A stretch of 64,000 bases of DNA from Nannocystis bainbridge (GTDB lineage: Bacteria > Myxococcota_A > Polyangia > Nannocystales > Nannocystaceae), in NCBI RefSeq assembly GCF_028368995.1, contig NZ_JAQNDL010000001.1:3680001-3744000 (forward strand). The letters run 5' to 3'. The notes below the pieces were generated by a model that saw only the letters and a program-made list of their open reading frames with translations, had not been told where the DNA came from and searched no databases. Within the stretch, counting starts at the first letter, position 1. Each line of letters starts with the position of its first letter. Shown piece by piece: positions 1 to 64,000 of the stretch. Both the position numbers and the translations under genes were made by a program.

Positions 1-120
1 CCCACGCTCCAGTTCGACCTCTACTTCTGGGTCATGCTGATCGCCGGCACCGCGATCGCCGGCGCCGTCATCTCGGCCGCGACCGAGCGGCCGTGGTACG
101 CCCGCCGCGGCCCGCGCTGA
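1..120 (+). CDS. 3' end of a membrane protein (partial)
   Basis: Frame 1 is open from the window edge: PTLQFDLYFWVMLIAGTAIAGAVISAATERPWYARRGPR*, hydrophobic with GC3-rich codons. Confidence 0.6.
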   Translation, partial: PTLQFDLYFWVMLIAGTAIAGAVISAATERPWYARRGPR

Positions 121-123
121 CGC

Positions 124-179
124 TGTCCTTTACACCATGTCCCATCGCGCATGTCCCCGCGGACATACCCCAAGAGTCA
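124..179. repeat. Array of four 14-bp TGTCC-N4-GGACA-like units
   Basis: tgtcctttacacca|tgtcccatcgcgca|tgtccccgcggaca|taccccaagagtca fills the gap between two convergent stop codons. Confidence 0.7.
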
Positions 180-764
180 CCCGCGCGGCTCGATCGCCCG
201 CCAGAACAGCTCGACGATCTGCTCGCGATAGTTCGGGTCGAGCTCCGGCGCCGCCGCGCCGAGGGCGTGGCGCATGAAGTGGGGCACCTGCAGGCTCGAG
301 CCGAACGCCGTCGCCAGCGAGCTCGGCGACGGCGCGACGATCCGGCCCGCGTCCGCCAGCTGGGTGAACCACGCCACCACGGCGCGGTGCGAACGCAGCC
401 CTGGCCAGCCCTCCTTCTCCCAGTTGAGCACCTTCGAAGGCTGGGTCTTGGCCGCCGACAGCACCGAGATGCACGGCATCTGCTGGACCAGGAACGCGTC
501 CATCTTGGCCGCCAGCTCGTGCAGCTGCTCGAGCACCGGCCGCTCGTCGGGGCCCTTCTCGAGGTCGGCGACCCAGGGCGGGCTGCGGGGGATCAGCGCC
601 CGCACCATCAGCTCTTGCTTGGTCCGGAACCGCTTGAACAGCGCCGCCTGCGACACCCCGAGCTCCTGGGCGATCACGTCCGTCGACACGCTCGGGCCGT
701 GCTCGAGGAAACACCGACGCGCGGTGTCGAGGAGCTCATCGTCGCTGAAAGAACGCGGTCGCAT
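177..764 (-). CDS. TetR/AcrR family transcriptional regulator
   Basis: N-terminal HTH (FSDDELLDTARRCFLEHG..STDVIAQELGVSQAALFKRFRTKQEL); divergent from the RND operon; start chosen at ATG 764. Confidence 0.92.
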   Translation of the reverse strand: MRPRSFSDDELLDTARRCFLEHGPSVSTDVIAQELGVSQAALFKRFRTKQELMVRALIPRSPPWVADLEKGPDERPVLEQLHELAAKMDAFLVQQMPCISVLSAAKTQPSKVLNWEKEGWPGLRSHRAVVAWFTQLADAGRIVAPSPSSLATAFGSSLQVPHFMRHALGAAAPELDPNYREQIVELFWRAIEPRG

Positions 765-957
765 CGCCGATTGGAGGGTGCCACCTTCTGAATAACACGC
801 CACCCTCTCCAATCACCGGACGCTCACACCTGCGCGCCCGCCGCCGCGCGTGTGGACGCGCTCGCTTCCGGACGGTCGCCCGGCCCGCTGCCGGACCCAG
901 CTCGATTCCGCACATCCCGAATTTCGGCTCCTGAGCGGTGCTAGCCCGGCAAATTCA

Positions 958-1031
958 AAGTAAGTGATTGCTCATTTATTTTTCTTGCGCCCGCCCGGGC
1001 CCCGAGTTAGAACGTGCTCACTCACTAACTA
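958..1031 (+). promoter_or_regulatory. Putative sigma70 promoter and TetR operator of the RND operon
   Basis: AT-rich patch; TTGCGC(985)-17 nt-TAGAAC(1008); imperfect inverted repeats taagtga-ttgc-tcattta and agttag..ctaact. Confidence 0.4.
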
Positions 1032-1185
1032 AATGCCCCAAAAGGCGCGCGTTCACGCCTGCCTGAAATCGCCGGACAATGTCATCACCTGTGATGATAC
1101 GACCCTGGTCGATGCATTTATGGCGCGTGCGAATGGCACGCGTGCGGACAATCGAAGCTACTCACATTCCGAGGCGGCCCCAGCA

Positions 1186-2184
1186 ATGACACCCGTGCAC
1201 CTCTCACGCCTGCTCCTCGGGGCGGCGCTGCTCATCCCCTTCGCGTGCGACAGCGGCGACCAGCCGAAGATCGGTCTCCCCCCGGCGCGCGCGGCCGACG
1301 GCGCTGACGCCCCCAAGGTCCCGGGTCCCCCGCCGCGGCCCGAGCAGGGGCCCGCCGCCGCTGCGCCGACCGCCAGCGCCGCCGGCCGCTACGTCGCCAC
1401 CGCCCTGCCCAAGCACAGCGCCGACCTCAGCCCGCGCATGAGCGGCACCCTCACCGACGTGATGGTGGAGGAGGGCGAGCGGGTCAAGAAGGGTCAATTG
1501 CTGTTCCGCCTCGACGCCCGCGCCAGCCGCCTCGGCATCGCCCAGGCCGAGGCCTCGCTGCAGGGCGCCACCATCCAGCGGGACAACGCCCAGCGCGAGC
1601 TCGAGCGCCAGCAACGCCTGGCCCAGTCCGGCACCATCTCCGCCGCCGTGCTCGAGCGGGCCGAGGCCACCTTCACCAGCGCCAGCAACGGCATCAGCCA
1701 GGCCGAGGTCGCCCTGTCGATGGCCAAGCGCAACAGCGGCGACTCCACCGTGTCGTCGCCGATCGACGGCGTCGTCACCAAGAAGGCCAAGCACGTCGGC
1801 GAGTCGGTGACGATGATGCCGCCGACCGTCGTGATGGTCGTCCAGGACCAGTCCGTCATCGAGCTGCGCGCGCGCATCCCCGAGGCCGCGCTCAAGACCA
1901 TCCGCGAGGGTCAGACGATCACCGCCCACTTCAGCGCGCTCGAGCTGGCCCGCAGCGCCACCGTCGTGCGCATCCAGCCGACCGTCGACGCCCAGACCCG
2001 CACCATCGAGATCGTCGCCGACGTCGCCAACGCCGACAACCTGCTGCGCCCCGGCATGTACGTCGAGGTCGAGCTGACCCCGCCGGCCGCCGAGGTCGCC
2101 GCCGCCCCGGCCGCGGCCGGCAAGGAGCAACCCGTCGCCAGCGCCAAGCGCAAGCGGTCGCCGACCGCGGGGGCCAAGCTGTGA
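1186..2184 (+). CDS. RND efflux periplasmic adaptor (MFP) lipoprotein
   Basis: Lipobox-like IPFAC; lipoyl-like SGTLTDVMVEEGERVKKGQLL; SPIDGVV; LRPGMYVEV; GTGA overlap with next gene. Confidence 0.93.
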   Translation: MTPVHLSRLLLGAALLIPFACDSGDQPKIGLPPARAADGADAPKVPGPPPRPEQGPAAAAPTASAAGRYVATALPKHSADLSPRMSGTLTDVMVEEGERVKKGQLLFRLDARASRLGIAQAEASLQGATIQRDNAQRELERQQRLAQSGTISAAVLERAEATFTSASNGISQAEVALSMAKRNSGDSTVSSPIDGVVTKKAKHVGESVTMMPPTVVMVVQDQSVIELRARIPEAALKTIREGQTITAHFSALELARSATVVRIQPTVDAQTRTIEIVADVANADNLLRPGMYVEVELTPPAAEVAAAPAAAGKEQPVASAKRKRSPTAGAKL

Positions 2185-5100
2185 AGCTCGCCGAAATTTC
2201 GATCAAACAGCCCGTGTTCGCGGCGATGCTGATCGCCGCGCTCATGGTGTTCGGCCTCTACGCGCTGCCGCGCATCGGGGTCGAGATGTTCCCCAGCGTC
2301 GAGTTCCCGGTCGTGACGACCACCGTCGTCTACCCGGGCGCCGACCCGGCGACCATGGAGTCCAAGGTCGCCGACCCGATCGAGGAGGCGCTGCAGTCGC
2401 TGAGCGGCGTCAAGCGCATGACCTCGCGCAACTACGAGGGCGTCACCGCGGTGATCCTCGAGTTCGAGCTCGAGGTCAACGGCGACCAGGCCGTGCAGGA
2501 CGTCCGCGACAAGGTCGCCGCGATCGAGCGCGAGCTGCCGAACGGCATCGACCCGCCGACGGTGCAGAAGCTCGACGTCGGCGCCACCCCGGTGCTCTCG
2601 GTCGCCCTCGCCGGCCAGCTGCCGATCGGCGAGCTGACGCGCATCGCCAAGGACGAGGTCAAGCAGCGCATCCAGCAGATCCCCGGCGTCGGCATCGTCG
2701 ACGTCATCGGCGGCCGCGAGCGCGAGATCAAGGTCCTCGTCAACCCGGCGCGCATGACCGGCTTCGGCCTCACCGTCGACGACGTCATCAACGCCATCAA
2801 GGCCGGCAACCTCGAGCTGCCCGCCGGCTACATCAAGAGCGGCGGCAACGAGCTCACGATCAAGACCAAGGGCGAGATCAAGAGCGCCGGCGAGATCGGC
2901 GACATCGTCATCGTCGGGGTCGGCGGCGCCGCGATCCGCGTCAAGGACTGCGCCGAGGTGCTCGACGACGTCGAGGACGCCCGCTCCGCCTCCTACCTCG
3001 ACGGCAACGCCGCCATCGGCCTCATCGTCCGCAAGCAGAGCGGCGCCAACGTCGTCTCGCTGGCCGAACGGATCCGCGAGGAGCTGGTCGAGATGGAGCC
3101 GCTGCTGAGCAAGCACGGCATCACCGCGGCGATCCCGACCGACAACTCGGTGTTCACCGAGCACGCGATCCACGACGTGCAGTTCGACCTCGCCCTCGGC
3201 GCGGCGCTGACCGTCCTCTTGATCCTCATCTTCCTCCACGACTTCCGCGCGACCTTCATCGCCGCGGTGGCGATCCCCACCAGCATCGTCGCGACCTTCG
3301 CGTTCATGAGCTACCTGGGGTTCACCTTCAACAACATCTCGATGTTGGCCCTGTCGCTGTCGATCGGCATCCTCGTCGACGACGCGATCGTGGTCATCGA
3401 GAACATCTACCGCCACCTCGAGATGGGCAAGGGCCGCATGCGCGCGGCCCTCGACGCGACGTCGGAGATCGGCCTCGCCGTCATCGCCACCACCCTCTCG
3501 CTGGTCGCCGTGTTCGTGCCGGTCGCCTTCATGAAGGGCATCATCGGCCGCTTCTTCTTCCAGTTCGGTATCACCGTCTCGGTCGCCGTGCTGCTGTCGA
3601 TGCTGGTCTCCTTCACCCTCACGCCGATGCTGTCGTCGGTGCTGATGCGCCACGGCCACGAGCACCAGCCCGGCTGGTTCGCCCGCACCTTCAACCGCGC
3701 CTTTGGCGGGTTCGAGCGGGTGTACACCGCCATCCTCGGCTGGGCCCTGCGCTGGCCGTGGACCACCGTGCTGCTGGCCGTGCTCTCGCTGGTCGGCTCG
3801 GTCGCCCTCGTCACCCGCGTGCCCGGCGAGTTCATGCCGAGTCAGGACCGCTCGCAGTTCGCCGTCCAGGTCGAGCTGCCGACCGGCACCGGCCTCGAGG
3901 CCACCATCACCACCGCCGAGGCCGTCGCCGCCGACCTGCGCGAGCACCTGCCCGGCGTCAAGACCACCTTCACCACCATCGGCGGCGGCCAGCAGGCCCA
4001 GGTCAACAAGGCCGAGATCCAGGTCATCCTCATCGGCCGCCACGACCGCGGCTTCGGCCAGCGCGACGCCATGCAATGGGTCCGCGACCGCATGACCGGC
4101 ATCGACGGCGTCCAGGTCACCGTCGCCGAGATCAACGCGCTCGGCGGCGACGGCGGCCGCAGCCAGCCGATCCAGTTCTCGATCCGCGGCAACGACCTCG
4201 CCGAGCTCACCGCCGCCGCCACCGCCCTGCGTGACGAGCTGGCCCAGACCGGCAAGTTCGTCGACCTCGACGTCACCTTCCGCGGCGGCAAGCCCGAGCT
4301 CGCCGTCCACGTCGACCGCAACAAGGCCGCCGACCTCGGCGTCCCGATCGCCTCTGTCGCCCGCACCATCCGCTCGCTCATGGCCGGCGACACCATCTCC
4401 GACCTCAAGGACGGCTCCGACATCTACGACGTGATCGTGCAGATGCCCGAGGCGCAGCGGACCCAGATCGAGGCGCTCAGCAACCTCAAGGTCCGCGCCA
4501 CCACCGGGCAGATGATCGACCTCGCCAGCCTGGTCTCGGTCGAGCGCGAGTCGGGCCCCAGCGAGATCGAGCGCCAGAACCGCCAGCGCCAGGTGCTGCT
4601 GCTGGCCAACCTGCGCGACGCCACCCTCGGCGAGGCCCAGCAGATCCTCGACGAGGCCGCCGCCCGCGTCATCCCGGGCCACCTCAGCACCGGCTACATC
4701 GGCAACGCCGAGATGATGAAGGAGTCGTTCGAGGCGATGCTGCTCGCGCTCGGCCTGGCGATCGTGCTCGTCTACATGATCCTCGCCGCCCAGTTCAACA
4801 GCTTCGTCCAGCCGGTCGTCATCATGATCTCGCTGCCGCTGTCGGTCATCGGCGCCTTCGGCGGGATCTACCTCGCCGGCATGACCCTCAACGTGTTCTC
4901 GTTCATCGGCCTCATCATGCTGATGGGCCTCGTCACCAAGACCGCGATCCTCCTGGTCGACTTCGCCAACGACGAGCGCAAGCGCGGGCAGGAGATCGTG
5001 CCCGCCCTCGTCAACGCCGGCCGCGTCCGCCTGCGCCCGATCGTCATGACCGCCGCCGCCACCATCTTCGGCATGGTCCCCGTCGCCCTGGCCCTCGGCG

Positions 5101-5285
5101 AGGGCGGCGAGGCTCGCGCGCCGATGGCCGTCATCGTCATCGGCGGCATGATCACCTCGACGGTCCTCACCCTCGTCGTCGTCCCGGTCTCCTACCTCCT
5201 GTTCGACCGCATGGTGACCGCCCGCTCGACCCGCTGGATCGCCCGCAAGCTGTTCGGCGACGCCCCGGCCGAGTCGCTCGACTAG
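2181..5285 (+). CDS. RND efflux transporter permease (AcrB/AcrD/AcrF family)
   Basis: 1034 aa; [14 protein letters not shown]; RLRPIVMT; two TM clusters separated by large periplasmic loops. Confidence 0.97.
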
Positions 5286-5295
5286 CAGGTACGAC

Positions 5296-5328
5296 ATGGC
5301 CTTCGGGACATGCTGTCCCGAAGGCCAT
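5296..5328. repeat. Perfect 15-bp inverted repeat made of two palindrome-like units
   Basis: atggccttcgggaca-tgc-tgtcccgaaggccat, just after the RND permease stop. Confidence 0.75.
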
Positions 5329-5429
5329 CCGCCGTCGCAGCCGCGACGGTCCTCTCGAAAATCTCACACTGTCACTTTGGCCCATCCAGGCGCCGCCCGT
5401 CGCGGCGGCGCCAGATCGAGCACTGCCGC

Positions 5430-6992
5430 ATGATCGCCATCGCCTCCCTCTTCGTGGTCGCCCTCGCCGCTCCGCCCGTCGACGCCGGCCCCGTGCCCGA
5501 CCCGCGCCGCGCCGCTGGCGTCGACTCGGCCGCCTCCCGGACCGTCGCCGTCGATGTCGCCGAGCTCGAGCAGATCCTGCGCGCGGGCCCGCTCGGCAAG
5601 GGCCTCGCCCCGGTGGCCGGCGGGCTCACCGACGACGCCGTCGCCGAGCGAGCGATCGCCGTGTCGCCGTCGCTGGCGATCAAGCAGGAGGCGATCGAGC
5701 GCGCCGCGGCCCGCGTCGACCAGGCGATCGTCAGCTTCTTGCCGACGCTCGGGGTCAAGGCCAGCTACTCGCGGCTGTCCAAGGCCGCGATCAACTTCGG
5801 CGGCGGCGCCAGCGTGGCCGCCGTCAACGGCCCGTCCGAGGGCGTCGCCCCGATCGTCGTCGGCGACTGCCCCGGCGGCGGGGGCCAGTGCGCGCTCGAT
5901 CCGGCCGGCGTGCCGCTCGTCATCACTCCGCCGTTCAAGATCCAGATCCCGCTCAACTCCTACTCGCTGTCGGCCAACCTCTCGGTCCCGATCTCCGACT
6001 ACATCCTCTCGCTCGCGCCCGCCCGCAAGGGCACCCTCGCCGCGCGCGAGTCGGCCGTGTTCGCCCGCGACGCCGAGCGCGTCAAGGTCCAGACCGACGC
6101 CCGCCTCGCCTATTACAACTGGCTGCGCGGCGTCGCCTCGCTGGTCGTCATCGAGGACTCGCTGCAGCGGACCCAGTCGCGCCTCGTCGACGCCGAGAAC
6201 CTGTTCGCCGCCGGCTCCGCCACCCGCTCCGACGTGCTCCGCGTCGACGCCCTCGTGTCGTCGCAGCAGGCCGCGATCGCCGACGCCCGCGCCTTCCGCA
6301 AGATCGCCGAGCGCAACCTCGCCGTCATGATGAACGAGCCGACCCGCGCCTACGACGTCGGCGAGGACATCCTCGCCCCGCCGCGCGACCTCGGCGAGCT
6401 GCCCACGGTCGACGACCTCATCGCCGAGGCCCAGGACAACCGCCTCGAGGTCCGCTCGCTCGAGCGCGCCGTCGACGGCACCCATCAGAACATCCGCGCC
6501 ACCCGGGCCGGCTACTACCCGCGCCTCGACGCCTTCGCCGACGCCCTGTACGCCAACCCCAACCAGCGGTTCTTCCCGCTGTCGCCCGTGTGGCGGGCCT
6601 CGTGGTCGGTCGGCGTGCAGCTCAGCTACACCATCAACCAGAGCCTGCGCACCAAGGCCCAGGTCCGCGAGCTCAAGACCAACAAGCGCGAGCTCGAGCT
6701 GCAGGCCGAGCAGTTGCGGCGCGCGATCGCCATCGAGGTCGCGCAGGCCTTCCACGACCGCGAGCGCGCCATCGCCGGGATCGAGCTCAGCACCCGCGGC
6801 CTGGCCTCGTCGGTCGAGGCCTACCGCGTCGCCAGCGAGAACTACAAGCAGGGCGCCGCGACCACCAACGAGATCATCGCCGCCGAGGGCGAGCAGGTGC
6901 AGGCGGCCCTGCGCGCCGTCAATTCGCGCATCGACCTCCACGTCGCCACCACCCGCCTGCTGTACGCGACCGGCCGCCTCAACCCGAAGTGA
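5430..6992 (+). CDS. TolC family outer membrane efflux protein
   Basis: Signal peptide; AIVSFLPTLGVKASYS and AGYYPRLDAFA repeats; YKQGAAT; follows MFP and RND. Confidence 0.9.
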   Translation: MIAIASLFVVALAAPPVDAGPVPDPRRAAGVDSAASRTVAVDVAELEQILRAGPLGKGLAPVAGGLTDDAVAERAIAVSPSLAIKQEAIERAAARVDQAIVSFLPTLGVKASYSRLSKAAINFGGGASVAAVNGPSEGVAPIVVGDCPGGGGQCALDPAGVPLVITPPFKIQIPLNSYSLSANLSVPISDYILSLAPARKGTLAARESAVFARDAERVKVQTDARLAYYNWLRGVASLVVIEDSLQRTQSRLVDAENLFAAGSATRSDVLRVDALVSSQQAAIADARAFRKIAERNLAVMMNEPTRAYDVGEDILAPPRDLGELPTVDDLIAEAQDNRLEVRSLERAVDGTHQNIRATRAGYYPRLDAFADALYANPNQRFFPLSPVWRASWSVGVQLSYTINQSLRTKAQVRELKTNKRELELQAEQLRRAIAIEVAQAFHDRERAIAGIELSTRGLASSVEAYRVASENYKQGAATTNEIIAAEGEQVQAALRAVNSRIDLHVATTRLLYATGRLNPK

Positions 6993-7003
6993 GCGCCCGT
7001 GTT

Positions 7004-8167
7004 ATGCATCGGCGTGACATGACCGGCGCCGACGACGACCCACGCGACGACGAGGACGACGAGGACGACGACGCCGACGAGCCGCCGCCCCCGCCCCCGG
7101 ACTTCACGCGCGAGCAGTTCCTCGAGTGGCGCTCGCCGCGATACGGCGCCGCCAACCCCGAGCGTCTTACCAATCCGGTGTGGACCTGGCTCGTGCGGGC
7201 CGGCGTCAACGCCTGGAGCGTCACCCGGCAATTCGACGGCCCCTCGGCCCTCGCGGCCGGCCCCGGCTGGTGCTTCGAGCGCTTCGGTCGCAGCACCACC
7301 GAGCTGCCCGACGGGCGCCAGATCCTCGTCGCCGGCGAGCACGAGGACTACTACGACCCCGACTTCTTCATCTACAACGACGTCGTCGTCCGCCACCCCG
7401 ACGGTCGCATCGACATCTTCGGTTACCCGCGCGACGTGTTCCCGCCGACCGACGGCCACTCGGCCACGCGCGTCGGCGACCGCATCATCCTCATCGGCAG
7501 CATCGGCTACCAGAACGAGCGCCGGCCCGGCCACACGCAGGTGCTCGCGCTCGACCTCGGGACCTTCGCCATCACCACCATCCCCACCGGCGGCGAGATG
7601 CCCGGGTGGATTCACGGCCACGGCGCCGCGCTGACCGACGACGGCCGCGCGATCGTGGTCCAGCGCGGCAAGCTCGAGCTCGGCGGTGACACCTCCCTCG
7701 TCGAGAACATCGACGACTGGCGGCTCGACCTCGACACCTGGCAGTGGCAGCGCCTCACCGATCGCCGCTGGCCTCGCTTCGAGCTCCACCGCGAAGACCG
7801 TCAGCGCAATCACCTGTGGGATCTGCGGCAAGCCTGCTGGTATCGCGAAGTCGGCTGGGGCGACCAGCTCGCGGAGCAGCTCGAGAAGCTCGACACGGCG
7901 CTCGGAGCCCCGCCCGACCTCGACCTCGCCGGGCAGCTGTTCCGCCCGTCCATCGCCCACGAGGTGCTCAAGGACGACGACGACGCGTACAACACCGTCC
8001 GCGTCCGCGTCGACGGCGTGGTCGTGCGCTTCGTCGACAACGGCCATTCGTTGCAGATGACCGTCGAGGGCGAGCTCCCCGAAGCCACGGTCCGAGCGAT
8101 CGCCGACGAGCTGCGGGCCAAGCTCGAGCTGCTCGAGCGGACGTCCTATACCTCGAAGCGGCTGTGA
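7004..8167 (+). CDS. Hypothetical protein with Kelch-like repeats
   Basis: WCFERFGRSTTELPDGRQILVAGEHEDYYDPDF; HSATRVGDRIILIG; acidic/Pro-rich N-terminus; distal part of the 5888-8167 ORF. Confidence 0.7.
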   Translation: MHRRDMTGADDDPRDDEDDEDDDADEPPPPPPDFTREQFLEWRSPRYGAANPERLTNPVWTWLVRAGVNAWSVTRQFDGPSALAAGPGWCFERFGRSTTELPDGRQILVAGEHEDYYDPDFFIYNDVVVRHPDGRIDIFGYPRDVFPPTDGHSATRVGDRIILIGSIGYQNERRPGHTQVLALDLGTFAITTIPTGGEMPGWIHGHGAALTDDGRAIVVQRGKLELGGDTSLVENIDDWRLDLDTWQWQRLTDRRWPRFELHREDRQRNHLWDLRQACWYREVGWGDQLAEQLEKLDTALGAPPDLDLAGQLFRPSIAHEVLKDDDDAYNTVRVRVDGVVVRFVDNGHSLQMTVEGELPEATVRAIADELRAKLELLERTSYTSKRL

Positions 8168-8323
8168 TTCACGCCGGCGCTGTCGCCCTTCCTCCGACAT
8201 CGCCGGCCGTGAACCACGCATCCTGGTGCGGCCTGCAAAATTTCGTGCGTCGCGGCGGCTCCCGATGACCGGAAGCGGCGGGAGCCTGCACTACCTCCCA
8301 GGTCCCTCGTCGGCCCCGGGCTC

Positions 8324-8881
8324 GTGATGACGTCGCCACGCTCTTCTTCCACCACCAACGCGAGCGCCTGGCTGGCGCTGCGCGACTACCTCGCCGACGC
8401 CTACAACAATCAGGACATGCGGCTCCTGCTCGAGCTGACGCTGCTCGCCGAGGCGGGTTCGCGGCTGCCGGACGAGCGGGTCTCGCCGCACGAGTTCGCC
8501 CACAACCTCTGCAGCCTCATCCAGCGCCACTCCGGCTACCCGGTGCCGGAGTTCTGGAAGCAGCTGGCCGACGACAGGCCCCTGCGCGCCCCCGAGGTCT
8601 ACAAGCTGCGCACGATCTTCGAGGCGGCCATGGCCGCTTCGGGTCGGCCCCCGCCGCCCCCGCCGAAGCCGCCCCGTCGCCGTCCGTTCACCGCGCCGCC
8701 GCTGCTCACCGCCGCTCTGATCACCGCCATCGGCGCCGGCACGGCCTACTGCGCCGCGACCCGCAACGGCGACTCGCTGATCCCCAAGAGCACGATCATG
8801 TGCAACGACGGCACGCCCTCGCCGACCTGCACCGAGCCTCACGGCGGCTGCTGTTCGACCCACGGCGGCATCAAAAAATAG
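8324..8881 (+). CDS. Membrane protein: EAD-like helical N-domain, Pro linker, TM, Cys-rich DUF3761-like C-terminus
   Basis: LRDYLADAY..FWKQLADDRP N-domain; PPPPPPKPP; TM helix; CNDGTPSPTC..GCCSTHGG. Confidence 0.65.
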   Translation: MMTSPRSSSTTNASAWLALRDYLADAYNNQDMRLLLELTLLAEAGSRLPDERVSPHEFAHNLCSLIQRHSGYPVPEFWKQLADDRPLRAPEVYKLRTIFEAAMAASGRPPPPPPKPPRRRPFTAPPLLTAALITAIGAGTAYCAATRNGDSLIPKSTIMCNDGTPSPTCTEPHGGCCSTHGGIKK

Positions 8882-8952
8882 CCTGAACGACCTTACCGCT
8901 CGCGCGACGGCGCCGCGATCGCTCGCGGCGTCGTGATGGATCTCTGTTGCCC

Positions 8953-9525
8953 ATGCACGACCACGACCACGCCAACAGCCTCTCGATCGGCGGACCGAAC
9001 GGCATACGCATCTCCGCACCGGCAGCCCCTGCGCGTCGAACCTCGGACGCACCGACCCGCCTCGCCGACCCGCGCACCAGCGTCGCGGTCCAGCGCGGCC
9101 TGGCGGCGCACGGCCGGCTCATCGTCGGCGGCGTGGCGATCCTCGGCGGCGTCGTCCTCCTGTCGTGGCTCGCGCTCGTCAGCAGCCTCGCGCTTCCGGG
9201 CCTGTTGGTGCTGCCCGGCGTGGTCGCTGCCGCGGCGCTGTGGATCGCCGCCGCCGTGATCCACGTGATCGCGCGCGACAGCCGGCGCTCGCTCGCCGCG
9301 GCGCGCGAGCAGCGGATCCTCGCCCTCGCCGCGCGCACGCCCGGCCCGCTGACCGTCGTCGAGGTCGCGCGCGCGCTCGACCTCTCGCTCGCCGACGCCG
9401 AGGCCGCCCTGACCGCCATGAGCCGCGGCGGCCACATGGACGCCGACATCGACCTCGACAGCGGTCGACTCCAGTTCTCCCTCGCAGCCCGCCCCGCATC
9501 CCTCGCCCAGGACCTTCGCCCATGA
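8953..9525 (+). CDS. Two-TM protein with C-terminal winged-HTH-like segment
   Basis: Two hydrophobic helices, then EQRILALAARTPGPLTVVEVARALDLSLADAEAALTAM. Confidence 0.65.
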   Translation: MHDHDHANSLSIGGPNGIRISAPAAPARRTSDAPTRLADPRTSVAVQRGLAAHGRLIVGGVAILGGVVLLSWLALVSSLALPGLLVLPGVVAAAALWIAAAVIHVIARDSRRSLAAAREQRILALAARTPGPLTVVEVARALDLSLADAEAALTAMSRGGHMDADIDLDSGRLQFSLAARPASLAQDLRP

Positions 9526-10028
9526 ATCAACTATCGACCTTGCCGCCCCCGCGCTCGCCCGCCCCTGCTCCGCTCGCAACCCCGCCGGTGTTCGACCCGC
9601 GGTGGGCCCAGGCGATGCAGGCCGGCCCCGGCCAGCAACCCATGGCCTCTCCGCCTCAAGGCCAGGCGCAGGCGTTCGGCCAGCCCGGGGCCATGCCCGC
9701 CCAGAACATGATGTACCCGGCCCAGGGCTATCCGCAGCCGATCAACATCGTCGTCCAGAACACCAACACGATGACGCAGGGCCCGGCCGCCGGGGCGCTC
9801 GTGCGGGTCGCCGATCGCAACAAGTGGGTCGCCGCGCTCCTGGCCTTCTTCCTCGGCGGCTTCGGCATCCACAAGTTCTATCTCGGCCAGACCGGCATGG
9901 GCATCGTCTATCTGCTGTTCTTCTGGACGCTGATCCCGATGGTCATCAGCCTGATCGAGACCTTGCTGCTGGTCCTCGCCAGCCAGCGCGAGTTCGACGT
10001 GCGCTTCAACTCGCGGCTGGCGCGCTGA
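9522..10028 (+). CDS. TM2/NINE domain membrane protein
   Basis: RNKWVAALLAFFLGGFGIHKFYLGQTGMGIVYLLFFWT; ATGA overlap with the upstream gene. Confidence 0.9.
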   Translation: MNQLSTLPPPRSPAPAPLATPPVFDPRWAQAMQAGPGQQPMASPPQGQAQAFGQPGAMPAQNMMYPAQGYPQPINIVVQNTNTMTQGPAAGALVRVADRNKWVAALLAFFLGGFGIHKFYLGQTGMGIVYLLFFWTLIPMVISLIETLLLVLASQREFDVRFNSRLAR

Positions 10029-10462
10029 GCGTCGAGCGAGTCGTGCCTGTGGCTCGCAGCCGGGGCCGCGTCGCCGCGCTGCAGGCCGCACGGCCGGTGA
10101 TTTGAATGCGCCGACTCGGCGCGATTGGCGGGTCCGAGCAATCGCGCTCGCCGGCGGCGAATGTCCGCACCTCGCGCGCGTGACGGCGCCGTCACCTCGC
10201 GCCGGTCCCGCTCCTGCGGCGAACTCGGCTTTCGCCATCGGGGCCGCAGGCGCCCGCGAATGTGCACTGGGCGTGAACGCGCGCGCGGTCGGGCGAACTC
10301 GGCGTCGCTGCGCAGCATCGCCCACGCGCGGAAGCGTGCGCGCGCGGATCTTCGTGTCCGCGGGCGCAGCTTCGCATTCGAAGTCGCCGCGCAATCGCCC
10401 GTGTTGACGCCGTCTCGCCGCTCCACCTATCTTGCGAAACGAGGGCCTGAGGCCCCCGAGCG

Positions 10463-12604
10463 ATGGCTGTCGACGTTACCAATCCCACTTCGGTGCTGCA
10501 ATCCAGCGACGCGATCTTCACCCTCGACGTCGGCGGCGCCTCGCTGCGGGTGGTCCGCTTCAGCGGCCGCGAGGCGATCTCGAGTCCGTTCGAGTTCCGC
10601 ATCGAGGTCGCCGGCATCGACCTCGACACCGAGGGCGTGCTCGGCCAGACGGCGGTGCTCACGATCGAGGGCGCCGAGGCTGCGCGCCACGTGCACGGCA
10701 TCGTCTACGACGCCGAGTACATCGGCCACACCCGCGAGTTCGACCTCTACGAGCTCAAGGTCGGGCCGTCGGCGCACCTGCTGCTGCACCGCAGCGACTG
10801 CCGGATCTTCCAGGACAAGACCACCGAGCAGATCGTCAGCGAGGTGCTGACGCGGGCCGGCCTCGGCAAGGACCGGTTCCGGTTCGCGCTGACGGGCAAG
10901 TACAGCCCGCGCAACTACTGTGTGCAATACCGCGAGACCGACCTCGCCTTCGTCAGCCGCCTGCTCGAGGAGGACGGGATCTGCTACTGGTTCGAGCACG
11001 ACGAGGGCAAGCACGTGTGGGTGATGGCCGACAGCAGCCAGGCCCACCCGGCGATCGCCGGTGACTCGACCGTGTGGTTCAACCCGCCGGACGGCGCGAT
11101 CCAGGACCGCGAGCACGTCAAGGGCTTTCGCTTCGGCGGACGGATCCGCACCGGCACCGTCTCGCTGCGCGACAAGAACCTCCACAAGACCGACCAGAAC
11201 ATGGAGGTCAAGGAGACCGGCAAGGCCAAGCCCGAGCTCGAGGCCTACGACTTCCCCGGCGAATATCAGGACCCCGGCCGCGCCGGCCCGCACGAGGGCC
11301 AGATGCTGGCGAAGATCCGGCTCGAGGAGCTGCAGGCCGCGCGGCGCCGCGGCGAGGGCGTCAGCGACTGCCCGCGGCTCACGCCCGGCATGACGATGAC
11401 GCTCGCCGGTCACTCGCAGCAGGAGCTCAACACCCAGTACCGCATCGTCGAGGTCCAGCACCGCGGCGAGCAGCCGCAGGTGCTCGACCACGACGGCCAG
11501 GAGGCCAGCTCGTACGACAACACCTTCGCCGTCACCGAGCTCAAGGTCCAGTTCCGGCCGGCCCGCGTCACCCAGCGGCCGGTGATGCGCGGCCTGCAGT
11601 CGGCGGTGGTCACCGGGCCCGAGGGCGAGGAGGTCCACGTCGACAAGTACGGCCGCGTGCGCATCCAGTTCCACTGGGACCGCGAGGGCGCGTTCGACGA
11701 CACCAGCACCTGCTGGTGCCGCGTCAGCCAGCTGTGGGCCGGCAACGGCTGGGGCGCGATGTTCATCCCGCGCATCGGTCACGAGGTGTTGGTCGATTTC
11801 CTCGAGGGCGACCCCGACCGGCCGATCATCACCGGGCGCATCTACCACGGGCAGAACGAGGTGCCGTACCCGCTGCCCGAGCAGAAGACCAAGAGCACCA
11901 TCAAGTCCGACAGCTCGCTCGGCGGCGGCGGTTACAACGAGTTCCGCTTCGAGGACAAGAAGAAGGAGGAGCAGATCTTCCTCCACGCCGAGCGCAACAT
12001 CGACGTGCGCGTCAACAACGACGCCTTCTCGACGGTGTGGAACAACTCGCACGTGACCGTCGGCCACGACGAGGGCGGCACCGCCGGCGACAGCTTCGTC
12101 CAGCTGTTCCACGACCACCACCTGAAGATCCACCGCAACACCAAGGCCCACCTCGGCGGCGACGTCGAGCTGCTGATCGGCGGCATCGACGGCGTCGGCC
12201 GCCTCGACATGCACACGCTCGGCGACAAGCTCGAGCTGATCGACGGCGACCGCCACGAGCACACCCGCAAGAACACGCTCGAGAAGGTCGACGGGCACGT
12301 CTCGCGGATCGTCGACGGCAACGAGCAGACGACCATCGGCGGCCGCCTGGCGATCGAGGCCGCCGACGAGATCCACCTGCGCTCGAGCAAGATCGTGCTC
12401 GACGCCGGCAGCGGCCTCACGATCCAGGGCCCCGGCGGGTTCATCACCATCAACGCCGGCGGCATCTACATCAAGGGCAACATGGTCTACATCAACAGCG
12501 CCGGCGCGCCGCTGCGCGGGACCGACGCCGCCCCCAACACCGCGAGCGACGCCAACGACGCCGCCCCGACCGCGGCGACGCCGTCCGAGCGCGGCTCGAA
12601 GTGA
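10463..12604 (+). CDS. vgrG: Type VI secretion spike protein VgrG
   Basis: YCVQYRETDLAFVSRLLEEDGI; DKYGRVRIQFHWDR; RVSQLWAGNGWG; IPRIGHEVLVDFLEGDPDRP. Confidence 0.96.
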   Translation: MAVDVTNPTSVLQSSDAIFTLDVGGASLRVVRFSGREAISSPFEFRIEVAGIDLDTEGVLGQTAVLTIEGAEAARHVHGIVYDAEYIGHTREFDLYELKVGPSAHLLLHRSDCRIFQDKTTEQIVSEVLTRAGLGKDRFRFALTGKYSPRNYCVQYRETDLAFVSRLLEEDGICYWFEHDEGKHVWVMADSSQAHPAIAGDSTVWFNPPDGAIQDREHVKGFRFGGRIRTGTVSLRDKNLHKTDQNMEVKETGKAKPELEAYDFPGEYQDPGRAGPHEGQMLAKIRLEELQAARRRGEGVSDCPRLTPGMTMTLAGHSQQELNTQYRIVEVQHRGEQPQVLDHDGQEASSYDNTFAVTELKVQFRPARVTQRPVMRGLQSAVVTGPEGEEVHVDKYGRVRIQFHWDREGAFDDTSTCWCRVSQLWAGNGWGAMFIPRIGHEVLVDFLEGDPDRPIITGRIYHGQNEVPYPLPEQKTKSTIKSDSSLGGGGYNEFRFEDKKKEEQIFLHAERNIDVRVNNDAFSTVWNNSHVTVGHDEGGTAGDSFVQLFHDHHLKIHRNTKAHLGGDVELLIGGIDGVGRLDMHTLGDKLELIDGDRHEHTRKNTLEKVDGHVSRIVDGNEQTTIGGRLAIEAADEIHLRSSKIVLDAGSGLTIQGPGGFITINAGGIYIKGNMVYINSAGAPLRGTDAAPNTASDANDAAPTAATPSERGSK

Positions 12605-12612
12605 GCTGATCG

Positions 12613-12654
12613 CGACGGCCCGCGGCGGCCCGATCGGGTCGCTACCGCGGGCCG
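12613..12654. terminator. GC-rich hairpin between convergent vgrG and LRR genes
   Basis: cggcccgcgg..cccgatcggg..ccgcgggccg inverted repeat; no U-tract. Confidence 0.35.
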
Positions 12655-12671
12655 CGTTCACCCGGCCGGGC

Positions 12672-14276
12672 TCATTCGTCGCCGTCCTGTCGCTCGCTGC
12701 ACACGTCGGGCGCGCCGTGCCGCGTCAGCCAGGCGCACAGCGGCGCGGGATCGGCGAGTCGGCCGTCGCCGGGCCAGCCGTACCAGCGCAGGGTCTTGCC
12801 GTGGTGCAGGCTCACAGCGGCCAGCAGCCCGGCGTCGCGGTGGAGCTCGATCGTCAGGGCGCCGCAGCACATGCAAGAGGTGTCGCTGAGCGACTCGTCG
12901 AGGCGCAGCAGCGGCAACAGCTCGCGCACGGCGGCCGGGTCCTCGTGCACGAAGAAGACCCGCTCGAACGCGGGTCGCCGGTGACACACGCCGCCCGCGC
13001 GCACGACGATGCGGGTCGCGCAGGCGCCGACGTCGGCGAGCTTTTGATCCCAGCGATGATGCACGTCGACCGCGGGCGCGAGCGCGGCGAACTCCTCGAC
13101 GATGGCGTCGTCGAGGCCGGTCGCCATCACCCCGAGGGTGCGCAGCGCGGGCGGCGGCGGCATGGGCAGGCCGGCGATCGGGCTGCCATCGGCGAGCAGC
13201 TCGACGAGCTGCGGGTGACCGGCGAGCGGTGCCAGGCTGGTGACGCCGGTGCGGCCGACGTCGAGCCGGCGCAGCGCCGGCAGGCCGGGGACAAATCCGA
13301 GGTCGGTGAGCTGGCGGCGCCCCGACAGATCGAGGACGCGCAGGCGGGTGAGGTCGCGCAGCCGTTCGAGGTCGTGGACGGGCAGCGAGGCGTCGATCCG
13401 GAGGTGCTCGAGCGTTGCGAGCCGCGCGAGGTCGGCGGCGTCGACCCAGCTCGGCCCGCCTGAGGCGATCTGGGTGACATCGAGGTGGAGGTATCGCAGC
13501 TGCCCCAGGTCCGCGAGATCCGCGAGCACCAGCGGCCCGTCCGCTGTGATCTCGCCGCGCAACAGGCCGAGGAAGTCGCCGAGAGCGACGCCGAGGCGCA
13601 GCCCGTGGAGGCGGGGCGGGAGCCGTAAATTCGGGGCGTGCTGGCCGTCGGCGAGCGTGTAGTCGAGCACCAGCCCCGCGCCGTCGAGTCGCGCGAGCGC
13701 GGCGGCAACGTCGTCGCTCCATGTCCCAAGGGACAGGCCGCGGAGCTGGCGGAGCGTCGCCGTCGGCCGGCCCGGCAGGTCCTCGGCCTGGAGGTGGACG
13801 AGGTGCCGCGCGCCGCCGTCGTACGCCAGCTCGAGGGCGTCGGGGTGGGCGCTGACGGTGAAGTAACTGTAGAGCCCGGGCTGCCCGAGCACCATGCTGG
13901 CGCTGCCCCGGGCGACGGGTTCGTCCGGCGCGAACAGCGGAGACCGCGAGTCGCTGCGAAGGTCGAGGTGAATGATGTCACCCGCTCGCGGGAGGTCGCC
14001 GCCGGCGAGCGAGGTGATGCGAGGATCGACGGACGCGCCGTCGAGCTCGAAGCGGTAGCCGGAGTCGACGGGGGCCGGCTGCTTGCAGCGGTAAAGGAGC
14101 GCGCGCGGCGGGTCGAACGACATCGCGAGCCCGGGCTCGACGTCGGCCGCATCGTGCGGCGGGTCGGTGGGGTCGAGGACGACCTGTCCCAAAGGACCGG
14201 CGATGGCACGCCCAGGGTCCGGGGTGCAGGCGAGCAGCACCGCGAGACCGCCGACGAGCGCGCGCGCACGTCCCAT
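12672..14276 (-). CDS. Leucine-rich-repeat lipoprotein
   Basis: Lipobox AVLLAC; LRRs LTRLRVLDLSG, LPALRRLDVGRTGVTSLAPL; C-terminal CMCCG. Confidence 0.75.
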   Translation of the reverse strand: MGRARALVGGLAVLLACTPDPGRAIAGPLGQVVLDPTDPPHDAADVEPGLAMSFDPPRALLYRCKQPAPVDSGYRFELDGASVDPRITSLAGGDLPRAGDIIHLDLRSDSRSPLFAPDEPVARGSASMVLGQPGLYSYFTVSAHPDALELAYDGGARHLVHLQAEDLPGRPTATLRQLRGLSLGTWSDDVAAALARLDGAGLVLDYTLADGQHAPNLRLPPRLHGLRLGVALGDFLGLLRGEITADGPLVLADLADLGQLRYLHLDVTQIASGGPSWVDAADLARLATLEHLRIDASLPVHDLERLRDLTRLRVLDLSGRRQLTDLGFVPGLPALRRLDVGRTGVTSLAPLAGHPQLVELLADGSPIAGLPMPPPPALRTLGVMATGLDDAIVEEFAALAPAVDVHHRWDQKLADVGACATRIVVRAGGVCHRRPAFERVFFVHEDPAAVRELLPLLRLDESLSDTSCMCCGALTIELHRDAGLLAAVSLHHGKTLRWYGWPGDGRLADPAPLCAWLTRHGAPDVCSERQDGDE

Positions 14277-14486
14277 GTCGCGAGGGTACACGCGAGCGCC
14301 GCGACCCGGTGGGCGAATTACGGGCCCAGGCGCACGCGCGCAGCGATGCGTCTGGCCGAGGCCCCCGCGGAGGATGATCCGCGCCCTCCTGTCGAGCGGG
14401 CTCGGCGGGCGCCAGGTCGCCACGCGACGAGCCTCGCGGCGCCGGTCCGGCTGCTTGTCCGGCGAAGATTGCCTACGATGCCGGCC

Positions 14487-15269
14487 ATGAAGGACAAGGT
14501 CATCGTCATCACTGGCGCGTCGAAGGGGATCGGCGCAGCGCTGGCTCAGCTCTGTCACGCACGCGGGGCCACGGTCGTGCTCGCGGCTCGCGGCGCGGAG
14601 GCGCTGGCGAGCGTCGCCGAGCAGCTCGGCGAGCGCGCGCTCGCGGTCCCCACCGACGTCTCGCGCCAGGCCGACAACGAGCAACTGGTGGCGCGCACCC
14701 TGGCCCAGTTCGGCCGCCTCGACGTGTTCGTCGCCAACGCCGGCCGCGGGATCTCCCGCCCGCCCTCGCAGCTCACCGAGGCCGACGTCGACGACATGAT
14801 CACCACCAACTTCAAGTCGGTGCTCTACGCCGTGCAGGCCGTGCTGCCCCACTTCAAGCAGCGCCAGCGCGGCCAGATCGTCGCCGTGTCGTCGATGCTC
14901 GGACGGATCCCCTTCACCCCGATGCGCAGCGCCTACAGCGCGGCCAAGGCCGCCGTGAACTCGTTGATGGCCAGCGTGCGCATCGAGCTCCGGCCGCAGT
15001 TCCCCGAGATCCACGCGACCACCGTGCTGCCCGGCGTGGTCGCCACCGAGTTCGGCAACAACGCGCTGCACGGCGGCATGGACTCGCGCCAGATCCCCGG
15101 CGCGCAGCCGGTGGCCGAGGTGGCCGAGGTCATCGCCGCCGCGATCGATGCCCCGCGCGCCGAGGTGTTCACCCGCCCCGAGATGCACGCGATGCAGGCC
15201 AAGTTTTACGCGGCCGAGGACATCGCCACGATCGAGGCGACGCTCGGCGGCCCGCCGCCTGGGCGCTGA
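14487..15269 (+). CDS. Short-chain dehydrogenase/reductase
   Basis: TGASKGIG, NAG, YSAAK catalytic motif. Confidence 0.93.
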   Translation: MKDKVIVITGASKGIGAALAQLCHARGATVVLAARGAEALASVAEQLGERALAVPTDVSRQADNEQLVARTLAQFGRLDVFVANAGRGISRPPSQLTEADVDDMITTNFKSVLYAVQAVLPHFKQRQRGQIVAVSSMLGRIPFTPMRSAYSAAKAAVNSLMASVRIELRPQFPEIHATTVLPGVVATEFGNNALHGGMDSRQIPGAQPVAEVAEVIAAAIDAPRAEVFTRPEMHAMQAKFYAAEDIATIEATLGGPPPGR

Positions 15270-15285
15270 GCCGTCGCCGCTCATG

Positions 15286-15355
15286 CGTCTTTAAGGACAT
15301 GTTCTAATCGACATGTCCCAAACGATATGTCCAAATCGACATATCCTCATGAACG
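15286..15355. repeat. Array of five 14-bp palindrome-like units
   Basis: cgtctttaaggaca|tgttctaatcgaca|tgtcccaaacgata|tgtccaaatcgaca|tatcctcatgaacg. Confidence 0.75.
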
Positions 15356-15485
15356 AGTGACTTCGGCCCGCTCGTCCTGAAGCGCGAGCGGCCGGGTTGC
15401 GAAACGTACCGGTCTTCCGTACGACCGCGTCGCGCCAGCCCTGCGCGCCGTACCTCGCGCCGCGAATTCGAGTAAGCTCCGCCGC

Positions 15486-16004
15486 GTGTCCGAGCTGTTC
15501 GCCGCAGCCGTCTCGATCGCCCCGACGCGGCGGCGTCGCTTCCTGTGGGCCGCCTGGTGGACCGCGCCGCCGAGCCGCGAGCCGTTCCGCCGCCCTGACG
15601 CCTCCGAGGGGGGCGCGCGCACCCGCGACGAGGCGCTGCGCCGGGCCGAGAAGGCAGCAGGCCGCGCGCTGGTCCAGATCGAGCCGCTGTGGGCGCGCGC
15701 GTGGGGCCGCGTGCTGATGGGCGAGCCGCCGTTCTCGCCGACGGACAAGGACACCACCACCCACGCCGCGCCGCGAGCGAACCGCGAGCCTGCCCCTGCG
15801 TCGATCTGGCAGCTGCTCAGGCTCACGCCCCACGCGACGGTGCCGGAGATCCGCGCCGCCTTTCGCCAGCGCGCGCTCGTCACTCACCCGGACCGCGGCG
15901 GCGACCCGGAGGCGTTCCGCGCCCTGCGCGAGGCCCACGACGAAGCGCTCGCCCGCCGCGCCCGCGACGGCAAGCGACCGCGCCGCAAACGACCGGCGCC
16001 CTGA
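15486..16004 (+). CDS. J-domain (DnaJ-like) protein
   Basis: C-terminal WQLLRL..EIRAAFRQRALVTHPDRGG (HPD motif). Confidence 0.85.
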   Translation: MSELFAAAVSIAPTRRRRFLWAAWWTAPPSREPFRRPDASEGGARTRDEALRRAEKAAGRALVQIEPLWARAWGRVLMGEPPFSPTDKDTTTHAAPRANREPAPASIWQLLRLTPHATVPEIRAAFRQRALVTHPDRGGDPEAFRALREAHDEALARRARDGKRPRRKRPAP

Positions 16005-16074
16005 CCTCACCGAGGGTGAGCCGCGCCGCGGTCCGCTCGGGTCGTCGTTCGCGCGGTAGAGACCGGCTCCCCGA

Positions 16075-16304
16075 GCGGACCGCCGACGTCGAGGTCTCAT
16101 GCATGTCCTCGAGGACATGCCCTTCAGGACCTGTCCTCTTCGCCATTCGACGTCACTCCTCGTTCACGCGGTTCGCGCGGCGCCCCGACCCGCGAACCGA
16201 GCAGACCGCGGACCACCGACGACGAGGTCGATATATGTCCCCAAGGACATGCCCTTCAAGACCTGTCCTCTTCGCCATTCGACGTCACTCCTCGTTCACG
16301 CGGT
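16075..16304. repeat. Direct duplication (about 132-bp period) covering the HMG-CoA synthase 3' end and a 3-unit palindrome array
   Basis: ggacatgcccttca.gacctgtcctcttcgccattcgacgtcactcctcgttcacgcggt at about 16113 and about 16245. Confidence 0.85.
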
Positions 16305-17763
16305 AGTGCGGCACCCCGACGTCCTGCCAGCTCTTGTCGTAGCGCACGCCACGACCCGCGATCGCAAACGGCCGCGGCGCATGCAGCTCGCGCACCGGGG
16401 CGCGGCGCTCGTGCAGCGCCTCGTAGTCCTCGCGGCAGACATCGATCGCCCCGGCCAGCGCACCCGCCAGGTCGCTGCGCCCCGCCGCCTCGCGCCAGCC
16501 CGGCGTCACGCGGCCGCGCCACACCTCGGCCGCGTCGCCGCTGCCGTAACCGATCAGCGTCACGGCGGCGCCCTCCCACGCCAGCCCGCGCGCGTGCGCG
16601 TCGGCGAAGGCCGCGGCGATCCACGCCGGCAGCGACGCCGTGTAGAGGTTGCCGAGCTGCCTCACCAGGGTGCGACCGGGCTGCGTCGCCGCCAGCACGC
16701 GCGCGAACGCCGGCTCGCCCTGGACGTGGCGCGCGACCGCCTGGGTGCGCGCGAGCGGATCGAACTCCCCCCCCTGCGCGCGCACACCGTCCCGCGCATG
16801 GACATCGGCGGCCAGCTCGGCGATCAGCGCGTCGAAGCTCACGTCGGCGGCGAGGCACGCGGCGGCCAGCGCCTCGCGATCACCGGCGCGGACGCAGGCC
16901 CACACCCACGCCGCGCCGAGGGCCGCGACCGGCATGCGATCGTACGGCCGGTGCAGCAGCAGCGCCGCGGGCTCGGCCAGCAGCGCCCGGGGATCGCCGC
17001 CGCCGCGCGCGTAGGCCGAATCGAGCGCGCGCACCACCGCCTCGACGTAGCAGACCGTCGAGTACTTGCCGTTGAACACCGGGAAGTCGCGCTCGCCGCG
17101 GCAGCCGTCCGGGTACTCGCGCATGAAGTGGCGCGCGACCGGCTTGCGAAAGTCCCAGCCGCGCTCGTCCGACGAGCTGCCCGCGGCCCGCAGGTCGAGC
17201 GCGAGCAGCCGCGCCCGCGGCTCGACCAGCATCGCCACCGCGCCCGCGCCCTGGGTCGGCTCGCCCGAGCTGCCGCGCTCGTACTGGGCGATGTCGGCGG
17301 CCACCACGATCGCCACCCGCTCGGCCCCGTCGGTCTGCACGTAGCGCAGCGCCGCCTTGAGCGCATACATCCCGCCGAGACAGGCGTGCTTGACCTCCGG
17401 CACCTCGACATCGCGCGGCAGCGGCGCCCGCCCCTCGCGGCGCAGCGCGTCGTCGACCATGCCGCGCACGATCACCGCGCCGACCGCGTTGTCGACGCTC
17501 GACTCGGTGCCGAGCGCGAGCATGCCGACCCGCGCAGGATCGACGTCGTGCTGCCGCAAGAGCCGCAGCACCGCCGCCGCCGCCATCGTATAGACGTCCT
17601 CGTCGGGCTGCGGCACGCGGAACGCGTCGCCCACCACCGCCGCCAGCTTGCCCGGATCGGCGCCCGTCCACTCGGCGAACGCGGCCAGCGGGACGCGCGG
17701 CCGCGGTACGTACAACGAGAGCCCCGAGAGGCCCGGATTCGCGGGTGCAAGGACATCGGACAT
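16285..17763 (-). CDS. mvaS: Hydroxymethylglutaryl-CoA synthase family protein
   Basis: GTES (Glu), EVKHACLGG (Cys), EPTQGAGAVAML, LLHRPY (His), GNLYTASL, GYGSG. Confidence 0.85.
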   Translation of the reverse strand: MSDVLAPANPGLSGLSLYVPRPRVPLAAFAEWTGADPGKLAAVVGDAFRVPQPDEDVYTMAAAAVLRLLRQHDVDPARVGMLALGTESSVDNAVGAVIVRGMVDDALRREGRAPLPRDVEVPEVKHACLGGMYALKAALRYVQTDGAERVAIVVAADIAQYERGSSGEPTQGAGAVAMLVEPRARLLALDLRAAGSSSDERGWDFRKPVARHFMREYPDGCRGERDFPVFNGKYSTVCYVEAVVRALDSAYARGGGDPRALLAEPAALLLHRPYDRMPVAALGAAWVWACVRAGDREALAAACLAADVSFDALIAELAADVHARDGVRAQGGEFDPLARTQAVARHVQGEPAFARVLAATQPGRTLVRQLGNLYTASLPAWIAAAFADAHARGLAWEGAAVTLIGYGSGDAAEVWRGRVTPGWREAAGRSDLAGALAGAIDVCREDYEALHERRAPVRELHAPRPFAIAGRGVRYDKSWQDVGVPHYRVNEE

Positions 17764-17907
17764 GGCGCCGACCCTACGCGAATCGCTCGCTCACCCGTGT
17801 GCGCCGCGCCACGGACCATGATTCGCGCGACTCACGACATTGCTCCCGAGGCGGGCGAAACCCCGCGCAGAGGCGGTCCACCCGGGCCCTCGCGCGTTCC
17901 TCGTGAC

Positions 17908-18290
17908 TGCCGCGATTCACGGAGATGCGGCGATGACGCTCGTTCGCCTGTCATCTCGCGCTACCGTTGTTCGCGCGATCTTCGACGTGCCGCGATTTGC
18001 GGCGATGCGTTGATGACGCTCGTTCGCGCCTGCCATCACGCGCCACCGGTGTTCGCGCGATCTTCGACGTGCCGCGATTCGCGGCGATGCAGCGATGCAT
18101 TGCGCTCGCGCCGTCATCACGCGCTACCGATCTCCGCCCGATCTGCGGCGCTGCCGCGATTCGCTGCGATGCGGGATGATGCCCGCTCGCGCCCATCATC
18201 ACGCCCTACCGATCTCCGCGCGATCTTCGACGCAGCCGCTATTTGCTGCGATGCGGCGATGACGCCCGATCGCGTCCGCGATCAGGCGGC
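17908..18290. repeat. Degenerate tandem repeat, 80-82-bp period, about 4.5 copies
   Basis: Units start (t/a)gccgc.att at 17908, 17988, 18070, 18152, 18234; shared gcgatgc..gatgacgc..tcgcgcgatcttcgacg. Confidence 0.85.
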
Positions 18291-18456
18291 GTCGACTCGC
18301 GCATGTGATTCATGCATGCACGCTCCGCCTGATGTCGCGCGATCGCCACTGCGATGAATCATAGCGACGGCGCGCCGCTGCGATGATTGCCGCAGCGGGC
18401 CGCGGGCCCGGGCGCTCGTCGCTTTGCTTTCACGGGTCCATGTGGTCTGCTCCGTC

Positions 18457-20340
18457 ATGCCCATTCGCAGCGCGCTCCCGACTTCCTTGGCCTTGCTGGT
18501 CGCCTGCGGCGACGCGGCCGTGACGACCACCGAGACCGGCACCGGCACCGACACCTCGAGCGGCACCACCGACGGCACTGACGCGACGACCGCGATCACC
18601 GGGACCACCGTCACGCCGACCACCGGCGAGCCGACGACCACCACCGGTGATACCGCCACGACCACCACCGGTGACTCGACCACCACCGAAGACACCGCCA
18701 CGACCACCGGCGAGCCGGTCGACACCACGACCACGACCTCGACCTCGACCGGCCCCGACACCACCACCGATCCGGGTGAGACCACCACCACCGGCGACCT
18801 GCCGCCGGACCTCGACGCGCTGCTGGTCGGCCTCGACGGCGGCGTGCGGCTCGACTGGCTCGGCGAGGGTGACGGCGGCATCGAGCACAGCACCTACTGG
18901 GCGCTCGTGAAGGGCAGCGCCGAGTACAACGCCCTGCCGCCGGCCGAGCAGAAGAAGGTCGACCTGATGAAGGCCAGCGTGCTGCACAGCGCGCAGCGGG
19001 TGCCCACCAGCCAGACCCCGGGAGTCGAGATCACCGGCGCGTTGACGATCGACGCGCGCACGCAGGAGATCGTGCTGGCAGTGCCGACCGACTACAACGG
19101 GCGGCTGGTGGTGCTCGGCACCCCGGGCACGCGCGACCAGTGGTCGAGCCATGGCGTGCTGCTCTCGTGGCTGGTGGCTCGCGGCTACGCGGTGGTCGTC
19201 GGCAACAAGGGCATGACCAATGGCGGCGTCGACGGCAACGCGACCATGCTCAACAAGCAGCACCCGTCGCAGCACTGGGGCGCCATGCTGATCGACCTCG
19301 GGCAGTGGGCCGGCGACCGCCTGACCGCCGCGCATGGTGAAGCGCCCACGGCGATCTACGCCGCCGGCCTGTCGAACGGCGCCTACCAGGTCCGCCGCGC
19401 GCTCGAGCTCGATCGCCTGCGCGTGCTGGAGGGCGAGGCTGCCGTGTTCGCCGGCGGACTCGACTGGGCCGGCGTCTACTGGCCCGACGCGCGCGTGCTC
19501 GACACCGACGCCGACGACACCGTCACGCCGGCCGAGCTGGCCGCCGGCGACCACCTCATCCGCACCAACGAGGCCGCCGCCATGACCATGCGCTACGCCT
19601 ACGATCCGCAGACCGAGACCACCCCCGCCAACTACGCCCAGATCCCGCCCTACCCGAACGCCCAGGCTGCCATGCAGGCCGGCGGCTTCGACCCGGCCTC
19701 GGCGCCGATCTGGGGCGCCTACAACACCGCCTTCGACTACCTCAAGGGCTTCGGCCTGCCGCAGTTCAAGGGCGTCGGCTACTACAACTTCACCGGCTAC
19801 GTGTTCCGCGCCGAGCTGATGGGCCACGACGCTACCGAGGCCGCCGCCTACTCCTGCTACACCGGCCCCAACGACGCGCCGCCGGCCATGTACGCCTGGC
19901 TCGCGCAGGCGCAGGACGCCGGCTTCACCGCCGAACACGTGACGTGGGCCCTCGCCAACGCGACCACCGGCGAGTTCTCGGTCCCGCTGATCAGCGTGCA
20001 CGGCGACGCCGACGGCCTCAACGCATTCGCCGTGCACGCGCAGAGCTACCGCGCCGCGGTGGCGGCCTTCGGCACCCCGTCGCAGCACCGCCTCTACGTC
20101 GTGTCGCACGGCGGTCACGTCGACGCGCACAGCGACGGCCTCGGCCTCGACTTCGATTTCGACGGCACGATCGGCGAGGAGGGCGCAGCCGACCGCTTCG
20201 TGTTGATGCAGCCCTACGCCGAGCGCGCCTTCCTCTACCTGGTCGACTGGGTCGAGAACCAGGTCCCCGCGCCGGCCGGCAAGACGCTGGCGACCGACCC
20301 GGCCAGCGACGTCCTCGACGCCGAGTCGCTGGCGTTCTGA
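18457..20340 (+). CDS. Secreted alpha/beta-hydrolase lipoprotein, 3-hydroxybutyrate-oligomer hydrolase/tannase-like
   Basis: Lipobox LLVAC; Thr-rich stalk; RGYAVVVGNKG; GLSNG nucleophile elbow; PLISVHGDADGL; GGHVD. Confidence 0.65.
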   Translation: MPIRSALPTSLALLVACGDAAVTTTETGTGTDTSSGTTDGTDATTAITGTTVTPTTGEPTTTTGDTATTTTGDSTTTEDTATTTGEPVDTTTTTSTSTGPDTTTDPGETTTTGDLPPDLDALLVGLDGGVRLDWLGEGDGGIEHSTYWALVKGSAEYNALPPAEQKKVDLMKASVLHSAQRVPTSQTPGVEITGALTIDARTQEIVLAVPTDYNGRLVVLGTPGTRDQWSSHGVLLSWLVARGYAVVVGNKGMTNGGVDGNATMLNKQHPSQHWGAMLIDLGQWAGDRLTAAHGEAPTAIYAAGLSNGAYQVRRALELDRLRVLEGEAAVFAGGLDWAGVYWPDARVLDTDADDTVTPAELAAGDHLIRTNEAAAMTMRYAYDPQTETTPANYAQIPPYPNAQAAMQAGGFDPASAPIWGAYNTAFDYLKGFGLPQFKGVGYYNFTGYVFRAELMGHDATEAAAYSCYTGPNDAPPAMYAWLAQAQDAGFTAEHVTWALANATTGEFSVPLISVHGDADGLNAFAVHAQSYRAAVAAFGTPSQHRLYVVSHGGHVDAHSDGLGLDFDFDGTIGEEGAADRFVLMQPYAERAFLYLVDWVENQVPAPAGKTLATDPASDVLDAESLAF

Positions 20341-20440
20341 CAGCAATCTCGCAGCAGCTCGAGCCGCGCTCCGAGCGAGCATCTGCTTCGCCTCGTCCCC
20401 GCCGAAGAGGCGGCAGCCAACGAGACGACTGTCGAGGCCG

Positions 20441-20740
20441 CCCTCGACGAGGCGACCCTCGACGAGGCGACCCTCGACGAGGCGACCCTCGACGAGGCGG
20501 CTCTCGGCGAGGCGACCCTCGACGAGGCGACCCTCGACGAGGCGACCCTCGACGAGGCGACCCTCGACGAGGCGACTCTCGACGAGGCGACCCTCGACGA
20601 GGCGCCCCTCGACAAGACGGCCCTCGACAAGGCGGCCCTCGACGAGGCGACCCTCGACGAGGCGGTCCCCGACGAGGCGACCCTCGACGAGGCGACCCTC
20701 GACGAGGCGACCCTCGACGAGTTGACCCTCGACGAGGCGG
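20441..20740. repeat. 15-bp tandem repeat, about 20 copies (ccctcgacgaggcga)
   Basis: Read directly; each unit contains the mini-palindrome cctcg-a-cgagg; lies between convergent genes. Confidence 0.95.
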
Positions 20741-20959
20741 CCGTCGACTCGCAGCGAGCCCCACGAAACACGCCGTGACGCGCGCAGCACGAAGCTGCGG
20801 CCCCCACAGGCTCCGAGCAGCCTGCGCTCTGCGAGGCGCCCGCTCTCCCGCTCGATCGCGCGGAGGCGCCTCGCGTCGTCATGATGCTGCGTAGCGTGAG
20901 TCACTGCCAGCGGCACAGGCATCGGCGCGCGTCGCAGCATGTTTCCGCCGGGTTCGAAA

Positions 20960-22303
20960 TCAGGGGCAGCTCACCGCCCCCGGCACCTTCGCCGGGTCGG
21001 CGTACCACTTGCTGTCGCTGCCCTGGTACAGCGGGAACGCCGTCGACATGCCGTACTTGGCGAACAGCGAGGTATACGTCGCGTCCGCCACGCCGAAGCC
21101 GTGCGGGTAGCTGGTGAAGCGCGACAGGTGCCCGGTGATCGTAGCCGTCACCGCCTGCACGTACGGCGTCGACGGCGTGCACGGAGCCTCGCCAGTGTCG
21201 CCACTGCCGGTGTCACCATTCCCGGTCTCGCCGCTGCCCGTGTCATCGCCGCCGGTCTCGCCGCCGGTCTCGCTGCCGGTGTCACCATTCCCGGTCTCAC
21301 CGTCCCCGGTCTCACCGGTCCCGGTCTCGCCGTTCCCGCCGCAGTCGGCGCAGATCCGGCGATTGTGCGTACTGAAGAAATCAGCGAGGTACCACGCGTA
21401 GTTGACGTGCTTCGGCGACACGTACGACTTGTCGGCCCCGGCGCCGCTGCCGGCCGGCCACGCGTGGGCCAGGCCCGTCGCGCGGATCTGCGACACCCGC
21501 GGCCCCTCGGCGTCGGCCCACAAGAGCCCCGTCCCGGCCGGCTGATAGCCCTCGAGGTCGGCCACGCTGAAGCCGCCCGCCGAGGACGCCCCGTACAGCT
21601 GCGCCATCACGGCCGCGTTGAGGTCGGCGTAGCCCTGCGCCACCACGTAGTCGCCGGTCCCCGCCAGCACCGACGTCAGCTGGGTCTGGAGCGCCCCCGC
21701 GTTCGACCCGGCCAGGCTCGTGCACAGCGACTTGGCCGCCTGCTGCGTCGTCGACACCTTGCCGATCTGCGACGAGCTGGTGCCGATCGTCGGGCCGGCG
21801 TCGATCCCCACCCCCGCGAACACGTCGGGCGCCACGCAGCCCATCACCATCGCCATGCCGCCGCCCGAAGACAGCCCGGCCACGTAGACCTGGGCCGGGT
21901 CGACATCGAGCGCCGCGTCGGCCTTGAGGTTGGCCGCCAGTTGCAGCAGCGCCCCCGCGTGGCCCTGCGTGCGCGAGTGATTGCCGCCGAAGTAATCCCA
22001 ACAGCCCAGCAGCACCCCGCCGTTCGGCGCGCTCGGGACCGCCACCACCATCCCGTACGCCTCGGCCGCGCTGGCCCAGTTGCCGAGGTCGCGGAACACC
22101 GTCGCCGACTGTGAGCACCCGTGCAGCGCGATCAGCAGGCCGCGGCCCTCGCCGACCACCCCCGCGGTCGCCGGCGTGTACACGTGGGTCGTCATCCCGG
22201 CGACGCTGCGCGAGGTCCATACCCCATTCGCGGCCGCGGGCGTCGGGCCCGCGAGCATACCGACGATAAGGGCGGTGACGAAGATCGGTGCGAATCGCTG
22301 CAT
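20960..22303 (-). CDS. Extracellular PHB depolymerase family esterase
   Basis: Signal peptide; LHGCSQSA oxyanion motif; GCWDYF; GLSSGG lipase box; HAWPAG; Gly/Thr linker and small C-terminal domain. Confidence 0.88.
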   Translation of the reverse strand: MQRFAPIFVTALIVGMLAGPTPAAANGVWTSRSVAGMTTHVYTPATAGVVGEGRGLLIALHGCSQSATVFRDLGNWASAAEAYGMVVAVPSAPNGGVLLGCWDYFGGNHSRTQGHAGALLQLAANLKADAALDVDPAQVYVAGLSSGGGMAMVMGCVAPDVFAGVGIDAGPTIGTSSSQIGKVSTTQQAAKSLCTSLAGSNAGALQTQLTSVLAGTGDYVVAQGYADLNAAVMAQLYGASSAGGFSVADLEGYQPAGTGLLWADAEGPRVSQIRATGLAHAWPAGSGAGADKSYVSPKHVNYAWYLADFFSTHNRRICADCGGNGETGTGETGDGETGNGDTGSETGGETGGDDTGSGETGNGDTGSGDTGEAPCTPSTPYVQAVTATITGHLSRFTSYPHGFGVADATYTSLFAKYGMSTAFPLYQGSDSKWYADPAKVPGAVSCP

Positions 22304-22325
22304 GGTCGTGTCCTTCGCTGTGGCG

Positions 22326-23114
22326 TTATTGTGCGGTCCAGGCCCCGTCCATCGTCCAGGCGACGCCGCGGACCTGCGCGGCCGCGTCGCTGCTGAGGAA
22401 GCAGACCAGCTCGGCGAGCTGTTCGGGGGTCACGAATTGGCCGGAGGGCTGCTTCTCGGCCAGCAGCGCGTCACGGGCGTCGTCGAAGGCCAGGCCGCCG
22501 GAGACCGCCCGCGCCTCGACCTGCGCCTGCACCAGCGGCGTCAGCACCCAGCCGGGGCACACCGCGTTGCAGGTGATGTTGGTGCGCGCCGTCTCGAGCG
22601 CCACCACCTTCGTCAACCCGACCAGCCCGTGCTTGGCCGCCACGTACGCCGCCTTGTACGCCGACGCCACCAGCCCGTGCACCGACGCCACGTTGACGAT
22701 CCGGCCCCAGCCCGCGCGGCGCATCCGCGGCAGCGCCAGCCGCGTGGTGTGGAACGCCGAGCTGAGGTTGATCGCCAGCACCGCGTCCCACCGCTCCGGC
22801 GCGAATTCCTCGACCGGCGCCACGTGCTGGATCCCCGCGTTGTTGACGAGGATGTCGACCCCGCCGAACACATCGTCCGCGTAGCGCATCATCGCCTCGA
22901 CGTCGGCCGGCTGCGACACGTCGGCGGCGTGATGGGCCACCCGTCCGCCCACCGGCGCCGCCGCGTCGCGCACCACCGCGAGCGCCGCCTCGATGTCGCC
23001 GAAGCCGTTCAGCAGCACATTGGCGCCCCGCGCCGCCAGGGCCGCGGCGATGCCGAGGCCGATCCCGCTGGTCGAACCGGTGACGAGCGCCGTCTTGCCT
23101 GCGAACTGCGTCAT
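22326..23114 (-). CDS. bdhA: D-3-hydroxybutyrate dehydrogenase
   Basis: TGSTSGIG; NNAGIQHVAPVEEF; SVHGLVAS; YVAAKHG; CPGWVLTPLV; EKQPS; DGAWTAQ. Confidence 0.94.
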   Translation of the reverse strand: MTQFAGKTALVTGSTSGIGLGIAAALAARGANVLLNGFGDIEAALAVVRDAAAPVGGRVAHHAADVSQPADVEAMMRYADDVFGGVDILVNNAGIQHVAPVEEFAPERWDAVLAINLSSAFHTTRLALPRMRRAGWGRIVNVASVHGLVASAYKAAYVAAKHGLVGLTKVVALETARTNITCNAVCPGWVLTPLVQAQVEARAVSGGLAFDDARDALLAEKQPSGQFVTPEQLAELVCFLSSDAAAQVRGVAWTMDGAWTAQ

Positions 23115-24364
23115 GATCGCTGCCCTCCTGCGAATGCCGGGTCGTGCGCGCGGATGAATGCGCGGACCGCCGGGTAGATCGAGTTGCGCCAGCGCGCGCC
23201 AGAGAAGATCCCGTAGTGGCCAGCGCCCTCGGCCGTGAGCCGCTGCCTGGCGGCCTCGGGCACCCCGCGGCACAGCTCCTGCGCGGCATGGGTCTGGCCG
23301 GCGCCGGTGATGTCGTCCTCCGCGCCCTCGACGGTGAGCACCGCGGTGTCACGAATGTCGCCCGGGCGCACCCGCTCGCCGGCGACCTTCCAGGTGCCGC
23401 GGGCCAGGGCGTGCTCCTGAAACACCAGCCGCACCGTCTCGAGGTAATAGAGCGCGTCCATGTCGAGGACGGCGTTGTATTCGTCGTAGAAGCGCTCGTG
23501 CGCCGCCGCCTGCTCGTCGCGCCCGCGCACGCGGTCGAACCAGTAATCGCGGTAAGCCGCGAAGTGCCGGCGCGGGTTCATCGACACGAACGCGGCCAGC
23601 TGCAAAAACCCCGGGTACACCCGCCGGCCCTCGCCGGGGAAGCCGGCGGGCACGCGGTGCACGAGGTTCTTCTCGAACCACACCAGCGGCCGCTCGGTCG
23701 CCAGGCGATTGACCTGCGTGGGGTTGATGCGCCCGTCGATCGGTCCGCCCATCAAGGTCAGCGAGGCCGCGGTCTCCTCGCCCGCCGAGGCCATGCGGGC
23801 CACCGCGGCCAGGGCCGGGACGGCCGGCTGACAGACGGCGACGACATGGGTGCGCGCCGGGCCGAGCGCGCGCAAGAACCGCTCGAGGTGCAGCACGTAG
23901 TCGTCGAGCCCGAAGAAGCCGGCCGACAGCGGGACCTCGCGCGCGTCCGACCAGTCGGTGACGTAGACGTCGTGATCGGCCGACAGCGAGCGCACGGTGT
24001 CGCGCAGCAGGGTGGCGAAGTGCCCCGACAGCGGGGCGCACAGCAAGACGCGCGGATCGGCGTCGAGGCGCGCGGCCAGCTGAGGATCGTCGGCGTGGCG
24101 AGCGAAGCGTACGAGGCGACACCACGGGGTGTGGGCGACGACCTCCTCGCGGATGCGGACGGGCTGACCGTCGACCTCGACGCTGTCGATGCCGAAGGCG
24201 GGCCGCGGGTGATCCTTGATGATGCGCCGCAGCAATTCCCACCCGGCGGCGGCGGGCCGCCCGAGACCCCCGGGGGCCATGCGCAAGAGCTCCGCGTTGA
24301 CCCGGGAGAGGCCGGCGATCGGTCGCAGCCAGCGGCGCTGCAGGTGGTGGAGCTCGTAGAGCAT
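23111..24364 (-). CDS. phaZ: Intracellular-type polyhydroxyalkanoate depolymerase (no lipase box, Cys nucleophile)
   Basis: APLSGHFATLLRDTV; VYVTDW; AVCQP; MGGPID; VYPGFLQL; TVEGAEDDITG; GHYGIFSG. Confidence 0.93.
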   Translation of the reverse strand: MLYELHHLQRRWLRPIAGLSRVNAELLRMAPGGLGRPAAAGWELLRRIIKDHPRPAFGIDSVEVDGQPVRIREEVVAHTPWCRLVRFARHADDPQLAARLDADPRVLLCAPLSGHFATLLRDTVRSLSADHDVYVTDWSDAREVPLSAGFFGLDDYVLHLERFLRALGPARTHVVAVCQPAVPALAAVARMASAGEETAASLTLMGGPIDGRINPTQVNRLATERPLVWFEKNLVHRVPAGFPGEGRRVYPGFLQLAAFVSMNPRRHFAAYRDYWFDRVRGRDEQAAAHERFYDEYNAVLDMDALYYLETVRLVFQEHALARGTWKVAGERVRPGDIRDTAVLTVEGAEDDITGAGQTHAAQELCRGVPEAARQRLTAEGAGHYGIFSGARWRNSIYPAVRAFIRAHDPAFAGGQRS

Positions 24365-25144
24365 GCTGGGCGGCAGCATGCCCCGGACTTTGCTGCGCTG
24401 CAACATAGATTCCTTTAAATGGGCGGATTCCTGAGGCTGTCGAGCGGGGGGCATGTTGCGGCGCAGCAAATACTTCTGCGTGTGCAGGCGGGGCGCGGGC
24501 TCGAGCTTTCGAGGGCCCGGTACTCCTGCCGAGGAGTGCTCGAGCTGCCGAGGGGCTCGGTGCTCGAGCTGCCGAGGGGCCCGGTGTTCCTGCTTCGCGA
24601 ATTGCCGACAGCGCCTCGCGGGGGTCCGGGGAAGGGTCGCCCGCCTCGGCGCGGGCTCTACAGACGTGTCCCGAGGATCCGCGGGCGAGGTAAGCGTGCA
24701 GGCCAAAGCTTGGCAGCGAGGAGAATGGTGTGAGCATGGGTCACTCCGGACTGGCCCGGACACGAGCCATGGGATGAAGCTAAACGAGATGGATCCGCGG
24801 TGCCAGGATTTAAATGCATGCAACCGTGCTTGGGGCGCACCTGTTGTTATTGGTGATGCCCAACGATATTTGGTGAGAAAGCACGAATCGTCGGAGCTGG
24901 CGCGGCGCATGCGATTCGATACTCTGGTGCCGTGGCCAGGGCGACTCACATGTCCGAGACGGTGATGCCGAGGGGCGGCGGAGGAAGAACCGACTGCGCC
25001 CGGGCAGCGCCGCGTCTATCTCGGGGCGAGGCGAAGAGGTTGCCGCTGGATGCGGGCTGCACGGATGCGGCCGTCGTGGGCCCTCCCCCTGTCGTGGATT
25101 TGGTAGTCCACGAGAGAAGGACGGCACGACCGACGAGTCGCCGC

Positions 25145-26641
25145 TTACTCTGCTGGCGCCGGCTCGGCGGTCTCTTCGCCCTCTTGCCCGGGCTCGATCA
25201 CCCCGAGCGGCAGTCGGCGGTCTTCGACCGGGTCGGTGCCCCGGCGCACGCGCACCAGCGTGCCCGGGTCGCCGGCGTGCTCGAGCAGCGAGTTCCAGCC
25301 GGGGGGCACGTTCGGCGAGGTGGCCGCGTAGACGCGGGCGGCGTCCTTCGGCGACAGGTTGATGCAGCCGTGGCTGCGGCGCTTGCCGAAATCGTCGTGC
25401 CAGTACGAGGCGTGCAGGGCGTAGCGCCGGTGGAAATACTGCACCCACGGCACGCCCTCGACGAAGTACGGGTCCTCGGCGTTGGGGCCGCTGCGCATGG
25501 TGGCGACGGCCAGCTTCTCGTAGATGCGGAACAGGCCCGGCGGGGTGCCGGTGCCGCCGGCGCCGCTCGAGATCAGGGTGACGAACTCGGGCGATTGGCC
25601 GCGCATCACGGCCAATGTCTGCTGCCCGAGCTCGACGTCGATCCACACCTCGTCCGCGCGCGCCTCGGCCAGCGTGGGGCCGGGGATCCAATAGTTCATG
25701 TCAGCAGCGACGACGTAGGCATCGTTGCCCGGGCCCGCGCCGTCCGGCACGGCGTACCACGATTCCTCGCCGACGACGATCGGCGTCGGGTCGACGGCCA
25801 GCGATGCGTGGTACTCGACGGTGCCGACCTGCTTCGCGTTCGTGGCCGGAGCGTCGCGCAGCACCGCGGGGTGGCCGACGGCCCATGCGGGCCGGAGTCC
25901 GGACGCGACCGGCTCACGCGCGAGCTCGCGGCCGGCGAACAGGCTCGGCGCGGCGATCTTCATGTCGCGGGCCGGGGTGGCGCGCTCATCGGCGTCGATG
26001 AGCATCAGGCCGGCGCGCCGGGTCTTGGTGCGGAGGAAGGTGTACTGCCGATCGGGCTCGAGCCAGTCGATCGGCGGGTCGTTGCGGACCAGCGCGTAGC
26101 GGTCGAGGTAGCGCGGGACCCTGGCGATCGCGCCGGTCTTGCGGTCGAGGATCTTCGGCCGGGCGTAGATGAACGGCAACATCTGCTCCGCCGCGAGCTC
26201 CGGCTGGATCTGCGCCGGACCCTTGCTGGTACCCGCGTGCTCGAGGCACACGAAGCCGCCCTGCTCGACCCGCGCCCAGCCCTCGCCCTCGCAGCCCGGC
26301 CCGGGTTCGACGCCGAAGATGGCGAACGGCCGCCGCGGCTCGGTCCGCCCGCGACGCCCGCCGCGGCGGTTCGGCGCGGCGTAGACGAGCGCGCCCGAGC
26401 GCACGACCCGGTGACCGACCGGCGTGGCGGTCTCGACCGATCTCTCGCTCGGCGTCGGCCCGGCCACCGCCGGCTCCTCGACGGGGTCCGGCGATGCCTC
26501 GTCGCTCGCCGCCGGCTCGCTCTCCGACACCTCCGCCAGCCCAGCCGGCGGCGCCGAACAGGCCGCGAGCACGGCGCTCACGAGCGCGAAGCAGAAACCA
26601 GAGCGAAGGGGCGCCGGAACATCTCGCGGCGAGCGCGGCAT
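25145..26641 (-). CDS. L,D-transpeptidase (YkuD) lipoprotein
   Basis: Lipobox VLAAC; TPPGLFRI; ALHASYWHDDFGKRRSHGCINL. Confidence 0.92.
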   Translation of the reverse strand: MPRSPRDVPAPLRSGFCFALVSAVLAACSAPPAGLAEVSESEPAASDEASPDPVEEPAVAGPTPSERSVETATPVGHRVVRSGALVYAAPNRRGGRRGRTEPRRPFAIFGVEPGPGCEGEGWARVEQGGFVCLEHAGTSKGPAQIQPELAAEQMLPFIYARPKILDRKTGAIARVPRYLDRYALVRNDPPIDWLEPDRQYTFLRTKTRRAGLMLIDADERATPARDMKIAAPSLFAGRELAREPVASGLRPAWAVGHPAVLRDAPATNAKQVGTVEYHASLAVDPTPIVVGEESWYAVPDGAGPGNDAYVVAADMNYWIPGPTLAEARADEVWIDVELGQQTLAVMRGQSPEFVTLISSGAGGTGTPPGLFRIYEKLAVATMRSGPNAEDPYFVEGVPWVQYFHRRYALHASYWHDDFGKRRSHGCINLSPKDAARVYAATSPNVPPGWNSLLEHAGDPGTLVRVRRGTDPVEDRRLPLGVIEPGQEGEETAEPAPAE

Positions 26642-27076
26642 ACGACCGCATTGTCCTCCTGCGCGAGGGTGCGGGCAAATAACGAGCGCGCCGCCTCTAA
26701 CCGGGTCTGCCCGCCGCGTGCGAGTCCGCCGATGCCCACCTCCGAGACTGCGGCGCCTCGTCCGCGGTCCGACCTCCGCCCCGCGGGTCCACCGATGTCG
26801 GTCGGCGGAACTTGCGCCACTCGCGTTTTCGCGCCGTGGCTTTCAGGCCAGGCCGCATTCTCGACTCTGGGGAGTGCCATGATTTGGCGAGTGCCAGGAT
26901 TGGCGCGGTACGCCGAGAATGATGTTACTCGACGTACTCCGTTCGACAGCCGCAACCATCGCCATGCGGGTGTCGAGGGTCGGCGTTCGCTGCGAGATCG
27001 AAGTCGCGAGTTCGTGGAGCATCCAGGCGCCGATCATCCGCACAGCTCCCGATCGTGCGCCCACGCAGCTCGCCGA

Positions 27077-27589
27077 TCACCCGGGCTCGCGGATCCACGC
27101 TCGTACGGCCGCGTCGTAAGCAGCCTGCTTCTGCTCGAGCAGCGCCAGCGCGTCCGCGAGGCTGTCGCGGCACTGCTCCTGATAGGCCTCCGCGTTCAGG
27201 CTCATCAGCGCGGCGCGGCAGGCGTCGCCGACGACGATCGCCACGGGCGAGTGGATCCTGGCGCCGGCGTGCCAGCGCCCCAGCCCGAAGATCCACTCCA
27301 TCTCGTCGCCCCACGAGTACGACAGCTCGCGCAGGTCGACGACGAGGCCGCTCGCGCTCCAGGCGGCGAGCGCCATCTTCACGACGGCCGTGATGTAGAG
27401 GGCGTCCGGCTGCCCCTGCGAGCCAGAGCGGTAGGCCCCGCGGAACCGGACGATCACGAACTCCCGGCCCGAGCGCGCCCCGTCGTCGGGCACGAGGACC
27501 TCGCTCTCGAGCGCGCTCAGGTCGGTGAGCCGGACCTCTCGCAGCGCCAAGCCGTCCAGCACGACGGACCTCATCGGCTCGCTCCGCAT
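27077..27589 (-). CDS. Hypothetical protein
   Basis: GC3-biased ORF; VVDLRELSYSWGD segment is loosely STAS-like. Confidence 0.6.
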   Translation of the reverse strand: MRSEPMRSVVLDGLALREVRLTDLSALESEVLVPDDGARSGREFVIVRFRGAYRSGSQGQPDALYITAVVKMALAAWSASGLVVDLRELSYSWGDEMEWIFGLGRWHAGARIHSPVAIVVGDACRAALMSLNAEAYQEQCRDSLADALALLEQKQAAYDAAVRAWIREPG

Positions 27590-27594
27590 GATGC

Positions 27595-27622
27595 TGTCCC
27601 CCAGGACATGTCCGGAGAGACC
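27595..27622. repeat. Two 14-bp palindrome units directly upstream of the 27589 start
   Basis: tgtcccccaggaca|tgtccggagagacc. Confidence 0.6.
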
Positions 27623-27914
27623 GGGGCCGGGGGTGCCTCACTCACGAAGACCTGCGATCGCACGCGCTTCACGGGTCACCGACAGTGCCAAACGGAGCCA
27701 CACGCCGCAAGGCGATCGAGCCGGCGACCCGCTCGACCCTCGTCGCCCTCGGCGGTCCGCAGCGCTCGCAGATCCTTCGCGCCGCGAGGGCGCTGCGCGA
27801 GCCCCTGCCCCACGGGGGTCCAACCCGGCCATGAACGGTGTTCTGGACCCGATCACGAGCCCTCCCACGGACTGGCGTCGGGCGGTCCTTTCGGCTACGG
27901 TCCCGCTCGCCGGC

Positions 27915-29189
27915 ATGTCGTCTCTCTGCTGCGTCTCCCTGATGGTATGGCTGCTCGGGGCGCCAGCGGGCCCCACGACGACGAACGCGGGCGCGCTGGC
28001 CCAACCGGCCAACCCCAAGGCCGAGCGGACCGCGCGGGCCGCCAAGTTCTTCGAGGGCGGGCGCTACGTCGAGGCCGCGCTCGAGTTCGAGGCGCTGCGG
28101 CGCGATTTCCCCGACGACCCGTCGATCCTCTTCAACGCCGCCGCCAGCCGCGACTCTGCCGGTCACTTCGCGCACGCGGTCGCCTACGTGCGCGAGTACC
28201 TGACGCGCAAGGACATCGGGCCCGACGATCGCAAGCAGGGCGAGGAGCAGCTCGAGGAGTCGGCGCGCAAGGTGACGCCGGTGGCGGTGACGATCACGCT
28301 GCCGCTCGAGGGCCCGCAGACCGTGACCGTGCTCGCGCGCCACGTGGCCGACAGCCCGGCGGACCTGCGGCCCGATCTGTCGTTCGCGCTGAAGAGCCCG
28401 CGACAGCCGCTGAAGCTCGAGCTCGACCCGGGCACGTGGATCGTGCGGGTGGAGGGCGCGGCGTACGAGCCGGTGGAGCAGCAGGTGACGGTCGGCTCGG
28501 CTCCGCTGGCGATCTCGCTGCGACCCCAGCTGACGCCGCTGACGCCACCGGTGGATCGCGAGCCGCCGCCGCAGACAGGCGTGGTGCCGCTCGAGGTCGT
28601 CAAGACGACGACGCGCGGCCTCTTCATCAGCGGCGGCGCGGCGGCTATTGCCGGGCTCGGGTTCATCGGCGGCGGCGTGGGGATGATCCACGGCCAGCGC
28701 GTCAAGTCGTGCGAGGATCCGACGCTCGCGGATTGCCGGCGCCGGTTCGCCAGCGGGTTCGTGTTCCGCAACCTCGGCTCGACGTTCCTCGGCGCGGGGG
28801 CGGGCTTGGCCGTCAGCGCGCTGGTGTGGCGCGCCGACGACCCGCGCAAGCGCATGATCGCGTGGAGCGCCCTGGCGGCGGTCGGCGGCGTAGGCCTGAT
28901 CCTCGGCGAGGTGCTGCTGGTGCGCGGCACGATCCCGTTCAGCCGCGACAACGCGAGCCCGCAGGGCACCCTCGACGGCTGGCCCGAGCACTGGAGCGAG
29001 CATCGCCACTCGGGGCTGCCCGCCCTGGCCGCGACGGTGCGCGGGCTCGGCGTCGGCCTGCTTGCGGGCGCGATCACGGGGCTCGTCGTCCAGCGCAAGC
29101 ACCTCGGCCCCGGCGGCGCGCGGGCGATCCGCGTCGCACCGAGCGCAGGCCCGGGCCAGACCGGCCTCGTGCTGTCCGGGAAGTTTTAA
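27915..29189 (+). CDS. Secreted/membrane TPR protein with PEGA-like domain and hydrophobic C-terminus
   Basis: Signal peptide; FEGGRYVEAALEFE..SILFNAA TPR; LELDPGTWIVRVEGAAY; ends GLVLSGKF. Confidence 0.75.
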   Translation: MSSLCCVSLMVWLLGAPAGPTTTNAGALAQPANPKAERTARAAKFFEGGRYVEAALEFEALRRDFPDDPSILFNAAASRDSAGHFAHAVAYVREYLTRKDIGPDDRKQGEEQLEESARKVTPVAVTITLPLEGPQTVTVLARHVADSPADLRPDLSFALKSPRQPLKLELDPGTWIVRVEGAAYEPVEQQVTVGSAPLAISLRPQLTPLTPPVDREPPPQTGVVPLEVVKTTTRGLFISGGAAAIAGLGFIGGGVGMIHGQRVKSCEDPTLADCRRRFASGFVFRNLGSTFLGAGAGLAVSALVWRADDPRKRMIAWSALAAVGGVGLILGEVLLVRGTIPFSRDNASPQGTLDGWPEHWSEHRHSGLPALAATVRGLGVGLLAGAITGLVVQRKHLGPGGARAIRVAPSAGPGQTGLVLSGKF

Positions 29190-29318
29190 ATCATCATCGC
29201 AGCCGCAGGCCCGTCCGAGCCCGCGTCGCTGTGGGCCCGATTAGAGCGACTCGGTGCGGCGATTCCGTCTGCGGCCTCTCGGCGCCCATCACTTTCAATC
29301 GCGTCTCGCGCATGCGAG

Positions 29319-29668
29319 ACGAAGCATCGTCACGGCTGCCGGACCGCGCGGCAGCGCGGCGATTCGCCGGGGTGCACGCTCTTGCATACGAAGCATCGTC
29401 ACGGCTGCCGGGCAGCGCGGCAGCGCCGCGATTCGCCGGGGCGCACGCTCTTGCCCACGAAGCATCGTCACGGCTGCCGGACCGCCCGGCAGCGCCGCGA
29501 TTCGCCGGGGCGCAGGCTCTTGCCTACGAAGCGTCGTCACGGCTGCAGGACCGCACGGCAGCGCGGCGATTCGCCGGGGCGCAGGCTCTTGCCTACGAAG
29601 CGTCGTCACGGCTGCAGGACCGCGCGGCAGCGCGGCGATTCGCCGGGGTGCAGGCTCTTGCATACGAA
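29319..29668. repeat. 69-bp tandem repeat, 5 copies; the last copy is the 3' end of the TlpA gene
   Basis: acgaagc(a/g)tcgtcacggctgc at 29319, 29388, 29457, 29526, 29595. Confidence 0.95.
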
Positions 29669-30808
29669 TCGATCGGCGCACGGACAATCCTGGCAGCAGT
29701 TGCCGCGGCTCTCGTGCGGATCGCAGATGCCATTGCCGCACATCGGCGAGGCGGCGGGCTCGCGCACCTGCAGCTCGGGGATCTTTTGCAAGCGCGAACA
29801 CTTGCCGTTGAGCAGCCGGGTCTTCGGCGGGCACGTCAGCGGCACCGCCTCTTGCAGCGGCGGGGCGACGACCGTGGCGGGCTCGGGCTCGCCGACTTCG
29901 CCGGACCCGGCCGGGTCGCCGCCGCGGCGACGCAGCGGCCCACAATCCTCGAAGCTGTGATGCGCCGCGGTGCGCTCGATCGGCTCGCAGCGGCCGTTTC
30001 CTGGCCACTCCTGGCTGCACCACGCGCCCGGCCGCGTGTCGGCCAGCTCGGCGCGCAGCTGATCGATCAGGGGCCCGAGCGCGGCGAAGTCGGCCTCGCC
30101 GAGCTGCTCGAACTTGGCCCAGCGGACCCGGCGGTTGCAGTCGAGCACCAGGGTCACCGGCAGGTTGCCGCGATAGAGGCCGCCGTCGTCGCCCGCCGCC
30201 AGCGTCGAGGCGAGCGCGTCACTCATCGTGCGATCGGCGAGGCGGACCGGCGCCGGCGGCATGACGCCGGAATAGTCATGATAGGACCGCAGCGGATCGG
30301 TGTGGTCCTTGATCTGGATCGGCACGAAGCGGACATTGTCCCATTCGCGGTGGCGGGCGAACATCGCCTTGAACTCGGGCAGCTCGGCGAGGCACGGGTC
30401 GCACCAGGTGGCCCAGAGGTTGACGACGTGGATCGTCCGCGCGGGCAACACCTGCGATGAGCCGAGGCGCAGCGTCTCGAGCGAGAGCTTGCCCGCCTCG
30501 CCCGGCGGCAGCGCCTCGAGGTTGAGGCGCATCGCCGGGGAGATGTCCATGCCGGAGGCGCCGAGGTAGCCCGATTTCGCCGGGTCCTGCCGCGGCGGCG
30601 GCCCCTGCACCGGCTCGGGGCTCGCCGGCTCGGGCGCAGGCGCGGCGGGCTCGCAGGCCCGCTGCCGCTCGGCCAGGATTCGCACGAATTGCTGGTGCTG
30701 GTCGGCCCGCCGGCCCATCAGCCACACCGTGATGATGAGACCCAGCGCCGTGAAGACGAGGTTGATCGCGGTCCATCCGAGGAACAGCCGGGTGCGGTCG
30801 CGGCTCAC
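29606..30808 (-). CDS. Membrane-anchored TlpA-family thioredoxin with Cys-rich C-terminus
   Basis: N-terminal TM; VVNLWATWCDPCLAELPEF; LPVTLVLD; CGNGICDPHESRGNCCQDC. Confidence 0.88.
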   Translation of the reverse strand: MSRDRTRLFLGWTAINLVFTALGLIITVWLMGRRADQHQQFVRILAERQRACEPAAPAPEPASPEPVQGPPPRQDPAKSGYLGASGMDISPAMRLNLEALPPGEAGKLSLETLRLGSSQVLPARTIHVVNLWATWCDPCLAELPEFKAMFARHREWDNVRFVPIQIKDHTDPLRSYHDYSGVMPPAPVRLADRTMSDALASTLAAGDDGGLYRGNLPVTLVLDCNRRVRWAKFEQLGEADFAALGPLIDQLRAELADTRPGAWCSQEWPGNGRCEPIERTAAHHSFEDCGPLRRRGGDPAGSGEVGEPEPATVVAPPLQEAVPLTCPPKTRLLNGKCSRLQKIPELQVREPAASPMCGNGICDPHESRGNCCQDCPCADRFVCKSLHPGESPRCRAVLQP

Positions 30809-30809
30809 G

Positions 30810-30962
30810 TCACGGCTCCCGTTCGCACGCGCCCTCGAGCCGGCGCACGAAGGTGTCGCGCTCGTGTCGCCAGCGCACGCCGACGACCGCGGCGGCGACG
30901 ATGCTGGCCATGGCGAGCAGGCAGGTGAGCTGGGCGAACAGCCGCGCGCTTCGTTCGGTCAC
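30810..30962 (-). CDS. 50-aa single-TM small protein (below the ORF-track cutoff)
   Basis: GTG overlaps the upstream TGA; MTERSARLFAQLTCLLAMASIVAAAVVGVRWRHERDTFVRRLEGACEREP*; ends 1 nt before the TlpA start. Confidence 0.7.
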   Translation of the reverse strand: MTERSARLFAQLTCLLAMASIVAAAVVGVRWRHERDTFVRRLEGACEREP

Positions 30963-32062
30963 GGCGCGGGCTCCTCGAGGTCGACGGAGATCGGCGGCTT
31001 GTACTCATCGCCGAGGCAGGGGATCGGGATGACGAAGACGACGCGGTTGACGGCCGAGAACAGGGCCTGCCAGGCCGGGGTGGTGCGATCGTCGAGATCG
31101 ATCGCCCCCTCGAGCGCGGCGCGCAGCTCCTGGGCGCTGGTCGGATCGGCGGTGACGAGCGGTGAGATCGCAGGCGGTCGGCCACCCGGATCCATCAAGT
31201 AGGTCTGACGATAACGCGCGGGCTCGATGGTCCGCGTATTGGGCAGGCCGAACGAACGGATCCGGACGCGTCGACGATCGCGCTCGGTCTCGGGCACGCC
31301 CTCGTAGAGCACGAGGTCGAGCAGGTTCTCGACGAACTTGATCCGCGCCAGCGACAGCCAATGATTGGCTTCGGCGTCACCGTCGGGGCTGGCGCGACCG
31401 ATGACGAAGATCTGCTTGGCCTCGCGCAGCGGTCCGGCGAACCGCCGCACCTGGTCGAGGTAATGGGCGAGGACCTCCTGCGCCGGCCAATCCTTGCGCT
31501 TCAGGTTGGGCTGGCCGCTCGGGAAATGAACCGCGAAGCGGTCAGGGAAGGCCGAGAGCAGCAGGTCGAATTTGTCATCCTCGAGCGCGAGCTGCTCCCA
31601 TTCGGCGGTCGTGCAGGCGCCGGCCGAGACGATGTCGGCGACGGTCGTCTTGCGGGTCGAGCACTTGACCGCGAGCGTCTTGACCGCGTCGGCGAGCGCC
31701 TCGTTCTTCTCGCACACGAGCGGGGTGCGATCGATGCTCTCCGGCGAGGCGCAGCGCAGGTTGTGACAGACGAGGCCGTCCCCGCACTCGCAGTCGCGGC
31801 AGCTGTCGCCCTCGGCGCACAGGACCTCGATCGGCACCGGGACGCAGGCGTTCAGGCGGCAATACTGGCCCGCGGGACAGGTCGCGGTCGCGGGGCGCGA
31901 CAGGTCGCAAGTCGGTGCCGCGGCGGTGGCCAGAGGCTGGACCTGGTCGAGCGTGAGGTCGGTGTCGGAGGTGACGAGATAGACGACCGAGGCGACCGCG
32001 ACCGCCATGGCGACGGTCAGCACGAGCATCATGAGGGTCGCGGGATCGCGGGGCGCGGGCAT
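30959..32062 (-). CDS. TM-anchored Cys-rich protein with OmpA-like C-terminal domain
   Basis: TM; CPAGQYCRLNAC..CGDGLVCHNLRC; VHFPSG..FVIGRASPDGDAEANHWLSLAR. Confidence 0.72.
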   Translation of the reverse strand: MPAPRDPATLMMLVLTVAMAVAVASVVYLVTSDTDLTLDQVQPLATAAAPTCDLSRPATATCPAGQYCRLNACVPVPIEVLCAEGDSCRDCECGDGLVCHNLRCASPESIDRTPLVCEKNEALADAVKTLAVKCSTRKTTVADIVSAGACTTAEWEQLALEDDKFDLLLSAFPDRFAVHFPSGQPNLKRKDWPAQEVLAHYLDQVRRFAGPLREAKQIFVIGRASPDGDAEANHWLSLARIKFVENLLDLVLYEGVPETERDRRRVRIRSFGLPNTRTIEPARYRQTYLMDPGGRPPAISPLVTADPTSAQELRAALEGAIDLDDRTTPAWQALFSAVNRVVFVIPIPCLGDEYKPPISVDLEEPAP

Positions 32063-32068
32063 GACGAA

Positions 32069-33382
32069 TCAATCGGCTCTGGCGGGCGGAGCGGCCTGCA
32101 GCTCGACATACATGCCGAGCTCGGCGAACGGGGTGTTGGCGAAGATCCAGAAGGGCGGGCGCGCCGGATCGATCTGGCCGTCTTTGGCGGCATGCACCGC
32201 GATCGCAGGGACCGCCAGGTTCAGCGCCTCGGTGTGCCGCTGGTGAGCGGTGATCGTGGCGAGCACGCCGCGGTCCTCGTCGATGCAACGAAACAATGGA
32301 TTGCTGCGGTCGTCCGGATCGATCTCCATGCCGAGGTCGACCGCGCGGTTGCCGACGCGCTCGGCGGTGAACAGCGGCTGGCCGGCCTGGCGATCGTCCT
32401 GCAAGGCGAACAGGCCGCCGAGCAGGCGGAAGCCGGCGCCCGGATTCAGCTTCTCCATGCATTCGGCCGCGCGCGCGGCGAGGCAGGCGTTGTCGTCGCG
32501 GGCGCGATCGTCGGTGCGCACGAACCCGGCCGGGAAGGCCACCGGATCACAGGCGTGGCGCGGCGCGTGGTAGATCCACAGCTGGACCGGCCGGGAGAAT
32601 TGATGGTTGCGCAAGGCGTGGGCGAGCTGCTTGAACTTGCGCTTGCACGCGCTGCACGACATGTCGAGATAAGCCGCGAGGATCACCGGCGCGTCGGCGG
32701 GCCCGAGGCGGATCGGCGCGATCGGCGAGGGCTCGGCCTGCTCGGGGCAGCCGTCGCGCACGCTGACGGTGTGGCGCATGCCGTGATAGGCGAGCGACTG
32801 CACGCCGCTGGCGATCGTCAGCAGCATGCCGAGGCGGAACCCGGCGTCGATGAGCGAGGCGCGGCGATGACGAAACGCGATGCTCAGGCCGAACTGCTCG
32901 CGCGGGTCGGCGGTGCGCCGCACGACCGCCGCGAATATCAACAGGAGCAGGGTGACGACGTACAGCGACAGGCAGAACGGACAGGGCGATTGCAGGATCG
33001 CAAACGCGTACACGGCATAGACGAGGCTCACCAGCGCGACCAGGAGCGCCATGCCCCACAGCAAGCCAGCGGCGCAGCCGCCGAGGAAATCGTGCCGGAC
33101 CAGCTGGCCGATCGCCAGTACCACCATGCACGCGTAGGCCGCCGTGCCCCAGGCGCTGATCGGCAGGCCGCCGACGATCGACCATGCCGCCCCGAGAGCG
33201 TCCTCGCAGCGCATCTCGCCGACCTGACAGCCGCCGCTCGGGGCGAGGCATGGGGTATAGACAATGCGGAATTTCAGGACGGTCAGGTAGGCGCCGATCG
33301 AGGCGCCGACGAGTCCGAGCATGGCGCAGGCGATCAGCGCTTGCCGGTAGAGGCCGGCGACAGCGAGCCGGGCGGTGCTCAT
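32069..33382 (-). CDS. VKOR family protein fused to a DsbA/thioredoxin domain
   Basis: Loop cysteines, WSIVGGLPISAWG and CPFC (VKOR); GPADAPV..YLDMSCSAC (DsbA-like). Confidence 0.88.
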   Translation of the reverse strand: MSTARLAVAGLYRQALIACAMLGLVGASIGAYLTVLKFRIVYTPCLAPSGGCQVGEMRCEDALGAAWSIVGGLPISAWGTAAYACMVVLAIGQLVRHDFLGGCAAGLLWGMALLVALVSLVYAVYAFAILQSPCPFCLSLYVVTLLLLIFAAVVRRTADPREQFGLSIAFRHRRASLIDAGFRLGMLLTIASGVQSLAYHGMRHTVSVRDGCPEQAEPSPIAPIRLGPADAPVILAAYLDMSCSACKRKFKQLAHALRNHQFSRPVQLWIYHAPRHACDPVAFPAGFVRTDDRARDDNACLAARAAECMEKLNPGAGFRLLGGLFALQDDRQAGQPLFTAERVGNRAVDLGMEIDPDDRSNPLFRCIDEDRGVLATITAHQRHTEALNLAVPAIAVHAAKDGQIDPARPPFWIFANTPFAELGMYVELQAAPPARAD

Positions 33383-35334
33383 GGCTTGCCCGCCTTGTCG
33401 AGCGGCACGGGCACGAAATCGGCGCTCGACTGCGTCAATGTGTAGACAAACGCACCCCCGCGCGGGCTCTTGCCGAATGGGAACGACAGGGCCTTGCGAA
33501 AGCAGGCGCGAAGCTCACCATCGGCCGAATAGACGCGAATGTCCGCTGTGCCGCCCGGAGTGACATCGACGCGGAACTTGACGCTGGAGGTGACGCGGCC
33601 GCCCGTCATCATGCAGGTGGTACGCAGATACTTGAGCTGCTGGGCGATCTCCGAGCGCGCGGCCGTATAGGGGAAATTGGCCTCGGGCCGCGGCTTCGCA
33701 GGTGGAAGGTCGGTAGGCGGAGGTACTGGTGCTGAAGGCTGAGCGTCGGTCGGCGAAGGAGGCTTGGGTCCGGGTGACGTTTGCTTCGACTCGGATGCCG
33801 GCGGCGTTTGCGTTGACTCGGAGACCGGCGCGTCTTGCTTCGCCTTCGAGGGCGGCGCGTCTTGCTTCGCCTCCGGGGACGACGGCGGGGTTTGCTTCGT
33901 CTCCGGCGACGGCACGTTTTGCTTGGCCTCGGACGGAGACGGCGGATGGACCTGCGTGGCCTCGCCGGGCTCCGGCGCGACGATCGGCGCGGGTTCGCTG
34001 GGTGCTCGCTGGGTCTCGAGCGACGGCGGAGGTGCCTCGTGGGGCGCGTCCTTCGGCGCAATCTCGGCCGAGCCGCCGGTGAGACGCGGGTTCGTCCGGC
34101 GTTGCGTCGGGGAGCGCAATTCGGGTGACTTCGCGGGCGGGTGGTCGACGAGCGTGGGCGCGTTGGCCGTGACGACGTCGGGCGAGGCGTCGGCGGGCTT
34201 TACCAGCTGTGTGGCGACCACGAAGATGCCGATGGTCGAGAGCAGCGTGACGGCTCGGGCGGCGACCGCCCGCGGCGCGACGGTCTCAGCGGTCGAGCCG
34301 TGGCCCATGAGCGGGAACGGCCGGGGCTCTCCGCTCATCACACTGCCCTGAGGCAGCACCGCCGTCGCCGGCAGGCTGAAGGCCGCGCCCGAGACGCCGG
34401 CGCGGCGGATCCCCAGCACCGCGCAGATCGCCTGCGCCAGCTCGTCCGTGCTGGCATAGCGCTCACTGGGGTTCGCGGCCAGAGCCCGGAGGATGATCGC
34501 GTCGACGGCGGCAGGGATCGCCAGCTGCGGCGCGACACGGCTCGGCGGGATCCGCTCGCCGAGCACGTGCTTGCCCATGACCTCGAACGCGCTGTCGCCC
34601 CGGAACGGAGCGACGCCCGTCAGAAGCTTGTAGAGGGTGGCGCCGAGCGCATAAATATCGGTGCGTATGCCAGCCCGGGCGTCACCGGTGACGAGCTCCG
34701 GCGCGAGATAATCGGGCGTGCCGATCACCGTGCCCTTCTGCGTCGGGCCGGTGGGCGCGTCCACGTCGCGGGCGATGCCAAAATCGATAATCTTGATATG
34801 ATCGGGGTTGTCGTCGATCGTGATCCGGACACAATTGCTGGGCTTGATGTCGCGGTGAATAATGCCCTGGCGGTGAGCGCTGCCGAGGCCGCTGCACAGC
34901 TGCAAGGCGATCGGCCCCAGCCGCGTCCACGGCAGCGGACCCTCGCGTCGGAGCAGCACCTCGAGATCCTCACCGCGGAGGTACTCGAGCACGAGATAGA
35001 GCTCCCCGTGCGGCAAGGTCCCGACGTCGATGGCGTGCGCGACGTGGCTGCTGCGGACCTCCATCATGGCGCGCGCCTCGTTGAAGCACCGCGTCTGCAG
35101 CTCACTGCCGCGAGCAGGATGCGCCTCGACGACCTTGATCGCCAGCGACGCGCCCGTCCGCAAGTGCTTGCCGAGATACACGCGCCCCATGCCACCAGCC
35201 CCGAGCTTGCGCTCGACGCGATAGCGTCCCTCGATCTCGAGGCCGATGTACGGATCGGCCGGCGTCCGCCGCATGTTCGGTGCAGTGGCGGCGTCGTCGT
35301 CGAAGGCGGCCGCTTGCTCGGGCGGCCGCGTCAT
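33379..35334 (-). CDS. Membrane Ser/Thr protein kinase
   Basis: LGAGGMGRVY, AIK, HRDIKPSN, DFGIA, GTPDYLAPE; TM; Pro-rich EAKQ linker; TonB-C-like terminal domain. Confidence 0.95.
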   Translation of the reverse strand: MTRPPEQAAAFDDDAATAPNMRRTPADPYIGLEIEGRYRVERKLGAGGMGRVYLGKHLRTGASLAIKVVEAHPARGSELQTRCFNEARAMMEVRSSHVAHAIDVGTLPHGELYLVLEYLRGEDLEVLLRREGPLPWTRLGPIALQLCSGLGSAHRQGIIHRDIKPSNCVRITIDDNPDHIKIIDFGIARDVDAPTGPTQKGTVIGTPDYLAPELVTGDARAGIRTDIYALGATLYKLLTGVAPFRGDSAFEVMGKHVLGERIPPSRVAPQLAIPAAVDAIILRALAANPSERYASTDELAQAICAVLGIRRAGVSGAAFSLPATAVLPQGSVMSGEPRPFPLMGHGSTAETVAPRAVAARAVTLLSTIGIFVVATQLVKPADASPDVVTANAPTLVDHPPAKSPELRSPTQRRTNPRLTGGSAEIAPKDAPHEAPPPSLETQRAPSEPAPIVAPEPGEATQVHPPSPSEAKQNVPSPETKQTPPSSPEAKQDAPPSKAKQDAPVSESTQTPPASESKQTSPGPKPPSPTDAQPSAPVPPPTDLPPAKPRPEANFPYTAARSEIAQQLKYLRTTCMMTGGRVTSSVKFRVDVTPGGTADIRVYSADGELRACFRKALSFPFGKSPRGGAFVYTLTQSSADFVPVPLDKAGKP

Positions 35335-35622
35335 TCGAAGCTCCCGGGCGAGGTTGTGGCGATGGCCGAGCTTGGGGAGCTCTCGCTACATGCCTTCGAC
35401 ACCTGCATCATCGTGCCTCCACACCGTTTCGCGTCGCTGCATAGGCGAGTACAGGTCGTCGACGCGTCGCGGCTCCGGCCTATCATCGCGTCCGTCGCGC
35501 TACATGAAGTGGGAACACAGCTGGTCACGCCTGGGCTGTGACGCCGCGGACCGCAAGCCACAGGGCCAGCGGCAAATGGCTCAGAGGCATGGGAGCGTGG
35601 GAGCATGGTCTGAATTCGAGGA

Positions 35623-36987
35623 TCAGAGATGGTCCTGAAAGCAATAAACGTGGAGAGCTGTGCCGCAACCGTGGGGGTTGAGCTTGCCGTCGTTCAGTTC
35701 GGTCCAATCGGCATTGATCGCGGTGGTGACTCCTAGGCGGCCGCTTGGTTCAAGTTCTGGCGATGTCCAGCTTTGGCAATGCTCCTCGCCCGCCTTTGCG
35801 CCGCCTGCGGCGGTGTTGGACCAGACTTTCTTGGGAGCCACCGGGTCCGAACCTGCCTCGGTGAGGTTGATGGCAGCTGCGAGCGTCCCGTCGGTGAGGT
35901 CGGACCAGCCCTTGGCCACCGGGGTGCCATCGACGAGTTGGTACCAGCCGGTGAAAGTTTTGTCGAAGCGCGTGGCGGGGGAGCCGGTGTCGTCGCTCAG
36001 CCACGCGCGCCAGGCGGTGCCGGGGAGCTCGGGAGCAGCGATCATGCCGGCCGCAGCGCACTTCATGTCGGCGCCGGCGAGGCCGCCGAGGTTGCCATTG
36101 TGGATCGTGCTCGTCACGAACACGAGGCGCGGCTTGATGCACGCGTTGCTGCATGCGTCCTCGTCGACCTCGTTGCCGTCGTCGCATTCCTCGCCCGCTT
36201 GCGGGATGCCGTCGCCGCACCGCGTGCAGTCGCTGCGGCATTCGACCTCGTCCTCGTTGCCGTCGTCGCAAGACTCCCCGGCCGCGGGGTTGTGGTGGCC
36301 GTCGCCGCACTCCGCCGGGGTGCAGTCGCTGTCGCACGTCGGGGTCTCGCCGCCCTCGTCGCAAACCTCGGGCGCGCTCACGATGCCGTCACCGCAGCTG
36401 CAGTCGCCGCAGCTCCCGTCCTCGCTCGCCTCCTGACAGACCCCATCGCCGCAGTGCGGCGCCTTGCCCGTGCACGCCGTGTTGCAGGGCGCCTCGTCCG
36501 CGTTTTCCGTGTAGTCGTCCGAGTTCTCCGCCCCGTCGTCGCACGCCTCGTCGGCCGCCGGGTTGTGCATCCCGTCCCCGCACATCGCCGGCGTGCAGTC
36601 CGCGTCGCAGGTCGGCGTGTTGCCGCCCAGGTCGCACGCCTCCGTCGCCTGCATCGCCTTGTCCCCGCACCACTCCGGGTACGTCCCCGTGCAGCTCGCG
36701 TTGCAGTGCTTCGCCCCCGTGTACGCGTCGGAGTTGCACACCCCTTCATCGTCGCAGTCCTGGCCGTCGTCGCACGTCTCCCCGGGGTCCACCACGCCGT
36801 TGCCGCACTGGCCCGGGCCCGTCGTCGTCACGTCCGTCGTCGTGTCCGTCGTCGGGTCCGTCGTGCCGCATGAAGTGGGACCGCAATCAGTCGCGCCAGG
36901 GCTGTCGGAGCTACAGCCGACAACGCCTGAAACAAGTAGCGCGAGCGGAAGCGCGGAGCGGAGCAGTTCGAGAGCCTGGGCGAGCAT
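35623..36987 (-). CDS. Cys-rich repeat (DUF4215-like) lipoprotein with DUF1554-like C-terminal domain, copy A
   Basis: Lipobox VVGC; CGDG..E.CDDG repeats; [26 protein letters not shown]. Confidence 0.85.
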
Positions 36988-39620
36988 GGATGGGATTGAT
37001 TCAGGGAGTATTCTGGAAGCAGTATAAGTGGAAACTGTTGCTGCAGTTGAGCGGGTTGTTGCCCGCGTCTTCAACGTCGGTCCAGTCCGAGTTCGCCGCG
37101 GTCGTGTCTCCTAGACGGCCTTTTGGTGGAATTGCTGAGGACGCCCAATTATTGCAGTGCTCGGAACCGGCTTTCGCTCCGGCCAAATCCGAATTGGACC
37201 ACGCCCCGAAGGGCTCTCCGGAGATTTGACCGGCCTCGGTGAGGTTGATGGCGGCTGCGAGCGTCCCGTCGGTGAGGTCCGACCAGCCCTTGGCTACTGG
37301 GGTGCCGTCGACGAGCCGGTACCAGCCGGTGAAAGTTTTGTCGAAGCGCGAGGAGGGAGAGCCGGTGTCGTCGCTGAGCCAGGCGCGCCACGCGGTGGCG
37401 GGGAGCTCGGGAGCGGCGGTCATGCCGGCCGCAGCGCACTTCATGTCGGCGCCGGCGAGCCCGCCGAGGTTGCCGTCGAACTTTGCGCTCGTCACGAACA
37501 CGAGGCGCGGCTTGATGCACGCGTTGCTGCATGCGTCCTCGTCGACATCGTTGCCGTCGTCACACTCTTCGCCCACCTGCGGGATGCCGTCGCCGCACCG
37601 CGTGCAGTCGCTGCGACATTCGACCTCGTCCTCGTTGCCGTCGTCGCAAGACTCCCCGGCCGCGGGGTTGTGGTGGCCGTCGCCGCACTCCGCCGGGGTG
37701 CAGTCGCTGTCGCACGTCGGGGTCTCGCCGCCCTCGTCGCAAACCTCGGGCGCGCTCACGATGCCGTCACCGCAGCTGCAGTCGCCGCAGCTCCCGTCCT
37801 CGCTCGCCTCCTGACAGACCCCATCGCCGCAGTGCGGCGCCTTGCCCGTGCACGCCGTGTTGCAGGGCGCCTCGTCCGCGTTGTCCGTGTAGGCGTCCGA
37901 GTTCTCCGCGCCGTCGTCGCACGCCTCGTCGGCCGCCGGGTTGTGCATCCCGTCCCCGCACATCGCCGGCGTGCAGTCCGCGTCGCAGGTCGGCGTGTTG
38001 CCGCCCAGGTCGCACGCCTCCGTCGCCTGCATCGCCTTGTCCCCGCACCACTCCGGATACGTCCCCGTACAGCTCGCGTTGCAGTGCTTCGCCCCCGTGT
38101 ACGCGTCGGAGTTGCACACCCCGTCATCGTCGCAATCCTGGCCGTCGTCGCAGGTCTCTCCGGCCTCGACCACGCCGTTGCCGCACTGGCCCGGGCCTGT
38201 CGTCGTCACGTCCATCGTCGTGTCCGTCGTCGGGTCCGTCGTGCCGCATGAAGTGGGACCGCAATCAGTCGCGCCAGGGCTGTCGGAGCTACAGCCGACA
38301 ACGCCTGAAACAAGTAGCGCGAGCGGAAGCGCGGAGCGGAGCAGTTCGAGAGCCTGGGCGAGCATGGATGGGATTGATTCAGGGAGTATTCTGGAAGCAG
38401 TATAAGTGGAAACTGTTGCTGCAGTTGAGCGGGTTGTTGCCCGCGTCTTCAACGTCGGTCCAGTCCGAGTTCGCCGCGGTCGTGTCTCCTAGACGGCCTT
38501 TTGGTGGAATTGCTGAGGACGCCCAATTATTGCAGTGCTCGGAACCGGCTTTCGCTCCGGCCAAATCCGAATTGGACCACGCCCCGAAGGGCTCTCCGGA
38601 GATTTGACCGGCCTCGGTGAGGTTGATGGCGGCTGCGAGCGTCCCGTCGGTGAGGTCCGACCAGCCCTTGACGACCGGGGTGCCATCGACGAGCTGGTAC
38701 CAGCCGGTGAAAGTCTTGTCGAAGCGCGTGGAGGGGGAGCCGGTGTCGTCGCTCAGCCACGCCCGCCAGCCGGTGGCGGGGAGCTCGGGAGCGGCGGTCA
38801 TGCCGGCGGTGGCGCAAATCATGTCGGCGCCGGCGAGGCCCCCGAGGTTACCCTTGAAGTCCTCCGCCGTCACGAACACGAGGCGCGGCTTGATGCACGC
38901 GTTGCTGCATGCATCCTCGTCGACATCGTTGCCGTCGTCACACTCTTCGCCCACCTGCGGGATGCCGTCGCCGCACCGCGTGCAGTCGCTGCGGCATTCG
39001 ACCTCGTCCTCGTTGCCGTCGTCGCAAGACTCCCCGGCCGCGGGGTTGTGGTGGCCGTCGCCGCACTCCGCCGGGGTGCAGTCGCTGTCGCACGTCGGGG
39101 TCTCGCCGCCCTCGTCGCAAACCTCGGGCGCGCTCACGATGCCGTCGCCGCAGCTGCAGTCGCCGCAGCTCCCGTCCTCGCTCGCCTCCTGACAGACCCC
39201 ATCGCCGCAGTGCGGCGCCTTGCCCGTGCACGCCGTGTTGCAGGGCGCCTCGTCCGCGTTTTCCGTGTAGGCGTCCGAGTTCTCCGCCCCGTCGTCGCAC
39301 GCCTCGTCGGCCGCCGGGTTGTGCATCCCGTCCCCGCACATCGCCGGCGTGCAGTCCGCGTCGCAGGTCGGCGTGTTGCCGCCCAGGTCGCACGCCTCCG
39401 TCGCCTGCATCGCCTTGTCCCCGCACCACTCCGGATACGTCCCCGTACAGCTCGCGTTGCAGTGCTTCGCCCCCGTGTACGCGTCGGAGTTGCACACCCC
39501 TTCATCGTCGCAATCCTGGCCGTCGTCGCACGTCTCTCCGGCCTCGACCACGCCGTTGCCGCACTGGCCCGGGCCTGTCGTCGTCACGTCCATCGTCGTG
39601 TCCGTCGTCGGGTCCGTCGT
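35860..39620. repeat. Tandem triplication with 1378-bp period
   Basis: The block near 36850-37240 recurs near 38228-38618; stops at 35623, 37001 and 38379 are exactly 1378 apart. Confidence 0.95.
37001..38365 (-). CDS. Cys-rich repeat/DUF1554-like lipoprotein, copy B
   Basis: Signal peptide identical to copy A; distal C-terminus identical to copy C. Confidence 0.85.
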
Positions 39621-39758
39621 CGTGCTGGTGCTCGACTCGGCCGGCGCCCAGCACGGCGCAGTGAGGCATTTGCCTGGCACGTCGGCGCAACCCGTCAGGG
39701 CGGCGAGGACAGCGGTGAGAGCAACGACCGGGAGCGCGGCACGTCGAGAGGCGAGCAC
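38379..39758 (-). CDS. Cys-rich repeat/DUF1554-like lipoprotein, copy C
   Basis: Distinct signal peptide ([23 protein letters not shown]); same Cys-rich stalk; GTG start is uncertain. Confidence 0.8.
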
Positions 39759-40494
39759 AGGGTCCGAAGCTAGCGAAGGCGACGCAGCCGCGCAAGGGCT
39801 TCTCTTGCTGGAACCGCGTTCTGCGGTGGGTTCTCTGCGCTCATCGAGGGACTCGACCGCAAGATCGCAAGGATCGGCAGGAGGCGCATGGGTTCGCCCA
39901 CGCACCTCGTGCGCGGGGTCCTGCTCGTCTCGACCAGGAGTCCGGTAGCCCTTGGGCTTACCCCGCGCGAGTATGTTCCACAGGGAGAGCCCGCAGGTCC
40001 CCAGGCTCGCAAATTCCGCCACCTGTCTCAAAGAACTGGTGGCGACGCATCAGCTCCGCGCTCCCTGTGGTCAGAGGCAGCAGAAGCACGCGAGCTCGCG
40101 CCTCGCTACGGTTCAAATCGAGAGAACACGCAGCAGATGTCTGGGCGGGCCCGAAGCGCAATTCACGCGCGATCAGAGCTACGAACCGGATACGCGCGAG
40201 TACAAACGGTCGACAGACTGGCGCACCCCTGAACTTGGCGAGGCGGGCCGTACGCATCAGACTTGAGGATGCGGCCGCGAGGGACAGCGGAGCTAGCGAC
40301 GATCACCTGAGGGTGAGCGGGTACCCGTTGCGAGATTCTCGAGAAATCGCCGGTGGAGCAGCACTGGTCGCATGACCACTGCGGCATGTCACTCGTGCGC
40401 AGCCAAGCGCTGGGACCGCAACAATCTAGACGATTGGGCCGGCCTCGGTCGCACGACCCTGGTTTTTGTGCTGCTGGTGTGGGATGCTCGCAGC

Positions 40495-41658
40495 ATGAGA
40501 CGTTTCACTCAGGGTCGAGCTCGGTTTCTCGCTGCCTGCGCGGGTGGTTTGTGGAGCTCGCTGGGATTGGCTTGTTCAGACTTGTCCGCGGGCACGGACA
40601 CCGCGGGCCCTCAAGCTGATAGCAATAGCGGTAGCACTTCCACGACTACGGAACCGTCGATGACGGACACGACCGGACTGCCGACCTCGACGAGCCCTAC
40701 CGGCGCGTCCATGGCTTCGGACGATGCTCCAGGCTGCGGAAACGGCGTTCTCGAGGGCGAAGAAGAGTGCGATGACGGGAACTTGGAAGTGCGCGATGCT
40801 TGCCTACCCAATTGCGAGACCGCAAGATGCGGCGATGGGGTCGTCTGGACCGGAATGGAAGAGTGCGACGACGGCAACGGGATCGATGACTCGTGTACGA
40901 ACGTCTGCGCCATGGCTGGTTGCGGCGATGGGATCGTCTGGGTCGGGCAGGAGGAGTGCGACGACGGCAACCAGTCGGACCACGACATGTGCACGAACAA
41001 GTGCCAGAAGATCGAATGCGGCGATGGCGCATTGCAAGGCGAGGAAGAGTGTGACGACGGCAACGCGATCGACACAGATGACTGCAGCAACGCATGTGTG
41101 GCATCACGGTTTGTCTTCGTCACATCGATCGACTTCAACGGAGATCTAAAACAGCACACCCAGCAGCCATACTACGTCGATGTGGATGACCAACTCACGG
41201 GGCTGGATCGTGCAGACGCGCTCTGCGAGGCGGTCGCCGAGCACGGTGATTTATCAAGCGAGCGCCCCTGGCGCGCCTGGCTCAGCGATGACACCGGTTC
41301 GCCCTCGACCCGCTTCGACAGCTCGTTCGCTGGCTACTACCGGCTCCTCGACGGCAAACCTGTCACGAAAGGATTCGCAGGGCTGGCCATCTCTCCGCTC
41401 CTGAATGCCATCAACGTGGACGAGGACGGTTCCAACCCGAACGTTACCGGGGCCGCCTGGACGAACACGAATCCAGACGGAACCGTCACCGACATGACGA
41501 ATCACTGCGAAAATTGGACTCAAGGAGGAGAACTTCGCGTCAAGTCTTCCCCCGGCCTTATCGACGTCACGGACGAGACATGGACCATCTACGGCAAGAT
41601 CGTTACCTGTGCTGGCGGCCTCCACCTTTACTGCTTTCAGGATGTTGCCCGCCCATGA
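40495..41658 (+). CDS. Cys-rich repeat/DUF1554-like lipoprotein (divergent paralogue, lower GC)
   Basis: LGLAC lipobox; CGNG/CGDG repeats; [33 protein letters not shown]. Confidence 0.85.
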   Translation: MRRFTQGRARFLAACAGGLWSSLGLACSDLSAGTDTAGPQADSNSGSTSTTTEPSMTDTTGLPTSTSPTGASMASDDAPGCGNGVLEGEEECDDGNLEVRDACLPNCETARCGDGVVWTGMEECDDGNGIDDSCTNVCAMAGCGDGIVWVGQEECDDGNQSDHDMCTNKCQKIECGDGALQGEEECDDGNAIDTDDCSNACVASRFVFVTSIDFNGDLKQHTQQPYYVDVDDQLTGLDRADALCEAVAEHGDLSSERPWRAWLSDDTGSPSTRFDSSFAGYYRLLDGKPVTKGFAGLAISPLLNAINVDEDGSNPNVTGAAWTNTNPDGTVTDMTNHCENWTQGGELRVKSSPGLIDVTDETWTIYGKIVTCAGGLHLYCFQDVARP

Positions 41659-41934
41659 GAGCTCGATCCTACAACTAACGTCGCGAGAGACGCTCTGGGG
41701 CGCTACAGCAACACCGCTCCGAGAGGCGAAGGTGTGACGGGACGCGCCCGGGGTAGGCGCTGCGGTCATAGTCGTGCATGCTGGGCCTCGCAGCATGCCG
41801 GCTCGGTCCCATCACTGCAGCCCCAGCGTCCGATGGTGAAGCCGAGGCCGCGGAGACAAAGAGCGCGGACGCCGACACCGGCCTGCTCCACGCTTGCGCA
41901 GCGCCTCCGCCCGCTCTCCCAGAAATAGGGCCGA

Positions 41935-41961
41935 AGCCGCGAGTCCCAGGGACTCGCGGCT
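41935..41961. terminator. Perfect hairpin between convergent genes
   Basis: agccgcgagtccc-a-gggactcgcggct. Confidence 0.5.
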
Positions 41962-42018
41962 CTCATGCGGACTTGACGCGTTCAGCGAGTGCGCTCAAGT
42001 CGTTGTCACCTTCAGGCT

Positions 42019-44349
<2,331 letters not shown>

Positions 44350-44999
44350 CGGGCGACGCTACCGACAGGCTCGTCGGCAAGCAACTGCCATCCCGCGGCC
44401 GCCGGCTGCGGCGTGCACCGGCGCACGCGACCGCCCCGCTCGCGCACACGACCGGACGACCGCGGCACCGCGAATCCGCGGCGACTGCACGTCCGTCGGC
44501 GACGCTCCGCGAGAGCCGCCCCGCGAGCGCGTGCAGGCGAACGCGCTCGACCGCTGCGACGCCCCGGCGAGCCAACAGCCGCGCTGCGAGACCCACGGGA
44601 CCTGGAGCCGCCGCCGGCCTCGCGCTCGCCGACGGCTGGGCGTGCCCGGCTCGTCCGCGGGCCGGGGCCCACTGTGCACAGGCTGGGTCACGCCGCCCGG
44701 CGGCCGTGAGCGTGCATCTCGCCCTCGCACGAGCCCGGGCCGCGGGCTGATGAGGGGACCGCGGCGATGCTGGCTATCAAACACGACAGGCGCCGGCTCC
44801 TGGATCGGCGATCGCCGATCGGCGCAGGCGGGCTCGTCCATCGCTCACATGAACGACCGCTCATCGAGGCGCGGCGCGGATCTGCGCGTCCGACGATTGC
44901 AATCACAGCAGCCGGCGAATCAGGCGGCGAGGGCGAGCCGGGCCGCCTGGCCCCATCCATCGACTCGCTGCAAGATCGCCGGAGCACGGCGAGGCCGCG

Positions 45000-45041
45000 C
45001 GGCTCTTTCAACATGTCTCTTGGCGCATGTCCTTAAAAACA
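45000..45041. repeat. Three 14-bp palindrome-like units upstream of the RNA ligase operon
   Basis: cggctctttcaaca|tgtctcttggcgca|tgtccttaaaaaca. Confidence 0.55.
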
Positions 45042-45325
45042 TTCTATACAGCCGCGGCAATTGTCTCCACGGGCGCTCTCGCCCTGCGCGGGGTGGTCGC
45101 TTGACGGGCACGGCGAGTTGGGGCATCTTGCGCGCCCGTCAAGGGGTCACGCCTCATGCCCGTCTCGGCCCGTTGAGCGCCTGCGCGCTCCCTCGTCCCC
45201 GGCAGTCGCCATTCGTGGCCTCTCGTCGAATGCTCCGTGGCCGCCCGGCCGCGCGGCCGTCGACGCGATAGCGAGCAGCCGGGGGGCCCAGCGGGAGCGG
45301 CCGGCGGCGCGAAGGAGCGTCCGTC

Positions 45326-46120
45326 ATGACACCGCCCATTTTAAAATATCCCCGCACGCAGCACCTCGAGGGCTCGCGCTTCCAGCACGGCGACCACGAC
45401 CTCGACGCGGTGCCGTTCCGCGACCTCCGCGGCCGCTTCGTCGTGGTCGAGGAGAAGATGGACGGCGGCAACGCCGGCATCAGCTTCGACGGCTCAGGCC
45501 AACTGCTGCTGCAGAGCCGCGGCCACTACCTGACCGGCGGCGGCCGCGAGCGCCACTTCGACCTGCTCAAGCGCTGGGCCAACACCCACGTCGACGACCT
45601 CTATTTGGCCCTCGGCGAGCGCTTCGTGATGTACGGCGAATGGATGTACGCCAAGCACACCTGCTTCTACGACGCGCTGCCCCACTACTTCATGGAGTTC
45701 GACATCTTCGACCGCGAGACCGGCGAGTTCCTGTCGACCGCGCGCCGCCGCGAGCTGCTGCGCGGCCTGCCGGTGGTCTCGGTCGCGGTGCTGTGGGAGG
45801 GCCACCCCGAGCGGCCGGCCGACATCACCCGCCACGCCGGCCCGTCGCGGTTCAAGACCCCACAATGGCGCGAGCGGCTGGCCGCAGCCGGCGCGTCGGC
45901 CGGGGTGTCGCAGGCCCAGGTGATCGCCGAGACCGACGGCTTCGACGACATGGAGGGCCTCTACATCAAGGTCGAGGAGGAGGGCCGCGTCACCGCTCGC
46001 CTCAAGTGGGTCCGCGCCAGCTTCCTCAACGCGATCCTCGACAGCGGCAGCCACTGGCTCGACCGCCCGATCGTCCCCAACCAACTCGCCGACGACGTCG
46101 ACCTGTGGGCCCCCGCGTGA
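45326..46120 (+). CDS. ATP-dependent RNA ligase family nucleotidyltransferase
   Basis: KYPRTQHL; motif I EEKMDGGN; III YGEW; IIIa FMEFDIFD; IV MEGLYIK; V RLKWVR. Confidence 0.9.
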   Translation: MTPPILKYPRTQHLEGSRFQHGDHDLDAVPFRDLRGRFVVVEEKMDGGNAGISFDGSGQLLLQSRGHYLTGGGRERHFDLLKRWANTHVDDLYLALGERFVMYGEWMYAKHTCFYDALPHYFMEFDIFDRETGEFLSTARRRELLRGLPVVSVAVLWEGHPERPADITRHAGPSRFKTPQWRERLAAAGASAGVSQAQVIAETDGFDDMEGLYIKVEEEGRVTARLKWVRASFLNAILDSGSHWLDRPIVPNQLADDVDLWAPA

Positions 46121-46151
46121 GGCCCACGGCGCGTCGACGGAGGACCTCGCC

Positions 46152-47270
46152 ATGCTGCTTCCCTATCCCTGCCCCGCCGATCCGGCGATCTCGACGGCTG
46201 TCCCCTGGGACAGCTTGTGGGAGCCGTGGATCGCGCCGATGGCCGCGTGCCCGCAAGACCCGGAGCACCACGCCGAGGGCGACGTCTGGACGCACACCAA
46301 GATGGTGTGCGAGGCGCTGGTCGACCTGCCCGGCTGGCAAGCGCTCGCGCCCGCCGACCGCGAGGTGGTGTTCGCGTCAGCGCTGCTCCACGACATCGCC
46401 AAGCCGGTGTGCACGCGCATCGAGGACGGGCGGATCCGCCAGCCCGGTCACTCGCCGCGCGGGGCGCTGATGGTCCGCGCGATGCTTTGGAAGATGGGCG
46501 TCGATCCGCTCGTGCGCGAGCGGATCGCCGCGCTGGTGCGGACCCATCAGATCCCGTTCTTCCTCATCGACCAGGACGACGCCCGCCGGCGCGCGGCGCA
46601 GATCAGCCAGACGGTCCGCTGCGACCACCTGGCCCTGCTGACCCGCGCCGACGCGCTCGGACGGATCTGCCGCGACCCGCAGCGACTGCTCGACAACATC
46701 GACCTGTTCGTCGATTTCTGCGCCGAGCACGAATGCCTCGACCAGCCGTGGACGTTCCCGAGCGCGCACACGCGATTCGTGTACTTTCGCAGCGAGGATC
46801 GCGACCCGCGCTTCGCGGTGCACGACGACACCCGCTGCGAGGTCGTCTTGATGTCGGGCCTGCCCGGCAGCGGCAAGGATCACTGGATCGCGCACAACCT
46901 CGACCTGCCGGTGATCTCGCTCGACGCGCTGCGCGAGGAGCTCGACCTGTCGCCGACGGGGCCGCAGCACGCGGTGATCCAGGCCGCGCGCGAGCAAGCC
47001 CGCGAGTACCTGCGCCGCGGGCAGTCGTTCGTGTGGAACGCGACCAACCTGAGCCGCGAGCTGCGCGGGCGCCTGATCGATCTGTGCACCGATTACGGGG
47101 CGCGCGTGCGGGTCGTGTTCCTCGACACGCCGTATCGCCGGGTGCTGCGTCAGAACCGCGAGCGCGAGGCCCAGGTGCCGCTGGCGGCGATCGAGCGCAT
47201 GCTGGGGCGCTGGGAGCCGCCCGACCTGACCGAGGCGCATCAGGTCGAGTGGATCTTGCAAGGCGATTGA
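46152..47270 (+). CDS. HD phosphoesterase / P-loop polynucleotide kinase (HD-Pnk-like)
   Basis: HHAEGDVWTHT, LLHDIAK, GHS, RADALGR; GLPGSGKD, SLDALR, VWNATN. Confidence 0.9.
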   Translation: MLLPYPCPADPAISTAVPWDSLWEPWIAPMAACPQDPEHHAEGDVWTHTKMVCEALVDLPGWQALAPADREVVFASALLHDIAKPVCTRIEDGRIRQPGHSPRGALMVRAMLWKMGVDPLVRERIAALVRTHQIPFFLIDQDDARRRAAQISQTVRCDHLALLTRADALGRICRDPQRLLDNIDLFVDFCAEHECLDQPWTFPSAHTRFVYFRSEDRDPRFAVHDDTRCEVVLMSGLPGSGKDHWIAHNLDLPVISLDALREELDLSPTGPQHAVIQAAREQAREYLRRGQSFVWNATNLSRELRGRLIDLCTDYGARVRVVFLDTPYRRVLRQNREREAQVPLAAIERMLGRWEPPDLTEAHQVEWILQGD

Positions 47271-47291
47271 GCGCGTCGCGGCGCGCGGCCC

Positions 47292-48296
47292 TCAATCGCC
47301 GAGACGACGGCGGCCGCCGAGGTCGACCTGCACGCCGACGCCGGTCGCGAGCGCGCGACCGTGCAGATAATGGGCGACGGCCACGTCCTCGACCCCGAGG
47401 CCGAGCGATTTGAAGAGGGTGATGTCGGCGTCGCTGCGTCGGCCCTCGCACGCGCCGCACAGCAGCTCGCCGAGCTCGCCGAGGATGTGGCCGTCGTCGA
47501 TGATCCCCTCGGCGCGCGCGAGCAAGAAATCACCCGACTCCGCCAGCGCCGATTCGCAGCGGTCGACGTAGAGCCGCGCGCGGGCGACGGCGCGGGCGTC
47601 GAGCTCGCGGGCCGCGGGCACGCAGGCGCCGACCGCGTTCACGTGGGTGCCCGGGGCCAGCCACTCGCCGTACAGCACCGGCTCGCGCGAGGAAGTGGTG
47701 GTGCACACGATCGCCGCGCCGTCGACCGCCTCGCGCGCCGAGCCGACGGCGCGCACCTCGAGCGGGAACCGCTGCCGGGCCTGGCGCGCGAACGCCTCGC
47801 GGTTGGCCGGCGTGGCGCTGAAGACCCGCACGCGGCGGATCGGTCGCACGCACTGCATCGCCTCGAGGTGGGTCCATGCCTGCGTGCCGGCGCCGAGGAT
47901 CGCCAGCTCGTCGGCGCCCTCCCGGGCCAGGGCGCGGGTCGCCACCGCCGAGACCGCGGCGGTGCGGATCGCGGTGACCTCGGTGGCGTCGAGGATCGCC
48001 CGCGGCGCGCCGGTGTCGGCGTCGAACAGGGTCACGAGGCCCTGATGCGAATCGAACGGGGTGCCGTGATTGCTCGGGAACACGGCGACGATCTTGAGCC
48101 CGAGCGCCTGCCGCGATTGCAGCGCCGCCGGCATCATGCCGAGGATCGCTCCGCCGGCGAGCCGCATGCCCCAGCGCAGCGGGCTGGTCGCCTCGTCGCG
48201 CGCGAGCGCGGTCAACACCTCGGCCATCTGCTCGATGCATTCCGCCATCGGCAGGAGCTGGCGGATCTCGCGTTGCGTAAGAATCACCGTGGTCAT
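47292..48296 (-). CDS. Ornithine cyclodeaminase/mu-crystallin family
   Basis: GLKIVAVFP.N; TAIRTAAVSA; ILGAGTQA; PGTHVNAVG; LFKSLGLGVEDV. Confidence 0.93.
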   Translation of the reverse strand: MTTVILTQREIRQLLPMAECIEQMAEVLTALARDEATSPLRWGMRLAGGAILGMMPAALQSRQALGLKIVAVFPSNHGTPFDSHQGLVTLFDADTGAPRAILDATEVTAIRTAAVSAVATRALAREGADELAILGAGTQAWTHLEAMQCVRPIRRVRVFSATPANREAFARQARQRFPLEVRAVGSAREAVDGAAIVCTTTSSREPVLYGEWLAPGTHVNAVGACVPAARELDARAVARARLYVDRCESALAESGDFLLARAEGIIDDGHILGELGELLCGACEGRRSDADITLFKSLGLGVEDVAVAHYLHGRALATGVGVQVDLGGRRRLGD

Positions 48297-48761
48297 GCTG
48301 CGGCGCGACGGTCGCACGCGGCCGCGGCGCGCACAAGCGCCTGCGAACGTGCAGGCGCGCGAGCGCGAGGGGCGAGACCGCCCGATCGTGACAGCGAGCC
48401 CGGCGATTCGCCGGTTTGCCCGTCGGGGTCCGCGGTGATGCGACGGATGCATGACCCCGGTCGGGGATGACATTGGCCGTGGGTGTGACGAAGACTCAAT
48501 CGCAGCAGCATCTGGCGCGCGGCACGGTCGTCGGGGTCACCACCAGCGAACGAGCGGCTGACCGCGAGCGGCCCGCAGCGCTCGCCAGGCCGCGAGCCCG
48601 CGCCGTGCAAGTGAAGCCTCGCGCTTACACCTGCAACCGAGCCCACGACAGCCGACGTGCGACCCATCTGCTCGCTCGCGTTCGCCAGGCCAGCGCCGGA
48701 TCGTGGCCCCGCGGGAGCGCCGGGCCGGGCGCGCCGGCGGGTGCGTGCTATGCATCCTGCG

Positions 48762-49727
48762 ATGCCCCGGATCCTCCTCACCGGCGCCACTGGGTTCGTC
48801 GGCCGCGCGGTTCGGCCGGCGTTGCTGCGCGCGGGCTGGCAGGTCCGCGGGCTCAGCCGTGACGTCCGCCGCGCGCGCGATCGCTGGCCGGAGATCGAGT
48901 GGGTCCAGGGCGACGTCGGCGACCCTGCCGTCTGCGCCCGCGCGCTGGCCGATTGCGACGCGGCGCTCTACCTGGTCCACGCGATCGGCGAGGGCGCCGA
49001 CTTTCGCCGGCGCGAGCTGGCAGCGGCGCAGACCTTCGCCGCCGCTGCCGCGGAGGTCCCTTCGATGCGGCGCATCGTCTACCTCGGCGGGGTCGCGCCC
49101 GGCGACGAGCCGTCCGAGCATTTGCAGAGCCGGCTCGAGGTCGGTGAGGCGCTGCGCGCCGGCCCGGTCCCGGCGATCGAGCTGCGCGCCAGCATGATCG
49201 TCGGCCACGGCAGCCTGAGCTGGCTGGTGGTCCGCGACCTGGCCGCGCGCCTGCCGGTGATGGTGCTGCCGCGCTGGCTCCGCTCGCGCACCGAGCCGGT
49301 GGCGATCGACGACGTCGTGGTCGCGCTAGTGCAGGCGCTGGCGCTTGAGCAGGCCGGCAGCGCGTGGTTCGACATCCCCGGCCCCGACGTGCTCACGGGC
49401 AAGCAGATCCTCGAGGAGGTCGCCCGCGCGATGGGCCACGGGCGCCCGCGCTCGCTCGACGTCCCGCTGCTTTCGCCGCGCCTGTCGTCGCTGTGGGTCC
49501 GCTTCGTCACCCGCGCCGAATGGTCGGTGGCCCGCAACATCGTCGTCGGTCTGACGCACGACCTGCTGGCCCGCAACGACGATTACTGGCGCCGCATCGG
49601 TCACCCCGTGCGGCTGCCCTTCGCCGAGGCCGCGAAGCGAGCGCTGGATGCCGAGGCGCGCGAGGGCGTCCCGGTGCGCGGCCCGTGGGGCGTGGTCGAG
49701 CGCGTGCTGGCGACGCACGGCTCCTAG
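48762..49727 (+). CDS. NAD(P)-binding atypical SDR (YbjT-like)
   Basis: LTGATGFVG; ALYLVH; IVYLGG; SEHLQSRLEVG; ELRASMIVG. Confidence 0.88.
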   Translation: MPRILLTGATGFVGRAVRPALLRAGWQVRGLSRDVRRARDRWPEIEWVQGDVGDPAVCARALADCDAALYLVHAIGEGADFRRRELAAAQTFAAAAAEVPSMRRIVYLGGVAPGDEPSEHLQSRLEVGEALRAGPVPAIELRASMIVGHGSLSWLVVRDLAARLPVMVLPRWLRSRTEPVAIDDVVVALVQALALEQAGSAWFDIPGPDVLTGKQILEEVARAMGHGRPRSLDVPLLSPRLSSLWVRFVTRAEWSVARNIVVGLTHDLLARNDDYWRRIGHPVRLPFAEAAKRALDAEAREGVPVRGPWGVVERVLATHGS

Positions 49728-49739
49728 CCCGCCCCGCGC

Positions 49740-50570
49740 TCATTCGTGCCAGGGCTCCCACAGCGTGCGCAGGCTGACCAGCGCACCGCTGGCGCCCTGG
49801 ATCTCGGCCTTGTAGGTAGTCCCGCCGGTGAGCCTGAGGCCCGGGTCGTTGTCGTAGTGGCGACCGACCCATGTGCCGGGCTTGATCGTGTCGGTCGAGC
49901 CGCGCTCCCACCAGCACTCGAGGTCGCAGTCGAAGAGCTCGCAGGTGCGGCGGCATTTCCACCAATCGGTGGTGAACGTGGCGTCGCCGGTGCCCTCGCG
50001 GCCCTGCATGGCGACCGCCTCGTATTCGCCGGAGTTCATGTCCGACGTCGATTCGGCCCACTCCCAGCCCTGCGTGCAATGGCTGCGCTCGGGGCGGGTA
50101 CAAAAAGTGGTCTTGAACCACTGCTGCTCCCAGTCGTCGCGCGTCGGCGAGACCGTGGCGACCGGCAGCGTCGGCGGCGAGACCGGCTTCGGCGACGGTG
50201 ACACCTCCTCGACCTCGCGCTCGGCCTGGCGGTCGAGCGCCGCGGCGAGCGCGGGCGGTGGTTCGCGGCCGGGCGCCAGCCTCGACCACACCTCGGCCGC
50301 GCCCTCGCGCATCAGCTCCGGCGTCACCGCGCGCTCGGGGTCGTCGACGCTGCCGCGCTCGACCACGCTGATGAGCCCGGGCTCGAGCTCCTCGAACAGC
50401 ACCACGTGGCCGCCGCCGAGGTCGAGCTCGGCCAGCACGCCCGGCTGCGTCGCCGGCGCGGCCTGTGCCGCCGGCTCGGCCTGCTCCGGCGTCGCGGGGC
50501 TCGGGACCGCCTCGTCCGCGTCGCAAGCAGCCAGCGCGATCGACACGATGATGGCTGCCCGTCGAAGCAT
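49740..50570 (-). CDS. Hypothetical lipoprotein
   Basis: MLRRAAIIVSIALAAC lipobox; Trp/Cys-rich C-terminal domain. Confidence 0.7.
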   Translation of the reverse strand: MLRRAAIIVSIALAACDADEAVPSPATPEQAEPAAQAAPATQPGVLAELDLGGGHVVLFEELEPGLISVVERGSVDDPERAVTPELMREGAAEVWSRLAPGREPPPALAAALDRQAEREVEEVSPSPKPVSPPTLPVATVSPTRDDWEQQWFKTTFCTRPERSHCTQGWEWAESTSDMNSGEYEAVAMQGREGTGDATFTTDWWKCRRTCELFDCDLECWWERGSTDTIKPGTWVGRHYDNDPGLRLTGGTTYKAEIQGASGALVSLRTLWEPWHE

Positions 50571-51096
50571 GGGGTCCTCGCAGGTCGCGCCCGGCGCGAC
50601 GCGGTGACCTTGACACCCGGGCCGCAGGACGCAAGCGCAGCTCCGCGCGTCCGGCAGGCTCGGCCACAGGGCGCGCGCAGAGAAGGCCGGTCGCGCCTCG
50701 TCCGCGAACCGGTCGCAGCCACGATCCTCGTTCGGCGTCGATCGCGGCCCGGTGGCAGCTGACCGCACATTCGCCGTCATGCCATTGACCCGTGATCGAT
50801 CGGCGTATTCCACATCGTCCTTCCCCACCGATCGCTCGCACGTGCGATTGGGCGATCCTTGCCATTCGGGGGATCTTGCCCACGCGGCCTTTGGGCCCCC
50901 TCGCGAACCGCGATGTCTCTTCAAGACGCGCATTTTGTCGCGAGATCGGGGACGACGTGAAACCGCTGTTTGCGAAATCATGCCTTGCAACCCGGCCCTA
51001 GGTCGGTCACCTTCGGGCTCCCATCTCTGCCGGCGGTCTTGCGGCCGTCGCCGGCGGGGCGTGATCGCGTGGGCCGCGGAGACCGGAAAACAGACC

Positions 51097-51444
51097 ATGG
51101 CAGCCTATTTTCGCTTCACCGACACCAATGGCCAGCCGCGCTTCGTGATCGAGCTCAACGACGAGGCCAAGATTGCGCATGCGCGGCGGATCCTCAGCGG
51201 CGAGGAGACCCAGCGGATCCACATCCACGGGCGCATCATCAAGCGGCCTGTGCCCTACAACCCGGGCTGGTCGTTCCACCTGGACTCGAACACCATCGAT
51301 TTCTTCGACATGGCGATCGAAGTGTGCGACTCGAGCATGCAATACCTCGAGGATCACCTCGACGAGGCCGGCGGCGCCTTCCTGCCCGGCGGGCACTGGT
51401 GCCCGTGGTCGTCGCGGCTGGTCGACGAGGTCAAGCCGGGGTAG
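51097..51444 (+). CDS. BP74/calmodulin-binding-protein-like small protein
   Basis: FVIELNDEAKIAHARRIL..YNPGWSFHLD..FFDMAIEVCD..YLEDHLDEAGGAFLP..WCPWSSRL. Confidence 0.8.
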   Translation: MAAYFRFTDTNGQPRFVIELNDEAKIAHARRILSGEETQRIHIHGRIIKRPVPYNPGWSFHLDSNTIDFFDMAIEVCDSSMQYLEDHLDEAGGAFLPGGHWCPWSSRLVDEVKPG

Positions 51445-51604
51445 CGGCATTCGCCGTGATCGTCGCCCTGCGGTCGCAGGGCGGCGCGGCGCATTGCGCC
51501 TGATCGCAAGGTGGCGCCATTGGCATGACCGCCGAACGGCGCTCGTGAATGGCGGCAATCACACGCCGGCGCTCGGGGCCGGCGCTCGTCATTTCGCCCC
51601 GCGC

Positions 51605-52747
51605 TCAGCGCACGACGAAGCGCAGGCCGGCGGCCTGCAGGCGCTCGATGAGCAGCTCGCCGCAGGCGGCCGCCGTGGTCGACACGCCACCTGTCTCTTT
51701 GCACATGTCTCGTTGTAACACCAGGCACAGCGCCGTCTCGCCGGCCATCTTGGCCGTCTCGTCGTAGCCCGGGTCGCCGCCGGAGACCTCGGCGATCACC
51801 GGCGGGTCGTCGCCGGCGCGGCCGACGAAGGTCACCTTGAACCAGCTCTTGGCCCGCACCTCGGGCGCGGGGCCGCTGCCGGGCGGGTGCATGCGCGACA
51901 GCAGGCGGCGCAGCGGGCCGATCTTGGCCGCGCCGACCAGCGCCCCGGCGCCCGCGATCGCCAGGCCGACGTGGTAGAGCCGCGGCATCGCCACGTAGTG
52001 CGCGTAGCTGAACTCGGGCCCGTAGTCGCCGCGCAGCCGGGCCGAGCGGCGAGCGATCTGCGGGTCGATGGTCGGCATCGGCACCGCCCAGCGGCCGAGC
52101 TCGCGCTGGTAGTGGATCGCGGCTCGCTTGCGTCCGCTCGGAGCGCCGCTCCGCGGCTTGCGTGAAGGGGTCGGGGCGCCGAGCACGCCGAGCGCGGACG
52201 CGAGCGTGCCGCCGGAGAAGCTGCCGCGGCCCTCGAGATAGCCGGCGATCGTCAGCGGCCGGCCCTGCGGGAGGGCGCGCGTGGTCCACAACACGCCGAG
52301 GTCGGTGGGGATGCTGTCGAAGCCGCAACACGGCAGCACGAGCACGCCGCGGGCCCGCGCCGCGGCGTCGTACGCGGCGATGATGCTTTCGACGAAGGCG
52401 GGCTCGCCGGTGAGGTCGAGGTAGTCGGCACCCTGCTCGACGCACGCGCGCACCACTGGTTCGCCGTAGCGCACGTAGGGACCGACGGTCGTTAGGATCA
52501 CGCGCGAGCTGGCCGCCATGCGCGCGAGCGCGGCGGGGTCGTCGGTGTCGGCGACGACGATCCCGACCTCACGCCCGAGCTCCGCGGCGACCGCGGCGAG
52601 CTTGTCGCGCGAGCGCCCTGCGACCGCGAGACGCACCTCGGGGGGCGCGTGGGCGGCGAGGTAGGCGGCGCACAGACGGCCGACGAAGCCGGTCGCGCCG
52701 AACACGGTGATGTCCCAGTCTCTCGCGGATGCAGCGGGCGGCGTCAC
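51605..52747 (-). CDS. Saccharopine dehydrogenase-like oxidoreductase
   Basis: FGATGFVG; AGRS; TTVGPY..GEPVV.AC; YLDLTGE; CGFDSIPTDLG; GDPGYDETAKM. Confidence 0.9.
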   Translation of the reverse strand: MTPPAASARDWDITVFGATGFVGRLCAAYLAAHAPPEVRLAVAGRSRDKLAAVAAELGREVGIVVADTDDPAALARMAASSRVILTTVGPYVRYGEPVVRACVEQGADYLDLTGEPAFVESIIAAYDAAARARGVLVLPCCGFDSIPTDLGVLWTTRALPQGRPLTIAGYLEGRGSFSGGTLASALGVLGAPTPSRKPRSGAPSGRKRAAIHYQRELGRWAVPMPTIDPQIARRSARLRGDYGPEFSYAHYVAMPRLYHVGLAIAGAGALVGAAKIGPLRRLLSRMHPPGSGPAPEVRAKSWFKVTFVGRAGDDPPVIAEVSGGDPGYDETAKMAGETALCLVLQRDMCKETGGVSTTAAACGELLIERLQAAGLRFVVR

Positions 52748-52800
52748 CGGGCGAGGATACCTTGTTTCTCGCGCGCGACCTGGCGATACACTCGTCCGCC

Positions 52801-57897
<5,097 letters not shown>

Positions 57898-58196
57898 TGT
57901 CCGCAGGGACAGGTCGCGGAGCGACATGTCCTCCGGGACATGTCGCGCGATCGCCCGCTCGACCCCTGCAGCGCATGAATGCGCGCCCAGCCATGCGCGC
58001 AAGATCCGAAGGGAGCACCCCGACCTGGACTATCGGAACATCCCCGGGGTCAAATCACCCCGACGCGCCGATCTAACCTGTCCCAAAGGACATTCATGTC
58101 GAACGACGCCGTGTCCCGCAATCACATGTCCCGAGGGACATGCGCGATCAAGACGATCGGCGCCGCGACCGCCGCTGTCACATGTCCGAACGGACA
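57898..58196. repeat. Cluster of 14-bp palindrome units
   Basis: tgtccgcagggaca (57898), tgtcctccgggaca (57927), tgtcccaaaggaca (58079), tgtcccgagggaca (58127), tgtccgaacggaca (58183). Confidence 0.85.
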
Positions 58197-58242
58197 GATG
58201 AATCCGCGCCCCGTCGATGCGAACCCAGCCACTGGCACATCG

Positions 58243-58289
58243 TCCCGCGCCCCCTTTTGAGCCCTTCTTTAAAAGGGGCGCACGCGGGA
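58243..58289. terminator. Long hairpin between convergent genes
   Basis: tcccgcgcccccttttga..ttaaaaggggcgcacgcggga. Confidence 0.45.
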
Positions 58290-58389
58290 TGCGATCGAAT
58301 CTGGCCGCTCCCGCGCACATCAGAAGAGGGTTGTTACCGGGCTCCATCTCGGGTCATGCCCATTCGGGCGTGGCCCACCGCGCGAACGA

Positions 58390-58878
58390 TCAGCTCGCCA
58401 TCGACGAGGGCGAGGCGCAGTACAGCGGGCTGTGCAGCGCGTCACCGAGGCGGCGGACCACCTCGTCGTCGGTCAGGTCGAGCCAGTCGTGGCCGATCTC
58501 GACATGCACCCGCGCGTACGCGCGCGGCGACAGCGCTCGACGCAGGTCGCCGAGCGCACGCGGCGGGGCGACGAGGATCACTCGCTGGACGCGGCGGTCG
58601 CCGACGCCGCGGTCGACGAACGCGGCGATCTGGCCGCTGAACTCGACCTCGGCCTTGTCGTGCGGGTTGCTGCGCGGCTCGAACGTGTGGCGGGCGGCGC
58701 CCGCGGACCCGCGCGAGCGGCCTGGGCGGTCTTCACCGACCTCATGGTTGAGCTCTCGCCCGCTCGTGAATCCGTCGCCGAACGGCCGGGTCAGCGCGGC
58801 GCCGGGTGCTTCCTGCACCAGGATCCGGCTACGCGAGCCGTCCATGAGGACGATCCAGGTAGGAGTGTGGGGCTTCAT
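58390..58878 (-). CDS. Host-attachment protein family (baeRF12-like)
   Basis: TWIVLMDGSRSRIL; DRPGR; VILVAPPRALGDLR. Confidence 0.88.
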   Translation of the reverse strand: MKPHTPTWIVLMDGSRSRILVQEAPGAALTRPFGDGFTSGRELNHEVGEDRPGRSRGSAGAARHTFEPRSNPHDKAEVEFSGQIAAFVDRGVGDRRVQRVILVAPPRALGDLRRALSPRAYARVHVEIGHDWLDLTDDEVVRRLGDALHSPLYCASPSSMAS

Positions 58879-59131
58879 GTCAAAAACCCTGATCGGGGAA
58901 GCCTCGTGAGGCCAACCGAAAAATTCCAACCTGGAGCGTCGCCGCGCCACCGGAGCGGATTTGCCGACATCCTGGTGAATGCAGCCGGCGGCAGCCTCGC
59001 CCCCAAGCAGGCTCTACGGGCTGTCAGGGCCCGCTGGCGGGCTGGCGCGGCAGATTTCACGGATCTGGCCGGAGTTCCGTGGATTGACGACCCGTTCAGC
59101 ATATTGTACGCCTGAAGAGTCCGAGGAACCG

Positions 59132-59926
59132 ATGAGCGCCGTCCTGCCGCACGCCCCGCTGTCCGTCCTGAGCCCCTCGCCTGCCCCGGTCGCGCTGCGC
59201 CTTGACGGCGTCACCAAGCGCCACGGCGCCGGCGGCGACGCGGTCGTGGCGCTCGACACGATGTCCTTCGCCGTGAAGAAGGGCGAATTCGTGTGCGTCG
59301 TCGGGGCCTCCGGCTGCGGCAAGTCGACCATGCTGAACCTCGTCGCCGGGCTCGACACGCCCTCGGCCGGCAAGGTCACCGTCGCCGGCGAGCGCCCCGC
59401 TCTGATGTTCCAGGAGTCGGCGCTATTCCCCTGGCTCAGCGTCGAGGAGAACGTCGCCTTCCCGCTGCAGATGCAGGGCCTGTCGCGCAAGGCCCGGGCC
59501 GCGCGGGTCGCCGAGCTGCTGCACCTCGTCCACCTCGACAAGTTCGCCAAGCGGCGCCCGCACGAGCTTTCGGGCGGCATGAAGCAGCGCGTCGCCCTCG
59601 CCCGCGCCCTCGCCCAGCAGGCCGAGCTGCTGCTGATGGACGAGCCGTTCGCCGCCCTCGACGCCATGATGCGCGACCACCTCCACAGCGAGCTCGAGAC
59701 CCTGTGGCAGAAGACCGGCCTCACCGTCGTGTTCGTCACCCACAACGTCCGCGAGGCCGTGCGCCTCGGCGACCGCGTCCTGCTCCTGTCCTCGCGGCCA
59801 GGTCGGCTCGTCGCCGAGTACCAGGTCGACCTCGACCGCCCGCGCCGCATCGAGTCGCCCGAGGTCGCCCGCCTCGCCCGCACGATCACCGACCGCCTGC
59901 TCGAGGCCGCCCGTGCCGCAGCGTGA
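59132..59926 (+). CDS. ABC transporter ATPase (nitrate/sulfonate/taurine type)
   Basis: GASGCGKST; FQESALFPW; LSGGMKQR; LLMDEPFAALD; FVTH. Confidence 0.95.
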   Translation: MSAVLPHAPLSVLSPSPAPVALRLDGVTKRHGAGGDAVVALDTMSFAVKKGEFVCVVGASGCGKSTMLNLVAGLDTPSAGKVTVAGERPALMFQESALFPWLSVEENVAFPLQMQGLSRKARAARVAELLHLVHLDKFAKRRPHELSGGMKQRVALARALAQQAELLLMDEPFAALDAMMRDHLHSELETLWQKTGLTVVFVTHNVREAVRLGDRVLLLSSRPGRLVAEYQVDLDRPRRIESPEVARLARTITDRLLEAARAAA

Positions 59927-59996
59927 GCTCGCCGGCGACCCCCTGGCCCGCGCGCACCTGCACGCCGTGCCCGGCGGCGACGACGGCGGGGCCACC

Positions 59997-60038
59997 GGTC
60001 GTGAGGGACATGTCCTGATCGACATGCCCGAACGGACA
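59997..60038. repeat. Three 14-bp palindrome units at the permease 5' end
   Basis: ggtcgtgagggaca|tgtcctgatcgaca|tgcccgaacggaca. Confidence 0.7.
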
Positions 60039-60914
60039 GAGGCCGAGGACCCGCTGCGCGCCGGCCTGCGCGCCGCCGTCGGCGACCCCTCGCACGACAG
60101 CCCCGGCCCCGGCGACCGGCCCGGCCGCGGGCGCGCGCTGTGGTCCAGCGCCTGGCCCAAGCTGACCGCGGTGGCGATGGCCCTGGTGGTGTGGGAGCTG
60201 GTGGTGCTGAGCGGCTGGCGGCCCGAGTACGTGCTGCCGGGCCCGGGCGCGGTGCTCGGCCGGCTGTGGACCGACCTGCTGGCCGGCGACATCGGCGTGG
60301 CCGCGGCGATCACGATGAAGCGGGCGGTGATCGGCTACGCGATCGCGCTGGTCGCCGGGGTCAGCCTCGGCCTCGTGCTCGCGCGGGTGAAGGTCCTGCG
60401 CACCGCCGCGGGCTCACTGCTGACCGGCCTGCAGACGATGCCGAGCGTGGCGTGGTTCCCGCTGGCGATCTTGCTGTTCCAGCTCAGCGAGGCGGCGATC
60501 CTCGCGGTCGTGGTGCTCGGCGCGGCGCCGTCGATCGCCATCGGCCTGCTCACCAGCACCGACCAGGTCCCGCCGCTGCTGGTCCGCGCCGGCAAGGTCA
60601 TGGGCGCCCGCGGCTTCGCGCTGTACCGCCACATCATCATCCCCGCCGCCCTGCCCGGCTTCGTCGCCGGCCTCAAGCAGGGCTGGGCGTTCGCCTGGCG
60701 CAGCCTCATGGCCGGCGAGCTGCTCGTCATCATCGGCCACGCCCCGTCGATCGGCGTGCGCCTGCAGTTCTCGCGCGAGCTCAGCGACGCCGAGGGCCTG
60801 CTCGCCTGGATGCTCGTCGTCATGCTGCTCGGCGTGCTCGTCGACGGCCTGGTGTTCGGCGCGCTCGAGCGGAAGATCCGCGAAGGCCGCGGGCTCACCG
60901 CCGAGCACGCGTGA
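60024..60914 (+). CDS. ABC transporter permease (SsuC/TauC type)
   Basis: LQTMPSVAWFPLA; EAA-like loop RAGKVMGA; WRSLMAGEL; start could also be 59913. Confidence 0.92.
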   Translation: MPERTEAEDPLRAGLRAAVGDPSHDSPGPGDRPGRGRALWSSAWPKLTAVAMALVVWELVVLSGWRPEYVLPGPGAVLGRLWTDLLAGDIGVAAAITMKRAVIGYAIALVAGVSLGLVLARVKVLRTAAGSLLTGLQTMPSVAWFPLAILLFQLSEAAILAVVVLGAAPSIAIGLLTSTDQVPPLLVRAGKVMGARGFALYRHIIIPAALPGFVAGLKQGWAFAWRSLMAGELLVIIGHAPSIGVRLQFSRELSDAEGLLAWMLVVMLLGVLVDGLVFGALERKIREGRGLTAEHA

Positions 60915-60980
60915 GGCCCACGGCCGCAGGATGAATCCGAGCGGATGCTCGCGGCCTCGTCCGCGAGGCCGCCTGCGACG

Positions 60981-61932
60981 TCATCGCTGCGTCAGACGCA
61001 GCGTGAAGTCCCGCGTGAGCCCAGCGACACCGTCGACCGCGACCTCCCACGTGCATGCCGCAAAGGCCAGCTCCAAGATGTCGCCGTAGCCCAGTGATTT
61101 GTAGTCGTACGACTCGGGCGGGAGCTCCCCTGTGTCGACGCAGTCCACGGGAAAGAGATCGACCCTCCCGCCACCCGCGATGAACTCGACCCGCAATGTT
61201 CCGGCCTGCGCGACCGTGAAACAATAGCTTCGAAGCGTCACGAAGCCGTAATCGCGTGGGCCGAAGGTCGATGCGGCGTTGCAATCGACCCTGTCCGTGA
61301 ATTCCAGCGCCGATCCCTCCCATGTCAGCATATAAGCAGGGTCGCAAGTCTCCGACCAGGAATACTCCTTGAGCCCCGACGCCCGCCAAGCGCTGTCGGC
61401 ATCCTCGATCGAGAGCCCGAAGTGACTGAGGAATGCTTCGCCATATGCCTCGCCGCCGAGGTATCGCGGATCGTTGAAGAACGCCACCAGGGACGCGTCG
61501 CCGTAATTGGCCCGCAGCCATGATGCGAAGTGTCCGGCGATGGCGTAGTCTCCGGGCACGAACTTATCCTCGCCGCGAGGAAAGTCAGCCAGCAAAGCGG
61601 GCCCACGCTCGCTCTCGCTCGGTTCTAGCCGCGCGGAGAACGGGTGCCAGCGGTACCCGGACAACAACTCGGCGAGCCCTTCCTCGAACAACCAGGTGCC
61701 GACCGCCCCGCCACCGCCCTGACTCTGTCGAACAGCATGGACGAGTTCATGGAAGATCGAGCCGCTGGTGGCAAAGACGCCGCTCGCTCGGGTGCAAGCG
61801 TTCCAGGTCCCACAGTTCCCCTCGACCGCGGACGGTCCGTAATGCACGCACGCGAGAGGAGCTTCGACGCCGAGGAACCCGGCGACGCGCTGTATCTGAC
61901 CCTCCATGGCAGCGAGGGTGCCGGCGCAGAGC
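60981..61932 (-). pseudogene. Probably 5'-truncated HEXXH (gluzincin-like) secreted protein, lower GC
   Basis: IFHELVHAV..FEEGLAE; credible coding begins abruptly at LCAGTLAAMEGQ with no signal peptide. Confidence 0.55.
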
Positions 61933-62332
61933 CGCCGCGATCCACGGGTTCCTGTTCCTGGACGCCGACCGGCTCGCCGCGGCGCTGGCCAACGAGACCG
62001 TCCCCGGCATGCGCGGTGCCCTCGTCAGCGCGGCGCTCGGCGTGGCCCTCGACGACATCGGCGAGGTCGGCCGGCTCGCCCGCGCCGCCTTCGCCGCCGG
62101 TGGCCCCGAGGCGCTGGCAGCCATCAACGCGGCGCTGCAGTACAACTGGCAGTTCCTGGTCGAGGAGTTCGGCGCGGCCAGCGACGACGCGCATCTGCGC
62201 GAGCAACTCGAGGGCTTCATCACCGAGGGCCTCGCGCCGCCGGCGGTCGACGAGCACGGTGAGCCGCCCGACATGTACGGCGACACGTACGGCCACGAGG
62301 ACCTCGAGAAAGCGGAAGACGACGATGCCTGA
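61930..62332 (+). pseudogene. 3' fragment of a helical hypothetical protein with no evident start
   Basis: AAAIHGFLFLDADRL..EKAEDDDA*; GC3-rich only downstream of about 61930; stop overlaps the next gene. Confidence 0.5.
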
Positions 62333-62864
62333 AGTTCGCCTGATCCCCGACCCAACCCTCGCGCGCGCCGAGATCGTCGCCCGCCTGCGCGCCCTCGGCC
62401 TCACGCTCGAGGAGGAGGCGACGCGGAAGCACACTCGCACCCGCACGATCTGGATGCGCGGCGACGCGGCGAGCGTGCGGCTGGTCGATCATCACATCGT
62501 CGGTGAGCGCCTCGCCGTCGTCGACGGGGACATGCATGACGACATCGTCCAGGCGCTTGCGCCCGTCGACCGCGCGACGCTGCTGGCCACGATCGCCGAC
62601 CCGACGACGATCGCCGCAATGCCGGCGCTGCGCCGCCTGTGCCTGCTCGAACACCACGACCCCTCGCCCGAGCTGCGCGTGCTGCTGGCTCGCGCTCTGC
62701 AAGCGCCGCTGCTGCTGCTGCGCACCTCGGCGATGGCCGCCGCGCTGTGCCTCGCGCCCCCGCACGCCCTGTGGGCCCTCGAGCTGGCGGCCAGCCACGA
62801 GCCGGTCGCCGGGCTGCGCGAACGATACAGCCGGTCGATCGCGTACCACGGCACGCTGGCGTGA
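62325..62864 (+). CDS. Hypothetical protein, HEAT-like C-terminus
   Basis: MPEVRLIPDP..; overlaps the upstream stop; typical codon bias. Confidence 0.6.
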   Translation: MPEVRLIPDPTLARAEIVARLRALGLTLEEEATRKHTRTRTIWMRGDAASVRLVDHHIVGERLAVVDGDMHDDIVQALAPVDRATLLATIADPTTIAAMPALRRLCLLEHHDPSPELRVLLARALQAPLLLLRTSAMAAALCLAPPHALWALELAASHEPVAGLRERYSRSIAYHGTLA

Positions 62865-63105
62865 TACGTACCGGTCCGACGGCGCAAACATCGTCTGGCC
62901 TACCGCTCGCGCCGATGCGTTCCAGAACGCTTCGTATTCGACCTCCTGCAGATTCTAAATGCAGGCTTCAGATCGGCGTGACTCGTCGGATTACATCGGA
63001 GCGACCGGGCCGTGATTCAGATCCAGGTGAGCTTCAAACCTCGCCGGAGCACGCAGCGAGCCGCGGACGCGCCCACGACTCCTCGCATCGTCTCGACGAT
63101 CGCGG

Positions 63106-63531
63106 TCACACCGCGATGTCGAGCATCGGCGTCTCTTCGATCGCCGTATTGGCCACGCGGATCGCCAGGCCTGACATTGCGGCCAGGTCGCCGGCCACGT
63201 CGACCATGTCTTCGTCGCCCGGGTCGACGTACCAGGTCGCACGGACTGCAGCGCCGCGGAGGGTCCATTTCTTCAGGCGGCGCAGCAGCGCCACCAGCTG
63301 CGGACGCGTCGCCGCGTTGAAGTACGTCAGGCGCAGCTCGAGCACCACCGACGCCGGGGGCATCACGATCAGCGCGTCGAGCCACAGGATCAGCGGCGCG
63401 TAGAACAGCGCTGCCTCTTCGGGGTGGCTCTCGCCCTCGAGGCGTAGAAGCCCCAACTCGCCGTCGAAGTCGACACGCGGGGTGGGATTGCTCCCGACCT
63501 GGGCTGGCATGTAAAGGCGTTCTGCGAGCAA
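63106..63531 (-). CDS. siaC: SiaC/DUF1987 family protein
   Basis: TPRVDFD..LRLEGESHPE..FYAPLILWL..LTYFN..WYVDPGDEDM; AAGGAGG upstream of a TTG start. Confidence 0.8.
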   Translation of the reverse strand: MLAERLYMPAQVGSNPTPRVDFDGELGLLRLEGESHPEEAALFYAPLILWLDALIVMPPASVVLELRLTYFNAATRPQLVALLRRLKKWTLRGAAVRATWYVDPGDEDMVDVAGDLAAMSGLAIRVANTAIEETPMLDIAV

Positions 63532-63713
63532 AAGACCCCTCCTTCGCGCCACCATCTCCGATCGCCCAGCTCGGGGCAAGAGCCCCCAACCGAGGGGTTC
63601 CCCGCCTCCAAATCTGCGGAAGTGCGCCTACGGAGGCGCGCCTGCGCGCGCGGGCCCGCCAGCCGCCGGCGTGGACCGACGGTGTACCTTCGGCATGGAC
63701 CCAGGAGCACGTG

Positions 63714-64000
63714 ATGAGCGAAGAGCGGACGTATCTCGAGCTTTCCGAGGAGGGCGGCGGCTCGCACAAGTTTTACGAGGTCGTGGTCAACGGCAAGCAG
63801 GTCGACATCCGCTACGGGCGGATCGGCGACGCCGGGCAGGCCCAGAGCAAGAGCTACGCGACCCCGGCCGAGGCTTTGAAGGAGGCTCAAAAGGCCATTC
63901 AGGGCAAGCTCAAGAAGGGCTACGCGCAGGCGGTCCAGGGCGTCCGCAAGAAGCGCGCGACGACCGAGCGGCCGGTCGCCACCACCAAGGCCGCCAAGGC
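63714..64000 (+). CDS. WGR domain protein (runs off the window)
   Basis: MSEERTYLELSEEGGGSHKFYEV..RYGRIG..KLKKGY; AGGAG RBS. Confidence 0.88.
   Translation, partial: MSEERTYLELSEEGGGSHKFYEVVVNGKQVDIRYGRIGDAGQAQSKSYATPAEALKEAQKAIQGKLKKGYAQAVQGVRKKRATTERPVATTKAAK

Follow-up and report, generated by a model that had tools for sequence, protein, structure and literature searches.

A phased 14-bp palindrome iterated thousands of times in a Nannocystis genome and concentrated past stop codons

Introduction

A short palindrome, TGTCC-N4-GGACA, recurs in head-to-tail arrays along a 64,000-nucleotide stretch of the Nannocystis bainbridge genome (the window). Are these arrays read by a protein, do they act in the transcripts, or do they merely propagate? 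An earlier note, made from the letters of the window alone, proposed sites for a chromosome-organising protein, with a REP-like element as the alternative. A published account of the motif was not found in the literature. We describe it as a 'highly iterated palindrome' specific to this lineage. Our preferred but tentative reading, at a probability of about 0.38, is that its units are the sites of a candidate sequence-specific protein and act as gene-end architectural elements.

Results

The palindrome is real and far exceeds chance, as first claimed. The window holds 11 exact copies against 0.03 expected, a number reached in none of 100 dinucleotide shuffles, and the 11-Mb Nannocystis genome holds 1,987, compared to 3–16 for four control palindromes, an over-representation of more than 100-fold. 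Units with one mismatch number 4,258 in the genome (161–344 for the control palindromes). At a threshold of one mismatch or fewer, there are about 7,900 units genome-wide, in 5,239 arrays that keep a strict 14-bp register and are spread over all five contigs. The earlier estimate of one locus per ~5 kb was too sparse: the genome-wide density is one array per 2.1 kb, and the window contains 16 arrays in 64 kb. Density also follows base composition, with fewer sites where 50-kb bins are low in GC (r = 0.57).

The 14-bp periodicity also exceeded its null. In the window, same-type TGTC/GACA pairs occurred 13 times at lag 14 (mean 1.6, maximum 7, in 100 Markov resamples) and 7 times at lag 28 (1.4 in the resamples); lags of 7–13, 16 and 21 were at background level, and lag 15 was borderline (6, with a resample maximum of 6). 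Genome-wide, half-site spacings were enriched only on the 14-bp lattice: 1,987 and 379 inverted pairs for N4 and N18, 956, 638 and 275 for GGACA-N0/14/28-TGTCC, and 682 and 315 direct repeats for N9 and N23, with every other spacing at ~0–40. While the 14-bp period stood, the 15-bp period that had been described as occasional is rare, since units inside arrays are 14 bp apart in 2,218 cases and 15 bp apart in 3 (13 bp in another 3). As 58% of exact 14-mers stand alone, compared to 20% of GGACATGTCC decamers, the repeating unit is the 14-mer. Its consensus, RCA-TGTCC-YYRR-GGACA-TGY, consists of two inverted 7-bp half-sites (CATGNCY) on the 14-bp lattice, and half-sites of either orientation fall on a 7/14-bp lattice.

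The features of the window are as follows, with the strand given for genes.

124–179: array of ~4 units occupying the entire 56-bp gap of a convergent gene pair; units 138–165 reach threshold; the orthologous gap in relative G010 holds a different, shorter array
118–120 and 177–803 (minus): stop codon, and tetR-family gene (Pfam TetR_N), around this array
5293–5330: two units whose complementary centres make a palindrome with a 15-bp stem, between acrB-like and outer-membrane efflux genes; kept in G010; RNA fold −30.3 kcal/mol, z −6.0
13722–13735: lone exact unit; no aligned orthologue obtained
14185–14198: lone one-mismatch unit, possibly chance (background ~2 per 80 kb)
15286–15355: array of 4–5 units with AT-rich centres, beginning 19 nt past a TGA stop; RNA fold z −4.0
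16104–16145: 3-unit array, in copy 1 of a 132-bp direct duplication
16236–16277: array in copy 2 of that duplication, just 3' of the stop of an HMG-CoA-synthase-like gene
16285–17763 (minus): HMG-CoA-synthase-like gene adjoining the preceding array
27595–27622: 2-unit array, above the unit threshold
46199–46212: exact unit within an HD/AAA_33 ORF; exact in 4 of 5 relatives, one mismatch in G010, no indel
57898–57940: units starting at the first base after the TGA stop of a 1,722-aa kinase gene
58079–58196: three more exact units, sharing the convergent intergenic region of the preceding entry; this region spans 483–1,700 bp and contains multiple units in each of five relatives
59997–60038: 3-unit array in open frame at an ABC-ATPase/permease junction; kept in 5 of 5 relatives, with flanking indels in multiples of 3 nt
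45000–45041: degenerate half-sites under the unit threshold; doubtful member
51692–51720: half-site in conserved coding DNA, TGTCT here and TGTCC in 4 relatives; doubtful member
54567–54608: lag-14 pair of GGACA within conserved coding sequence; doubtful member

The last three had been listed as full loci and proved weak, being half-sites below the one-mismatch threshold; the other loci of that list, which gave the second array as 5297–5327 and joined 57898–58196, were clear. The list lacked the exact unit at 46199, within an ORF, and the one-mismatch sites at 31866 and 59787.

Positions relative to genes were taken from crude GC3-based ORF calls made for this analysis. A unit lies within 100 nt after the stop of 1,635 of 6,345 such genes (25.8%), and before the start of 7.6%. 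The proximity to stop codons that had been noticed at individual loci holds genome-wide: the first 40 nt past stops contain 464–540 units per 10-nt bin, compared to ~10 within gene ends and ~50–70 upstream of starts. Intergenic density falls from 0.69 per kb between convergent genes to 0.40 between tandem and 0.21 between divergent ones. About one fifth of units are in frame within ORFs, at loops and linkers. Exact units inside ORFs number 429 (22%), and about 1,060 solitary units stand in open frames. About a quarter of arrays also lie within ORFs, multi-unit ones among them, as in recQ, where the loop array is restricted to the large-genome clade, in which the loop is 6–30 nt longer. The neighbouring genes are functionally unrelated, in agreement with the earlier note, and of the 44 genes with arrays on both sides the 20 that were examined are ordinary enzymes.

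Two observations concern these positions. The 3' location could simply mark where extra DNA is tolerated, which counts against an architectural role at gene ends. Arrays inside ORFs, including the multi-unit arrays of recQ, sit badly with a role as barriers to transcription.

Conservation was measured across six species, on 44 units in 140 kb, with five related genomes that are mutually non-independent. Across the relatives only (the sites were picked in G000), identity was 0.952 in the arms, 0.877 in the flanks and 0.811 in the centre, and the arms exceeded the flanks in 40 of 44 units (Wilcoxon, 1.4e-7). At third codon positions in ORFs, identity was 0.963 in the arms (366/380) and 0.812 in the flanks (943/1,162). 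As the arms are kept above their flanks at third codon positions too, the constraint is on the DNA sequence: a selection-like force on the DNA itself keeps the arms and leaves the 4-bp centre free. Arm tolerance by position follows TGNCY, since of the 4,258 one-mismatch units 50 deviate at the G of position 2, compared to 1,889 at position 3. The contrast of conserved arms with a variable centre, as originally described, was thus recovered both within the genome and between species. Arms kept above flanking and synonymous sites, position-specific tolerance and the unrelated centres of 97% of adjacent units also bear out the view that the arrays look like operators and not like slippage repeats. 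In this it behaves as a DNA site with two-fold symmetry and sequence specificity.

How do arrays arise? Identical centres were found in 68 of 2,218 adjacent pairs (27 expected), and from this rarity we conclude that the arrays are old and not the product of fresh slippage. New sites can come from point substitution. Some were born without indels, for example at G003 48258 and 48528, and the in-ORF single units examined carried no indel. Tandem duplication extends arrays, as in one exact, in-frame 42-bp duplication specific to G000. At least one unit was retained in 78 of 92 locus-by-relative pairs, and the number of units at orthologous loci is fluid (set C ranges from 2 to 6 units and from 92 to 329 bp). 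Array growth happens where DNA tolerates it, in the first tens of bases past stops and in protein loops and linkers; in the latter only 42-bp steps preserve the frame.

The motif is abundant across Nannocystis. Two sister genera have it at low frequency, and a search of 400 other Myxococcota genomes did not find it. Exact 18-mers number 1–39 in the sister genera, 16–32 in two small Nannocystis assemblies and 265–369 in two large ones. A 100-fold gap in copy number between sister genera is less usual among binding sites under selection than where an element propagates itself or a drive operates.

Discussion

How might a protein use such sites? Each unit would be read on duplex DNA by a putative sequence-specific protein, probably dimeric and with cooperative binding to adjacent units. 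The arrays at gene ends could then have an architectural or boundary role, punctuating 3' ends with a coat of protein much as BIMEs do in E. coli. The motif may have been present at low copy in the common ancestor with the two sister genera, with a ~100-fold expansion in Nannocystis. No binding protein was identified for the palindrome, and no linked gene at the arrays. Like the sites of Noc (NBS), SlmA (SBS), MatP (matS) and ParB (parS), the unit is a palindrome in the 12–16-bp range of a kind read by dimers, and some of those proteins spread from their site. The analogy to Noc, SlmA and MatP drawn earlier nevertheless fails, as the sites of those systems number in the tens and follow a regional ori/ter logic, whereas here ~7,900 units lie on all contigs, flush after stops and inside ORFs. 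The accompanying argument, that the 42 bp of three units make about four helical turns, we regard as numerology. Closer in geometry are the arrays of ribbon-helix-helix proteins (omega of pSM19035, ParG, ParR), in which contiguous half-sites of 7 bp, direct or inverted, are bound cooperatively along the array; our half-sites, too, occur in both orientations on their lattice. Those arrays are single plasmid loci beside the gene of the binder, in contrast to thousands of chromosomal loci with no linked gene.

By analogy, the distribution looks like that of REP/BIME, DUS/USS or cyanobacterial HIP1 (Highly Iterated Palindrome 1, GCGATCGC). HIP1 is likewise a hyper-abundant short palindrome, as is our element with its excess over controls, its exact units in ORFs and its arms kept at third codon positions, but its eight bases are contiguous, with no variable centre, and it differs in sequence and comes from another phylum. 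We know of no head-to-tail phased arrays of HIP1 and of no pile-up past stop codons. It has reportedly been tied to orphan methyltransferases. One study describes it as abundant in and between ORFs and kept between genomes beyond background, with no peptide or RNA role found (PMC5861425). The REP/BIME/REPIN repeats of enterobacteria and pseudomonads, with their RAYT, share several traits with our element: species- or genus-specific palindromes, clustered and hairpin-capable, in hundreds to thousands, after genes and between convergent genes. In E. coli, REP/BIME are bound by the host proteins gyrase and IHF. Here, in contrast, a unit measures only 14 bp, of which the 4-bp centre is free, and neighbours abut in a single register. 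ORFs contain 22% of the exact units, birth is by substitution too, and no RAYT was found in 11 genomes (see below). The DUS of Neisseria and USS of Pasteurellaceae are similarly lineage-specific and present in ORFs, at about one per kb; they also form inverted pairs behind genes, and probably build up by point mutation and drive. Unlike our palindrome, they are oriented, non-palindromic words without fixed-phase arrays. Rickettsia palindromic elements (RPE) are said to lie in frame inside protein-coding genes, as do our recQ loop and linker arrays with their 42-bp step; RPE are, however, ~100–150 bp long and inserted whole, whereas our units measure 14 bp and in many cases no indel accompanies them.

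It is conceivable, though somewhat unlikely, that the palindrome is a genome 'tag' maintained by molecular drive and not by benefit to the cell, with a machinery that favours motif DNA spreading the mutations that create it. This part could be played by DNA uptake through a receptor followed by homologous recombination, on the model of DUS/USS, or by motif-directed repair or methylation, as proposed for HIP1; arrays would arise because overlapping sites share an ACATGT flank, so that each added unit needs fewer changes. Creation of sites in ORFs by substitution, the 429 exact units there, the conservation of arms at synonymous sites, and the lineage specificity with very different copy numbers between sister genera all fit, as does the sparser occurrence in low-GC bins, expected of recently acquired DNA not yet 'written'. 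HIP1 is said in one preprint to improve natural transformation, which we count in favour, and it is likewise kept within and between ORFs (PMC5861425). Its palindromic form and its head-to-tail arrays set our element apart from the oriented DUS/USS, its strict N4 spacing and 14-bp register indicate dimer geometry, and a canonical Vsr endonuclease was found in none of the four Nannocystis genomes searched.

An unlikely explanation is a selfish repeat without RAYT, similar to REP/REPIN or a minisatellite. Some enzyme would copy it, or else slippage of replication with template switching at palindromes, and it would survive in places where the harm is small, namely 3' ends and protein linkers; its arms would look conserved because only intact arms serve as substrates for further copying or conversion. 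Its preference for gene 3' ends and for the gaps of convergent pairs is as expected, and the 18-mer counts, the fluid unit number, the G000 duplication, the excess of identical centres and the clade-restricted recQ array all point the same way. Passive copies should decay, yet the arms exceed flanking synonymous sites in conservation. Inserting 14 bp would break the reading frame, but ~1,060 single units stand in open frames, and the in-ORF ones examined lack an indel. The unrelated centres of 97% of adjacent units and the ordinary enzymes between paired arrays also argue against copying, and none of 11 genomes yielded a RAYT gene (Y1_Tnp transposase), with a control that was positive in 6 of 14 known genomes. 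The REP-like alternative of the earlier note agrees in location, but not in what defines such elements, as RAYT is missing from the 11 genomes and the element is not extragenic.

An RNA element of 3' untranslated regions, with hairpins that stop transcription or protect mRNA 3' ends, is improbable. As the DNA is palindromic, the same hairpins would form on either transcript, and two adjacent GGACAUGUCC decamers can give a 10-bp stem with a 4-nt loop. Units are concentrated 0–80 nt past stop codons and densest between convergent genes, RNA folding of 5 of 7 window arrays surpasses that of shuffles (z −2.3 to −6.0), and pairing-preserving double changes are in weak excess (163 pairing and 135 non-pairing, 143 and 170 expected). 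In sense orientation A12>G (88) is twice as frequent as T3>C (44). A change at the middle of a 5-bp stem would harm it most, whereas here tolerance is greatest at the middle position, and G2 hardly varies. Most double mismatches are non-compensating, 2 of 7 window arrays fold no better than shuffles, about a quarter of arrays are inside ORFs, and no Rfam family matched. The arrays lack a U-tract, and 0 of 10 terminator-like sites in 1–20 kb fell on an array. The sense strand has no preference for UNCG or GNRA loops (TTCG 15, CGAA 25 in ORFs), and wobble-compatible changes number 191, compared to 158 mirror-image changes; from these counts, a strand-specific RNA signal is absent.

A MITE, or part of a larger mobile element, was rejected, as 257 of 5,278 flanks had a distant homologue.

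A palindromic unit on a strict 14-bp lattice

The palindrome TGTCC-N4-GGACA is far more frequent than base composition predicts. It occurred exactly 11 times in the window (GC 70.7%), compared to 0.03 times in dinucleotide shuffles. Across the genome of N. bainbridge (G000; 11.05 Mb in 5 contigs, GC 71.5%) there were 1,987 exact units, compared to 3–16 for four control palindromes of equal composition, and 4,258 units with one mismatch, compared to 161–344 for control palindromes.

When arm pairs were scanned over the whole genome at every spacing from 0 to 30, enrichment was confined to a 14-bp lattice, and all other spacings gave ~0–40 matches. TGTCC-Nx-GGACA was found 1,987 times with N4 and 379 times with N18, GGACA-Nx-TGTCC 956 times with N0, 638 with N14 and 275 with N28, and direct repeats of an arm 682 times with N9 and 315 with N23. 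An earlier note, made from the sequence of the window alone, had described head-to-tail units joined where GACA meets TGTC, and these are visible at the loci that it named. The lag-14 periodicity of TGTC/GACA that it proposed to look for is also there, with 13 pairs in the window against a mean of 1.6 (maximum 7); at lag 28 there were 7 pairs against 1.4. An origin by chance or composition was rejected, as the window and genome counts, the lattice spacing and the lag test were all far above controls.

Counting units with at most one mismatch, together with two-mismatch units in register alongside them, gave 7,861 units in 5,239 arrays of 1 to 10 units, or ~1% of the genome. The step from unit to unit within arrays was 14 bp in 2,218 cases, 13 bp in 3 and 15 bp in 3. 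The extended consensus is RCA-TGTCC-YYRR-GGACA-TGY, a fully symmetric sequence that lacks an asymmetric head; the unit measures 14 bp, or 20 bp including its flanks. The basic unit is the 14-mer rather than the junction decamer GGACATGTCC: 1,145 of the 1,987 exact 14-mers had no abutting arm, and 196 of the 956 decamers were without partner arms.

Exact units were present in every 100-kb bin of all five contigs, except the short last bin of contig C3. Their density followed GC content (r = 0.57 across the genome), and some bins of below-average GC held 2–6 units per 50 kb compared to a mean of 35.

Arrays follow the 3′ ends of genes

Genes were represented by a crude set of 6,345, taken from GC3-rich ORFs and covering 72–75% of each contig, on which a codon log-odds score was trained. 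Outside this coding mask, in ~27% of the genome, lay 62% of the exact units. Gaps between convergent genes had the highest density (0.69 units per kb), followed by tandem (0.40) and divergent gaps (0.21), and density rose approximately linearly with how many gene 3′ ends faced the gap.

The remark in the earlier note that many arrays start within a few nt of a stop codon extends to the whole genome, where 25.8% of genes (1,635/6,345) have a unit within 100 nt past the stop; 7.6% (483/6,345) have one within 100 nt ahead of the predicted start. Successive 10-nt bins over the first 80 nt past stops contained 464, 540, 423, 482, 373, 326, 300 and 253 units, compared to ~10 in bins inside gene ends and ~50–70 in bins upstream of predicted starts. 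Fine peaks at −3, +11 and +25, and at +2 and +16, relative to the stop indicate that the TGA stop codon often forms part of the first arm (as TGAcc or TGACA). No stop codon occurs in the arms or at the junction, whichever of the six frames is read, and arrays stay open unless the 4-bp centre brings one. Arrays therefore probably mislead ORF callers at gene ends, including the crude gene calls used here, which is of consequence for annotation, as the element accounts for ~1% of each Nannocystis genome.

The arms are conserved across six species

Syntenic DNA from five relatives (Nannocystis genomes at 82–94% DNA identity) was compared with 140 kb of G000, made up of the window and six other stretches. 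This DNA holds 96 G000 units, giving 480 unit-by-relative pairs.

Table. Outcome of the unit-by-relative pairs
Aligned without gaps: 195/480
Not aligned, mostly intergenic: 188/480
Indel nearby: 87/480
Unit deleted in the relative: 10/480

Table. Identity to G000
In ORFs: arms 0.954, centre 0.861, flanks 0.876
Outside ORFs: arms 0.945, centre 0.783, flanks 0.836

At third codon positions in ORFs, identity was 0.963 in arms (366/380), 0.811 in centres (99/122) and 0.812 in flanks (943/1,162). Since choosing the sites in G000 inflates identity to G000, the test was repeated among the relatives only. Identity was then 0.952 for arms, 0.811 for centres and 0.877 for flanks, in agreement with the reading from the window that the arms are conserved and the centre varies. 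Arms exceeded flanks in 40 of 44 units (Wilcoxon 1.4e-7, a p-value that overstates the evidence because the relatives are kin). The arms are conserved at the DNA level. An orthologous interval kept at least one unit in 78 of 92 locus-by-relative pairs, and the number of units at orthologous loci was fluid (for example, 3 in G000 against 6, 6, 0, 2 and 12 in the relatives).

Units inside genes, and the growth of arrays

Among 5,238 classified arrays, 1,319 were in a continuous open frame with coding potential on both sides; 1,060 of these were single-unit, 215 two-unit and 44 of three or more units. Such ORFs contained 429 of the 1,987 exact units, where control palindromes reached at most 16 exact matches per whole genome. 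Once translated, in-ORF units fall in low-complexity loops and linkers. In the RecQ helicase of six large-genome Nannocystis, a three-unit array occupies the loop ahead of the AIIYAPTRK motif, and a C-terminal linker holds a further one. The loop is shorter, unrelated and without the motif in G008 (a smaller Nannocystis assembly) and in 15 other genera, by 6–30 nt in the four compared at the DNA level, and homology confirms the array within recQ.

Sites originate both by substitution and by duplication. An ornithine-cyclodeaminase gene has an exact unit in one of the compared genomes (G003), at a place where the other five genomes have 1–4 arm mismatches and no indel; a second G003 unit nearby differs from the other genomes by a cluster of substitutions. 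At C3:1609372, an in-ORF array measures 116 bp in G000 and 74 bp in all five relatives; the difference is exactly 42 bp, or three units, and the extra piece is a repeat of neighbouring units. The smallest multiple of 14 that preserves the reading frame is 42. The recQ arrays and this 42-bp in-frame step show that a DNA-level signal can shape protein loops. Adjacent units had identical 4-bp centres in 68 of 2,218 cases (27 expected), which rules out recent minisatellite slippage as the main source of arrays.

In N. punicea (G001), the orthologue of window positions 57898–58400 (loci L029/L030) is an intergenic region of ~1,700 bp with ~15 units inside a longer repeat of roughly 130 bp. Arrays can thus also amplify within larger local modules. 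Metagenome contigs from four runs over window positions 44001–64000 were short, of low depth and too fragmentary to reveal gain or loss of units; one of them (run X2) had 22 extra letters relative to the window across 57925–58275, a hint that a related soil strain may have an array of different length.

Distribution among related genera

The closest relatives of one protein encoded in the window came from Nannocystis punicea, N. pusilla, N. exedens and N. sp. RBIL2 (82–91% amino-acid identity). A two-unit pattern was present in 9 of 10 other Nannocystis genomes. It was absent from all 20 genomes searched in other genera of this family and class, as well as from a further 400 Myxococcota genomes covering 254 genera. 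Genomes were also searched with a longer single-site query, the 18-mer CATGTCC-N4-GGACATG, for which the reversed control gave 0 everywhere.

Table. Exact 18-mers per genome
G000, the genome under study: 369
G005, another large Nannocystis assembly: 265
G008 and G002, smaller Nannocystis assemblies: 32 and 16
Sister genus g2, 4/4 genomes: 2–6
Sister genus g4, 4/4 genomes: 1–39
14 other genera of the family, 29 genomes: 0

Judged from these counts, the site predates the genus Nannocystis and expanded ~100-fold within it. A de novo scan for any 5-Nx-5 palindrome found nothing comparable in small samples of two genomes of other genera (G011, 166 kb; G013, 119 kb).

Low-copy sites in the sister genera were surveyed at 20 loci in 6 genomes, with G441 (6 sites) and G448 (39 sites) left out. 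Eight of the 20 were located 14–51 nt past a stop codon, three lay across a start codon and the rest were in ORFs. None of the 20 loci had a DNA-binding gene beside the site, and the neighbours were unrelated (the ruvX-mltG junction, ddl, fabF/fabG, DUF4215 lipoproteins). Four g2 genomes (loci L149, L153, L155 and L164, locus position 3001–3018) have in common an 18-bp site at the ruvX-mltG (yceG) junction, which may be an ancestral, functional copy. With an ATG inside it and a TGA after it, this site could lie across a stop/start junction.

Comparison with known repeat and site systems

Nannocystis carries a lineage-specific interrupted palindrome on a strict lattice, placed flush after stop codons and in protein linkers. 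We favour, at a probability of roughly 0.4, a host function at gene ends, with the arrays acting as BIME-like architectural or barrier elements. Their placement resembles that of REP/BIME elements, as they follow genes and are densest between convergent ones. The four readings weighed here are not mutually exclusive, since REPs are selfish elements that their hosts also put to use.

The closest described phenomenon is HIP1 of cyanobacteria; REP/BIME, DUS/USS, RPE (Rickettsia palindromic elements), omega/ParG heptad arrays and Noc/SlmA/MatP sites were compared as well. A hallmark of HIP1-like palindromes is a cognate orphan DNA methyltransferase specific for the whole motif or for its core. DUS/USS are oriented, non-palindromic 9–12-mers, and the competence machinery preferentially takes up DNA that bears them. 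A tag kept by molecular drive, of the kind considered for DUS/USS and HIP1 and working via uptake, repair or methylation, is a doubtful explanation of the arrays, if the best of the rivals. In one account, HIP1 is a short palindrome over-represented 15–300-fold and conserved within and between ORFs, with an unsettled function (PMC5861425). The Nannocystis unit is likewise over-represented (1,987 versus 3–16 for controls; 11 versus 0.03 in the window) and conserved, its arms exceeding flanks in and outside ORFs and in 40 of 44 units among the relatives only. In contrast to DUS/USS, it is an interrupted palindrome of one fixed spacing. Vsr-type repair drive was rejected, as no Vsr endonuclease was found in the four Nannocystis genomes searched.

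We regard a selfish repeat that spreads without a RAYT as rather unlikely. The REP-like alternative in the earlier note fits the placement after genes and the enrichment between convergent ones, but it fails on other points. A search for the RAYT/TnpA-REP gene that the note had suggested (PF01797) gave no matches in G000 or in any of 11 Nannocystis genomes, while the control was positive in 6 of 14 known genomes; with the Y1 transposase gene (IS200/IS605-type), which REPs typically flank, absent from these 11, RAYT-driven REPs were rejected. The arrays are also not strictly extragenic (429/1,987 exact units and 1,319/5,238 arrays are in open frames), and the shape of the unit differs. REPs are imperfect palindromes of ~20–40 nt that carry a conserved tetranucleotide (GTAG, for example) on the 5′ side, whereas the Nannocystis unit is 14 bp long, symmetric and without a 5′ head tetranucleotide. 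MITEs and fragments of larger mobile elements have common sequence outside the repeat, along with terminal repeats and target duplications. There is no larger element behind the arrays: just 257 of 5,278 flanks (148 bp each) of non-coding arrays had a distant homologue, and an IS or MITE fragment was rejected on this ground.

The genes beside arrays are functionally unrelated, as had been noted for the window. The window's own neighbours are unrelated, and so are 20 genes flanked on both sides. These were the shortest (up to 467 aa), analysed with Pfam, of 44 genes that have arrays of at least two units on each side, and they encode ordinary, unrelated enzymes (for example, chorismate synthase, MeaB, an aminotransferase and NUDIX). 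A gene family linked to the arrays was therefore rejected for the 20 of 44 scanned.

Systems of the Noc/SlmA/MatP/ParB type have a cognate DNA-binding protein and use tens of sites, distributed regionally with respect to ori or ter. The analogy to Noc, SlmA and MatP drawn in the earlier note does not hold for ~7,900 units spread over all five contigs and all 100-kb bins but one, in a five-contig assembly without a placed ori or ter. The CRP/FNR geometry also differs, with N8 between TGTC and GACA in TGTC-type CRP-family sites, compared to N6 in the Nannocystis unit. The decamer GGACATGTCC equals the textbook p53 half-site, and the literature found on it was p53 work alone; a search for the p53 domain (PF00870) gave no matches, but the control was also without a match anywhere. 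Within the literature covered, with subscription journals and supplements outside it, neither the motif nor repeats of this kind were described for Nannocystis or other myxobacteria.

Base identity and RNA structure

Which bases vary bears on whether DNA or RNA is under constraint. The 4,258 one-mismatch units, folded by symmetry, had their mismatch at position 1 in 432 cases, position 2 (G) in 50, position 3 in 1,889, position 4 in 498 and position 5 in 1,389. The half-site is TGNCY, and its freest position is the middle of the would-be stem. In two-mismatch units inside arrays (n = 1,616), changes at paired positions were Watson–Crick in 145 cases (126 expected), G–U in 18 (17) and non-pairing in 135 (170). 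This pairing excess is weak, and the largest deviation was the placing of both mismatches in one arm (812 versus 655 expected). There was no preference for UUCG on the sense strand of ORFs (TTCG 15, CGAA 25). In co-directional 3′ regions, wobble-compatible changes numbered 191 compared to 158 mirror images, and one strand asymmetry was clear, with A12>G at 88 versus T3>C at 44. Our reading is that constraint acts mainly on base identity in duplex DNA.

Folded as RNA, five of seven window arrays were better than shuffles (z −2.3 to −6.0) and two were no better; adjacent GGACAUGUCC decamers are able to pair as 10-bp stems. No Rfam family was found in the window, and none of 10 terminator-like sites at window positions 1–20,000 coincided with an array. 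Intrinsic (Rho-independent) terminators are GC-rich hairpins followed by a U-tract, whereas the arrays are without T-runs. An RNA hairpin of 3′ ends, in favour of which stand these folds and the weak pairing excess and against which stands the free middle of the stem, is quite unlikely.

At window positions 5293–5330, between acrB-like and outer-membrane efflux genes, two units with complementary centres make a perfect 15-bp-stem hairpin that is conserved in N. exedens (G010). Given its RNA fold (−30.3 kcal/mol, z −6.0), it could act between the cistrons as a signal for processing or stabilisation.

A possible protein reader

Returning to a host function at gene ends, we infer that a sequence-specific protein reads the half-sites and that the arrays are cooperative platforms for it. 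It is a more specific and unlikely proposal that a lineage-specific nucleoid protein polymerises on the arrays in 14-bp steps, punctuating the 3′ ends of a quarter of genes. The arrays would then form barriers that are made of protein, work in either orientation and limit transcription read-through or the diffusion of supercoils from one gene to the next, and selection would be strong enough for sites to be written into protein linkers and, at synonymous positions, into coding DNA. If true, such a barrier role would matter in a 71% GC genome in which the arrays examined have no classical terminator signature.

The arrays provide a second, unrelated HIP1-like case, in a culturable soil myxobacterium. 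Their anatomy is more informative than that of HIP1, with a fixed half-site geometry, phased arrays, exact post-stop placement and measurable constraint at synonymous sites, and the 1–39 copies of the same site in sister genera add to this. What reads such motifs, and why they are kept, becomes a directly testable question.

Other features of the window

10463–12604: VgrG-like gene (Phage_GPD, Gp5_C, Phage_base_V), then a leucine-rich-repeat ORF, the strand of which comes from the crude caller and may be wrong.
16064–16317: direct duplication with a period of ~132 bp, downstream of an HMG-CoA-synthase-like gene; each copy consists of the same small array and ~60 bp of common sequence (tcttcgccattcgacgtcactcctcgttcacgcggt).
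45326–47270: RNA-ligase gene (PF09414), directly followed by an HD + AAA_33 (kinase-like) gene, which together look like an RNA repair pair; the HD/AAA_33 gene contains an exact in-frame unit that is exact in four of the five relatives and has one mismatch in N. exedens (G010).
58390–58950, minus strand: gene with Host_attach / baeRF family 12 domains (bacterial release-factor-like), adjoining the most array-rich intergenic region of the window.
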